Below the pieces are notes generated by a model, which worked only from the letters and a program-made list of their open reading frames with translations, was not told where the DNA came from and searched no databases. From Synergistaceae bacterium (lineage in GTDB: Bacteria > Synergistota > Synergistia > Synergistales > Synergistaceae), in the NCBI GenBank assembly GCA_045642025.1, contig JAZUIB010000003.1, forward strand, positions 1 to 27,599: 27,599 bases of DNA, read 5' to 3'. Positions 1 to 27,599 of this stretch are shown here, one piece after another. The stretch's first letter is position 1; each line of letters begins with the position of its first letter. The position numbers and the translations under genes are program-made.

Positions 1-349
1 CCAACAAGCTATGAACGGGAAAACTTCGGTAACATTCACCGGTGGTGATTGGTTTCCCACGCAAATACGCGGTCCTCTATCAGGATAACATTATGAGCAA
101 CAAACGCCTGCGCAGGCGACGAATAACAAAGTTACACGTTATCCGTATATGTTTTTGTACCCAAATTACAGGATAGCGCTCGTATCCCGCTTAGGAAAAC
201 AGGAAACCGCTCAGGATAACAGCAAAATCAATAAAGCTTTTGCTGAGTAAACGAAGCGAACGGTCTGCTAAACGAGATACGAGTGTTATCCTAATTTTTT
301 ATATGCCGAACCTATTGTTCGCAATGGAGATATACAGAAATACAGAAAT

Positions 350-383
350 GCCCGAGAGCTTTATCGCTCTCGGGCATTTTTAT
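350..383. terminator. GC-rich hairpin followed by ATTTTTAT on + strand; likely bidirectional intrinsic terminator in the ORF-free 5' region
   Basis: Stem GCCCGAGAGC/GCTCTCGGGC (10 bp) with a 6-nt loop. The reverse complement also shows a T-rich tail (ATTTCTGTATTTCT) downstream of minus-strand gene 434..913. Confidence 0.6.
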
Positions 384-433
384 ATCCTTATTATCTTATC
401 AAAACAGTATCCGGATGATATTCAGCAGTTTGC

Positions 434-913
434 CTAATATTTACAGCCACGTTTAAGTTCAGCCCGTTTTGCCTTATATATAGCCTGCCAAACCGCACGC
501 CCCGCAGACCCTTTTGATGTGTCAACATACATACCGGAAACATTTAAAGAATCATCATCACTGTTAATCCGTTTACCATTAGAATTAAAAACTTTTCTTG
601 ATATAATCATACTTGACGGATTATCATCGTGTAAATAATAATGCCAGCTCTCTATGACGGTTTTTGCGGATGGACCGTATTTCTTACTATATCTCCCATT
701 TCGTTTTGTAAGATTTATCTTAACATCGACAAAAGCATGATCCCAACAGGTATAACCATGCCCTTCAAGTCCTGCCAGAGTAGCACTCAAAGACACATTT
801 GAAATTGAGTAAACATCTCCGTCATTCGTTTTTGCAACAAATTTCCAGTCCTCAGAGAAAGCTGTTCCTGTAATCACCAAAATAATTAAACTGCAGAGAA
901 TAAGTTTTTTCAT
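434..913 (-). CDS. Secreted hypothetical protein (N-terminal signal peptide MKKLILCSLIILVITGTAFS; about 159 aa)
   Basis: The ORF-track start at 922 is TTG. The internal ATG at 913 is preceded by AGAGGTGA at 9 nt spacing. The hydrophobic N-terminus looks like a signal peptide, followed by a soluble domain. Confidence 0.7.
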   Translation of the reverse strand: MKKLILCSLIILVITGTAFSEDWKFVAKTNDGDVYSISNVSLSATLAGLEGHGYTCWDHAFVDVKINLTKRNGRYSKKYGPSAKTVIESWHYYLHDDNPSSMIISRKVFNSNGKRINSDDDSLNVSGMYVDTSKGSAGRAVWQAIYKAKRAELKRGCKY

Positions 914-1421
914 AATACCCAATCACCTCTAACACTTTACTGTACAATTTTTACGCTTTTTGCACTGTCAGCCATTCAAGCAACTGAAATTCTGAAGAAC
1001 ATTCCGCTGACGAAAGAATTGAAACAGATATTCGGCAGGAATGTATTCAACTTTGTGCATTTTTAAGAAACAGATTCACATACAAACTAACTTTTCAATA
1101 CTGTTATCATATTGTTTTATATTATTTTTTGATACGGTCATAATAGTTTGCAAGATACATAAGCCGCTGTTCATCATATTTTATGTATGTCTCTCCGTAT
1201 TCTACTAACTCTATCGAACCGCCTTTAGACCCTGCAGAATCTTTCTCCGTCTGCCGATCCCTCATCTTAATCCACTTTCGTTCTTCATTGCGCAGTCTGT
1301 TTTTTTCTTTTTCAATCTCCGCATCATCGCTGGAGAAGGTCTTTAGTTCTTATTGCGAAACATCTGCATGCTTTGTGATACTGCATGGGAAGAATCTGTT
1401 TTTATCCACACCATTGACAAA

Positions 1422-1847
1422 CTATTTTATTCCAAGCGCTGATTTTCCTAACTGCCACATAGTCTCACCGAAAGAACCGGGCGGAGAGAAACTCCATGTT
1501 TGTTCCTCACCACTTGTTGATATCACCTTACCATCTTTTGCATAGTATGTTACTGATATAAATCTATTTGCCGGTTCATCAATTTTGTACTCTCTATACT
1601 CCACACTATAATGTGGGGATACTGCAGATTTTAATAGTTCTTTAAATTCTACTTGTATTTGAGAAGAACGCAGAATTGCCTTATTCCACATTCTAAAAGT
1701 ATTTCCTTTTCGTTTAACAGTGGTTAAATCTACCGAACAAATTACATCTTTGCTTCTGCTTAATTCTATCCAGTTGGCCGCTGCGACACTTGAAATGCCA
1801 ATAAATAATATCATAGCCGTAAGTGTTAAAACTATTATCCTTTTCAT
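1422..1847 (-). CDS. Secreted/membrane-anchored hypothetical protein; start ambiguous (ATG 1847 gives MKRIIVLTLTAMILFIGISSVAA signal peptide; upstream in-frame ATGs at 1904 and 1925)
   Basis: The open frame runs 1422..1925. There is a hydrophobic signal-like segment after residue 27. The RBS is weak, so the start is not settled. Confidence 0.6.
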   Translation of the reverse strand: MKRIIVLTLTAMILFIGISSVAAANWIELSRSKDVICSVDLTTVKRKGNTFRMWNKAILRSSQIQVEFKELLKSAVSPHYSVEYREYKIDEPANRFISVTYYAKDGKVISTSGEEQTWSFSPPGSFGETMWQLGKSALGIK

Positions 1848-2054
1848 TTCGCCTGCCACTAAAGTTATTGAGAGAAAAAATTTAAGCCAAGTATAATCAT
1901 ACATACTTCTTCGCTTTGTTAGCATGCATTCTCAGTTTACTTCAGCACCATTAAACCGTCTCCATAATTTTTTATACTACGTTAAGGCTAAAACATTTTT
2001 ATGTAATTTATCAGATTCATTGTCTTAACTTCCAGTAAAGCTACACTGTTTGTA

Positions 2055-2077
2055 AAATCCGCCTCTAACGGCGGATT
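2055..2077 (-). terminator. Hairpin AAATCCGCC-TCTAAC-GGCGGATT downstream of the DUF805 gene; candidate intrinsic terminator for the 4304->2097 unit
   Basis: Perfect 8-bp stem. On the minus strand it is followed by TTTTACAAAC, a short U-tract. Confidence 0.45.
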
Positions 2078-2096
2078 GTTATCAAGCAACGTATTA

Positions 2097-2705
2097 TTAA
2101 AATTTACCGCCGCAATACTTGCAGAAAGCACTGCCAGGTTCCCTTGCAGCGCCACACTGCGGGCAAAACACGGCCTGTGTTGTCTGTGACGGTGCCTCAG
2201 TTGCAGTTTGGTCAGAAATCGGATGAGGAACAGTCTGCTGTCCTTGCTGAGTATATGTTGTACAAACTTCTTTTGGATTTGGTCCATATTTATTTGCACC
2301 GGGTTGGCTATCCTGACACAATATCACAATCATATATACCCATGTTCCCAAAACCGCCAAACCTAAAAATGACATTCCGGTACAGCCTGCTTCATAATTT
2401 CCATACAGCAAACTTGCATATGAAAACACTCCCGCAAAAACCGCAAAAACTATTCCAAAAACAAACACACAGATATACAGCCAGCCTGATCTTCCCGTAT
2501 CATGCAAACGTCTTGCCAATACCGCAATGGATGGAAGAAATATCGCAATACCCCAAACAGCAGCAAGTGGAGCAGACAATATTGTCAACGCGGCATTAAC
2601 TAGCCATGAGAACAGAATAAACCACCAATACTCACTGCGCCTTGCACGACCACTGAACGTAGCATATTTTGAAAACACACTTTTTATTGCATCACCGAAA
2701 CCCAT
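2097..2705 (-). CDS. DUF805-family inner-membrane protein with C-terminal double zinc ribbon (CPQCG...FCKYCG)
   Basis: ATG at 2705 with RBS AAAGGAGAG. The N-terminus MGFGDAIKSVFSKYATFSGRARRSEYWWF is the DUF805 signature. It has about 4 TM helices. The C-terminal 25 aa form a Cys4 ribbon. It is a paralog of 5106..5681. Confidence 0.85.
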   Translation of the reverse strand: MGFGDAIKSVFSKYATFSGRARRSEYWWFILFSWLVNAALTILSAPLAAVWGIAIFLPSIAVLARRLHDTGRSGWLYICVFVFGIVFAVFAGVFSYASLLYGNYEAGCTGMSFLGLAVLGTWVYMIVILCQDSQPGANKYGPNPKEVCTTYTQQGQQTVPHPISDQTATEAPSQTTQAVFCPQCGAAREPGSAFCKYCGGKF

Positions 2706-2746
2706 ATTCTCTCTCCTTTCTTTGCCTTCACTTGATCTGTTGTATT

Positions 2747-3055
2747 TTAATACATAGATGAGAATAGATTACTCATTGCGTGTCTAAATTGTATTAATTT
2801 AATAATCAGATATAGCAAGAATAGTGTATTAAACACAACACAGCCAAGAACTATATTCATTTTTTGTTCGAGAGTGACCTTGCTCCATTTTTCCTTCACG
2901 TCTTTCACCATATCATTTTGAAGGACCACATTCTGCTGCGCAGCCACAGGAGTTACCAGTGTCTGTCGTGATGCAGATGATGCAAGCAAACTACCGCATT
3001 TTCCACAGAATTTTACTCCATCTGCTGTTTTAAAACCACATTTAGGACATATCAT
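2747..3055 (-). CDS. Small zinc-ribbon membrane protein (N-terminal CPKCG-x11-FCGKCG, C-terminal TM helix)
   Basis: ATG at 3055 with RBS GGAGGA at 9 nt. It is 102 aa with a hydrophobic stretch IVLGCVVFNTLFLLYLIIKLI. Confidence 0.75.
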   Translation of the reverse strand: MICPKCGFKTADGVKFCGKCGSLLASSASRQTLVTPVAAQQNVVLQNDMVKDVKEKWSKVTLEQKMNIVLGCVVFNTLFLLYLIIKLIQFRHAMSNLFSSMY

Positions 3056-3095
3056 ATCTATTTTCCTCCGTTTTTATATGGATTTTATGCATTAA

Positions 3096-3698
3096 TTAAA
3101 GAAGAAGTGAAAAAACAAATATTCCACACCATACAGCAAAAGGAATATAATTTTTGGTCGTTTTGGATGCTCTCACATACAAATATACAGGCACCAAAAC
3201 TATCCCAAGCCAAAGCCAGTCATCTACTTTATACCCGTTATTTTTCAGTTCGCTGACATCCTGCGTGATAAAAATACAGTTTATTACACATAATATAATA
3301 CACTGGACATAAAAATTCATTTCAGGAACTGCAATTGCAATCAACAAATCCACCAAAAGAGGTATTGTTGCCAGCGCCCAAACCCATTTTTCTGTTATGC
3401 TTCCGGCAGAGATTATAGCTGCAGTATGGCCAAAACAAGCAGCAAGTTCAGTGTTTCCGGCAGGAGTCCAACTTGTCAGACCATTTTTCCAGACTAAAGT
3501 TTCTTTTACAATCGTACCGGCTGATATCATATTTACAATCTGATTTTGCGTAAATGGTCCTGTTTTATCTACACCGTTAAAATAGAACCATTCAGCCAAT
3601 ATACCGCTCTGATAATTATTTACATCTGTTTTTGTACCGCATTGGGGGCAAAAAGCTGTATTATCAGTCAATTGCATACCACAGTTTTTACAAAACAT
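3096..3698 (-). CDS. Zinc-ribbon + GYF-like (DUF4339) domain protein with four C-terminal TM helices
   Basis: The ORF-track start at 3704 is TTG. ATG at 3698 has RBS GAAGGAGG at 9 nt. The N-terminal ribbon is CKNCG-x11-FCPQCG. The segment WFYFNGVDKTGPFTQNQIVNMISAGTIVKETLVWKNGLTSWTP matches the DUF4339/GYF_2 pattern. Four hydrophobic helices follow. Confidence 0.8.
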   Translation of the reverse strand: MFCKNCGMQLTDNTAFCPQCGTKTDVNNYQSGILAEWFYFNGVDKTGPFTQNQIVNMISAGTIVKETLVWKNGLTSWTPAGNTELAACFGHTAAIISAGSITEKWVWALATIPLLVDLLIAIAVPEMNFYVQCIILCVINCIFITQDVSELKNNGYKVDDWLWLGIVLVPVYLYVRASKTTKNYIPFAVWCGIFVFSLLL

Positions 3699-3716
3699 TG
3701 ACAAAAACCTCCTTCG

Positions 3717-4304
3717 CTATTGGGCATTATACGGACAGTTCAGAAATTTGAGTATACTCTGTGCCTGCTTAGAATTCATATAGAACACAAATGTTCGCCC
3801 TTGCGATTGGTGACCTATATAACAAAGATGCGATTTATTATACTTAAATTTGGCATTTCCACCCCACAGAACACTTAAGTCCTGATACTCGGAAGATGCG
3901 TAATTCTTCTGGCTTTCAACAGCCCATTTAAGCTGATTTCTCATTGCAATAATTTCTTCCGTATAATATGAATTAGGCAATTCAATAAGAAGTGCGTTGC
4001 CTTCTACCTTAGTCATTTTTACAGTTGCAGGTTTCAGACTATTGTCATCAGCAGCAATAGAGCAATTTACATTGAGTATATTTCCGTTTACGGTTTGATT
4101 ATAACTGTTCCATATATAAAGAGCAGCAAGCAGAAATACTGACAATGTTAAAATAAATATTCTATTTCCAATGTCTTTAATCGCTTTTACCAACTCGATA
4201 TTCTGTTCAGCATGACCTGCAGGTTGAGGTGTAAGCGTCTCACCGCATATTCCGCAAAATTTTACTCCGTCTTCAGCTTCTGCACCGCATTTCCAACATT
4301 TCAT
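3717..4304 (-). CDS. Zinc-ribbon / single-TM / extracellular-domain protein (unknown about 130-aa ectodomain)
   Basis: ATG at 4304 with RBS AGGAGGAA at 8 nt. The N-terminal ribbon is CWKCG-x10-FCGICG. The TM helix is IFILTLSVFLLAALYIW. Confidence 0.8.
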   Translation of the reverse strand: MKCWKCGAEAEDGVKFCGICGETLTPQPAGHAEQNIELVKAIKDIGNRIFILTLSVFLLAALYIWNSYNQTVNGNILNVNCSIAADDNSLKPATVKMTKVEGNALLIELPNSYYTEEIIAMRNQLKWAVESQKNYASSEYQDLSVLWGGNAKFKYNKSHLCYIGHQSQGRTFVFYMNSKQAQSILKFLNCPYNAQ

Positions 4305-4373
4305 ACAAGTGTTCCTCCTATTTTCAATATACTTTTAGTACAAAATACGAATATATGTTATTGATATAACCTC

Positions 4374-4401
4374 ATTATACTACATTGTAATAATTTGTCT
4401 A
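4374..4401 (-). promoter_or_regulatory. Candidate sigma-A promoter (-35 TAGACA, 16-bp spacer, -10 TATAAT) about 70 nt upstream of gene 3717..4304
   Basis: Minus strand reads TAGACAaattattacaatgtagTATAAT. It lies downstream of terminator 4703..4727. Confidence 0.45.
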
Positions 4402-4702
4402 ATATTCCTAAGACTTACTAATAAACAATATCATCCTTCCTCTTCTTTATACCGTACGTATTTTATTGCCCTGTCATTGCACATATCATACACAACGCCT
4501 AATATTTCCATATCCCGTATAATCTCTATGTTCGTATTCAGCTAAAACTTTGCGTGTTGATTTTATTACTCTTGCAGTACATCTTATTGTTACTTGGCTA
4601 TAAATATATATCATTTTTCTTTGTTGCAAATATAACGTTTCTCTAAATTCAGACGGATAACAAAACAGATTGCTATATACGTTGTGACAAGGATACATAA
4701 AG

Positions 4703-4727
4703 GTCCGAAAGCGCAAAACTTTCGGGC
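4703..4727 (-). terminator. Hairpin GTCCGAAAG-CGCAAAA-CTTTCGGGC; candidate terminator after small gene 4754..4987
   Basis: 9-bp stem with one G-U pair. On the minus strand the trailing sequence CTTTATGTAT is T-rich. It overlaps the spurious ORF 4486..4764. Confidence 0.5.
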
Positions 4728-4753
4728 TTCTAAATCTCACAAAAGCACATATC

Positions 4754-4987
4754 TTACTGAACATACTGACTGCCGACTAGATGTCCTTTTTCATTGTACA
4801 TATAGGCATAATTACTGCGTTTTACAGTAACAGTAGAGTCTGTATATCCCTGAAGTTCGCCATACTGCGAGAACATCAGCTGATTCTTTTCGTTGTAAAC
4901 ACAGGCATAATTACCGCGCTGTACAGCCATGCCGATAGAAAGCATAAGCGCAAGGACAGATACATACTTCATCAAATGTCTGTTCAT
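4754..4987 (-). CDS. Small secreted protein (77 aa) with signal peptide and two copies of an NYAxxYNEKxxLxxSQY repeat
   Basis: ATG at 4987 with RBS AGGGGA at about 8 nt. The signal peptide is MKYVSVLALMLSIGMAVQ. The internal repeat is GNYACVYNEKNQLMFSQYG / SNYAYMYNEKGHLVGSQYV. Confidence 0.6.
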   Translation of the reverse strand: MNRHLMKYVSVLALMLSIGMAVQRGNYACVYNEKNQLMFSQYGELQGYTDSTVTVKRSNYAYMYNEKGHLVGSQYVQ

Positions 4988-5105
4988 ATCTTCGTCCCCT
5001 TAAATTTGGATTTAGATTATTGCAGTATATTTTGCTCATAAATTATTGTACCGTTTGTACAATAATTTAATTTTAAACAGCAATTATTTAAATCTGGGAC
5101 AATAG

Positions 5106-5681
5106 TTAAAGTTTGCTGCCACAGTATACACAACAGTTTGTACCTGGGGCAACAGGTGCGCCGCAGTTCGGACATTCTGTCAGTTGTGGTACGGTATTTG
5201 AGCTCTCAAATACAACAGGCTTTTCAATTACAGGCTGAACAGGCTCTTTGGGCTGTTTATCCTCTCCGGCATGTTCTTTGGGATTTGGTCCGTATTTATT
5301 TGTCCCGGGCTGGCTGTCTTTTAAGGGAAGAATGAGAATATAAATAAAAATTGCAACTCCTACAAGTATCATAAGCACACCCAAAGCACCTGCACCATCA
5401 CAGCAAAGTACGCCAATACAGCACAACACTATAGCAAGCAAATAGAGTCCCAGATAGGAACGACCGGATTTTCCAACATCATGCAGTCTACGGACAAAAA
5501 CTGCAACTCCGGGCACAAATGCAGCTATCATCCATAGAGTCCATAACACAGGAATGGTGCCGAGAAGGACAGACATCAACAAATTCAGCAGCATAAAATA
5601 CCAATATTCACTGCGCCTTGCACGACCGCTAAAAGTAGCATATTTTGAAAATACGCTTTTTACCGCTTCACCAAAACTCAT
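5106..5681 (-). CDS. DUF805-family membrane protein with C-terminal zinc ribbon (CPNCG...CCVYCG); paralog of 2097..2705
   Basis: The ORF-track start at 5699 is TTG. ATG at 5681 has RBS AGGGGA at 8 nt and gives MSFGEAVKSVFSKYATFSGRARRSEYWYF, aligning with the paralog's N-terminus. Confidence 0.85.
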   Translation of the reverse strand: MSFGEAVKSVFSKYATFSGRARRSEYWYFMLLNLLMSVLLGTIPVLWTLWMIAAFVPGVAVFVRRLHDVGKSGRSYLGLYLLAIVLCCIGVLCCDGAGALGVLMILVGVAIFIYILILPLKDSQPGTNKYGPNPKEHAGEDKQPKEPVQPVIEKPVVFESSNTVPQLTECPNCGAPVAPGTNCCVYCGSKL

Positions 5682-5707
5682 ATTTATTCCCCTTTTCAAA
5701 AGAATAT

Positions 5708-6667
5708 TTATTCAGATACTGCCGAATTTTTAACCCATGCGTATCCGTATCGCGGGTGCTTTATAAATGTCCATTCTCCGCGAAGTTCTGACACGTGTAT
5801 GTTAATCAAAGCTGTCTGTGCACCTTCAGGCGATGCAACGTCAGGTGATAGTTCATACACTGGAGAACGTTCATCTGAATCAGGATATTCGCATATTTTT
5901 ACAGAATCTCCCGCCATTGCCCTGTCAAAGATCAATGCGCTGTCATTTGGCATAACATATAAATCGGCATAATCTGCAGTAATATATGCATCAGCTACAG
6001 GAGTAAACGGGTTTATGCCTTTATTGCAGGAAATCATTCCATAAGGTCTGTCAGAATACATTTTGTTTATATAGAAATTATCAACATAACGTATCCCGTT
6101 TGCGCTGATAATCCTGTGTTTTTCATACACATTTGCAGTAAGAGTACCGTTTTTCGCGGTTTCTCTGATACCAAAATACCCTGTTAGGAATTCTTCGCTT
6201 ATACCTCTGCCGTAAAGTCGTAAAACAAGTTTGCACTGCGCGTCATAATATGCCGATGAGACTGATCTGTCTAATATTGAGGTATCACCTGCGTTAATCG
6301 CTCTGACTCCTCTGTTGACATCTGCGCTGTAATATGTTGCAATTTCTGCATGCGAAACATTTTTCTGTGTTTCTTTCTTTGGGGTTTCTGCATGAGTAGC
6401 GACAGTTGTGTTATCAGTACTTCCGGTTACAGATTTATCAAACAGCATATAACACGCCATCATAAGTATAATTCCGCAGAGCACAACAATAATAAGCATT
6501 GTCCTATTATTATGATGTTTCTCTATTACAGCAGGCTGTGTGTATCCGGCTGGTATTTCAGATGTTTTTTTTGCATCAGGTACCTTCATACAAGCAGATG
6601 CGCCACATGAAGGGCAATAACTTAATCTATCATCAAATTCAGAACCGCAATATTCACACTTATTCAT
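5708..6667 (-). CDS. Zinc-ribbon / TM / large extracellular-domain protein (about 319 aa; C-terminal end resembles an SH3b-like fold)
   Basis: The ORF-track start at 6703 is TTG. ATG at 6667 has RBS AAGGAG at 7 nt and gives MNKCEYCGSEFDDRLSYCPSCGA. The TM helix is MLIIVVLCGIILMMACYMLF. The C-terminus ...GEWTFIKHPRYGYAWVKNSAV resembles the SH3b ends seen elsewhere in the cluster. Confidence 0.8.
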   Translation of the reverse strand: MNKCEYCGSEFDDRLSYCPSCGASACMKVPDAKKTSEIPAGYTQPAVIEKHHNNRTMLIIVVLCGIILMMACYMLFDKSVTGSTDNTTVATHAETPKKETQKNVSHAEIATYYSADVNRGVRAINAGDTSILDRSVSSAYYDAQCKLVLRLYGRGISEEFLTGYFGIRETAKNGTLTANVYEKHRIISANGIRYVDNFYINKMYSDRPYGMISCNKGINPFTPVADAYITADYADLYVMPNDSALIFDRAMAGDSVKICEYPDSDERSPVYELSPDVASPEGAQTALINIHVSELRGEWTFIKHPRYGYAWVKNSAVSE

Positions 6668-6755
6668 CGTTTTCTCCTTATAATTCTGCAGTCCCGTGTA
6701 CAAAACTGAAAATTATATGCTACTCAAGTCTATCTTAGCACAAATATACTTCAAA

Positions 6756-7487
6756 TCAGAAAAATTTCATTTCAGTAATGCAGGTGTCCTGCCATCGGCT
6801 GCCGTCACGAACATCATTAATGACAATTTTTACAGTATCAGTAACAAGAGGGTGATCAAATGTTATTCTCTGCTCCCCCATACTATCCTGTATAGTGCAG
6901 TTTACGGTAGTTCCGTCTGCAGCTATAACACTTAGCGATACAGGAACTCCGTTTTTATAAAACAAATCAGATCTTTTCTGATGCCCTGCCCATATACTGA
7001 AGCCGTGTATTCTCTGCATACCGTTAAACTGGACACTAATATATTCCCCAATACCCATGCCTGCGACACCTTCCGCCCAACACGACTTAAAATTATTGTC
7101 AAAAATTTTTGAAGCATCATGAGAATATGAGTTTTCAATGTCGTATGACGACGCAGAAACAGACACAATGTTTACATTATTTGCGTCCGCAATATTATTC
7201 TGCTCATTTTCTGCAAATGACCTGGCAGTCGCAGTCTGCGAAGTATTCTGCGAAACAGAAGTGTCTTCACCGCTTTTATTGTCTTTACTGACAGATATAA
7301 CAGTAATTGCAGCAAAGACAATAACTGCAACAGACAGTATCGCTATCAACATATTTTTGTTTATTTTTACTGCATTGCTGGTTTGTTCTGTCTCTTTTTC
7401 ACTTTCTGTGGCTGTTGCGGCACCACAATTGGGACAATAACTCAGCATATCATCAAATTTGCTGCCACAGTAATGACATCGTTTCAT
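6756..7487 (-). CDS. Zinc-ribbon / TM / discoidin-like (F5/8 type C) domain protein
   Basis: ATG at 7487. The N-terminus is MKRCHYCGSKFDDMLSYCPNCGA. The TM helix is MLIAILSVAVIVFAAITVI. The C-terminal segment (about 130 aa: ...ASSYDIENSYSHDASKIFDNNFKSCWAEGVAGMGIGEYISVQF...TEMKFF) fits the discoidin pattern. Confidence 0.8.
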   Translation of the reverse strand: MKRCHYCGSKFDDMLSYCPNCGAATATESEKETEQTSNAVKINKNMLIAILSVAVIVFAAITVISVSKDNKSGEDTSVSQNTSQTATARSFAENEQNNIADANNVNIVSVSASSYDIENSYSHDASKIFDNNFKSCWAEGVAGMGIGEYISVQFNGMQRIHGFSIWAGHQKRSDLFYKNGVPVSLSVIAADGTTVNCTIQDSMGEQRITFDHPLVTDTVKIVINDVRDGSRWQDTCITEMKFF

Positions 7488-7525
7488 ATTTTGGGACCTC
7501 GCTTTATATTCTGATTATAAATGTA

Positions 7526-8380
7526 CTAATAACGCTTAATGCGCTGCAAAGCCTTAACAGCATTTTCTTCTCCCGCTTCCGCGGCTTTCTGATACCAATA
7601 TATAGCTCGGTTTATATCCTGTAAAACACCTTTCCCCGAATGATACATCGTACCGAGATTATACATAGCCGTAGTATTACCATTTTCCGCTGCCAAAGCA
7701 AACCATTTAACAGCCTCATCATTATTCACAGATGTTCCCCAGCCGTATTTATACATTGCTCCAAGGCGATTCATGGCATCTTTTTCCCCTTTTTCGGCAG
7801 CTTTACTGTACCATTCAAATGCCTTATAGTCATCTTTGTTAACACCTATGCCGTATTTATACATTACACCCAGACGTTTCATTGCCGTCGCATGGCCTTT
7901 TTCAGCTGCAGATTCAAAATAAAGCTTGGCTTCAGCATAATTTTTTGCATTATACAGATTGTTGCCTTTGCTGTAATCAGCATTTGAATCAATATCAGGT
8001 GCATTTTTTACCGAAACATTCTTATGCGGGGCTTCTGTATTAGAGTCAATATTACTTCTGACTACAGGAGTATTTTGTTCTTTCAACGTATTATTAGCAT
8101 TTACATTCTCCTGTACCACAGTATGAGATGCATTGGAGACAACTGCAGTACTAGATTGTGTATTCTGCTGAACAGATATCTTCGTACCACTTTGACTGCC
8201 TTTACTGACGTTTAACAAAACAAAAGTACCCAAAGCTACAACTGCACCGATCAGTATCGATATCAGCAGCAAATTTTTATCTAATTTTTCCGTATGACTT
8301 TCAAAAACTGTAGCACCACAGTTGGGACAATAATGCAGTGAACTGTCAAAATTGCTGCCACAGTATTGGCACTGTTTCAT
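7526..8380 (-). CDS. Zinc-ribbon / TM / Sel1-repeat (TPR-like) protein
   Basis: ATG at 8380 with RBS GGGAGA at 9 nt. The N-terminus is MKQCQYCGSNFDSSLHYCPNCGA. The TM helix is LLLISILIGAVVALGTFVLL. The C-terminus has at least 4 Sel1-type repeats (AMKRLGVMYKYGIGVNKDDYKAFEWYSKAAEKG...). Confidence 0.85.
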   Translation of the reverse strand: MKQCQYCGSNFDSSLHYCPNCGATVFESHTEKLDKNLLLISILIGAVVALGTFVLLNVSKGSQSGTKISVQQNTQSSTAVVSNASHTVVQENVNANNTLKEQNTPVVRSNIDSNTEAPHKNVSVKNAPDIDSNADYSKGNNLYNAKNYAEAKLYFESAAEKGHATAMKRLGVMYKYGIGVNKDDYKAFEWYSKAAEKGEKDAMNRLGAMYKYGWGTSVNNDEAVKWFALAAENGNTTAMYNLGTMYHSGKGVLQDINRAIYWYQKAAEAGEENAVKALQRIKRY

Positions 8381-8419
8381 GGCTTCAATCTCCCATACAT
8401 CATATATTGTCGAATATAT

Positions 8420-8448
8420 GCAGACAAGCGAAATAATCGCTTGTCTGC
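8420..8448. other. Perfect palindromic hairpin GCAGACAAGCG-AAATAAT-CGCTTGTCTGC between genes 8461..8961 and 7526..8380; possible terminator/attenuator or operator
   Basis: 11-bp perfect stem with a 7-nt loop. Flanking sequence is A/T-rich but has no clean U-tract. Confidence 0.4.
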
Positions 8449-8460
8449 GTGATGAGATTT

Positions 8461-8961
8461 CTATCTGATATACTGATGGCTGACCCAGCCTTTTCTGTCT
8501 TTGTATTCAACCTGATACCAAAATTCATTTATATTACCGTCAAGAGCATCAAAAAATTGGCATCCTGTGACCAAAACTTCTTCATTTCCGGGGAAACAAT
8601 ACAGCACTGGGGAGTTTTTACTGGCTTTTTGCCTCATATTAACCCTTGTTCCCTTAATATGACGCTTCGGAATCTGTACAAACTGACCATAAATCCAGCC
8701 ATTTTCCTCTCCGGTGCCTTCTTCAATATTTATATCAATCTTGTACCAGGGATATTTTTCACCAGGGTTATGGTGTTTTCCGCATAAAATAAAACTATTG
8801 CCTTTATTCATTTGATACAACACAGAGGCACCTTTGTTGGGATTTTTCCTTACATTGACATTGTTGCCTGTAACTATTGGACCCAGAAAAGATTCAGCCA
8901 ACGCAGTCCCCGCAATGAATACCGACAAAACCACAAGCAGCATAATAATTTTCTTCTTCAT
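8461..8961 (-). CDS. Secreted protein with two tandem bacterial SH3 (SH3b-like) domains
   Basis: The ORF-track start at 8967 is TTG. ATG at 8961 has RBS GGAGG at 8 nt. The signal peptide is MKKKIIMLLVVLSVFIAGTALA. There are two copies of the motif NVNVRKNP...GWIYGQFV / TRVNMRQKAS...KGWVSHQYI. Confidence 0.8.
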   Translation of the reverse strand: MKKKIIMLLVVLSVFIAGTALAESFLGPIVTGNNVNVRKNPNKGASVLYQMNKGNSFILCGKHHNPGEKYPWYKIDINIEEGTGEENGWIYGQFVQIPKRHIKGTRVNMRQKASKNSPVLYCFPGNEEVLVTGCQFFDALDGNINEFWYQVEYKDRKGWVSHQYIR

Positions 8962-8994
8962 AATCAAACCTCCAAAATTAATTTGAAATTATAT

Positions 8995-9459
8995 TTACTG
9001 CACATATTGTGCTGATACCCAGCCGTATTTGCCTTTGTAATAAATATACACCCAAGTACCGTCATAATATGTCGCATTGCCAAGCACCCAAACGTCCTCA
9101 TACCGAGGGAAACAATATAAAACCCCTGCTTTTTTGCTTGGTCCCTGTCTCATATTTACTCTTGAACCTGATATATAACTTTTATAAATATTTACATACT
9201 GTCCGTATATCCAGCCTGCGTTTACATCATATTCTGAGGAAACAAATCTGTACCATGGATATTCTTCACCCGGATTTTTATGCACTTCAATAATTTTACC
9301 GTAGTTTCCGCTATTAAGCTGATACATAACTCCAGCGTTTATATTCGGCGCACGTCTTACATTAACATGTGTGCCATTAACGGTAGGCAGAGTATAAGCA
9401 AAAGCGGTGCCGGTTAAAAGAACTGCCATAATTGCAAGTACTATAATAACTTTTTTCAT
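8995..9459 (-). CDS. Secreted protein with two tandem SH3b-like domains (paralog of 8461..8961)
   Basis: ATG at 9459 with RBS GAGGT at 9 nt. The signal peptide is MKKVIIVLAIMAVLLTGTAFA. The repeats are HVNVRRAPN...GWIYGQYV / SRVNMRQGPS...GWVSAQYVQ. Confidence 0.8.
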   Translation of the reverse strand: MKKVIIVLAIMAVLLTGTAFAYTLPTVNGTHVNVRRAPNINAGVMYQLNSGNYGKIIEVHKNPGEEYPWYRFVSSEYDVNAGWIYGQYVNIYKSYISGSRVNMRQGPSKKAGVLYCFPRYEDVWVLGNATYYDGTWVYIYYKGKYGWVSAQYVQ

Positions 9460-9520
9460 TTTTCATTACCTCACAAACATAAATGTAACTTACAAATTTT
9501 TATACAAATTCATTCTGCCA

Positions 9521-9994
9521 TTACCAATCAGCGATTGCACTAAACACAATCCTGTCAACACTGCCATCCAGCACCTGTTGTTTAACCGGTTTTGTGCAAC
9601 AGACAATTACATGCCCCTGTTTATCGCAGATAGCAGCATAATCAACCACCATCTGTCTGCCGTTAAGTGCAAATTTTGCTTTCACATACATATAAAAAGG
9701 TGTCTGATTTAACCTGTATTTATTCCTTACTGAATTTTTTATACTCTGTGTGCGGTATGCAATCAGTTGGTCTGCATAGTAATAATTGCCATTTCCGGAC
9801 GTTGGAGCATAGTAATATGCCTTATCTGCTGTAAGTTTTGCCCTTTGCCAGTTTGACCTAAGGTTGACAAACAAAGGACTTCCGCAAGGCTTGAAGTGCT
9901 GTGTTCCGGGAACAAAATATACTGCCGAAACTTCAGGCACAAAGACCACTGTAAGCAATATAAACGTAAATAAAAATAGCAGTTTCTTTTTCAT
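9521..9994 (-). CDS. Secreted hypothetical protein (Tyr/Cys-containing, about 157 aa); start uncertain (9994 vs 10018/10027)
   Basis: The open frame runs 9521..10027. ATG at 9994 gives a classic signal peptide MKKKLLFLFTFILLTVVFVPEVSA. The RBS is weak. Confidence 0.65.
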   Translation of the reverse strand: MKKKLLFLFTFILLTVVFVPEVSAVYFVPGTQHFKPCGSPLFVNLRSNWQRAKLTADKAYYYAPTSGNGNYYYADQLIAYRTQSIKNSVRNKYRLNQTPFYMYVKAKFALNGRQMVVDYAAICDKQGHVIVCCTKPVKQQVLDGSVDRIVFSAIADW

Positions 9995-10128
9995 ATACAC
10001 TTTCACGTCATTATTCATAATAAACATATGTTATATATAAAAATACCTCACTCTGCGCAGTAATATTTCGTAATATCAGAGCATATTTTACCAGCGACAG
10101 AATGAAGTATTAAATTACATAATAACAA

Positions 10129-10995
10129 TTATCTGAGATTTATATCAATATTTTTTTGCTTTCCATCCGGATCCATAAACACAACTGTTATACCCATATG
10201 ATCCTTTGCACATTGTCTGATATGGTCTCTGAGCTCCTGAGCCGAGCAGTTTTTCGTATTTATATTATTAACCATGTAAAGTTCTGTGCCCGCCATAGCC
10301 CCTAAATTTGCCATTGCGCTTCCTGGCCTGACACTTTCGATTATAAGATACCCTTCCCTGCTTTTAGCTTTGTCGGATACATCAAAACCTGCAGATTCAA
10401 GCATACTGAACTGCGTATCATTGGAAAGCAGCACACTTTCACTAGACATATGTATTTCTCTGCGCACTTTTTCTGCCAAATCCATATCCGGTACACGTGC
10501 AGTTACAGTTATATATCTTCCAGTTGAATCCAGTTCAAAATCGACTTCTTCTCCACCATCCATGCGTGCTGTAAGCACATCATTATTATTGATTTCTGCA
10601 GACACATTATTATCCATAAACATTCTTCTGGTGGCTTCCATTGCACGTTGCGCACCGACCTGCGATGCCGCAGCAACAAAATCTTCTGCATATCCTGTAG
10701 CATGGTCAATCAGCGTTTTCTGCACTTTTATTCTCTCTTCATTATTCTGGCTGTTATTATCGGCGGCGCCAAGCAATGCACCCAATACAGCTAATCCTGC
10801 CACAATACCTGCGGCAGTACCTATTGATGAGTCATCTGAACTGCTGTGATGGTGATGGTGGTGATGCTGCGGGCGTGGATGCGGACGTGAATGTTGCCGC
10901 TGTGGCTGCGGGCGCGGATGATGCCCGCGCGGACTGGCAAATACAGGTGTAGCGGCAAGTAGAATTATCATGAGTACAGCTATAACTTTTTTCAT
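10129..10995 (-). CDS. Signal-peptide protein with His/Pro-rich tract (PRPQPQRQHSRPHPRPQHHHHHHHSS), hydrophobic Gly/Ala segment and C-terminal PDZ-like domain
   Basis: ATG at 10995 with a strong RBS AAAGGAGAGG. The signal peptide is MKKVIAVLMIILLAATPVFA. A run of 7 His follows. The C-terminal 75 aa (GYLIIESVRPGSAMANLGAMAGTELYMVNNINT...ITVVFMDPDGKQKNIDINL) fit the PDZ fold pattern. Confidence 0.8.
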   Translation of the reverse strand: MKKVIAVLMIILLAATPVFASPRGHHPRPQPQRQHSRPHPRPQHHHHHHHSSSDDSSIGTAAGIVAGLAVLGALLGAADNNSQNNEERIKVQKTLIDHATGYAEDFVAAASQVGAQRAMEATRRMFMDNNVSAEINNNDVLTARMDGGEEVDFELDSTGRYITVTARVPDMDLAEKVRREIHMSSESVLLSNDTQFSMLESAGFDVSDKAKSREGYLIIESVRPGSAMANLGAMAGTELYMVNNINTKNCSAQELRDHIRQCAKDHMGITVVFMDPDGKQKNIDINLR

Positions 10996-11039
10996 TGCGA
11001 CCTCTCCTTTATTTACGAATTAAACCGTTTTTAATAGTT

Positions 11040-11609
11040 TTAATATTCGTTCTGTATCCTGCGAAGATTTTCTTCTCTGCGTTTTTTGGCTGCTTCTCTT
11101 GCGGCATTGTGTTCCGAGTTACTCGCCGAACTTTTAACAACTGAATTTGTATTAGGTTTTGAGGAGGTAACTTTATTTTTGTTCACGCGCGGAACAACTA
11201 CCGATTTAGTCGTTTTTCTTGATTTATCAATCCTTTTTATTTTCTTTTGAGCAACGGATACCCGCGGTTGTTTTTTGTCAGTTTTAACTATCACGGCATT
11301 ATGAACAACCTTTTGTTCCTCTGTTACAGTATGCCGAACAGTATCAGGCACTGCAGATTTATCCGGTTCGTTATCTGTTACACATAAAAAATACATAAGA
11401 CAACATACTGCTATAACAGCAAGCAGTATAAATATTTTTTTCCCGTTCTTGACGGACTTATCAGACTTCTCGCTCTGCTCCTGTATAACTCGTTGCGTGT
11501 ATGCCTGTTTAGCAGCCTCTTCTGAATATGTAGCACCGCAATAGGGACAATAACTCAAACCACTGTCAAAAAATTCCCCGCAGTACGGACATTTTTTTGT
11601 ACCTGCCAT
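11040..11609 (-). CDS. Zinc-ribbon / TM protein with Lys-rich basic C-terminal tail
   Basis: ATG at 11609. The N-terminus is MAGTKKCPYCGEFFDSGLSYCPYCGA. The TM helix is IFILLAVIAVCCLMYFLCV. About 110 aa of K/R/S/V-rich low-complexity sequence follow. Confidence 0.75.
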   Translation of the reverse strand: MAGTKKCPYCGEFFDSGLSYCPYCGATYSEEAAKQAYTQRVIQEQSEKSDKSVKNGKKIFILLAVIAVCCLMYFLCVTDNEPDKSAVPDTVRHTVTEEQKVVHNAVIVKTDKKQPRVSVAQKKIKRIDKSRKTTKSVVVPRVNKNKVTSSKPNTNSVVKSSASNSEHNAAREAAKKRREENLRRIQNEY

Positions 11610-11740
11610 TATAGTTATCTCTGCTCCTTATCTACATTATCCATTCGATTTGTATCACATCTTTTATTAATTCTGCTTACTTGTTTCAGATCTATTTTGG
11701 ACATCTTGACCTTTTGTATTTTTTTCATCTTCTTTATTTT

Positions 11741-12622
11741 TCAGAAATTCGCTAATTTTGTCTGTGTTGCTTTTAATGCTAGTAACTGATGCACACCTCT
11801 ATCTTGACTGCCTTTTTTCTTTTTATCTTCAGTACGTTCTTTGTTGCTTTCTCGCGGACCACTATCCTGAGTGGTGCTTTTTGCAGGCGGCGTAATTTTG
11901 CCATTTCTGACTATAACTATCTTCATCCCGCTTTTAATATATTTCTTTAACTCATGAACATCTGTATTTTTAAGCCTTATGCATCCTTCAGTCGCATCCT
12001 TGCCGATTGATTTAGGGTCATGAGTTCCGTGAATTCCTATTCCGTTCCAGCCTGTATGAAGTCTGATAAACCATGGACCATAGGCATTTTTTATAACACC
12101 TTTACCGTCATGGAAATCATGTGACCATGTGCTAGCATCCTGTACTGACTGCACATAAAAATCGTCACCTTCGGGTGTACGAAAGTCCCCAGACTTGGTT
12201 TTATTTCCGTGATTTTTTCCTGTTGCAACTCCATACGTTTCTATCGGCTTTGGATTTTTGCCGTCCATAACATATAGCTTATGTGTCCCTTTATCAATCA
12301 ATATCCATTTTCCCTTTTCAGGGCGACGGTAACCGCTGGTTTGCACCGTCTGTGATGAAGACCCGTTTTGTTTTTCGGGGTTCTTTGGTTCTTTAGAAAC
12401 ATTTTTTTGTGCAGCAGAACTATTGCTTGCATTACCAGTTGATTTTGAAGGCGTCTCCATTTTTTTCTCACTTGATGTAGTTTTTTCACGTTTTTCTACA
12501 TCAAAACAAAAAGCTACTCTGTCAAGCGCAAGACCTGCAAAAACCCCTGCGACAAATACCAATGATAGTATTATTAGCGTTTTTTTGCGTTTCTTTGTGC
12601 GAGCGATTTCATTAGTATACAT
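11741..12622 (-). CDS. L,D-transpeptidase (YkuD-family catalytic domain) with N-terminal TM anchor, Ser/Lys-rich linker and K/E-rich C-terminal tail
   Basis: ATG at 12622 with RBS AAGGAGA. The TM helix is LIILSLVFVAGVFAGLAL. The catalytic signature is ...GIGIHGTHDPKSIGKDATEGCIRLKNTDVHEL (His...Cys motif of YkuD). Confidence 0.85.
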   Translation of the reverse strand: MYTNEIARTKKRKKTLIILSLVFVAGVFAGLALDRVAFCFDVEKREKTTSSEKKMETPSKSTGNASNSSAAQKNVSKEPKNPEKQNGSSSQTVQTSGYRRPEKGKWILIDKGTHKLYVMDGKNPKPIETYGVATGKNHGNKTKSGDFRTPEGDDFYVQSVQDASTWSHDFHDGKGVIKNAYGPWFIRLHTGWNGIGIHGTHDPKSIGKDATEGCIRLKNTDVHELKKYIKSGMKIVIVRNGKITPPAKSTTQDSGPRESNKERTEDKKKKGSQDRGVHQLLALKATQTKLANF

Positions 12623-12637
12623 ATTGTCTCCGTCTCC

Positions 12638-13204
12638 TTATTTTACAAACTGACCGTATACCCAACCTTCATATCCTTTATAAGAAATTTTGCACCAAGG
12701 ATATTTTCCGTCATACACTGGAGATACCTCAGAAACATAGACTTCTTCATAACCAGGGAACTGGAATATTACACCTGCGGACAAACTCGGATACTGCCTC
12801 ATATTAACATGTGTACCGTTAATTAAACACCAGCCGGTATGATTATATGATTGTTTTTTTTCTGGAGGCGCTTCAGTTTCAGCCGAAGCTGAACTCGAAT
12901 AATTGTTAGAAGAAGATGTATTACTTACAGCACTATTGTCTATCGTCACATTGCTATCCGTTATCTTTACACCTATGCTGAAAGCAAGTATTACAAGCAT
13001 AATTATTGCAGCCGCTATTCCTATTATTTTTGATGTGTTATCACGTTGCTGAGCACTTGGCTGCGTATATGGCGTCTGTTGAGTTTGTCGCGGTTGCTGC
13101 ATGATTGGAGTCTGTGCTGACACCTTCGGCAATACTGCGCCACAGTGTGGACAATAGTTCAGTTTATCATCTACAACGGAATCACAATACAAACACTTTT
13201 TCAT
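12638..13204 (-). CDS. Zinc-ribbon / TM / Ser-rich linker / C-terminal SH3b-like domain protein
   Basis: ATG at 13204 with RBS AAGGGA at 9 nt. The N-terminus is MKKCLYCDSVVDDKLNYCPHCGA. The TM helix is IIGIAAAIIMLVILAFSIGV. The C-terminus THVNMRQYPS...GYEGWVYGQFVK resembles the SH3b domains of 8461/8995. Confidence 0.8.
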   Translation of the reverse strand: MKKCLYCDSVVDDKLNYCPHCGAVLPKVSAQTPIMQQPRQTQQTPYTQPSAQQRDNTSKIIGIAAAIIMLVILAFSIGVKITDSNVTIDNSAVSNTSSSNNYSSSASAETEAPPEKKQSYNHTGWCLINGTHVNMRQYPSLSAGVIFQFPGYEEVYVSEVSPVYDGKYPWCKISYKGYEGWVYGQFVK

Positions 13205-13232
13205 TCAAATATCCCTTTATGGTTAGCAGTAA

Positions 13233-13925
13233 TTAGAAACTGCCTCTGCTGTTTATAGCGCGTCCATGTTTGCGTTTGGCGAATAGATCTTTCAATTCTG
13301 TAAGAACAGATTTTATTTTCTCTTCTTCCTCAGCAGAACTAAATAATGTTTCAAGTTCTTTCAGACTGGAGTCGATATCTTTATCTATATCACCAAAGAC
13401 TGTTTTATCCGAGTAATGCGCATCTTCACAAAGTTGTTCAAGCTCTGACCTGTAATCGCTGCATTTGCTGTCAGATTTCAGCTGCATTAGTCTAGATTCT
13501 ATATCCTGCATAAACGCAAATTTTACTGCTAATGCATCATCAGAGGTCTTTATTTTTGAAGCCGCGAGATAGAAAAGAAGGAATAATACACATAAAGCAA
13601 CAATTCCTACCGCCTGATGCATACTGTACCGTGTGACTTCGTCATAGTATGAATCACGCATAAATACCATTATAAGCGTAAATAGAAAATATAGCACAGA
13701 AACTGTACTGAAAGCACTTATATTAAAAGCTCTTGCATAGTCCAGTACAATTACAACCAACGCGCTGAACAGTACCAATTCAGCAATAATCACAAACAAA
13801 AGGGAAATAACATCTATTCTGTTAGCCTGAATTCCCCAGTCGCTACAGAAAAAAATCGCCAGTGTTGTCAGTAATATTAACAATTCTATAACAATTAAAG
13901 AAGTTATTTTGGAACGTTCTGTCAT
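13233..13925 (-). CDS. Four-TM membrane protein with acidic coiled-coil C-terminal domain (possible YdjH-like partner of the SPFH protein)
   Basis: ATG at 13925 with RBS GGAGGGG. Four hydrophobic helices sit in the first 125 aa. About 100 aa of E/D/K/L-rich helical sequence follow. It is 15 nt downstream of the SPFH gene. Confidence 0.75.
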   Translation of the reverse strand: MTERSKITSLIVIELLILLTTLAIFFCSDWGIQANRIDVISLLFVIIAELVLFSALVVIVLDYARAFNISAFSTVSVLYFLFTLIMVFMRDSYYDEVTRYSMHQAVGIVALCVLFLLFYLAASKIKTSDDALAVKFAFMQDIESRLMQLKSDSKCSDYRSELEQLCEDAHYSDKTVFGDIDKDIDSSLKELETLFSSAEEEEKIKSVLTELKDLFAKRKHGRAINSRGSF

Positions 13926-13940
13926 ATTGAACCCCTCCGC

Positions 13941-15245
13941 TTAAAGCAATTTTGTCCCGCATTCAGGGCAAAATTTTGTACTCTGTTCTATTTCCTTACC
14001 GCAGTTAGCGCATTTTTTGATTAGTGCAGCTCCGCATTCAGGGCAAAATTTAGCTTCTGGGGTAATTGCAGCTCCGCATTTAGGACACGGTTGAGGGAGT
14101 GTTTTGCCGCAGGCAGCACATACTTTTGCGTTATCATCTAAATCAGCGCCGCAGAACGGACACGGATTATAGTGGTCACCGCACTGAGGGCAGAATTTAG
14201 CAGTCTTCGGATATTCTGTACCACATTTATTACAAGTAATCATATCTGCAGATTTTTTGTTTTCTCTTGTGCTTGTATCTTCTGTATCTTCACCGCAGTG
14301 TCCGCAGAATCTAATACTGACAGGCATATCGCGGCCGCATTTAGGGCAGCGCTTCATTGGGGCTGTATTGATATTCTGCGCCAATGTACCCATCTGGTTG
14401 CCCATAGGAGCACCTATTCCAACTCCCATTCCCAAACCTATGCTAGCCCCCATTAGACCAGCCTGCCCAGAGCTCGGATTTGTGGCAGCACCTTCCAGTG
14501 TATCAAATGACCGCTCTTGAACATAGCTGTATCCAATAATATCCATCTCTGCACGCTTTGATAAAGCATCGCGGAGTTTAACAACTGCAGGGTCACTTTC
14601 TGGAACGTTAATATCGTTAACATAGAAGTTAATCAATCCAATGCCATAGTCGCTGAATATCTTTCCCATACGCTCTTTAAGAAATTCTGAAAGTTCATCA
14701 AGATATGCATTGATTTCAAGAATACTTACCTGTTTTTTAACCAAATACTGTGATATTGCATCTTTTGCTTTTGTTAAATAAAGACCTTTGAAATACAACT
14801 GTATGTCTGCTTTATTAAATCCATGAAGCGTACCTACAAGTTTCATAAGAAATTTTCTTGAGTCTTCTATTTTAATACCAAACTGTCCAAAAGCACGCAC
14901 AGATATAAGCAGCTTATATTTAGGATCCTGTAACTGTATCGGCGAACTGGTTCCCCATTTTATATCAAGAGAATGTATTTTGTTTACATACCATACTTCA
15001 GCAGTGAACGGTGATTTACCGCCAAACGGAATATTAACAATTTTGTTTAAAATCGGGATATTGGCAGTATCAAGAGTATGTCTGCCTGGCCCCATCAAGT
15101 CACAGGCCTGACCGCCTTTAAACAGTATTGCTTCCTGTGATTCATTAACTATCACCTGCGTCCATGTTCCTAACTCCTGACAAGGGAACTTCCACGCAAA
15201 TGTTTCCGGCCCGCCGTCATATTTGACAACATTAATTATAGCCAC
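13941..15245 (-). CDS. SPFH/band-7 (COG4260, YdjI-like) domain protein fused to five C-terminal double zinc-ribbon repeats
   Basis: The ORF-track start (GTG at 15254) abuts the RBS. GTG at 15245 lies 8 nt after AAAGGAG and gives MAIINVVKYDGGPETFAWKFP..., matching the YdjI-family N-terminus. A Gly/Met-rich linker follows. Then come 5 CxxCG-x8-11-FCxxCG units (residues about 300-437). Confidence 0.85.
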   Translation of the reverse strand: MAIINVVKYDGGPETFAWKFPCQELGTWTQVIVNESQEAILFKGGQACDLMGPGRHTLDTANIPILNKIVNIPFGGKSPFTAEVWYVNKIHSLDIKWGTSSPIQLQDPKYKLLISVRAFGQFGIKIEDSRKFLMKLVGTLHGFNKADIQLYFKGLYLTKAKDAISQYLVKKQVSILEINAYLDELSEFLKERMGKIFSDYGIGLINFYVNDINVPESDPAVVKLRDALSKRAEMDIIGYSYVQERSFDTLEGAATNPSSGQAGLMGASIGLGMGVGIGAPMGNQMGTLAQNINTAPMKRCPKCGRDMPVSIRFCGHCGEDTEDTSTRENKKSADMITCNKCGTEYPKTAKFCPQCGDHYNPCPFCGADLDDNAKVCAACGKTLPQPCPKCGAAITPEAKFCPECGAALIKKCANCGKEIEQSTKFCPECGTKLL

Positions 15246-15366
15246 TGTCAACACTCCTTTTTATAATGATGTTACTAATATAATATATTTTTTTGATAAT
15301 TTAATGTACTTGCAGTCCAATCATACTATAGCAAAACATTCGTACATGGAAAGTACTTCGCCAATT

Positions 15367-15396
15367 ATTATAATTTAGTATATTTTATGTTGTCAA
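15367..15396 (-). promoter_or_regulatory. Consensus sigma-A-type promoter (-35 TTGACA, 18-bp spacer, -10 TATAAT) about 115 nt upstream of the SPFH gene; likely drives the accessory cluster
   Basis: Minus strand reads TTGACAacataaaatatactaaatTATAAT. It sits in an AT-rich ORF-free spacer. Confidence 0.5.
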
Positions 15397-16091
15397 TTAC
15401 ATTTTTACACAATATGTGTATTTACCAGCATTTAAAATTTAAAATTTATAATTTATTTTTTTACAAATGCATTGCCGCTTATCTGCGACTATTCATCTAC
15501 ATAGCTTCTAGGACTTATGAATATTGCATATTTTTTCGTCAATTATATCGATTCCCTCTCTGTTATAGTAAACAGATCCCTGCAGAAGACATTTTTTCTT
15601 CAGTATATTTTGCAAAACAAATGTTTCATGTTCAATGGCAAATGTAACGTGCCTGTACAGCAACAAATATTTATTTTATACAGTCTTCGTCAAGGTTATA
15701 ATATTTTACAGTTGCTTTGAATATTCTCTCATTATTTTTCAGTTTGACACGTCTGCTGTAATTAAGATTGAGTTTCTGTTCACCAATATATACTGCAATG
15801 TATGTTTATTCAGTATTGATTGTTACATTTTCTGAAAATTTACTACTGAAATGTACAGTTGTTTTCATATTGCTTTTGAATTTTCCGTTGACCGAAAGTG
15901 CTTTTTCTGTCAGAACCTTTGAACAATGTATCTCGTTCTGGTTTTCGTAGTCCGTTAGCGGTCCTTCGGAAAGTCTGTATTCTTCTCACGTCTTAACTAA
16001 TTTTACTGGTTCGTTTTTGTGTTTCTCTCATCTTATTTGGGTCTTACAACGAGAAGACTTTTAATAGAACAATAATGCTATATAAAATTTA

Positions 16092-16119
16092 AGACAGCCT
16101 TCCGAAAGGAAGGCTGTCT
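16092..16119 (-). terminator. Perfect palindromic hairpin AGACAGCCTTCC-GAAA-GGAAGGCTGTCT immediately downstream of ntpD; intrinsic terminator of the V-ATPase operon
   Basis: 12-bp stem with a GAAA tetraloop. On the minus strand the trailing sequence TAAATTTTATA is T-rich. It lies 8 nt after the ntpD stop. Confidence 0.75.
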
Positions 16120-16126
16120 TTGTCTG

Positions 16127-16753
16127 TTAGTGGTTTCTGACGATGTCTTTGATTACCATGAGTCGGCTGAGTGTAGAGCGTTCTTGTTCTTCGAGTTTCA
16201 TCGAGATGGAATGCACCGCTTCGGTGAACTGTGGTATCATAACATGCTCTAGCGCGTTGACGCGACGTCTCGTGCGTTCGATTTCAAGAGACATCGATTT
16301 CAGTGCCTTTTCGTCTGCGGCAAGTCTGACAAGTTGCGGCATGATGGTAATAAATTGTTCAAGCGCAACATCAAAACTGCCGGGGGATATTCCAAGTCCG
16401 TAGCTGAGTTCTGTTGACTGCGGCGGAATTTCAAATACAGGCACTTTAACACTCATTATGTTTTTGTAGGTCGCATTTACCTGAAGGTTACCACCGGAAC
16501 ACATAAGGGTCTGGTCAAGGATTTCGGGAAGTGTCTGCGCGCTGGCGAGAAGGAAACCTTTGTAACAACTGCCTATCTCGTTTTCTATTTCTTTGCGCAG
16601 TTTCCAAACTGCTTTCGCGCGTTCAAGGAATTCTTTTACGAGCGCATCCTGTTTGTCTTTGAGTAGTTTGTGTCCGCGTTTAGCAACCACGAGCTTTCTC
16701 TTGATACGGGAAAGCTCCATGCGATTGGGGTTAACGTTCAGTGCCTTTACCAT
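16127..16753 (-). CDS. ntpD: V-type ATP synthase subunit D
   Basis: 208 aa. ATG with RBS AGGTGA. It is the last gene of the ntp operon. The coiled-coil-rich sequence MVKALNVNPNRMELSRIKRKL... is typical of the central-stalk D subunit. Confidence 0.9.
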   Translation of the reverse strand: MVKALNVNPNRMELSRIKRKLVVAKRGHKLLKDKQDALVKEFLERAKAVWKLRKEIENEIGSCYKGFLLASAQTLPEILDQTLMCSGGNLQVNATYKNIMSVKVPVFEIPPQSTELSYGLGISPGSFDVALEQFITIMPQLVRLAADEKALKSMSLEIERTRRRVNALEHVMIPQFTEAVHSISMKLEEQERSTLSRLMVIKDIVRNH

Positions 16754-16763
16754 TGAAGGTCAC

Positions 16764-18161
16764 CTATGCTTCTTTGTCGAGTACTGCGCCAAGCAGGTAT
16801 TTTTCGATGTATTCGTCTCTTACGCGTTTGAGTTCACGTTTCGGAACGATTGTAAGAAGCTTCCAGCCGAGTGCAAGTGTCTGTTCGATTGTTCTGTTCT
16901 CATATTCGCCCTGACGTACGTATTCATCTTCAAAGCGATCTGAGAATTTTGCAAATGCTTTGTCTTCTTCGCTGAGTGCGGATTCACCGAGGATAACCGC
17001 AAGTTCTTTTGCGTCTTTTCCGCGTGAGTAGGCAGCAAAGAGCTGATTCATAAGGTCTGCGTGGTCCTCGCGTGTTTTGCCTTTGCCTATACCTTTGTCT
17101 TTCAGTCGTGAAAGAGATGGCATAACGTCAACCGGCGGATAGATGCCTTTGAGGTGAAGTGCGCGTGAAAGGATAATCTGTCCTTCAGTTATATAGCCTG
17201 TAAGGTCAGGAATCGGATGCGTTTTGTCATCTTCAGGCATTGTAAGTATCGGAAGCTGCGTAATTGAGCCTTCTCTGCCGCTGAGTCTGCCTGCTCGTTC
17301 GTACATAGTGGCAAGGTCAGTGTAGAGGTAGCCCGGATATCCGCGGCGTCCTGGGACTTCTTTGCGTGCTGCGGAGATTTCGCGAAGAGCTTCGCAGTAG
17401 TTTGTAAGGTCTGTGAGTATGACAAGGACGTGCATACCGTGCTCAAATGCAAGGTATTCTGCGCATGTCAAGGCAAGTCTCGGCGTTGCGATACGTTCGA
17501 TTGCAGGGTCGTCCGCAAGGTTGACAAACATAACGGTGCGTTCGAGTGCGCCTGTTTTACGGAAGTCCTCCATGAAGAAGCTGGCTTCTTCGTATGTAAT
17601 ACCCATGGCTGCAAATACAACAGCAAAATTGCCCGCGCTGCCGCCGAGAACTGTTGCTTGGCGTGCAATCTGCGCTGCCATGCGGTTGTGCGGCATACCT
17701 GAGCCTGAGAATATTGGAAGTTTCTGTCCGCGAACAAGTGGGTTCATGCCGTCGATTGTTGAGATACCTGTCTGTATGAATTCTGACGGGTAGTCGCGTG
17801 AGAATGGATTCATCGGGTTTCCGTTTACATCAAGGCTTGTTTCGGCAAGTATCGGCGCACCTCCGTCAATGGGAGCGCCTCGTCCGTTGAATATGCGACC
17901 AAGCATATCTTTTGAAACAGGGAGTTTGAGAACGTCTCCAAGGAAACGTACTTTTGTTGACGCAACGTCAATGCCCGAACTGCCTTCGTAAACCTGTACG
18001 AGGGCTTTATCTCCGTCAAGTTCAAGAACTTTGCCGCGGCGCTTTTCGCCGTTTGCAAGGCGTATTTCAGCAAGTTCATCGTAGCTGACGTCTCCGACGC
18101 GTTCAACCATCATAAGAGGGCCGGAAAGGTTGGAAACGGTTTTATACTCCTTAGGCAACAT
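16764..18161 (-). CDS. ntpB: V-type ATP synthase subunit B (regulatory)
   Basis: The ORF-track GTG at 18170 is unlikely. ATG at 18161 has RBS GGAGGTGA at 5 nt and gives [20 protein letters not shown]..., matching the NtpB N-terminus. It overlaps the ntpA stop. Confidence 0.95.
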
Positions 18162-19944
18162 TTGTATCACCTCCGGTTGTTACTTTGCCAATCGCACGTT
18201 TGATTTCATCTTCAAGCTGATCGAGTTTTTCAAGTTCTGTTTCGAGCGTGTAACGCATACGGGCAATCTGGTCGCGAACGTCAAGTTCAGTTACCGCTGT
18301 AAGCTGCGCGCCGCGTTTGAGTGCCTGCATTGCAAGATGATGGAACGTGAGGATGTTTCTGAGCATCTTGAACTGTTTGTCCATTGACGCATAGGTGTCA
18401 ATTTCATGGAAGGAATTCTGATGCAGAAAGTCTTCGCGTATTGATTTTGAGGTTTCAAGCACCATGCGTTCTTCTTTTGAAAGAGCGTCTATACCGACAA
18501 GACGCACGATTTCGTTAAGTTTGTCTTCGTCTTCGAGAAGTCCCATGGCTTCAGTGCGCGCCGTGCTCCATTCGCCGTCATAGATTGCATCCCAGTATTC
18601 GCCAAGTGTCTGAGCATAGAGCGAATAGCTCGTGAGCCAGTTAACTGCCGGGAAATGGCGCTGATATGCAAGCGCTGAATCAAGTCCCCAGAAAACTTTG
18701 GTAACGCGGAAGGTGTTCTGTGTGACAGGTTCTGAAAGGTCACCGCCCGGAGGTGAAACTGCGCCGATAACAGAAACAGCACCTTCTCTGCCGTCTTTTC
18801 CAAGGCAGATTGCACGGCCTGCGCGTTCGTAGAAGGATGCAAGTCGCGTACCGAGGTATGCAGGGTATCCTTCTTCACCGGGCATTTCTTCGAGTCGTCC
18901 TGACATTTCGCGAAGCGCTTCCGCCCAGCGTGAGGTTGAGTCTGCCATGAGAGCGACTGAGTAACCCATGTCGCGGAAATATTCTGCGATTGTGATGCCT
19001 GTATAAACGGAAGCTTCACGGGCTGCAACCGGCATATTGGACGTGTTTGCTATAAGAAGTGTACGTTTCATAAGCGGTTGCCCCGAGTTCGGGTCAATGA
19101 GTTCGGGGAACTCGCGAAGAACGTCGGTCATTTCATTGCCGCGTTCGCCGCAGCCGATATAAACAACGATTTCGGCATTTGCCCATTTTGCAAGCTGGTG
19201 CTGAATAACTGTTTTGCCGCTTCCAAAAGGCCCAGGAACACAAGCTGTGCCTCCGCGGGCGATAGGGAAGAACATGTCAACAACGCGCTGACCTGTTGTA
19301 AGAGGAATTTCAGGAGCAAGGCGTTTTACAACGGGACGCGCTTTACGCACAGGCCATCTCTGGAGCATAGCGACGTCATGGTCTGTGCCTTTTTCGTCTG
19401 TGATAACGGCGATTGTTTCTTCAACGTTGAAGTCGCCGCTTTTTATTTCTTTGACTTTTCCTTTGAGTCCGACAGGAACCATAACCTTGTGGTCAACAAG
19501 GATTGTTTCCTTTACGATGCCGAGGAAGTCACCCTCTGCCACTTCATCGCCTGCTTTGACAAGCGGTTTGAAGTCCCAGCGTTTTTCACGGTCGATTGCT
19601 GGAACACTGATGCCGCGAAGGATATACGGTGACTTTGCGGCACGTTCAATGCTTTCGAGTGGACGCTGAATTCCGTCGTAGAACTGTTCAATAAGACCGG
19701 GCGCCAGCTCAACGCTGAGCGGCTGACCGGTTGAAACTACAGGCTCACCTGTTGCAAGACCTGACGTTTCTTCATAAACCTGAAGCGACGCTGTGTCGCC
19801 TTTAAGCTCGATAATTTCACCAACAAGCTCTGCTTTGCCGACCTTGCAGACGTCAGACATGCTTGCGCCTGTCATGCCGCTTGCAATAACAAGAGGGCCT
19901 GATATTTTTGAAATATATCCTGTAATGTTTTTAGGAGCAGCCAT
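18151..19944 (-). CDS. ntpA: V-type ATP synthase catalytic subunit A
   Basis: 597 aa with no intein. The P-loop GPFGSGKT is present. The N-terminus [19 protein letters not shown] is typical of the A subunit. Confidence 0.95.
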
Positions 19945-19967
19945 ATATTTCGCCTTCCCTTTCTCTG

Positions 19968-20303
19968 CTAATTGTCGCCAAAGATGTCCATGCCGACCGC
20001 GCGTTCGACGGTTTTTCGAATCGCTTCAAGTCCTATTCCCATGGAGCCGCTTTGGTTTGGTACAGGTATAATGCACATATCTGAAGTGCTGTCTATATCT
20101 TTGATGATGTCCGTGTTTGTGGCATAAACTGCTTCTTCGACAAATACAGCCACATAGCGTTCTCCCGAAAAATTCGTGAGGATACCATAGAGTGAGCTTT
20201 TGTTTTCCTCTGTAATGACAACTGTGTCAAGTCCGATTGCTTTGAACGGAAGCACGCTGTCGTAGCTGCCTATTGCAGCCATTTTTGACGTATTATCCGG
20301 CAT
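19968..20303 (-). CDS. ntpG: V-type ATP synthase subunit F
   Basis: 111 aa. ATG with RBS GGAGG at 9 nt. The motif [19 protein letters not shown] is the F-subunit signature. It sits between ntpC and ntpA as in E. hirae. Confidence 0.85.
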
Positions 20304-21306
20304 TGCGCAGCAACCTCCTTACTTGACTGTTGTCTTTTCCGTCTTTCGAAACTAAAATCATGCGGATATTTTTGATTTCTGTTTCCTTTTTCAGAAGGTA
20401 AGCTAGTACGTTCTCCGCAGCAGGCGCACCTTTGCAGGTTTTTGCCAACTGTTCAATGCAGAATTCGTCGAGTGCCTTTTCCAAACCAAGGATAAGTTCG
20501 GAGAAGTTGTCTGAAGCATCAATTTTTCCAAGCACTGTACCGAGGTCAGAGAAAACAAGCGCTCTTGACCAGCTTTCAAACGGCTCTGCTATAAGTGCCG
20601 CAAGCTGCTGTACTGAGATATTTCCACCTTCGTAGAGGAACGGCAGCGCGCGTGCAGCATCGTAGCCAAAGCGTTTAAGCCTAAGCAGCGAACGAATGTT
20701 TTCACCATCGATTTTTGCTCGCACCCAAGCGATTATGCCGGGCATTTCAAGTTCGCGCGCCAGCCAAAGCATCGCAGCAAACAGCCCTTTGTCAAGCAAA
20801 CGTTCAACCTCAAGAATATCATGATTTTGTTCCCAAAGAGCAACAATCTGCGGAACAAGAAGATTGAGACCGTACGGCAGCAGTGCGTATTCTTCTGTCT
20901 CAATTTTTGAAACAAGTTCGTCAACCGGATAGGAAGCAAGAGAGGTGAGCAGATCAAGTCTCTGTTTTCCGCCCTCTTTTTTGTTAAATCCGCTTTTGAG
21001 CATGACCTTAACGTTATGGAAATCATACTGCAGTCTGAGGATGTTTACAAGCTCTTTGTCCGGTACAAATGAACGAAGTTCTTCATAGGTAGCAAGCAGG
21101 TCGGCTTCAAGCGCTTTTTCGTAATTTATTACTCCGCCTGACTGAGCCGCCAGCGACGCGGAATAGGAAGTCTCTTCAAGTACCTTGAGTGTCGCCTGAA
21201 TATCTTCCGCATCAAGCATTCGCTGTATTACTGCGGCGTCAAGAAGACGAAGCTCCATTGCACGAATGCGTGCCGAGCAGTAGCCGTAAGCTTCCTGACG
21301 TGACAT
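20293..21306 (-). CDS. ntpC: V-type ATP synthase subunit C (d-subunit homolog, rotor/stator coupling)
   Basis: 337 aa. ATG with RBS GGAGGTG at 6 nt. It overlaps the ntpG start by 11 nt. Confidence 0.9.
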   Translation of the reverse strand: MSRQEAYGYCSARIRAMELRLLDAAVIQRMLDAEDIQATLKVLEETSYSASLAAQSGGVINYEKALEADLLATYEELRSFVPDKELVNILRLQYDFHNVKVMLKSGFNKKEGGKQRLDLLTSLASYPVDELVSKIETEEYALLPYGLNLLVPQIVALWEQNHDILEVERLLDKGLFAAMLWLARELEMPGIIAWVRAKIDGENIRSLLRLKRFGYDAARALPFLYEGGNISVQQLAALIAEPFESWSRALVFSDLGTVLGKIDASDNFSELILGLEKALDEFCIEQLAKTCKGAPAAENVLAYLLKKETEIKNIRMILVSKDGKDNSQVRRLLRNAG

Positions 21307-21317
21307 TAAAGCACCTC

Positions 21318-21899
21318 CTATGCCGTCGGGAAAAGACGTTTAATAACGTCGGTTTCCTTCTGTTCCTGTGCGACCTGAAGAAGCATATCCCATGAGCAGT
21401 TGGCAATTATTTTGTCATGCTCAAGGATAAAACCTCCGCTGATGTCTGCTTTGTCTTCTGAAAGCACAAGAGCTGCGCCCGCTTTTTTGTTGTAGGCATC
21501 AACCCATGCTTTGTCAATGTATTTTTCGTCTGCGGAAAGCTGAAGTTCTCCTTCTTTTGCGCCGAGTTCGTCAAGCAGTCTCTCACAGAAGTCAAGATAA
21601 TCGTCCTTCGAAAGATTGCTGAGTTGTTCAAGCGCTGCTTTATAAACGTCAGCTATAAGATTGCGTTTTGCCTGAAGCTGCATTTTGTTAATGTCAAGTC
21701 CGGCAACAATCTCCCTGCGACGGAAAATTTCAGGACGCTCAGCGTCAAAGCGCGCCTTGAAATCAGCACGGATGCTTTCACATTCGGCTTCTGATTTCTT
21801 CAGTTGCACAGCTGAGTCTTCTCTTGCTTCCGCAAGAATCTTGTCAGCTTCGCCCTGCGCGTCCTTTTTGATTTTTTCCGTAATCTGAGCCAAAGACAT
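21318..21899 (-). CDS. ntpE: V-type ATP synthase subunit E (peripheral stalk)
   Basis: 193 aa. The N-terminal half is charged and helical (MSLAQITEKIKKDAQGEADKILAEA...). Confidence 0.85.
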   Translation of the reverse strand: MSLAQITEKIKKDAQGEADKILAEAREDSAVQLKKSEAECESIRADFKARFDAERPEIFRRREIVAGLDINKMQLQAKRNLIADVYKAALEQLSNLSKDDYLDFCERLLDELGAKEGELQLSADEKYIDKAWVDAYNKKAGAALVLSEDKADISGGFILEHDKIIANCSWDMLLQVAQEQKETDVIKRLFPTA

Positions 21900-21912
21900 A
21901 GTCTTTACCCGA

Positions 21913-22410
21913 TTAGAATTTACCGATACCGGTCAGCATAAGAATACTGACAAGAAGTCCGAAAACGGCGTAGGTTTCGCACATGGCGGGAAGGATGACC
22001 GCTTTACCGATTTCTTCCGGAGGTTTTGAAATCATAAGGATTGATGCTGCAGATGATTTGCCCTGCCAAATGGCTGAATAGAAGCCAACAATTGCGATAG
22101 GAAGGCATGACAGTCCAATTCCGAGACCTTTCCAAAGTCCGCAAAGCTCGCCGGCGCCGAGAAGTCCCGCATTCTGAAGAGCGAGAACCGCAACGAGAAG
22201 TCCATAGATACCCTGTGTGCCTGGGAGTGCAAGAAGAACGAGTGCGTAACCAAATTTCTTCGGGTCCTCAGTCATAATTCCTGCTGCCGCCTCATTTGCA
22301 AGGCCTATGCCCCATGCAGAGCCTGCGCCTGCAAAACCTACTGCCAAAGCTGCGCCTAATACTGCAAGAACAGGACCCAACTGCTGTGTCATTGCTGAAA
22401 TAACGTCCAT
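21913..22410 (-). CDS. ntpK: V-type ATP synthase subunit K (16-kDa proteolipid, 4 TM)
   Basis: 165 aa, Gly/Ala-rich with four helices. RBS GGAGGT at 7 nt. The segments PGTQGIYG ... IWQGK ... AMCETYA correspond to the E. hirae NtpK ion-binding residues. Confidence 0.9.
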   Translation of the reverse strand: MDVISAMTQQLGPVLAVLGAALAVGFAGAGSAWGIGLANEAAAGIMTEDPKKFGYALVLLALPGTQGIYGLLVAVLALQNAGLLGAGELCGLWKGLGIGLSCLPIAIVGFYSAIWQGKSSAASILMISKPPEEIGKAVILPAMCETYAVFGLLVSILMLTGIGKF

Positions 22411-22476
22411 AAGATTACCTCCGTTGTTGTGATTTGAATTTGATTTTATGTTAATTATGAAACTTGTGCGCTTTGA

Positions 22477-24477
22477 TTAGCCGCTGATTTTAGCGAACTG
22501 TGTTTCGTTTCTGAGCGGTTTAAAATCTGTACCGTTTGCGTCGTAGAATTTTCCGAAAAATTCAACATACTGCAGACGAAGCGGATGTATAAATGCGCCA
22601 AGAAGGTTGACCGCTATGCTGAAGCCGTGTCCGAAAATGAACAGCGCTATTGCAAGCGGAATGCCTATAAACCTCATAGGTGCTATCAAATTGCAAAGCA
22701 GATTGATAACAAGACCAACCGCCGCAGAGCCCAGCCCAAGCGCAAGAAGTCTGCTGTAGCTGAGAACATCTCCAAGATAGCCGGTAACATCGTAAAGGCT
22801 CATGATACCTGAAAATGCCTTTCCGAAAATTGTCGGTTTTGACCTTCCCTGTGTACAGACAAGAAGCAGCGCGCCGCCGATTGCGAGAATTTTTGACACA
22901 AGCGAAAGCGACGCGGGGAGTTTTCCTGACATTGTAAGACCTGTCATAACAAGCCCTACAAGGAAAAGTATCCAGCCCCCCTGGTCTGCGACAGCGGCAA
23001 ATTTGTCGCCGTTTTTCCAGTTCATGAAGAATGCCAAGCATACGCCAAAAATGACCTGAACGAAACCAAGAATGAGCGATATTGTAAGAAGTGTCATCGG
23101 GTCATTCATAGGGTCAAGCAACTGGCATTTTTTCGCAAGCGGCACTATAGGTTTCATAAAACCGAACGCTGTTATCGCGTCTCCGAAGAAAGAACCGGAT
23201 ATGACACCAAAAATTACCGTGCATATCATGCCGACAAAGAGCATAATGAAGAATTTGCGAAGTGTCGGCGAAAGTTTGTAGCGAACAAGATAATAACCGA
23301 AGAAGGCGGACAAAATGAGCCCGTATCCTGCGTCACCGAAGCACATACCAAGGAACAGGAAGAAGAAAGGCGCCATAACTGTAGTGGGGTCTACAGCGCC
23401 GTAGGTGGGTGTTCCGTACATAAGCGTAAGAGGCTCAAGAGAATTCGACCAGCCTGGGTTTTTGAGCAGTGTCGGAGCGTTTTCACCCTCATCAGGCTCA
23501 ATTTCGGCAAAGTCTGTGGCAGCTTCGTATTCTTTGAACAGAACTTCAACCTCGGCAAAGCGTTCCCTTGGAATCCAGAGATCCCAAATAAGTACGTTAT
23601 CCGTAGGTTCGCCTTCAAGCGCCGCAACAGCCCTGTCGCGAAGAATAGTCAGGTGGTCGCAGTTAAGACGCGCGTGGGCAAGATATTCGTCTGCCCTTTC
23701 AGTAAGTTCTTCCTGAATTTTTGCATCTTTCTTCTCAAGCACTGTGATTTCCGCTTCAATCTTCGCTTTTTCAACAAGTGCCTCACTCTTGAATTCGCGG
23801 GCAACTTCAACTTTTGTAAGACCAAATTCAGAAGCGGTATCACGCAGCTTTTCTGCGTCACTCTGTCTGCAGAGCACAGTGCAAAGACACGCGGCTTCTT
23901 TCACGTCTCCCGCATAATGCTTAAATTCGACTAAACTGCCGAATTCCGCATTCAGTTTCTCTTCCAAGGCACCGACAACATTTGCCGGAACAGCATAGAT
24001 ACTTCCGGTGATTTCTTCAGTTCCCGCCGTAAAAAGTTCAAGCGGATATTCAATTTTTTCCAGCGCGGAAAGCTGTACGACCTGAGCTTTCAGCTTTGCA
24101 AGTTCTGAACGCAGTTCCGTGCTTTCTTTTTCTTTTTGGCGCAGCCATGCAACCTGCGACACAAATTTGTGCTGATTTGTCTTTTCAGAAAGTTCGCCAA
24201 GCGTCATCTGCGGAATGTCTCCGAGCATTTTTGCCATACCGCCCGTTTTGTTCTGTTCGAACGGTTCGAGTACTCTGCATACGAATTTCGCATCGGCAAG
24301 AGTTTCTTCTGTCAGTTTCAACTTCGTACGAAGCGCTTTAGCAATGTCACCGTCTTTAAGTTCGCCTGATTTTGAAACAAACTGACAGCAGCCTAAATTC
24401 TGAATTTTCTGGGACAACTCGGCAGCTACTGATTTGTGCACGGCAGCCCTAGCCTTGCACATTCTAGCGAGTGCCAT
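22477..24477 (-). CDS. ntpI: V-type ATP synthase subunit I (a-subunit, membrane stator)
   Basis: 666 aa. The N-terminal half is a hydrophilic coiled coil and the C-terminal half is polytopic membrane. RBS AGAGGTGA at 9 nt. It overlaps the upstream gene by 14 nt. Confidence 0.95.
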   Translation of the reverse strand: MALARMCKARAAVHKSVAAELSQKIQNLGCCQFVSKSGELKDGDIAKALRTKLKLTEETLADAKFVCRVLEPFEQNKTGGMAKMLGDIPQMTLGELSEKTNQHKFVSQVAWLRQKEKESTELRSELAKLKAQVVQLSALEKIEYPLELFTAGTEEITGSIYAVPANVVGALEEKLNAEFGSLVEFKHYAGDVKEAACLCTVLCRQSDAEKLRDTASEFGLTKVEVAREFKSEALVEKAKIEAEITVLEKKDAKIQEELTERADEYLAHARLNCDHLTILRDRAVAALEGEPTDNVLIWDLWIPRERFAEVEVLFKEYEAATDFAEIEPDEGENAPTLLKNPGWSNSLEPLTLMYGTPTYGAVDPTTVMAPFFFLFLGMCFGDAGYGLILSAFFGYYLVRYKLSPTLRKFFIMLFVGMICTVIFGVISGSFFGDAITAFGFMKPIVPLAKKCQLLDPMNDPMTLLTISLILGFVQVIFGVCLAFFMNWKNGDKFAAVADQGGWILFLVGLVMTGLTMSGKLPASLSLVSKILAIGGALLLVCTQGRSKPTIFGKAFSGIMSLYDVTGYLGDVLSYSRLLALGLGSAAVGLVINLLCNLIAPMRFIGIPLAIALFIFGHGFSIAVNLLGAFIHPLRLQYVEFFGKFYDANGTDFKPLRNETQFAKISG

Positions 24478-24793
24478 ACGTTGTTATCACCTCTTTGACC
24501 AGCCAGTCAGCTGCTGCCTTGACTGACGCTTTTTCTTTCTCATAGAAGGCATCTGCTTCTTCTTTGCCTTTTTTGAGAAGTTCGACTGCCTTGTCTTCAG
24601 CCTCTTTTTCGGCTGCCGCTATTGATTCACGCCACTGCCTGTGACATTCCTGCTTTGTTTTTTTCAAAGCCTGTTCCGAATCAACCTGTGCGGCAGCAAG
24701 CATTTTACCGGCTTCCGCTTTGGCATCAGCAACGATTTTCTTCGCTGCCTCTTCAAAATCTCTGATTTCCTGCGCCATATTCTCCGCCAACAT
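24464..24793 (-). CDS. ntpF: V-type ATP synthase small peripheral-stalk subunit (NtpF/subunit G-H-like)
   Basis: The ORF-track start is GTG at 24802. ATG at 24793 is preceded by AAGGGTGGTGA. The sequence is Ala/Glu/Lys-rich and helical (MLAENMAQEIRDFEEAAKKIVADAKAEA...). It is the first gene of the operon. Confidence 0.8.
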   Translation of the reverse strand: MLAENMAQEIRDFEEAAKKIVADAKAEAGKMLAAAQVDSEQALKKTKQECHRQWRESIAAAEKEAEDKAVELLKKGKEEADAFYEKEKASVKAAADWLVKEVITTYGTR

Positions 24794-24802
24794 ATTCACC
24801 AC

Positions 24803-25087
24803 CCTTCACAGTACAAAAAGTTTTACATCTTATACAATGGCATATTTTTCGATATTACCGACAACAGATTTGTATATACAGCAATAAAAACAAACTCATT
24901 CCGACATGTTTCACTCTTCACACTTCAATGCAACAAAAATAGTACAAAAGACAATTCCTATCCACAATCATTATACACTAAAAATATGACAATTGGGATA
25001 AATACGGTAAAATTTCTGCTAAAATTTTGTTACAAATAATATTCTTTTTTATATAATTAGCACATAAAGTTTACATGAGGTGATTAT
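24803..25087. promoter_or_regulatory. AT-rich divergent intergenic region holding the promoter for the ntp operon (minus) and for the flavin reductase gene (plus; candidate -35 TTGTTA 25027-25032, -10 TATATA/TATAAT 25050-25057)
   Basis: 285 bp with no ORF, flanked by divergent genes. The + strand reads TTGTTAcaaataatattctttttTATATAAT about 30 nt upstream of RBS GAGGTGA. Confidence 0.4.
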
Positions 25088-25645
25088 ATGAAACAGACTT
25101 GGAAACCTGGTACACTTTTATATCCGCTGCCTGCAGTGCTTGTTTCTTGCGGCACGACCGAAGAACCAAACGCAATGACAGCGGCATGGACAGGCACTAT
25201 TTGCTCAGATCCTGTTATGGTTTACATTTCACTAAGACCCGAACGTTATTCTTATGGGATTATTGAAAAAAGCGGTGAATTTGTGATTAATCTGACAACA
25301 GAAAAACTTGCCAAAGCGACAGACTGGTGCGGGGTTAAATCAGGTCGTGACGGAAACAAATTCGTCCAAATGCACCTTACGCCCGAAACCTCATCTCAGC
25401 TTTCAGCACCACTGATCAAAGAAAGTCCTGTCAATATCGAATGCAAGGTTGAAAAAATAATTCCTCTCGGAAGCCACTCAATGTTTATTGGGCGCACGCT
25501 GGCCGTTGACGTTGAGGAAACACTATTGGATTCAAAAGGCAGGCTGCAGCTTGAAAAAGCCCATCTCCTTGCATACAGTCACGGTGAATATTTTGCACTC
25601 GGGAGAAAACTTGGAACTTTCGGCTGGACAGTTCGCAAAAAATAA
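25088..25645 (+). CDS. Flavin reductase-like domain protein (NAD(P)H:FMN oxidoreductase / flavoredoxin family)
   Basis: 185 aa. ATG with RBS GAGGTGA. The N-terminus PLPAVLVSCGTTEEPNAMTAAWTGTICSDPVMVYISLRP and overall size fit the Flavin_Reduct fold. Confidence 0.8.
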   Translation: MKQTWKPGTLLYPLPAVLVSCGTTEEPNAMTAAWTGTICSDPVMVYISLRPERYSYGIIEKSGEFVINLTTEKLAKATDWCGVKSGRDGNKFVQMHLTPETSSQLSAPLIKESPVNIECKVEKIIPLGSHSMFIGRTLAVDVEETLLDSKGRLQLEKAHLLAYSHGEYFALGRKLGTFGWTVRKK

Positions 25646-25686
25646 TATTTAATAATTACAGGACAAATTGAAGGAGGAGTTTCCTG

Positions 25687-25830
25687 ATGCTGGTATGTGC
25701 CCTTTGCGGAAAAGTTCTGAAAGAATGCTGCGACATATTTTATGAAGCAGAAGACGAAAACGGCAAGTCCGTAGTAGTATGCGGCGAATGTGCTGCAGAA
25801 CACAATCTTGAATTTGAGGATGACGAATAA
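25687..25830 (+). CDS. Unannotated 47-aa Cys4 mini-protein (CALCG-x25-CGEC), zinc-ribbon/rubredoxin-like, acidic
   Basis: Not in the ORF track (under 60 aa). ATG has RBS GGAGGAG at 7 nt. It translates to MLVCALCGKVLKECCDIFYEAEDENGKSVVVCGECAAEHNLEFEDDE. Terminator 25844..25877 follows directly. Confidence 0.6.
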   Translation: MLVCALCGKVLKECCDIFYEAEDENGKSVVVCGECAAEHNLEFEDDE

Positions 25831-25843
25831 TTAAACAATGCGA

Positions 25844-25877
25844 CAAAAAACGAAGGACAGCAGCCATTCGTTTTTTG
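25844..25877. terminator. Bidirectional intrinsic terminator: CAAAAAACGAA-loop(GGACAGCAGCCA)-TTCGTTTTTTG
   Basis: 11-bp A/T-rich stem flanked by an A-run on one side and a T-run on the other, so it can terminate either strand. It sits between convergent ORFs. Confidence 0.6.
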
Positions 25878-25934
25878 TCGCTTAATTTCAGTTGCCTCCG
25901 CGTCACAAACAACTGTTATATCGCTGTTTTGATA

Positions 25935-26096
25935 TCTATAAAGCGGCACATTGCCAAACATAAACAAAACGTTGGAGAATTTTTGATGTCATTTCCAGCG
26001 ACAATTGATTGCAGCAGCGAATTTTGGTCTGCACGCATAATAAATTTTTTTGAATACTTTGCTTTTCAAAAGAGAAAAATGTGATGAGCAGTTTCA
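25935..26096 (-). CDS. Possible 53-aa ORF (MKLLITFFSFEKQS...) with strong RBS GGGGAGG at 8 nt; protein-coding status doubtful
   Basis: Only the RBS and its convergent position toward the bidirectional terminator support it. The translated sequence has no recognisable features. Confidence 0.25.
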
Positions 26097-26728
26097 TAAA
26101 CCCAACCTCCCCTAAAACTGCTCCATTAGCAGCATTTTCATTCGCTTCATTAGCTTGTCTCCCCTAAAAGAAATTTTCTGTCTCCGAACTCAAGTACTAC
26201 GACAAGAGACAAGTCATTTGAGACCATATCTATATATGGCTTGTGGTAAATTGTAACCTTTAGTTCACAGATTTAAATTTTGTTATTTCCTTCACTACAA
26301 CCCAATTTTTGAGAGATTCACAGCATTTGTCTGTAACGGTCAATATGTTTACATTTCGATTTATCTTAAGCTGTTTCATACACTTCCCCAACAGGACATT
26401 TGCCATAAATTTCCCTCTGTTCCCCAGATGTGCTCATTGTCATAGTGGCTCAGGATAGTGCATCGAGGCTACTCAAACCAAACCTTTCCTACAGTTCTGC
26501 ATGCGCACATCTATCGTTTCCACATAACCTGCATCAGTCATTAATATTGTGCTCAGCCTGTTGCGCTAAAATACAGCCACCTTTTCCGACATTGAAGAAA
26601 TTTATTATAAGTTTGTCCGACACCATAGCAGCTGCAGAACAAATAATTGCAACTGTCAATGCACACAAAACAGCCAAAGATATTCTTAGCACTCATTTAA
26701 TATTCAGTCAAAACACCTTCTGGCAAAA

Positions 26729-26757
26729 TATAAAAAAATCCGCGGATAACCGCGGAT
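26729..26757 (-). terminator. Intrinsic terminator of the tRNA operon: hairpin ATCCGCGG-ATAA-CCGCGGAT followed (minus strand) by TTTTTTTATATTTT
   Basis: 8-bp GC-rich stem 8 nt after the tRNA-Met 3' end, with a 7-T run. Confidence 0.75.
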
Positions 26758-26765
26758 AAATTTCA

Positions 26766-26842
26766 TGGTGGCGCTGACTGGACTCGAACCGGTGACCGAT
26801 CGGGTATGAACCGATAGCTCTAGCCAACTGAGCTACAGCGCC
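26766..26842 (-). tRNA. tRNA-Met (CAT), elongator type, CCA encoded
   Basis: Reverse complement reads GGCGCTGTAGCTCAGTTGGCTAGAGC...TTCATAC...GGTTCGAGTCC...CAGCGCCACCA. The cloverleaf has anticodon loop UUCAUAC. It resembles Bacillus elongator tRNA-Met; tRNA-Ile2(LAU) cannot be excluded. Confidence 0.85.
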
Positions 26843-26847
26843 ATATT

Positions 26848-26924
<77 letters not shown>

Positions 26925-26941
26925 ATTTACAAAACTCTCCT

Positions 26942-27027
26942 TGGTGCCGAGAGCGGGACTCGAACCCGCACGAACTTGCGTTCAGCGGATTTTAAGTCCG
27001 CAGTGTCTACCATTCCACCACCCCGGC
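26942..27027 (-). tRNA. tRNA-Leu (TAA), long variable arm, CCA encoded
   Basis: Reverse complement reads GCCGGGGTGGTGGAATGGTAGACACTGCGGACTTAAAATCCGC...GGTTCGAGTCCCGCTCTCGGCACCA. The anticodon loop is CUUAAAA. Length is 86 nt. Confidence 0.9.
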
Positions 27028-27041
27028 GCTCAACGAAGAAG

Positions 27042-27069
27042 ATTATACCAAAAATTTATACTCCGTCAA
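27042..27069 (-). promoter_or_regulatory. Strong sigma-A promoter for the tRNA operon (-35 TTGACG, 16-bp spacer, extended -10 TGgTATAAT), with A-rich UP-like region upstream
   Basis: Minus strand reads acTTGACGgagtataaatttttggTATAATcttcttcgttgagc, then the tRNA-Leu 5' end about 14 nt later. Confidence 0.65.
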
Positions 27070-27310
27070 GTAGTTTTTGTCACCCGTTTTTTCTTCGCAC
27101 GGTGATTTCTTGCAAAACATTAGTTGATTTTTAAAATAATATTTAACTGTCATTCACTGCTAAAAACAGCATTTCATCCTGTAATGTCAATGCTCTATGT
27201 CGCATTTACGTTAAAATTAGAAATCTCGCCTCAGTTTTTTTTGTCTGAATTTTGCATTTGATATTTGTTTGGCTTTCCGTTTCTTCCTTCAAAAATCAGA
27301 GGGCTGTCCG

Positions 27311-27510
27311 CAGATTTATATATGGAGGGTGTTGTTAATTTTTGCAGAATTATTTATTTTTTTGTATCAAGCCGGTTGCTTTTTATACCATCTCGTTGCA
27401 GATTTATATATGGGAGGGTGTTGTGAATAAAAACCAATGACTGATAAAAAGCAATTACAAAAAAGTCAATGACTCAAAGAAACAATTACGAAAAACAATG
27501 ACTGAGAGAA
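27311..27510 (+). repeat. Duplicated 25/26-bp element CAGATTTATATATGG(G)AGGGTGTTGT (27311-27335 and 27399-27424) followed by three imperfect tandem ~30-bp repeats starting CAATGACT (27434-27510)
   Basis: Found by direct inspection. It is not coding (only 6-34-aa ORFs). It lies in the intergenic region at the window edge. Confidence 0.6.
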
Positions 27511-27599
27511 TAGATACAAAGAAAGGAGAATTGCGATAAACCGCAATTTTCATCCTAACAGCAAAATCAACCGTTTTCTGTTTTGTTTTCCTTGCTGCA

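Follow-up and report, generated by a model that had tools for sequence, protein, structure and literature searches.

Precedents for the locus considered here include the YdjGHI/SamGHI systems (PMC8581546; PMC11237479; bioRxiv 10.64898/2026.02.06.704340). In Bacillus subtilis, the SPFH protein YdjI needs both YdjH and YdjG for membrane localisation, and two-hybrid analysis indicates that YdjH contacts YdjI and PspA, whilst the zinc-ribbon (ZnR) protein YdjG contacts YdjH and not the SPFH protein (PMC8581546). The tails of the two partners, decoded from primers, read SRGSF (YdjH) and MGGGF (YdjG) (PMC8581546). Zinc ribbons are also found in membrane proteins of other systems: a cytosolic ZnR and a GYF domain recruit partners to GltJ (PMC11135422), and Llmg_0524 and Llmg_0526 of Lactococcus lactis bind zinc through a CX2CX10CX2C motif, the loss of which from Llmg_0524 alters cell-wall integrity (PMC4628341).

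We analysed a window (the whole 27,599-nucleotide stretch GCA_045642025.1 JAZUIB010000003.1:1-27599) from the MAG of a gut Synergistaceae bacterium, not a Firmicute. A preliminary description of this DNA had proposed a 13-kb system of 20 co-oriented genes. The array does exist at the coordinates given and all its genes are indeed on the minus strand, but 18 genes are credible (2097-15245; Table 1), ORFs 4486-4764 and 5017-5175 probably not being genes. Intergenic gaps are mostly below 130 bp. Eleven products carry CxxC-x10-CxxC ribbons, distributed as originally reported: five in the SPFH protein, one at the N-terminus of each of eight proteins and one at the C-terminus of each of two DUF805 proteins. 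Pfam searches recovered the predicted SPFH, ZnR, SH3b (three proteins), YkuD, Sel1, F5/8C, GYF and DUF805 (two proteins) families, but not PDZ: the protein encoded at 10129-10995 has no match at E ≤ 0.01, PDZ itself reaching E 0.024 (15.5 bits, where the cutoff is 23.2). Across 2097-15254 the Pfam matches included no transporter, kinase, sigma factor, nuclease or mobile-element family, again in keeping with the initial reading.

Table 1 Features of the array and its borders
Feature	Position	Strand	Evidence and remarks
Boundary: V-ATPase D stop codon 16127, then bidirectional terminator	16091..16127	(-)	blastn and terminator scan
Promoter-like site TTGACA-18-TATAAT	15367..15396	(-)	12/12 consensus matches; ~120 nt upstream of SPFH start
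SPFH (Band_7_1), 434 aa	13941..15245	(-)	Band_7_1 152.8 bits; DZR 117.6; Zn_Ribbon_1 112.3
T230, 230-aa four-TM protein	13233..13925	(-)	AF2 and homologue search; no Pfam family
ZnR (type A)-TM-SH3b, bitopic	12638..13204	(-)	SH3_3 41.5 bits; ZnR residues 4-21; TM 60-78; 5' end is a D1 repeat copy
L,D-transpeptidase (YkuD), N-terminally anchored, no ZnR	11741..12622	(-)	YkuD 67.6 bits; TM 15-33
ZnR (type A)-TM-K/S/V-rich low-complexity ectodomain	11040..11609	(-)	Zn_ribbon_3 and DUF7575 matches; TM 59-77; D1 copy
Secreted/anchored protein, His7 run and P/R/Q/H-rich stretch	10129..10995	(-)	PDZ-like C-terminus, candidate
Secreted protein, no known family	9521..10027	(-)	Hydrophobic N-terminus
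Secreted protein, two SH3b	8995..9459	(-)	SH3_3 56.9 bits, two stretches
Secreted protein, two SH3b	8461..8961	(-)	SH3_3 69.1 bits; paralogue of 8995-9459
ZnR (type A)-TM-Sel1 repeats	7526..8380	(-)	Sel1 126 bits; D1 copy
ZnR (type A)-TM-F5/8 type C	6756..7487	(-)	NADase_transloc (F5_F8_type_C) 91.3 bits; D1 reference copy
ZnR (type A)-TM-ectodomain of no known fold	5708..6667	(-)	ZnR matches; D1 copy ending at 6667
DUF805 multi-TM, C-terminal ZnR	5106..5681	(-)	DUF805 69.8 bits; Zn_ribbon_3 29.8
77-aa secreted protein, internal repeat	4754..4987	(-)	DNA repeat D6, 99-nt spacing
Terminator-like hairpin	4705..4725	(-)	8-pair stem, then weak T tract; 3' of 77-aa gene
Second promoter-like site TAGACA-16-TATAAT	4374..4401	(-)	11/12 consensus matches; within 449-bp gap
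ZnR (type B)-TM-ectodomain, no known family	3717..4304	(-)	Zn_Ribbon_1 30.6 bits; TM 49-67; 94-nt 5' repeat D3
ZnR (type B)-GYF-multi-TM	3096..3698	(-)	GYF_2 53 bits; Zn_Ribbon_1 32.8; TM segments 108-153
ZnR (type B)-TM mini-protein, 102 aa	2747..3055	(-)	Zn_Ribbon_1 30 bits; TM 67-85; nearly no outward module
DUF805 multi-TM, C-terminal ZnR	2097..2705	(-)	DUF805 83.5 bits; paralogue of 5106-5681
Two more co-oriented secreted-protein genes	1422-1925 (Adhesin_E-like), 434-922	(-)	Adhesin_E 37.1 bits; same low-GC stretch

The SPFH gene starts with GTG at 15245, preceded by an AAAGGAG site. In the encoded protein a Gly-rich linker leads to the five C-terminal ribbons, the cysteines of which are invariant (20/20) in an alignment of 20 homologues; the protein is soluble, with no predicted TM segment. 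At least 5373 homologues of ~432 aa were found at E ≤ 1e-10, those in other genomes sharing 58-70% identity with the window protein. The AF2 model (pLDDT 55) is not usable.

The adjacent gene encodes T230, which matches no family in Pfam or NCBIfam but is a real family in its own right, as seen from its uniform length of ~230 aa across 188 cluster representatives (E ≤ 1e-3) and an AF2 model with pLDDT 94. In this model TM4 is extended on the cytoplasmic side by a long helix and a bundle of three helices; a PDB search returned no specific structural neighbour. The protein contains a conserved LYExxKYSDK motif and ends in NSRGSF. A G-x-hydrophobic tail closes 59 of 71 homologues, the window tail SRGSF being of the conserved K-R-G-G-F type and identical to that of B. 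subtilis YdjH, a match that spans only five residues. The T230 gene had not been picked out in the preliminary description.

A T230 gene accompanies SPFH at 71 of the 78 loci in genomes, lying directly 3' of the SPFH gene at 64 of them, and an independent set of 31 metagenome loci has one in 24 cases. The pairing of an SPFH protein with T230 resembles that of YdjI with YdjH; the scaffold described here, however, has neither PspA nor a TPM domain (T230 lacks one), and no homology between T230 and a known anchor could be detected from sequence. We propose T230 as the SPFH membrane anchor, and as a likelier candidate for this role than a ZnR protein; its adjacency to SPFH persists even at locus L150, where the SPFH protein is without ribbons.

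Across ~112 related loci the conserved core comprises the gene for the five-ribbon SPFH protein, T230 and usually a ZnR membrane protein. The last occupies position +2 from SPFH at 82% of loci, compared with 0-4% on the upstream side. The product of this usual third gene is 2TM-wHTH-like and bears its ZnR at the C-terminus; the 2TM-ZnR family is represented at 76 loci and no member was found in the window. Genes for proteins with an N-terminal ZnR and a TM helix (N-ZnR+TM) are likewise concentrated downstream of SPFH (21/591 versus 4/828 elsewhere; odds ratio 7.6, p = 1.6e-5), so the expectation that ZnR membrane genes would recur 3' of the SPFH gene was borne out. Only 15 of the 112 loci, however, have such a gene within eight genes downstream, and two is the maximum at any of them, against eight in the window. 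At four loci SPFH and T230 stand without a visible ZnR partner, so that such a partner is not required in cis. Judged by these sequence comparisons, the locus has two layers, a conserved SPFH/T230 module and a lineage-specific ZnR-TM family; the scaffold core is conserved and the unusually large 13-kb array is not. SPFH/T230 thus appears as a two-gene membrane-scaffold module that is widespread yet unstudied.

The eight N-ZnR+TM proteins had been described as a ribbon, a single TM helix and an outward module. Most have this form, but that at 3096-~3704 has several TM segments, with ZnR and GYF both on the cytoplasmic side and a weak resemblance to the GltJ N-terminus, and that at 2747-3055 has almost no outward part. 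The 5' ends of the five type-A genes form a 68-nt DNA repeat family (D1), 3717-4304 and 2747-3055 have the 94-nt repeat D3 in common, and the type-B, DUF805 (41% identical) and SH3b (44% identical) pairs are each paralogous. For 5708-6667 the true start is probably the ATG at 6667; its ectodomain gives a weak match to the NTF2-like TcaA_5th domain (E 0.047), and no relative was found in the PDB. That common ZnR and secreted-protein genes should have come together by chance, with no common function, is conceivable in that ZnR modules are short and most of the products have no assigned function. We regard this as very improbable, given that N-ZnR+TM genes make up 8 of 18 genes here and 0.5% of flank genes at the 112 comparison loci, that local duplication is visible in the repeat families, that the genes are co-oriented and closely spaced, and that the core is kept in more than 100 loci.

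On balance, and with slightly more confidence than doubt, we interpret the locus as a YdjI/YdjH-like sub-membrane scaffold coupled, via zinc ribbons, to a duplicated and domain-shuffled family of ZnR-anchored proteins facing the periplasm. An oligomeric SPFH assembly would be held under the inner membrane by T230, by analogy with the dependence of YdjI on its partners. The second layer consists of tandem duplicates that join an N-terminal ribbon on the cytoplasmic side to a periplasmic module (SH3b, Sel1, F5/8C or other) across a single TM helix; among them lie secreted peptidoglycan-directed proteins (YkuD, 2xSH3b) and the DUF805-ZnR proteins. The array stands, in this sub-lineage, where the usual third cassette gene would be. 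The cytoplasmic ribbons may act as protein-interaction tags, recruiting envelope-facing proteins to the SPFH/T230 platform or putting them under its control, and the resulting link between periplasmic peptidoglycan binding or remodelling and the scaffold could serve envelope maintenance or a stress response. Surface display, considered earlier, is disfavoured: as the Synergistaceae host has two membranes, the ectodomains are periplasmic. Docking of the ribbons onto SPFH is plausible; the YdjGHI two-hybrid pattern counts against direct contact. It also corrects the statement that YdjG tethers YdjI and PspA, those contacts being made by YdjH and YdjG contacting YdjH (PMC8581546).

Peptidoglycan-directed modules are frequent on ZnR ectodomains, as had been anticipated: SH3b and YkuD occur here (the YkuD protein has the HGT...EGCIRL motif), the partner at L003, one of the nearest relatives, is a ZnR-TM-YkuD(weak) protein and 5 of 38 Clostridia N-ZnR neighbours carry PASTA and Ltp domains. 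At L092, another of the nearest relatives, a homologue of the ZnR-Sel1 protein (224.7 bits) lies three genes downstream of SPFH, with no TM by hydropathy scan. Yet the YkuD, secreted SH3b, His-rich, DUF805 and small secreted genes were found beside SPFH in 0 of ~90 loci, and the notion of a 20-gene system acting as a unit finds no support. SPFH/T230 may instead be one unit, with the ZnR-TM and peptidoglycan-directed genes a separate, self-sufficient set for periplasmic binding and remodelling of the cell wall. This set would have expanded through tandem duplication within a variable stretch of low GC and would simply be adjacent to the module, its ribbons serving stability, topology or non-SPFH partners. 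The duplicated origin of the array and the limit of two N-ZnR+TM genes elsewhere would fit this. A ZnR-TM-F5/8C protein occurs in an unrelated neighbourhood, and TcaA and Llmg_0524, both N-terminal ZnR membrane proteins, act on the cell wall in organisms for which no SPFH link is reported (PMC4628341). Homologues of the F5/8C protein also co-occur with a YkuD-like protein, Peptidase_M15, SH3_3 and ZnR+Sel1 on short contigs with no visible SPFH, although these contigs end within 0.1-1.5 kb on one side. We hold this separate-set alternative to be a serious but distinctly less probable one: the third cassette gene is almost always a ZnR-bearing membrane protein, the 7.6-fold enrichment 3' of SPFH includes distant lineages, and in this sub-lineage the N-ZnR+TM genes sit, at spacings of 15-28 bp, precisely where the 2TM-ZnR gene is missing.

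Transcription signals bear on the same question. The promoter assigned to 15367-15396 was confirmed, as a consensus match only. It is unlikely to drive a single operon, as had been envisaged: because a terminator-like hairpin (4725-4705) and a second promoter-like site (4401-4374) lie in a 449-bp gap, the array appears to comprise at least two transcription units, a division that also suits the separate-set alternative. The hairpin is the probable end of the first unit, and a separate promoter probably serves the four final ZnR genes.

The V-ATPase D stop codon at 16127 marks a sharp boundary. Identity to sister genomes (81-82% by blastn over 16127-27072) ends exactly there, GC drops past it from 0.45-0.51 to 0.33-0.42, and the sister genomes have other genes in place of the array. 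Horizontal acquisition is probable for the cluster, which sits in a low-GC variable region and has its nearest SPFH relatives among Clostridia. The variable position, together with a GC dip also seen at L003, would suit a defence or surface-exclusion locus, directed at phage adsorption, DNA entry or interbacterial competition, with SPFH as a membrane-integrity sensor or effector. The Ltp domain of the Clostridia neighbours is phage-derived (Lipoprotein_Ltp), one cassette adjoins integrase, HNH, Peptidase_M78 and RadC genes, and L164 has ERF and DUF932 genes. We nevertheless consider such a role improbable. PADLOC gave no meaningful match (the best being AbiTi, 20 bits to a coiled-coil segment, and PD-T4-6, to low complexity), and the Pfam scan of the array found no nuclease, NTPase, protease or toxin domain. 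Homologues of the five-ribbon SPFH protein are rare and distant in phage (8 records, <25% identity) and distant in plasmids, and the identity of this protein across phyla is unlike that of fast-evolving defence genes.

Amongst the smaller products, the protein encoded at 9521-10027 matches nothing in Pfam, NCBIfam or PADLOC and may start at an internal MKKK at 9994, whilst the 77-aa protein has a homologue at L003 (6948-7133, E 7.9e-7). Beyond the originally proposed end of the array lie the genes 1422-1925 and 434-922 (GC 0.36-0.37), the membership of which is uncertain; a strong terminator follows at 379-346.

Membrane organisation by SPFH proteins is found in every domain of life; for bacterial SPFH proteins without an anchor of their own, the means of finding both membrane and clients is, to our knowledge, known only for Bacillus subtilis YdjI. 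The window locus points to a far larger family: thousands of SPFH proteins carrying five zinc ribbons (ZnR, CxxC-x10-CxxC) and referred to here as SPFH-5xZnR, distributed across Clostridia, Synergistota and Deltaproteobacteria, with a different and unnamed putative anchor (T230) and with zinc-ribbon membrane proteins almost always alongside. The 13-kb array is the largest elaboration, among 112 loci, of this widespread and uncharacterised YdjI-like cassette, the proposed anchor protein of which has no family name.

The window SPFH-5xZnR protein matches Band_7_1 (PF13421) over residues 26-220 with 152.8 bits against a curated cutoff of 24, and the Band_7 model with only 26 bits; the subfamily is therefore Band_7_1, the YdjI-like group that we take to be COG4260. 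The five C-terminal ribbons stand behind a Gly-rich linker, and all 20 of their cysteines are invariant in a 20-sequence alignment. A hydropathy scan found no transmembrane (TM) segment or hairpin, so a partner would be needed for the protein to reach the membrane. At least 5373 homologues were found at E<=1e-10, those listed being about 430 amino acids long, and at least 567 SPFH stretches occur in species-representative genomes, mostly of Clostridia with some from Deltaproteobacteria and Synergistaceae. Genome homologues are 58-70% identical to the window protein, and its nearest relatives are encoded at loci L092 (79% identity) and L003 (68%). The metagenome scan gave no relative closer than 70%, phage and plasmid records gave only distant homologues (<40% identity) and the PADLOC 2.0 defence models gave no match. 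No relative of solved structure was detectable by sequence, and an AF2 model built on the 20-sequence alignment reached a pLDDT of only 55. A 437-residue reading of the ORF drew a blank in an exact database look-up; the true product is the 434-residue form, identical to P0001.

T230, encoded next to SPFH-5xZnR, is a 230-residue protein belonging to no Pfam family. ORFs were called and neighbours classified in 80 genome loci: T230 was identified by HMM in 71 of the 78 with enough downstream DNA, lying immediately downstream of the SPFH gene in 64, and an independent set of 31 metagenome loci has it in 24. At L147-L149, where the SPFH protein is 38% identical and has four ribbons, T230 is the next gene, as it still is at L150, where a 339-residue SPFH protein has no ribbons (no CxxC). 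SPFH-5xZnR and T230 are a conserved pair, and we consider it very probable that they form a core module. The T230 family (188 representatives in a full HMMER scan, where a word-indexed search returned the query alone) is characterised by a length of about 230 amino acids, four TM helices, an LYExxKYSDK motif and a KRGGF-type tail, and an AF2 model of T230 (pLDDT 94) shows the four TM helices together with a helical bundle. The window protein ends NSRGSF, and 59 of 71 T230 homologues have a G-x-hydrophobic end. Decoding of primers in PMC8581546 shows that B. subtilis YdjH ends SRGSF, whilst YdjG starts MIISYKCPNC and ends MGGGF; from these sequences, the tail common to T230, YdjH and YdjG may be a shared docking peptide. 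The two neighbours have evolved unequally, SPFH-5xZnR being 58-70% identical across phyla and T230 only 20-44%, and at L147-L149 genes for N-terminal-ZnR proteins appear only five to six genes further on. Identity with a known anti-phage defence system was considered and set aside: PADLOC 2.0 returned only low-complexity PD-T4-6 matches and a 20-bit AbiTi match to the coiled-coil segment of T230.

ZnR membrane proteins show a strong tendency to follow the SPFH/T230 pair. In 76 loci the third gene, of which there are one to three copies, encodes a protein with two TM helices, a wHTH-like segment and a C-terminal CxGCGA...CEYCGSP ribbon (2TM-ZnR). The window resembles this Clostridia cassette in having an SPFH gene 58-70% identical, T230 next and a ZnR membrane protein after it, but the 2TM-ZnR family is missing from the window, from L092 and from a few other loci, where genes of N-terminal-ZnR-TM-ectodomain layout stand instead (they fill the position in the window, L092, L064 and L066). 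Annotation of the Clostridia cassette goes no further than 'SPFH domain-containing protein' or 'membrane protease subunit (stomatin/prohibitin family)', and a literature search of incomplete coverage found no published description of an SPFH-5xZnR/T230 cassette.

Downstream of SPFH, ZnR-bearing genes account for 82% of genes at position +2, 32% at +3 and 21% at +4, with 0-4% upstream. Recurrence of ZnR-TM genes beside SPFH, which the preliminary description had put forward as a check, was borne out as a downstream enrichment (N-terminal-ZnR-plus-TM genes at 21/591 of positions +1 to +8 versus 4/828 elsewhere; odds ratio 7.6, p = 1.6e-5; 112 non-redundant loci). Such genes are found in only 15 of the 112 loci and never more than two to a locus, against eight in the window. 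Some loci have no ZnR partner at all. With its eight N-terminal-ZnR and two DUF805-ZnR proteins the window array is the largest of the 112. The ectodomains of N-terminal-ZnR neighbours elsewhere include PASTA plus Lipoprotein_Ltp (5/38), DUF4352, DUF5067 and others, with Sel1 in the closest relative, L092, and a weak YkuD match in L003. The ZnR-TM-PASTA-Lipoprotein_Ltp genes follow the SPFH cassette in Clostridia (L079, 9230-10078; L055, 12838-13656; three others); Lipoprotein_Ltp is a phage superinfection-exclusion domain.

All genes of the window array lie on the minus strand, with intergenic gaps mostly of 8-131 bp. Twenty co-oriented genes running from a consensus promoter had been proposed. 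The common orientation and the TTGACA-18-TATAAT site were confirmed, the number of credible genes down to 2097 is 18, and a reading as a single operon gives way to at least two transcription units, since a hairpin and a TAGACA-16-TATAAT site occupy a 449-bp gap. These two elements fill the span of an ORF at 4486-4764, which is probably not a gene. The eleven ribbon proteins stand, all with CxxC-x10-CxxC spacing, and Pfam recovered Band_7_1, DZR/Zn_Ribbon_1, SH3_3, YkuD, Sel1, NADase_transloc/F5-8C, GYF_2 and DUF805. The PDZ domain assigned to the His-rich protein fell below threshold (E 0.024; 15.5 bits against a cutoff of 23.2); this product, which has no assigned family, may be a periplasmic metal-binding protein. 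Six products (12638, 11040, 7526, 6756, 5708 and 3717, named by the lower coordinate of the gene) combine an N-terminal CX2CX10CX2C motif, a single TM helix and an extracytoplasmic domain, whilst 2747 has no real ectodomain and 3096 is a ZnR-GYF protein with multiple TM segments. The YkuD protein retains the catalytic His...Cys motif. The 77-residue repeat protein has a weak DUF3836 match (E 0.055) and homologues at two places in the SPFH neighbourhood of L003 (6948-7133 and 15785-16399).

Features of the window array and its surroundings (Pfam: domain assignment by Pfam search)
Feature	Position	Strand	Remarks
V-type ATPase operon, complete	16127-24802	-	subunits I, K, E, C, F, A, B, D and a small first gene; GC 0.45-0.51
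Promoter-like site TTGACA-18-TATAAT	15396-15367	-	perfect consensus match
SPFH-5xZnR, 434 aa	13941-15245	-	GTG start at 15245 behind AAAGGAG; Band_7_1 152.8 bits; five DZR/Zn_Ribbon_1 ribbons
T230	13233-13925	-	four TM; no Pfam TPM match
ZnR-TM-SH3_3 protein	12638-13204	-	Pfam
YkuD L,D-transpeptidase	11741-12622	-	67.6 bits against cutoff 23.4; HGTHD...EGCIRL in translation
ZnR plus TM, no recognised ectodomain	11040, 5708, 3717, 2747 (lower coordinates)	-	Pfam
His-rich protein	10129-10995	-	signal peptide, SPRGHHPRPQPQRQHSRPHPRPQHHHHHHH, second hydrophobic segment
Two proteins with two SH3_3 domains each	8995-9459, 8461-8961	-	Pfam
ZnR-TM-Sel1 protein	7526-8380	-	Pfam
ZnR-TM-NADase_transloc/F5-8C protein	6756-7487	-	Pfam
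DUF805 proteins with C-terminal ZnR	5106-5681, 2097-2705	-	Pfam
Secreted repeat protein, 77 aa	4754-4987	-	internal repeat Y-x-Y-N-E-K...G-x-Q-Y; DNA repeat spacing 99 nt
Hairpin	4725-4705	-	in 449-bp gap
Promoter-like site TAGACA-16-TATAAT	4401-4374	-	in 449-bp gap
ZnR-GYF_2 protein, then several TM segments	3096-3698	-	Pfam
Two secreted-protein genes past the array	1422-1925, 434-922	-	
Strong terminator	379-346	-	after the two secreted-protein genes

The 13-kb array is a lineage-specific expansion. Five ribbon genes of one subgroup (type A) share the motif C-x-Y-C-G-S-x-F-D-D-x-L-S-Y-C-P-x-C-G-A, and at their 5' ends they carry copies of one 68-nt DNA repeat family (65-79% identity), with a likeness that runs through the TM helix. 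The type B genes 2747 and 3717 have in common a 94-nt repeat that takes in the ribosome-binding region, and there are paralogous pairs of DUF805 (41% identical) and SH3b (44%) proteins. These repeats and pairs indicate that the array grew by local duplication with exchange of ectodomains. The 13-kb system proposed in the preliminary description was not upheld as a conserved unit, as no counterparts of the YkuD, secreted SH3b, His-rich, DUF805-ZnR, 168-residue or Adhesin_E-like proteins were found beside SPFH in about 90 loci; the exceptions, a distant SH3 match and the 77-residue repeat protein homologue, are both in L003. A reverse-neighbourhood search with homologues of the F5/8C protein gave three contigs. 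L164 (105-2860) carries F5/8C (NADase_transloc), Peptidase_M15 and YkuD-like genes together with ERF and DUF932 genes, and L166 (1567-8192) carries F5/8C, Peptidase_M15, SH3_3 and an 841-residue ZnR plus Sel1 protein. No SPFH gene is visible on either of these or on the third F5/8C contig, but L164 and L166 both break off nearby, and two of the three contigs are cut within 1.5 kb on one side. One ZnR-TM-F5/8C gene lies in an unrelated neighbourhood.

In B. subtilis, YdjI is an anchorless SPFH protein with a C-terminal zinc finger that needs both YdjG and YdjH in order to form foci and recruit PspA; in two-hybrid assays YdjH binds YdjI and PspA, and YdjG binds YdjH (PMC8581546). The preliminary description had named YdjG as the tether of YdjI and PspA, but in these assays the protein that binds both is YdjH (PMC8581546). 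YdjG comprises two ZnRs, an NTF2-like domain and a TM segment, and YdjH a TPM domain and a coiled coil (PMC11237479). Ravi et al. write the band-7 plus ZnR protein as YdjL, in a 'ydjFGHL' operon (PMC11237479); this is evidently YdjI. In a 2026 preprint the system is given the new name SamGHI and regarded as a sensor of membrane stress (bioRxiv 10.64898/2026.02.06.704340). Under stress, the cell-wall synthesis machinery is mislocalised in ydjG and ydjH mutants (PMC8581546; PMC11237479; bioRxiv 10.64898/2026.02.06.704340).

Like YdjGHI, the window encodes a soluble Band-7/SPFH protein with C-terminal zinc ribbons behind a low-complexity linker, a multi-helix membrane protein with a coiled-coil or helical region and an ...RGSF C-terminus, and, in the same gene set, membrane proteins that begin with a zinc ribbon. 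It differs in placing the SPFH gene first, in having five invariant ribbons where YdjI has one, and in T230, which has four TM helices and a helical bundle without the TPM_phosphatase domain of YdjH. Where B. subtilis has YdjG alone, with its NTF2-like domain, the ZnR partners here number one to eight and their periplasmic domains are diverse (the sole NTF2-like signal among the eight N-terminal-ZnR-plus-TM proteins is a weak TcaA_5th match, E 0.047, at 5708-6667), and the Synergistaceae host, unlike B. subtilis, has two membranes. No pspA gene (PspA_IM30) was found among the window products or in the annotated relatives L003, L006, L092, L093 and L094. The window has the logic of PspA-YdjGHI but fails to show two of its defining features, the pspA gene and the TPM domain.

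By analogy with YdjH, and from its constant adjacency and tail motif, T230 would anchor SPFH under the membrane. The cytoplasmic ribbons of the bitopic proteins could then bring these neighbours to the SPFH/T230 platform. We regard this docking step as doubtful: YdjG does not bind YdjI in the two-hybrid assay (PMC8581546), some loci lack a ZnR partner and conservation does not extend to the accessory genes. The main rival explanation sees in the array a separate set of cell-wall genes accreted beside the core. The array as described in the preliminary description is confirmed with corrections, and the scaffold interpretation given there is supported in part. We lean slightly towards a composite explanation, in which the proteins of a duplicated ZnR-anchored array would be brought to an SPFH/T230 scaffold.

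A precedent for the ZnR as an interaction tag is GltJ of Myxococcus xanthus, the cytosolic ZnR and GYF domains of which recruit protein partners (PMC11135422). The 3096-3698 product likewise places a ZnR and then a GYF domain before its membrane segments but is much shorter, scores 18 bits with NCBIfam GltJ (cutoff 450) and is not accompanied by gliding machinery. The layout of an N-terminal cytoplasmic CX2CX10CX2C motif, one TM helix and an extracytoplasmic domain is shared with Staphylococcus aureus TcaA and Lactococcus lactis Llmg_0524 and Llmg_0526. In the two L. lactis proteins the motif has been shown experimentally to bind zinc, and its deletion from Llmg_0524 gives a lysozyme-resistance (cell-wall) phenotype (PMC4628341). 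The window ectodomains differ, being SH3b, Sel1 and F5/8C; the NCBIfam TcaA equivalog scores about 20 bits against a cutoff of 550, over the N-terminal 70-80 residues only, and TcaA and Llmg_0524 have no reported SPFH linkage. As in HflK/C, FloA/FloT and QmcA-YbbJ, a helical region follows the SPFH domain and membrane-associated oligomers are expected, but unlike these classical scaffolds the window protein has neither a TM segment or hairpin of its own nor an NfeD partner.

A broader reading, which we think unlikely, makes SPFH-5xZnR and T230 the core of a membrane-organising system that is widespread among anaerobes and so far undescribed, with ribbons serving as a modular address code. Membrane proteins with a matching cytoplasmic ribbon would be captured by the five invariant ribbons of an SPFH oligomer, the clients being 2TM-wHTH-ZnR proteins in Clostridia and ZnR-TM-ectodomain and DUF805-ZnR proteins in the window. 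T230 would anchor the platform via its conserved C-terminal G-G-F tail, common to YdjH and YdjG, and the window would represent the largest client set known, one that ties the binding and remodelling of peptidoglycan in the periplasm to a single scaffold. If ribbons are docking tags, they would supply a testable rule for client recruitment to an SPFH platform and a role for the genes annotated 'zinc-ribbon domain-containing membrane protein', which are very common in gut anaerobes. The main value of the 13-kb array is as a natural list of candidate clients.

The host belongs to the Synergistota, which have two membranes, and is no Firmicute, so the outward modules of the array face the periplasm; the A subunit of the adjacent V-type ATPase shares its 90%-identity cluster with proteins named Synergistaceae and Candidatus Equadaptatus faecalis. 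Sister genomes show 81-82% DNA identity over 16127-27072, and homology breaks off precisely at the stop codon of V-ATPase subunit D (16127). What lies 3' of the operon differs in each of three relatives, examples being cdd and then mraZ, rsmH, PBP and mur genes in L091, and Ser/Thr kinase, HicAB and radical-SAM genes in L087. GC content is 0.45-0.51 in the ATPase operon but 0.33-0.42 in the cluster, and the SPFH cluster of L003, a Synergistaceae-like contig, lies in a like trough (0.34-0.38 versus 0.46-0.51 in its flanks). Among genomes, the SPFH gene finds its best matches in Clostridia, at no more than 70% identity. The window cluster is accessory and was probably acquired. The array is specific to the window, duplicated and situated in a variable low-GC region, with peptidoglycan-directed periplasmic modules.

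Several minor observations concern the flanks of these loci. Three consecutive tRNA genes, two tRNA-Met(cat) and one tRNA-Leu(taa), lie at 26766-27027 on the minus strand of the window. A divergent 138-residue gene and a Ser/Thr kinase gene adjoin the V-ATPase operon in L087 (14475-16813), with the HicAB pair directly after the kinase gene, and the same two genes are found just upstream of the SPFH cluster in L003 (7212-9373; DNA identity 64-67%). The Clostridia SPFH cassette of L006/L095 (1769-9293, 16200-18092) is flanked by HTH, HNH, sigma70_r4-like, integrase, Peptidase_M78 and RadC genes, which suggests that it lies within or beside an integrative element.

Follow-up and report, generated by a model that had tools for sequence, protein, structure and literature searches.

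Five paralogous genes on a common N-terminal anchor

In the 27,599-nucleotide stretch of DNA from an uncultured Synergistaceae bacterium analysed here (the window), five paralogous genes form a lineage-specific family that is built on one duplicated membrane anchor, with non-homologous C-terminal modules. The genes (5708-6667, 6756-7487, 7526-8380, 11040-11609 and 12638-13204; members 1 to 5 below) all lie on the minus strand, start with ATG, and are preceded by an RBS-like purine tract. Their products have a near-identical start formed by a 23-residue Cys4 ribbon (N-termini MNKCEYCGSEFDDRLSYCPSCGA, MKRCHYCGSKFDDMLSYCPNCGA, MKQCQYCGSNFDSSLHYCPNCGA, MAGTKKCPYCGEFFDSGLSYCPYCGA, and MKKCLYCDSVVDDKLNYCPHCGA). 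The complete anchor cassette begins with this ribbon, whose knuckles read CxYCG ... CPxCGA, and continues through a short, variable spacer to one membrane helix and a linker rich in Ser, Thr, and Asn. Homology among the five proteins covers ribbon, helix, and linker and ends there.

Alignment of the N-termini revealed 12 invariant columns; the invariant non-cysteine ribbon residues are Y6, D12, L15, Y17, P19, G22, and A23. Over the 18 non-cysteine positions, ribbon identity within the family is 0.58 (range 0.50-0.67), compared to 0.19 (maximum 0.26) with 10 other C-x2-C-x10-C-x2-C ribbons of the window and a median of 0.24 among 583 ribbons from the best database matches. Thus, identity is above the generic Cys4 level and the family stands, as the original prediction, which gave all five coordinates correctly and proposed N-terminal alignment as a check, had expected. 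In an all-against-all BLASTP comparison the five proteins form their own cluster at 40-75 bits, and no match to another ribbon protein exceeds 38 bits. None of the five ribbons reaches a Pfam gathering threshold.

The relationship extends to DNA. The five 5′-ends make up the top direct-repeat family of the window, with 68-nt copies at 6600-6667, 7420-7487, 8313-8380, 11533-11600, and 13137-13204 (65-79% identity). The nucleotide similarity noticed earlier between the starts of members 2 and 3 is real: the quoted strings TTGGGACAATAA and TTGCTGCCACAGTA both occur in 7420-7487 and in 8313-8380.

Each paralogue has one strongly hydrophobic helix within residues 37-78 (Kyte-Doolittle 2.8-3.1), with 2-5 K/R residues before it and 1-2 after it, a weak positive-inside bias. 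This layout suggests single-pass inner-membrane proteins of N-in/C-out topology, with a cytoplasmic spacer and a periplasmic linker; the Cys4 ribbons probably bind metal. Synergistota possess an outer membrane, and therefore ‘periplasmic domain’ is the proper term for the C-terminal parts, not ‘ectodomain’.

Five different C-terminal modules

Member 1 (ribbon at residues 4-22, helix at 58-76) continues into an orphan 240-aa periplasmic region in which no domain was found with Pfam or NCBIfam, apart from a faint match to the NTF2-like TcaA_5th (E=0.04). Among 5.8 billion proteins it has a single homologue, a strain variant with 99% identity. A single-sequence AlphaFold2 model was poor (pLDDT 40.6), with values of ~70 for the ribbon and up to 83 for the helix at 47-81. 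Member 2 carries, after a helix at 46-64, a NADase-type discoidin glycan-binding domain at residues 109-242 (NADase_transloc/NADase_discoid; PF25302, 8.6e-26 in Pfam; NF047619, 1.3e-34 in NCBIfam), and member 3 carries three Sel1 repeats after a helix at 37-55 (Pfam Sel1, 3.1e-37). These two proteins share 43% identity, over the first 106 aa only (BLASTP). Member 4 (helix at 59-77) ends in a K/R-rich tail with no domain recognisable by Pfam or NCBIfam. Member 5 has a variant ribbon (CLYCDS), a helix at 60-78, and one SH3b domain (Pfam SH3_3, 1.5e-10). The earlier description of one helix followed by a different module in each protein therefore holds for the discoidin, Sel1, basic-tail, and SH3b members; its ‘SH3-like’ label for member 1 was rejected, as that region has neither an SH3 match nor a BLAST match to local SH3b proteins.

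The gene array

The five genes belong to a co-directional array whose same-strand genes are tightly packed from 15254 down to 4754. A sigma-70-like promoter match (12/12, by consensus only) stands at its head at 15367-15396 on the minus strand, and no strong minus-strand terminator-like site follows before 4725-4705. The first gene (13941-15254, minus strand) encodes a flotillin-like SPFH protein (Band_7_1, PF13421, 1.3e-44). It combines a low-complexity stretch rich in Gly, Ala, and Met with five zinc ribbons at its C-terminal end (DZR and Zn_Ribbon_1 matches), and no hydrophobic segment indicative of a membrane helix was found in it. The next (13233-13925, minus strand) encodes a membrane protein with four hydrophobic segments and a C-terminal coiled-coil-like region. 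In loci L085, L091, L095, L106, and L118 a homologue of it immediately follows the SPFH gene, so that the second position of the SPFH module is conserved. In the window, member 5 starts 28 nt past the stop of this four-helix gene.

Other minus-strand genes of the window encode related parts. Two secreted double-SH3b proteins (8461-8967 and 8995-9459; Pfam SH3_3) are 40-51% identical to residues 128-188 of member 5 (BLASTP) and are paralogous to its module. The second ribbon subfamily of the original prediction is real: the ribbon-and-helix genes 2747-3055 and 3717-4304 (repeat family D4) encode proteins 35% identical over 60 aa and share 94 nt at 70% identity, the RBS region included, and 3096-3698 encodes a ribbon, a GYF_2 domain (Pfam), and membrane helices. 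A DUF805 membrane protein with a C-terminal ribbon (5106-5699; CPNCGA-x9-CVYCG; Pfam DUF805 and Zn_ribbon_3) is a paralogue of 2097-2705 (41% identical; repeat families D2 and D8). Each of these two genes closes a run of three ribbon-first genes.

Ribbon-bearing membrane proteins accompany SPFH-ribbon genes

The neighbourhood was counted in 36 metagenomic SPFH-ribbon loci with at least 1.5 kb of downstream sequence; many come from similar termite-gut-like samples, so the loci are not independent. In 30 of the 36, a four-helix protein is encoded next after the SPFH-ribbon gene, with 1-3 ribbon-bearing membrane proteins behind it; in this conserved neighbourhood, member 5 holds the place of the ribbon-bearing proteins. 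The density of ribbon-and-helix ORFs is 8.0 per 100 kb in the SPFH loci versus 0.2 in a control set of 80 loci, a 40-fold enrichment. Reverse look-ups agreed in three of four informative cases: P0212, P0160, and P0184, all of one family, lie 1-2 genes from a Band_7_1 and ribbon gene and also near a ~130-aa four-helix gene, and two of them adjoin a tandem paralogue with a different C-terminal end. No SPFH gene was found within 3.4 kb of the fourth, P0179. In the closest SPFH loci (52-69% identity), most ribbon partners have two helices and carry the ribbon at the C-terminal end; they are not homologues of the five. Only member 5 stands directly behind the SPFH pair, the other four lying 2-8 kb farther down, and the counts of SPFH ribbons and of partners are not significantly correlated (rho 0.36, p=0.09).

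Since this arrangement recurs in 30 of 36 loci and SPFH genes are also found close to three distant relatives with ribbon anchors, the ribbon most likely serves as a tag for protein docking in the cytoplasm rather than for DNA binding or catalysis. Judged by gene neighbourhood, the partner would most probably be the SPFH protein together with the four-helix protein. The ribbons of the five paralogues may thus dock in the cytoplasm on a soluble, YdjI/SamI-like five-ribbon SPFH scaffold and the four-helix membrane protein, and one sub-membrane scaffold would be coupled to several different peptidoglycan- or glycan-binding periplasmic modules. Such docking has precedents: the N-terminal cytosolic ribbon of GltJ mediates protein-protein contacts (PMC11135422), and SamG/YdjG, a membrane protein that bears ribbons, acts with SamH to recruit SamI/YdjI, a soluble protein that combines SPFH domain and ribbon (bioRxiv 10.64898/2026.02.06.704340; PMC11237479).

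Mosaic ancestry and distribution

Three of the modules have closer relatives on other anchors, which supports evolutionary domain shuffling. The closest relatives of the discoidin module are signal-peptide proteins or lipoproteins (36-50% identity); the Sel1 module is 47% identical to L001:359-1291, a helix and OB-fold protein without a ribbon from the nearest species; and the SH3b module shares 51% identity with the secreted protein at 8995-9459 (BLASTP). The family arose by old duplications of the anchor cassette, joined to unrelated periplasmic modules (a discoidin-type glycan binder, Sel1, SH3b, a basic tail, and an orphan domain). In this genome and in related ones, such modules also follow ordinary signal peptides or anchors of other kinds. 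P0009 is 55% identical to member 4 over the first 64 aa and diverges completely beyond.

An exhaustive profile search of 1.84 billion representatives gave more than 100 bits as single-stretch matches only for the five proteins (or 95-99% strain variants) and P0009; the remaining matches had a lower score per ribbon. With only one further member in this set, the subfamily is lineage-specific. The 5,405 matches at E<=0.001 indicate that the general architecture of ribbon, helix, and variable domain is very common, and the subfamily merges gradually into it; its type case is TcaA.

Alternative explanations

We favour, with moderate confidence, a joint explanation in which a lineage-specific family on a duplicated anchor was shuffled long ago, is now stable, and docks through its ribbons to the SPFH scaffold. 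The original prediction had spoken of cassette exchange onto a constant anchor; the constant anchor and unrelated modules were borne out, exchange as a working mechanism was not. In such exchange the shared 5′ sequence would be a substrate for recombination, by which modules pass from one anchor to another or population variants are made; the direct-repeat family of 5′-ends, the absence of the island from the syntenic site of the nearest species, and a sharply localised allelic replacement between strains in the adjoining gene 11741-12622 would fit it. However, the longest exact DNA run shared within the family is 14 nt, shorter than RecA-dependent exchange normally needs. Codons for identical residues match in 74 of 145 cases versus 66 expected from codon usage, close to chance, and synonymous sharing is elevated only in the adjacent pair 6756/7526 (12 of 16 versus 7.4 expected). 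The copies are all direct repeats, and exchange between them would therefore remove the genes in between instead of swapping modules. Gene annotation and repeat search of the window gave no recombinase, no reverse transcriptase, and no flanking inverted repeat. Four strain contigs (98-99.8% identity) are collinear with the window over 4667-7126, 10671-11812, and 12010-23204, so that the variable gene content expected at syntenic loci gave way to a content that is fixed as far as the strain fragments reach. Active exchange is thus largely refuted and highly improbable, recombination between paralogs driven by 5′ identity included: the present-day genes are stable, their cassettes are not being exchanged, and the pattern reflects the usual shuffling of domains in evolution, without active switching of cassettes.

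As for function, the ribbon might be a topology or folding device only, a small, fast-folding, metal-bound N-terminal knot that is unable to cross the membrane and so orients the signal-anchor helix N-in/C-out, with no specific partner and a coincidental SPFH neighbour. Folded N-terminal domains, zinc fingers included, are known to block N-terminal translocation of signal-anchor proteins, and with the weak positive-inside bias around these helices an extra orientation determinant would be useful. That the architecture is extremely common and combines with a range of unrelated outer domains (YARHG, DUF5067, Ltp, NPCBM, TPR) fits a generic device, as does P0179. Yet a generic plug does not need 58% non-cysteine conservation while spacers and modules have diverged beyond recognition, and neither the enrichment beside SPFH-ribbon genes nor the reverse look-ups would be explained; we consider this reading rather unlikely. 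Less probable still are one-component transmembrane sensors or anti-sigma-like regulators, in which each periplasmic module senses a different envelope ligand and the ribbon captures or frees a regulator in the cytoplasm, perhaps following regulated intramembrane proteolysis. A small cytoplasmic metal-binding domain, a helix, and a periplasmic ligand-binding domain are the layout of many membrane-bound regulators, and the B. subtilis SamGH pair has been proposed to signal envelope stress, with the SPFH protein restraining it (bioRxiv 10.64898/2026.02.06.704340). But the island has no gene for a sigma factor, transcription factor, kinase, or site-2 protease; the ribbon is C-x2-C-x10-C-x2-C and not the zinc anti-sigma motif H-x3-C-x2-C; 23 residues plus a 13-35-residue low-complexity spacer offer little surface for a regulator; and the ‘sensor’ of one member is a basic tail only.

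Comparison with known systems

TcaA, the teicoplanin-associated membrane protein of Staphylococcus aureus, is likewise predicted to have a zinc finger inside the cell at its N-terminus, a single membrane span, and most of its mass outside the cell, where it acts on the cell wall (PMC10328498). Weak local matches (E ~2e-4) link residues 1-70 of the TcaA model (NF053815) to the same residues in three members and in P0009, and the TcaA_5th hint in member 1 points the same way. However, the family scores ~20 bits against a cutoff of 550, its outer domains are unrelated, its proteins are half the size or less, and its host is a diderm Synergistaceae whereas that of TcaA is a monoderm Firmicute.

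The SPFH protein resembles YdjI/SamI, which is soluble and combines a Band_7_1 SPFH domain, a low-complexity stretch, and a C-terminal zinc ribbon (bioRxiv 10.64898/2026.02.06.704340; PMC11237479), and the three gene kinds of Bacillus subtilis YdjG/YdjH/YdjI are matched in the one co-directional array of the window. In contrast to YdjI and its partner, the SPFH protein here carries five ribbons, and five paralogues stand in the place of the partner; YdjG has two ribbons and an NTF2-like domain, whereas each partner here has a single ribbon and the periplasmic modules vary. A four-helix protein replaces the TPM-domain protein as second membrane protein, and since domain annotation of the window revealed neither pspA nor a TPM-domain gene, the array is not a canonical ydj/sam operon.

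GltJ of Myxococcus xanthus also bears a cytosolic N-terminal ribbon on a membrane protein, its contacts shown experimentally (PMC11135422). Its exact layout of ribbon, GYF, and membrane part recurs in island gene 3096-3698; the five members have no GYF domain, and gliding-motility genes are absent.

Uncharacterised ‘MKECKYCG..YDD.L..CPNCGG’ proteins with a ribbon, a helix, and TPR and NPCBM-like parts (P0160/P0184/P0212 and others), from gut Firmicutes-type contigs, differ from the family in a long TPR-like helical stalk, a last knuckle of CGG and not CGA, the lack of Tyr17, and adjoining MobA/MobL relaxase fragments (L154) or a DUF87-type ATPase (L155, L157). Yet their ribbons are the most similar outside the family (0.44-0.51 non-cysteine identity), and they share with it the ribbon, the helix, and a variable glycan-binding-type C-terminus, tandem paralogues that differ at their C-terminal ends, and a place beside a Band_7_1 and ribbon gene and a small four-helix gene.

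A common N-terminal zinc ribbon in five genes

All five genes of the family (5708-6667, 6756-7487, 7526-8380, 11040-11609 and 12638-13204, minus strand) start with ATG, and their products have the common N-terminus M-(K/N)-x-C-x-Y-C-(G/D)-(S/E)-x-(F/V)-D-x-x-L-x-Y-C-P-x-C-G-A. Each contains a C-x2-C-x10-C-x2-C ribbon with rubredoxin-type knuckles (CxxCG / CPxCG), and when the N-terminal 95-100 residues of the five proteins are aligned with MAFFT, 12 columns are invariant. A gene-blind repeat finder returned the five 5′-ends as the largest direct-repeat family (68 nt, 65-79% identity). Both DNA strings that the original prediction had quoted as signs of nucleotide-level similarity are present in the window.

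To be meaningful, N-terminal identity has to exceed that of generic Cys4 ribbons, and it does. Over the 18 non-Cys ribbon positions, mean identity within the family is 0.58 (0.50-0.67), versus 0.19 (maximum 0.26) to the ten other ribbons of the same spacing in the window and a median of 0.24 for 583 same-spacing ribbons taken from the best database matches. All-against-all BLASTP gave 40-75 bits among the five proteins and at most 38 bits to any other ribbon protein of the window. Coordinates, alignment, repeat family and BLASTP clustering thus all bear out the claim of a common ribbon; it is real and far beyond chance.

With two CxxC knuckles 10 residues apart, the ribbons resemble the Pfam Zn_ribbon_3 (PF13248)/Zn_Ribbon_1 (PF13240) class. 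With 17-25.5 bits they fall below the gathering cutoffs of 25-28.5, being recognisable though sub-threshold (E-values 4e-3 to 9e-6). Automatic annotation would therefore miss them and call the proteins hypothetical.

One anchor, five C-terminal modules

A single strongly hydrophobic segment, located within residues 37-78, is present in every protein, in agreement with the one membrane helix predicted for each member. A polar spacer of 13-35 residues separates the helix from the ribbon. On the other side of the helix, a stretch rich in Ser, Thr and Asn can still be aligned among the paralogues; beyond it homology ends. The products of the adjacent genes 6756-7487 and 7526-8380, for example, are 43% identical over 106 residues and show no relation further on.

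The C-terminal modules differ, and for four of the five proteins they are as had been proposed: an NADase-type discoidin glycan-binding domain in 6756-7487 (Pfam 8.6e-26, NCBIfam 1.3e-34), three Sel1 repeats in 7526-8380 (3e-37), one SH3b domain in 12638-13204 (1.5e-10), and a Lys/Arg-rich tail in which domain scans found no domain in 11040-11609. The ‘SH3-like’ label given to 5708-6667 is unsupported. Its 240-residue outer region is an orphan, the sole homologue among 5.8 billion proteins being a 99% identical strain variant; it gave a faint NTF2-like TcaA_5th match (E=0.04) and no match in a PDB sequence search. A single-sequence AlphaFold2 model of this protein was too poor for a fold search (pLDDT 40.6 overall); in the ribbon it placed short strands (residues 2-3, 10-12 and 17) at a pLDDT of about 70.

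A variable low-GC island

The V-type ATPase A subunit encoded at 18151-19944 is 97% identical to that of L001, a Synergistaceae metagenome-assembled genome representing the nearest species, and 72-83% identical to those of other Synergistaceae and Synergistales; the V-ATPase operon as a whole has 82% DNA identity to L001. The leading 16.1 kb of the window has a G+C content of 35-42%, versus 45-50% in the ATPase operon. This low-GC stretch (1-16100) is missing beside the V-ATPase operon in L001 and three further comparison loci (L002, L003 and L004), and in L002 a cell-division cluster lies directly at the equivalent site in its place. We therefore regard these 16.1 kb as a variable island. In addition to the family members, it encodes three more ribbon-first membrane proteins, two DUF805 proteins with a C-terminal ribbon, a membrane-anchored L,D-transpeptidase, an adhesin-E-like protein and two secreted proteins with two SH3b domains each. 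Its ribbons total 15, in 11 proteins and within 15 kb.

Two further readings were considered. A prophage or integrative element was ruled out, since the window has no integrase or phage genes and its tRNAs (the only three hits of an Rfam scan) are 10 kb off, beyond the V-ATPase operon. A defence system was rejected as well: PADLOC gave just weak matches to low-complexity and helix regions, with no sign of a known system.

Several further features of the island were observed. An AT-rich gap of 870 nt (15255-16126, about 33% G+C) with no convincing gene separates it from the V-ATPase D gene and contains a bidirectional terminator with a 13-bp stem (16091-16120). Two co-directional runs, 2097-4304 and 5106-8380, are parallel in layout: each has three ribbon-first genes, a DUF805 gene with a C-terminal ribbon, and a small secreted protein (1422-1925 or 4754-4987) closing it. 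The two DUF805 genes have 83-87% DNA identity in patches, and this arrangement suggests an old segmental duplication. The 77-residue secreted protein of 4754-4987 consists of two units of about 33 residues (YACVYNEKNQL... and YAYMYNEKGHL...), reflected in a DNA repeat (4788-4827 and 4887-4926, 83% identity), and its gene is conserved in the strain contig L081. Another secreted protein, 10129-10995, has a His/Pro/Arg/Gln-rich N-terminal stretch with a run of seven His, a second hydrophobic segment, a weak sub-threshold PDZ-like C-terminal region (E=0.024) and short degenerate DNA repeats at 10853-10935. In L001, homologues of its C-terminal domain and of the Sel1 module are found on the other side of the V-ATPase operon, without ribbons.

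Separate histories of anchor and modules

An exhaustive HMMER search of 1.84 billion cluster representatives was performed with a profile of the anchor (ribbon, helix and linker). Scores above 100 bits in one stretch were obtained only for the family itself (its members or strain variants 95-99% identical to them) and for one further database protein, P0009, which is 55% identical to the product of 11040-11609 over the first 64 residues and unrelated at the C-terminus. An earlier word-indexed search with the 95-column anchor alignment had returned only proteins of up to 175 aa and missed the family's own five, an apparent short-protein bias. Exact-sequence look-ups of 6756-7487, 7526-8380 and P0009 matched no record.

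Three modules have nearer relatives on other anchors. The best homologues of the discoidin module (36-50% identity) have N-termini of signal or lipoprotein type, the Sel1 module is 47% identical to the Sel1 part of an L001 protein with a helix and an OB-fold, and the SH3b module of 12638-13204 is 51% identical to a secreted neighbour (8995-9459). Together with the divergence of P0009, this indicates that the anchor and the modules have separate histories.

At E<=0.001, the same profile matched 5,405 proteins; the modules carried by the single-ribbon matches sampled are YARHG, DUF5067, Ltp, NPCBM or TPR. As a general architecture this is thus both known and common, and the five-member subfamily is a lineage-restricted representative of it. 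One match, P0101, is a protein of 1,317 residues with 19 separate profile matches, that is, about 19 tandem zinc ribbons.

Is the family a switching system?

The original prediction had further proposed that the pattern looks like an exchange of modules as cassettes onto the constant anchor, and that the common 5′ sequence could drive recombination between paralogues. Such active exchange fails all tests that could be run, and we regard it as extremely improbable. The ribbon-coding 69 nt have pairwise DNA identities of 57-78% with a longest exact run of 14 nt, and the same codon is used at 74 of 145 identical residues versus 66 expected from codon usage; only the adjacent pair 6756-7487/7526-8380 exceeds expectation (12 of 16 shared codons versus 7.4). 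Conservation of the proteins thus accounts for the similarity of the DNA. Given the minimal pairing lengths of homologous exchange, this similarity is too short and too interrupted. Since all copies are direct repeats, exchange would delete genes. Neither a recombinase nor a reverse transcriptase turned up in those island genes that were scanned or elsewhere in the window, and there is no meaningful inverted repeat at the boundaries, the best one in the window (32 nt, 75%) being situated elsewhere. The predicted swapping of modules between related strains was not seen either: four strain contigs (97.9-99.6% overall identity) are collinear with 4667-7126, 10671-11812, 12010-23204 and 12576-13745, a test that is incomplete in that 7126-10671 is covered by no strain contig. 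We conclude that the original interpretation was right in recognizing a paralogue family with shuffled domains and wrong in seeing working cassette exchange. The five genes form a lineage-specific paralogue family with a known, common architecture and evolutionary domain shuffling, not a switching system.

Strain comparison revealed one local anomaly outside the family. The strain contig L083 is 99.8% identical to the window over 12500-23204, and 72 of its 92 differences lie within 490 nt (12010-12499), where the contig ends. This stretch encodes residues 40-130 of the L,D-transpeptidase (11741-12622), comprising the low-complexity linker behind the helix and the beginning of the YkuD domain; here the two proteins are about 45% identical, and residues 1-39 and 131-205 are nearly identical. 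The pattern looks like localised allelic replacement. Within the family, 9 non-synonymous and 2 synonymous strain-level changes were counted in 5708-6667 and 11040-11609, and 4 and 8, respectively, in the V-ATPase genes. This hints at relaxed or diversifying selection, but the counts are tiny and come from different samples, and we make no claim from them.

An SPFH gene heads the array

The island is a tightly packed co-directional array with intergenic gaps of 8-131 nt. Its order starts with an SPFH gene (13941-15254) and a gene for a four-helix membrane protein (13233-13925), followed 28 nt on by the family member 12638-13204. Upstream of the SPFH gene there is a 12/12 consensus match to a sigma-70-like promoter (15396-15367, minus strand), after which no strong terminator-like site was found until 4725-4705 (minus strand). 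The SPFH protein (minus strand) consists of a Band_7_1 domain (PF13421, 1.3e-44), a low-complexity stretch rich in Gly, Ala and Met, and five zinc ribbons; it has no hydrophobic segment and no membrane helix.

Relatives of this protein (35-73% identity) were collected from 69 metagenomic loci, in several of which a four-helix homologue directly follows the SPFH gene. Downstream sequence of 1.5 kb or more was available for 36 loci, and 30 of these encode 1-3 co-directional ribbon-bearing membrane proteins within 3 kb. The frequency of ORFs with a ribbon and a helix is 8.0 per 100 kb in SPFH loci versus 0.2 per 100 kb in 80 V-ATPase control loci. In most of these partners, two helices are combined with a ribbon at the C-terminus, CxxCGA-x12-CE[YF]CG, resembling the ribbons of the island DUF805 proteins; a few have an N-terminal one. 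A one-to-one match between the number of SPFH ribbons and the number of partners was rejected (rho 0.36, p=0.09, 23 loci).

A reverse look-up started from the contigs of database proteins with ribbons most like those of the five-member family. Three proteins of one family (P0212, P0160 and P0184) each lie 1-2 genes from a gene for a Band_7_1 protein with ribbons, and at all three loci a four-helix gene of about 130 aa accompanies it. The SPFH protein of one contig, L154, is 34% identical to that of the window over its full length, the sole end-to-end alignment. A tandem paralogue with a differing C-terminal end lies alongside in L154 and L158. No SPFH gene was seen in the look-up of a further protein, P0179, and two other contigs were too short for judging the neighbourhood.

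A trio is thus recurrent, seen in 30 of the 36 loci and at the three loci of the reverse look-up: an SPFH protein of the Band_7_1 type whose C-terminus bears ribbons, a small membrane protein with four helices and 1-3 ribbon-bearing membrane proteins (window 13233-15254; metagenomic loci L085-L150, L154, L155, L157 and L158). The B. subtilis ydjGHI/samGHI case apart, no description of it was found in the literature searched. In L154, the module adjoins MobA/MobL relaxase fragments (2375-3898); in L155 (3755-6394) and L157 (3304-5925), it adjoins a large DUF87/nSTAND3-type ATPase. This hints at a mobility or conflict-system context for the distant version of the module.

Proposed role of the ribbon

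The best-supported reading is that the ribbon acts as a cytoplasmic docking tag, with the SPFH/four-helix pair as the likely partner. We infer this from gene context, namely the layout of the array, the neighbourhoods of related loci and the reverse look-ups, and from the precedent of GltJ. The N-terminal ribbon would dock single-pass envelope proteins onto the soluble, ribbon-carrying SPFH scaffold, and the four-helix protein may assist in this. The paralogues would then connect a single scaffold beneath the membrane with several different periplasmic modules that bind peptidoglycan or glycans.

Two other roles were weighed. The ribbon could be purely a folding plug that keeps the N-terminus inside the cell, and the weak positive-inside bias fits this; it would explain neither the strong conservation of non-Cys residues nor the enrichment of ribbon-bearing proteins in SPFH neighbourhoods, and we find it doubtful. 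A sensor or anti-sigma role appears quite unlikely. No ECF or other sigma factor gene was found in the window, there is no nearby regulator gene, and the five proteins differ from zinc-binding anti-sigma factors (ZAS) in lacking the H-x3-C-x2-C motif.

Bacterial genomes very commonly encode single-pass proteins with a ribbon anchor. Studies cover very few of these; the characterised examples we found were TcaA, GltJ and YdjG/SamG only. The locus represents a clean natural experiment, with one anchor, five periplasmic modules and a candidate cytoplasmic partner heading the same array. Docking, if true, would provide a role for a large class of ‘zinc ribbon domain-containing hypothetical proteins’. 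If false, the locus is a tidy case of paralogue expansion and domain accretion in a variable low-GC island of envelope genes. A broader proposal, which we think unlikely on present data, would make the ribbon a general address tag for ribbon-carrying SPFH scaffolds with a four-helix helper. The window would be an expanded version, in which one scaffold with five ribbons would gather at least five different peptidoglycan- or glycan-binding periplasmic modules in one membrane microdomain. The proposal would account for part of the thousands of orphan bacterial proteins with a ribbon, a helix and a variable domain, and would also cover the tandem paralogue sets beside SPFH-ribbon genes in unrelated gut contigs.

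Comparison with known systems

TcaA has a predicted zinc finger inside the cell, one membrane crossing, and a remainder outside that affects the cell wall (PMC10328498). The five proteins resemble it in having an N-terminal zinc finger, a single span and a larger extracytoplasmic part, in the topology we infer for them. In three members and in P0009, residues 1-70 weakly and locally match the corresponding residues 1-70 of the NCBIfam TcaA equivalog model NF053815, at about 20 bits versus a cutoff of 550 and with no full-length match. For Myxococcus GltJ, the N-terminal cytosolic ribbon was experimentally shown to act through protein contacts (PMC11135422). The five members differ from it in lacking a GYF domain; in the window, GYF_2 (2.8e-14) is present only in 3096-3698, where it directly follows a zinc ribbon and precedes membrane helices, the cytosolic layout of GltJ.

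A known parallel to the array is B. subtilis YdjG-YdjH-YdjI (SamGHI), in which YdjI/SamI is soluble and reaches the membrane through YdjG/SamG, a membrane protein with ribbons, and through YdjH/SamH (bioRxiv 10.64898/2026.02.06.704340; PMC11237479). The two differ in that the island has no PspA or TPM match, and in that the SamGHI partner has two ribbons and an NTF2-like domain, while partners in the window are single-ribbon. The product of 13941-15254 is similar to YdjI/SamI in layout, with SPFH, a low-complexity stretch, C-terminal ribbons and no anchor, and a ribbon-bearing membrane protein (12638-13204) is encoded alongside, two genes downstream. If docking is true, the SamGHI/flotillin-type scaffold concept would extend to diderm bacteria. 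What is new here is the link between the ribbon family and a YdjI/SamI-type SPFH module, which provides a testable hypothesis for ribbon function.

Follow-up and report, generated by a model that had tools for sequence, protein, structure and literature searches.

The analysed DNA, a 27,599-nt stretch from a Synergistaceae bacterium (GCA_045642025.1 JAZUIB010000003.1:1-27599) that is referred to here as the window, carries a series of closely spaced genes which starts with an SPFH gene ending in an array of zinc ribbons (ZnR) and continues with genes for membrane proteins. The unit and its borders comprise the following features:

16091..16120, no strand assigned: strong hairpin terminator after the V-ATPase D gene (13-bp stem, 7 GC pairs), the upstream boundary
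15367..15396, minus strand: sigma-70-like promoter (TTGACA-18-TATAAT), lying about 120 nt ahead of the SPFH start
13941..15245, minus strand: SPFH gene, 434 amino acids (aa), GTG start, five zinc ribbons, no transmembrane (TM) segment
14595..15179, minus strand: SPFH domain (Band_7_1, PF13421), residues 26-220 of the 437-aa open reading frame (ORF)
14364..14495, minus strand: Gly/Met-rich low-complexity linker, about residues 254-297
13944..14348, minus strand: zinc-ribbon array, five single units of four Cys each (CxxC-x10-CxxC) whose first residues are 303, 341, 365, 390 and 415
13233..13925, minus strand: four-TM partner with an acidic helical domain and a basic C-terminal tail, 230 aa, 15 nt past the SPFH stop
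12638..13204, minus strand: ZnR-TM-SH3b gene, with the ribbon at residue 4, TM residues 55-86 and a periplasmic SH3b domain
11741..12622, minus strand: TM-anchored YkuD L,D-transpeptidase (YkuD E 2.4e-18), 15 nt after the SH3b gene
11040..11609, minus strand: protein with an N-terminal zinc ribbon, one TM segment and a basic low-complexity tail

The intergenic gaps along the unit are 15, 28 and 15 nt, and the YkuD gene probably shares a transcript with the ZnR-TM-SH3b gene. The latter gene (SH3_3 E 1.5e-10 and Zn_ribbon_3 E 4e-5, Pfam) had been described in a first-pass annotation of the window, and both its domains and its distance of 28 nt from the partner gene proved right. The promoter-like site agrees with the consensus at 12 of 12 positions, which is a consensus match only. 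Flanked by this site and by the upstream terminator, the SPFH unit is predicted to be transcribed independently.

The SPFH ORF runs unbroken over 13941..15254 on the minus strand and has 437 aa counted from the first GTG; the residue numbers of the Pfam matches follow this numbering. The true start is likely to be the GTG at 15245, since this codon is preceded by AAAGGAG, the N-terminus of the family reads MAII.VVKY, and the database copies of the protein (P0001 and P0271) have 434 aa; the gene had been placed at 13941..15245 before, and these three observations agree with it. One uninterrupted ORF covers both the SPFH domain and the ribbons, so that the ribbon region is not a frameshifted separate gene. 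The match to PF13421 is strong (E 1.3e-44, 152.8 bits, cut-off 24) and Band_7 (PF01145) is matched as well, with an E-value of 8.2e-6. No hydrophobic segment that could serve as a TM or hairpin anchor rises above threshold in the protein (Kyte-Doolittle, 19-residue window). More than 5474 homologues were found, the best 120 of which are full-length and 63-83% identical; the fusion of SPFH domain and ribbons is ordinary and is already annotated in databases.

The protein was compared with YdjI (SamI) of Bacillus, using B. stercoris YdjI, taken from four sister species of B. subtilis, as the reference. The two are 22% identical over 317 aa (BLASTP E 2e-15) in an alignment that is collinear through the SPFH domain, the linker and the first ribbon, and Bacillus YdjI scores 148.7 bits against PF13421, close to the score given above. 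The YdjI-type SPFH domain proposed for the N-terminal part, with significant similarity to the Band_7/COG4260 proteins, is thus upheld by Pfam and by the alignment. YdjI itself ends in a Gly/Met-rich linker and one ribbon, which matches Zn_ribbon_3, Zn_Ribbon_1 and DZR (PMC8581546; PMC11237479). The linker of the window protein, GAATNPSSGQAGLMGASIGLGMGVGIGAPMGNQMG..., aligns with that of YdjI and contains many columns that are invariant across the alignment of the five-ribbon family. Like YdjI/SamI, the window protein is devoid of a membrane anchor and has SPFH domain, linker and C-terminal ribbon in the same order; its PF13421 score, the lack of an anchor and the succession of linker and ribbon are those of a Band_7_1/COG4260 protein. 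It differs from the strict YdjI/SamI orthologues, which have 323-345 aa and one ribbon in four genera, in having 434 aa and five ribbons, and it is found outside the pspA-ydjG-ydjH-ydjI setting, with different partners and with no pspA in the operon. To our knowledge, YdjI/SamI is the only member of the Band_7_1 SPFH proteins to have been studied, and most discussions treat it as an adaptor for PspA.

DZR, Zn_Ribbon_1 and Zn_ribbon_3 match the array over about residues 300 to 437 of the ORF (Pfam). The first-pass annotation had counted five ribbons and given an accurate formula for them in parentheses; its term "double" does not apply, every unit being a single four-Cys ribbon. An exact 20-nt repeat, CCGCATTCAGGGCAAAATTT, which codes for KFCPECG in ribbons 4 and 5, occurs at 13957-13976 and 14032-14051; the copy at 14032 had been located correctly, and the other had been put at 13970. 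It had also been suggested that the ribbons are near-identical at the codon level and stem from a recent internal duplication. The identity between whole units is only 49-65% in nucleotides and 33-50% in amino acids, and exactly five ribbons are present in all 120 of the best homologues, which come from Clostridium, Desulfosporosinus, Synergistaceae, Deltaproteobacteria and Solirubrobacterales. The ribbons carry position-specific signatures, such that ribbon i of the window protein is closest to ribbon i in other taxa. Five ribbons were found in 73 of 83 non-redundant loci, and each of the 20 ribbon cysteines is invariant among 28 aligned homologues. The five-ribbon array is therefore ancient and widespread, and not a product of recent duplication.

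The age of the array bears on the origin of the whole locus, which had been read as a core of YdjG, YdjH and YdjI, compacted by a recent fusion of YdjG onto YdjI, with the four-TM protein as the YdjH equivalent and without PspA. The YdjI-like SPFH domain agrees with such an origin, as do the absence of PspA and the fact that, as with YdjI, the SPFH gene adjoins genes for membrane proteins, one of them ribbon-bearing. The ribbons themselves argue against it, being conserved position by position across phyla and of the type that YdjI already carries behind its own linker. YdjG (SamG) consists of two TFIIB-type ribbons (PF08271), an NTF2-like domain and a C-terminal TM helix (PMC11237479). PF08271 gave no match in the array (Pfam), and in a pairwise BLASTP comparison (E 0.002) the cysteines alone were aligned with YdjG, so that, as far as the sequences tell, YdjG is not the source of the five ribbons. 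The ZnR-TM proteins encoded downstream resemble YdjG in being membrane proteins with cytoplasmic ribbons that are encoded together with a YdjI-family SPFH protein; they differ from it in ribbon family (Zn_ribbon_3, DZR), topology and domains.

The second gene does not support the fusion either. In the partner, four hydrophobic helices are followed by a cytoplasmic tail whose net charge is -12 over residues 128-215. There is no Pfam model for its family and a word-indexed search found the partner alone; the family emerged by an exhaustive phmmer search, with 188 cluster representatives, and the window protein scores 200.8 bits against the resulting family HMM. Orthology to the neighbours of the SPFH gene in Clostridium and Desulfosporosinus was shown by BLASTP (E 1e-20 to 1e-38). 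A single-sequence AF2 model was poor (pLDDT 60.7), and an alignment-based model was used instead (pLDDT 94.6, pTM 0.80); it is all-helical, and in it TM4 is predicted to run on into a cytoplasmic helical bundle. Thus, the earlier description of an acidic four-TM protein 15 nt after the SPFH gene was correct, and the "long coiled coil" attributed to it appears as a helical bundle. Fold searches with the partner gave no functional clue.

YdjH is a TPM_phosphatase protein (PF04536, E 1.1e-23) with an extracytoplasmic TPM domain and one C-terminal TM segment, as opposed to the four TM segments and cytoplasmic helical bundle of the partner, and its gene precedes the SPFH gene whereas that of the partner follows it. 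Neither the window protein nor any of 80 members of its family gave a TPM match, and a direct comparison with YdjH gave a BLASTP E-value of 5.5 and an hhalign probability of 0.2%. The four-TM partner is thus not homologous to YdjH, contrary to the first reading. The two do resemble each other at the C-terminus, which is the best-conserved part of the partner family: the only sizeable cytoplasmic part of YdjH is its C-terminal tail, with the conserved end ...SGSRG[SK]F-COOH, and the partner likewise ends in basic-Gly-x-Phe (family consensus KRGGF-COOH; ...NSRGSF in the window). The likeness amounts to three or four residues, and distant YdjH homologues end in GGGSF, without the arginine.

The absence of PspA was confirmed. 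No PspA/IM30 protein was found among the ORFs of the window by Pfam or in its six frames with a four-sequence HMM at E<=1, and the window holds no TPM or PF08271 protein either. Directly upstream, where a pspA-like gene might have been sought, lie the V-ATPase operon and its terminator. The four-sequence HMM likewise detected no PspA in any of 83 related loci, searched over about 10 kb on each side. The four-gene unit pspA-ydjG-ydjH-ydjI was seen in L008 and L097-L099; in Clostridia it is intact and coexists as a separate system. Because this unit also exists there unchanged, the window locus belongs to a separate, parallel operon family, widespread and a sister of pspA-ydjGHI (pspA-samGHI), rather than to a fused version of it. 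A recent fusion is accordingly regarded as extremely improbable.

The composition of this operon family was examined in 41 informative loci, i.e. non-redundant ones with at least 2.5 kb of downstream sequence. The four-TM partner adjoins the SPFH gene in 40 of them (65 of 79 loci before de-duplication), and a zinc-ribbon ORF follows the SPFH gene within 3 kb in 39. Such ORFs number 1.0 per locus over the kb directly downstream of the SPFH gene and 0.5 over the next kb, against an upstream background of 0.00-0.08 per kb. A canonical third-gene family is present in 38 of the 41 loci; its members have two or three TM segments and a C-terminal ribbon, with a conserved cytoplasmic domain in between. 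The window shares with this operon family the five position-specific ribbons and the adjoining four-TM partner. The canonical third and fourth genes were not found in it, the sole match being ribbon-driven, with an E-value of about 1e-3 and about 8 kb away. Proteins of the ZnR-TM type, with the ribbon at the N-terminus, replace the canonical third gene here and likewise in L001 and L100, and it is the ZnR-TM-SH3b gene that fills the operon position usually held by a TM-X-ZnR protein. The Synergistaceae window is hence a rare variant, in which ZnR-TM proteins with cell-wall ectodomains stand in for the usual third gene, and its behaviour may depart from the family norm. In the related locus L001, the counterpart of the YkuD gene is a single ZnR-TM-YkuD fusion. 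Searches of the literature on COG4260, PF13421 and SPFH proteins with zinc ribbons retrieved no description of a five-ribbon operon and no experimental work on the five-ribbon clade.

Seven further zinc-ribbon membrane proteins, spanning 2097..8380, are encoded on the same strand of the window:

7526-8380, minus strand: ZnR-TM-Sel1
6756-7487, minus strand: ZnR-TM-F5/8C
5708-6703, minus strand: ZnR-TM
5106-5699, minus strand: DUF805-ZnR
3717-4304, minus strand: ZnR-TM
3096-3704, minus strand: ZnR-GYF-TM
2097-2705, minus strand: DUF805-ZnR

On account of their shared ribbons and co-orientation, these proteins may belong to the SPFH system. An NCBIfam search gave no informative model. The products of 12638-13204 and 11040-11609 share a module of N-terminal ribbon and single TM segment with the TcaA-like ZnR-TM proteins of Firmicutes, and the NCBIfam TcaA model matches the two over residues 1-80 with an E-value of about 2e-4 and 20 bits, against a cut-off of 550; their ectodomains are different, so that the likeness is limited to this one module.

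Among SPFH proteins in general, HflK/C, the flotillins FloA and FloT, and stomatin with NfeD are of the same fold family, and a membrane scaffolding oligomer would be expected by comparison. Unlike all of these, the window protein is neither anchored by a TM segment or hairpin nor accompanied by NfeD or a protease, and it lacks a long coiled-coil wall. No solved SPFH structure was retrieved by the sequence profile of the family at E<=0.01. SPFH proteins often enclose or regulate a co-encoded membrane client, as in HflK/C-FtsH and QmcA-YbbJ, and SamI was proposed to restrain the activity of SamGH (bioRxiv 10.64898/2026.02.06.704340). By this precedent the four-TM partner could be the client of a classical SPFH regulator, such as a small channel or transporter, and not its anchor, the ribbons being incidental; the TM domain of the partner does stand alone in some loci. 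The best-conserved features of the partner are cytoplasmic, however, namely the motif YE..KYSDK and the KRGGF tail, and do not lie within the membrane. Moreover, no NfeD match was found by Pfam in the ORFs neighbouring the SPFH gene, which sets the locus apart from the SPFH-NfeD operons, and neither a protease nor a transporter domain lies beside that gene. Ribbon-bearing membrane proteins, moreover, co-occur with the SPFH gene strongly and specifically, which argues that the ribbons matter. A client role of the partner is thus considered unlikely.

Anchoring of the SPFH protein by the partner would fit with what is known from Bacillus. [quoted passage not shown] By analogy, and on the strength of the sequences and the partner model, the five-ribbon SPFH operon is proposed to encode a PspA-independent scaffold beneath the membrane. 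Gene 1 provides a soluble SPFH protein of the YdjI/SamI family with a flexible Gly/Met-rich linker and five ribbons, and gene 2 a dedicated inner-membrane protein with four TM segments, an acidic helical bundle and the basic tail KRGGF-COOH; the later genes add further membrane proteins, each with a single zinc ribbon on the cytoplasmic side. The SPFH protein may oligomerize under the cytoplasmic membrane and be anchored there by the four-TM partner, which would play the role that the unrelated TPM protein YdjH has for YdjI. As a multivalent adaptor, the five ribbons could then bring the ribbon-tagged proteins together in a single patch of the membrane. In this Synergistaceae lineage, the ribbon-tagged proteins bear periplasmic peptidoglycan-related domains (SH3b, encoded beside the YkuD L,D-transpeptidase), and the likely outcome would be that functions of the envelope and the cell wall are organized or controlled locally, with no part played by PspA. 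Taken as a whole, this scaffold appears on balance to be the best explanation of the locus.

The membrane ribbon proteins might alternatively be sequestered regulators with nucleic-acid-binding ribbons, the SPFH protein controlling their release. The type of ribbon present in YdjG is known from DNA-binding proteins (Popp et al., PMC9239133), and the loss of SamI leads to global changes in transcription that depend on SamH (bioRxiv 10.64898/2026.02.06.704340); the conserved cytoplasmic domain of the canonical third-gene family would also be in keeping with a signalling function. It was observed, however, that the ribbon proteins of the window have only about 25-50 cytoplasmic residues, their large domains (SH3b, Sel1, F5/8C) being periplasmic, and no HTH or other DNA-binding domain was detected by Pfam. 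Tethered signalling of this kind is held to be quite improbable.

It weighs against the scaffold proposal that membrane proteins of anaerobes very commonly carry zinc ribbons of this Pfam type. An extension of the scaffold proposal, speculative but conceivable, is that cytoplasmic DZR/Zn_ribbon_3 ribbons constitute a sorting tag and that the five-ribbon SPFH hub, held by its partner via KRGGF, collects proteins with matching ribbons; we know of no citable precedent for ribbon-ribbon binding. If this were true, YdjG and YdjI in Bacillus would be a minimal form of the same principle, the nine ribbon-tagged envelope proteins of the Synergistaceae window (SH3b, Sel1, F5/8C, DUF805 and others) would represent an expanded set of clients, and a function would be assigned to a module that is very common, yet unexplained, in bacterial membrane proteins.

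A role in defence was also considered, in which the SPFH-ribbon protein would be the sensor of an anti-phage or abortive-infection module and the four-TM protein its membrane-disrupting effector. The C-terminal region of the partner gave a weak PADLOC match to AbiTi (E 1.4e-4 over 42 residues), an integrase is encoded about 3.5 kb downstream in Desulfosporosinus, and old database entries call the family "putative virion core protein", a homologue being present on six IMG/VR viral contigs. The SPFH protein itself has no PADLOC match, and the locus lacks a nuclease, an NTPase and other partners typical of defence. Defence islands are patchy and fast-evolving, whereas the SPFH protein is 63-69% identical across distant phyla and occurs in varied housekeeping contexts. 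These points, together with a tally of only six viral loci against at least 567 metagenome loci, make a defence module very improbable. With homologues on only six IMG/VR contigs, the viral origin implied by the "virion core protein" label was rejected too.

As compared with the YdjI/SamI group, the five-ribbon sister clade is much larger, with more than 5000 database proteins from Clostridia, Synergistota, Desulfobacterota and termite and animal gut communities. It keeps the SPFH-linker-ribbon design in loci without a PspA beside the SPFH gene (83 related loci), together with conserved partners for which there is no Pfam model, in agreement with the PspA-independent phenotypes of SamI. The operon may hence serve as a second, simpler system in which to study the role of soluble SPFH proteins and ribbons; its definition, the conserved tail of the partner and the strong link between SPFH gene and ribbon membrane proteins are of value for this.

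The V-ATPase operon upstream of the unit extends over 16127..24477 (Pfam, ORF list). A functional link of the SPFH unit to it was rejected, as V-ATPase genes lie close by in just one further locus out of about 90; the idea had been prompted by a remark on STRING in PMC12335938 and by an H+-PPase gene that lies upstream in Clostridium.

The SPFH gene is a single unbroken ORF on the minus strand, found by ORF calling in the window at 13941..15254. Its likely start is the GTG at 15245 (AAAGGAG-N8-GTG), and the N-terminus read from there, MAIINVVKY, agrees with the family consensus and with 434-aa database copies; together with the upstream AAAGGAG, these uphold the extent of 13941..15245 proposed in the first-pass annotation. 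Pfam matched Band_7_1 (PF13421) to residues 26-220 (E 1.3e-44) and DZR, Zn_Ribbon_1 and Zn_ribbon_3 from about residue 300 to the end, and no hydrophobic segment was found in the protein. The SPFH domain is followed by a Gly/Met-rich stretch and then by five CxxC-x10-CxxC units. These had been read as five double ribbons; the number is correct, but each unit is one four-cysteine ribbon. The five-ribbon ORF and its downstream neighbours were otherwise borne out by ORF calls and Pfam. A promoter match and a terminator set the unit apart from the complete V-type ATPase operon upstream:

16091-16120, terminator with a 13-bp stem, upstream of the SPFH gene
15367-15396, sigma-70-like promoter match (12/12 consensus positions), upstream of the SPFH gene
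13941..15245, minus strand, SPFH gene
13233..13925, minus strand, four-TM partner (230 aa), 15 nt past the SPFH gene
12638..13204, minus strand, protein with zinc ribbon, TM helix and SH3b domain, 28 nt past the partner gene

A homologue search gave more than 5474 proteins at E<=1e-5. The best 120 of these are 427-454 aa long and 63-83% identical to the query, which they cover to 98-100% (99% in all but two); among their source names are Clostridium, Desulfosporosinus, Eubacteriaceae, Oscillospiraceae, Synergistaceae, Deltaproteobacteria and Solirubrobacterales. All of these best 120 have exactly five ribbons. Each ribbon of the window protein is closest to its positional counterpart in other taxa, except that ribbon 4 was left unscored because a one-residue insertion in those taxa offsets the ungapped comparison. 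Among themselves, the ribbons of the window protein are only 33-50% identical in protein and 49-65% in DNA. The array is hence an old one, and the recent internal duplication first proposed is rejected. An exact 20-nt repeat does exist, at 13957-13976 and 14032-14051 rather than at 13970; it encodes KFCPECG of ribbons 4 and 5 with identical codons and is limited to this common heptapeptide, in units that are only 65% identical overall, and either gene conversion over a short tract or codon bias could account for it. All 20 cysteines were invariant in an alignment of 28 sequences. The family profile matched the ciliary eukaryotic protein DZANK1 (double zinc ribbon and ankyrin repeat protein 1; PDB 11xu_G1) over the ribbon array with E 5.8e-6, and no solved SPFH structure was matched by sequence with this profile.

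For comparison, pspA-ydjG-ydjH-ydjI regions were recovered from Bacillus stercoris and three sister species, with the published ydjG primer as search pattern (PMC8581546). In Bacillus YdjI, of 323 aa, Band_7_1 is followed by a Gly/Met-rich linker and then by a single ribbon at the C-terminus, FCPNCG-x7-FCPNCG, of the same Pfam types as the window ribbons; the literature agrees on this architecture, including the ribbon (PMC8581546; bioRxiv 10.64898/2026.02.06.704340; PMC11237479). Its alignment with the window protein is collinear over SPFH domain, linker and the first of the five ribbons (E 2e-15, with 22% identity across 317 aa), which supports the YdjI-like reading of the SPFH protein. Since YdjI already carries the linker and a ribbon of this type, the five ribbons are an expansion of its own C-terminal module. 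A fusion with YdjG is not supported, as the ribbons of YdjG are TFIIB-type (PF08271) and meet the array at the cysteines only (pairwise E 0.002). Nor is the YdjH-like partner that had been supposed: YdjH is a TPM-domain protein (E 1.1e-23), whereas no member of the partner family matched TPM and no similarity between partner and YdjH was found by BLASTP (E 5.5) or by hhalign of an 80-sequence profile (0.2% probability). Bacilli keep the four genes as such, and so do Clostridia (Anaeromicropila, Hathewaya and one metagenome contig), always with a one-ribbon SPFH protein. The reading of the locus as a fused YdjGHI core is thus contradicted by the non-homology to YdjG and YdjH, by the age of the array and by the coexistence of the four-gene unit. 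By their gene content and ribbon number, the two operon types are parallel systems built on paralogous SPFH proteins.

In the partner, four hydrophobic helices precede a C-terminal region of net charge -12, after which comes a basic tail. Exhaustive phmmer searching gave 188 cluster representatives, nearly all of 220-240 aa and aligning end to end, and no Pfam family matching the partner proteins was found. AlphaFold2 with an alignment predicted a confident, all-helical fold (pLDDT 94.6, pTM 0.80) with four TM helices, the last of which is extended by a helix of 55 residues that joins three further helices in a cytoplasmic bundle. Conservation in the family is highest in cytoplasmic parts, at a YE..KYSDK motif and at the very C-terminal end, ...R(K/N)xE....KRGGF-COOH. 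Many termite-gut loci have split or truncated forms of the partner gene, either of about 147 aa with the four-TM part only (HMM positions 1-138; L013, L016, L021, L065) or of about 130 aa with TM4 and the cytoplasmic domain only (positions ~100-233; L046, L069, L072, L077), so that the two halves seem to be modules that can exist apart. The cytoplasmic tail of YdjH ends in a conserved ...SGSRG[SK]F-COOH, the likeness of which to KRGGF-COOH is short and weaker in distant YdjH homologues. In this comparison, which took in proteins P0122-P0270 and P0281-P0329, the window partner and the YdjH of B. stercoris (L008, 3747..4508) belong to unrelated families and both have a basic-Gly-x-Phe carboxy-terminus; it may be a docking motif common to both SPFH-adjacent membrane families. 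YdjG ends in GGGF or GGEF.

Metagenomes, viral contigs and named genomes supplied a set of related loci, the ORFs of which were called and searched with purpose-built HMMs. In the 41 non-redundant loci whose downstream flank measures 2.5 kb or more, the partner lies directly downstream of the SPFH gene in 39 and directly upstream in one. Within 3 kb downstream, 39/41 have a zinc-ribbon ORF of any kind, 38/41 the canonical third-gene family and 5/41 an N-terminal-ribbon ORF. The canonical third-gene protein, of about 180-230 aa, combines 2-3 TM helices with a conserved segment in the cytoplasm and a ribbon at the C-terminus; loci often have two paralogues of it. Past the SPFH gene, each locus has on average 1.0 ribbon-motif ORFs within the first kb and 0.5 within the next, against 0.00-0.08 per kb in the upstream flanks. 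A four-sequence HMM run on six-frame translations (E<=1) detected no PspA homologue in the window or in any of the related loci. An AbiTi match of the partner (E 1.4e-4) and homologues on six viral contigs weakly suggest a defence system; strong conservation between phyla and housekeeping surroundings argue against one. L016 (~6290-7610) and L092 (~12700-14000) have, some 1.3 kb past the five-ribbon gene, another ORF of about 435 aa, which has three zinc ribbons and may encode a paralogous SPFH protein of the same operon.

The window is an entire NCBI contig of 27.6 kb, and its V-ATPase A subunit falls into one 90%-identity cluster with proteins named Synergistaceae bacterium and Candidatus Equadaptatus faecalis. 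It is one of only three among the 41 loci without the canonical third gene. The place of that gene is taken by one for a single-TM protein with its ribbon at the N-terminus and SH3b on the periplasmic side, and 15 nt further on lies the gene of a TM-anchored YkuD L,D-transpeptidase; comparable replacements are seen in the nearest relatives, with a ZnR-TM-YkuD fusion in L001 and a ZnR-Sel1 protein in L100. Nine ribbon-bearing membrane proteins follow the partner gene, seven of them beyond the third-gene region on the same strand.

The SPFH protein of the locus is thus of the YdjI family, soluble, and has five ribbons behind a flexible linker. Strictly co-located with it are a dedicated four-TM partner, with conserved cytoplasmic domain and tail, and ribbon-bearing membrane proteins; PspA is lacking. 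YdjI is soluble and requires YdjG and YdjH for membrane localization, and YdjH binds it; YdjI (SamI) is proposed to restrain SamGH, and its phenotypes are independent of PspA (PMC8581546; bioRxiv 10.64898/2026.02.06.704340). We propose that the partner would anchor the SPFH oligomer beneath the membrane, as an analogue of YdjH in function and not a homologue, and that its tail, resembled by that of YdjH, may be the docking element. The array would serve as a multivalent adaptor for ribbon-tagged membrane proteins, in the window those with peptidoglycan-binding or peptidoglycan-remodelling ectodomains. Such recruitment would echo the mislocalized cell-wall synthesis of ydjG and ydjH mutants (PMC8581546). 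We consider this scaffold picture slightly better than an even bet; a membrane complex of partner and SPFH protein is held with greater confidence, and ribbon-to-ribbon recruitment with much less. A low probability is assigned both to client regulation with the partner as a regulated channel and to a membrane-tethered regulator.

SPFH-ribbon fusions are already known, from the one ribbon of YdjI and from archaeal SPFH proteins with coiled coil and ribbon (PMC10936438), and five-ribbon proteins are numerous under the annotation 'SPFH domain-containing protein'. No description of the five-ribbon operon, the partner family or the linkage to ribbon proteins was found in the searchable literature. 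The five-ribbon locus is a real feature and a variant of the SPFH-ribbon theme; it was over-interpreted when framed as a fused YdjGHI, given the Bacillus comparisons and the old array.

The ribbon-bearing membrane proteins of the window are encoded in an extended island of small envelope-protein genes that all point one way (2097..13204, minus strand); nine of the encoded proteins have one cytoplasmic zinc ribbon and TM segments, with outer domains of SH3b, Sel1, F5/8C/NADase_transloc, GYF, DUF805 or unknown type. Five share a near-identical N-terminal module, C.YCGS.FDD.LSYCP.CGA, which points to a family of paralogues whose cytoplasmic tag is constant and whose ectodomains vary. Further features of the island are:

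8461..8967, 8995..9459 and 12638..13204, minus strand, three paralogous SH3b proteins (mutual phmmer E 1e-16 to 1e-23), two secreted with tandem SH3_3 domains and one ribbon-anchored
2097..2705 and 5106..5699, minus strand, two paralogous DUF805 membrane proteins, each with a C-terminal zinc ribbon
10129..10995, minus strand, 288-aa protein with signal peptide, HPRPQ-type repeats and a seven-histidine run, and no Pfam or NCBIfam match

The DUF805 proteins are like the canonical third gene in size and layout, and match its HMM through the ribbon only (E ~1e-3). GC content steps from 0.45-0.51 over 16001..24000, in the V-type ATPase operon, to 0.33-0.42 in the SPFH operon and island, which could reflect horizontal acquisition of an island or different expression levels. 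Close to the contig end, two tRNA-Met and one tRNA-Leu(UAA) genes are located at 26766..27027 on the minus strand.
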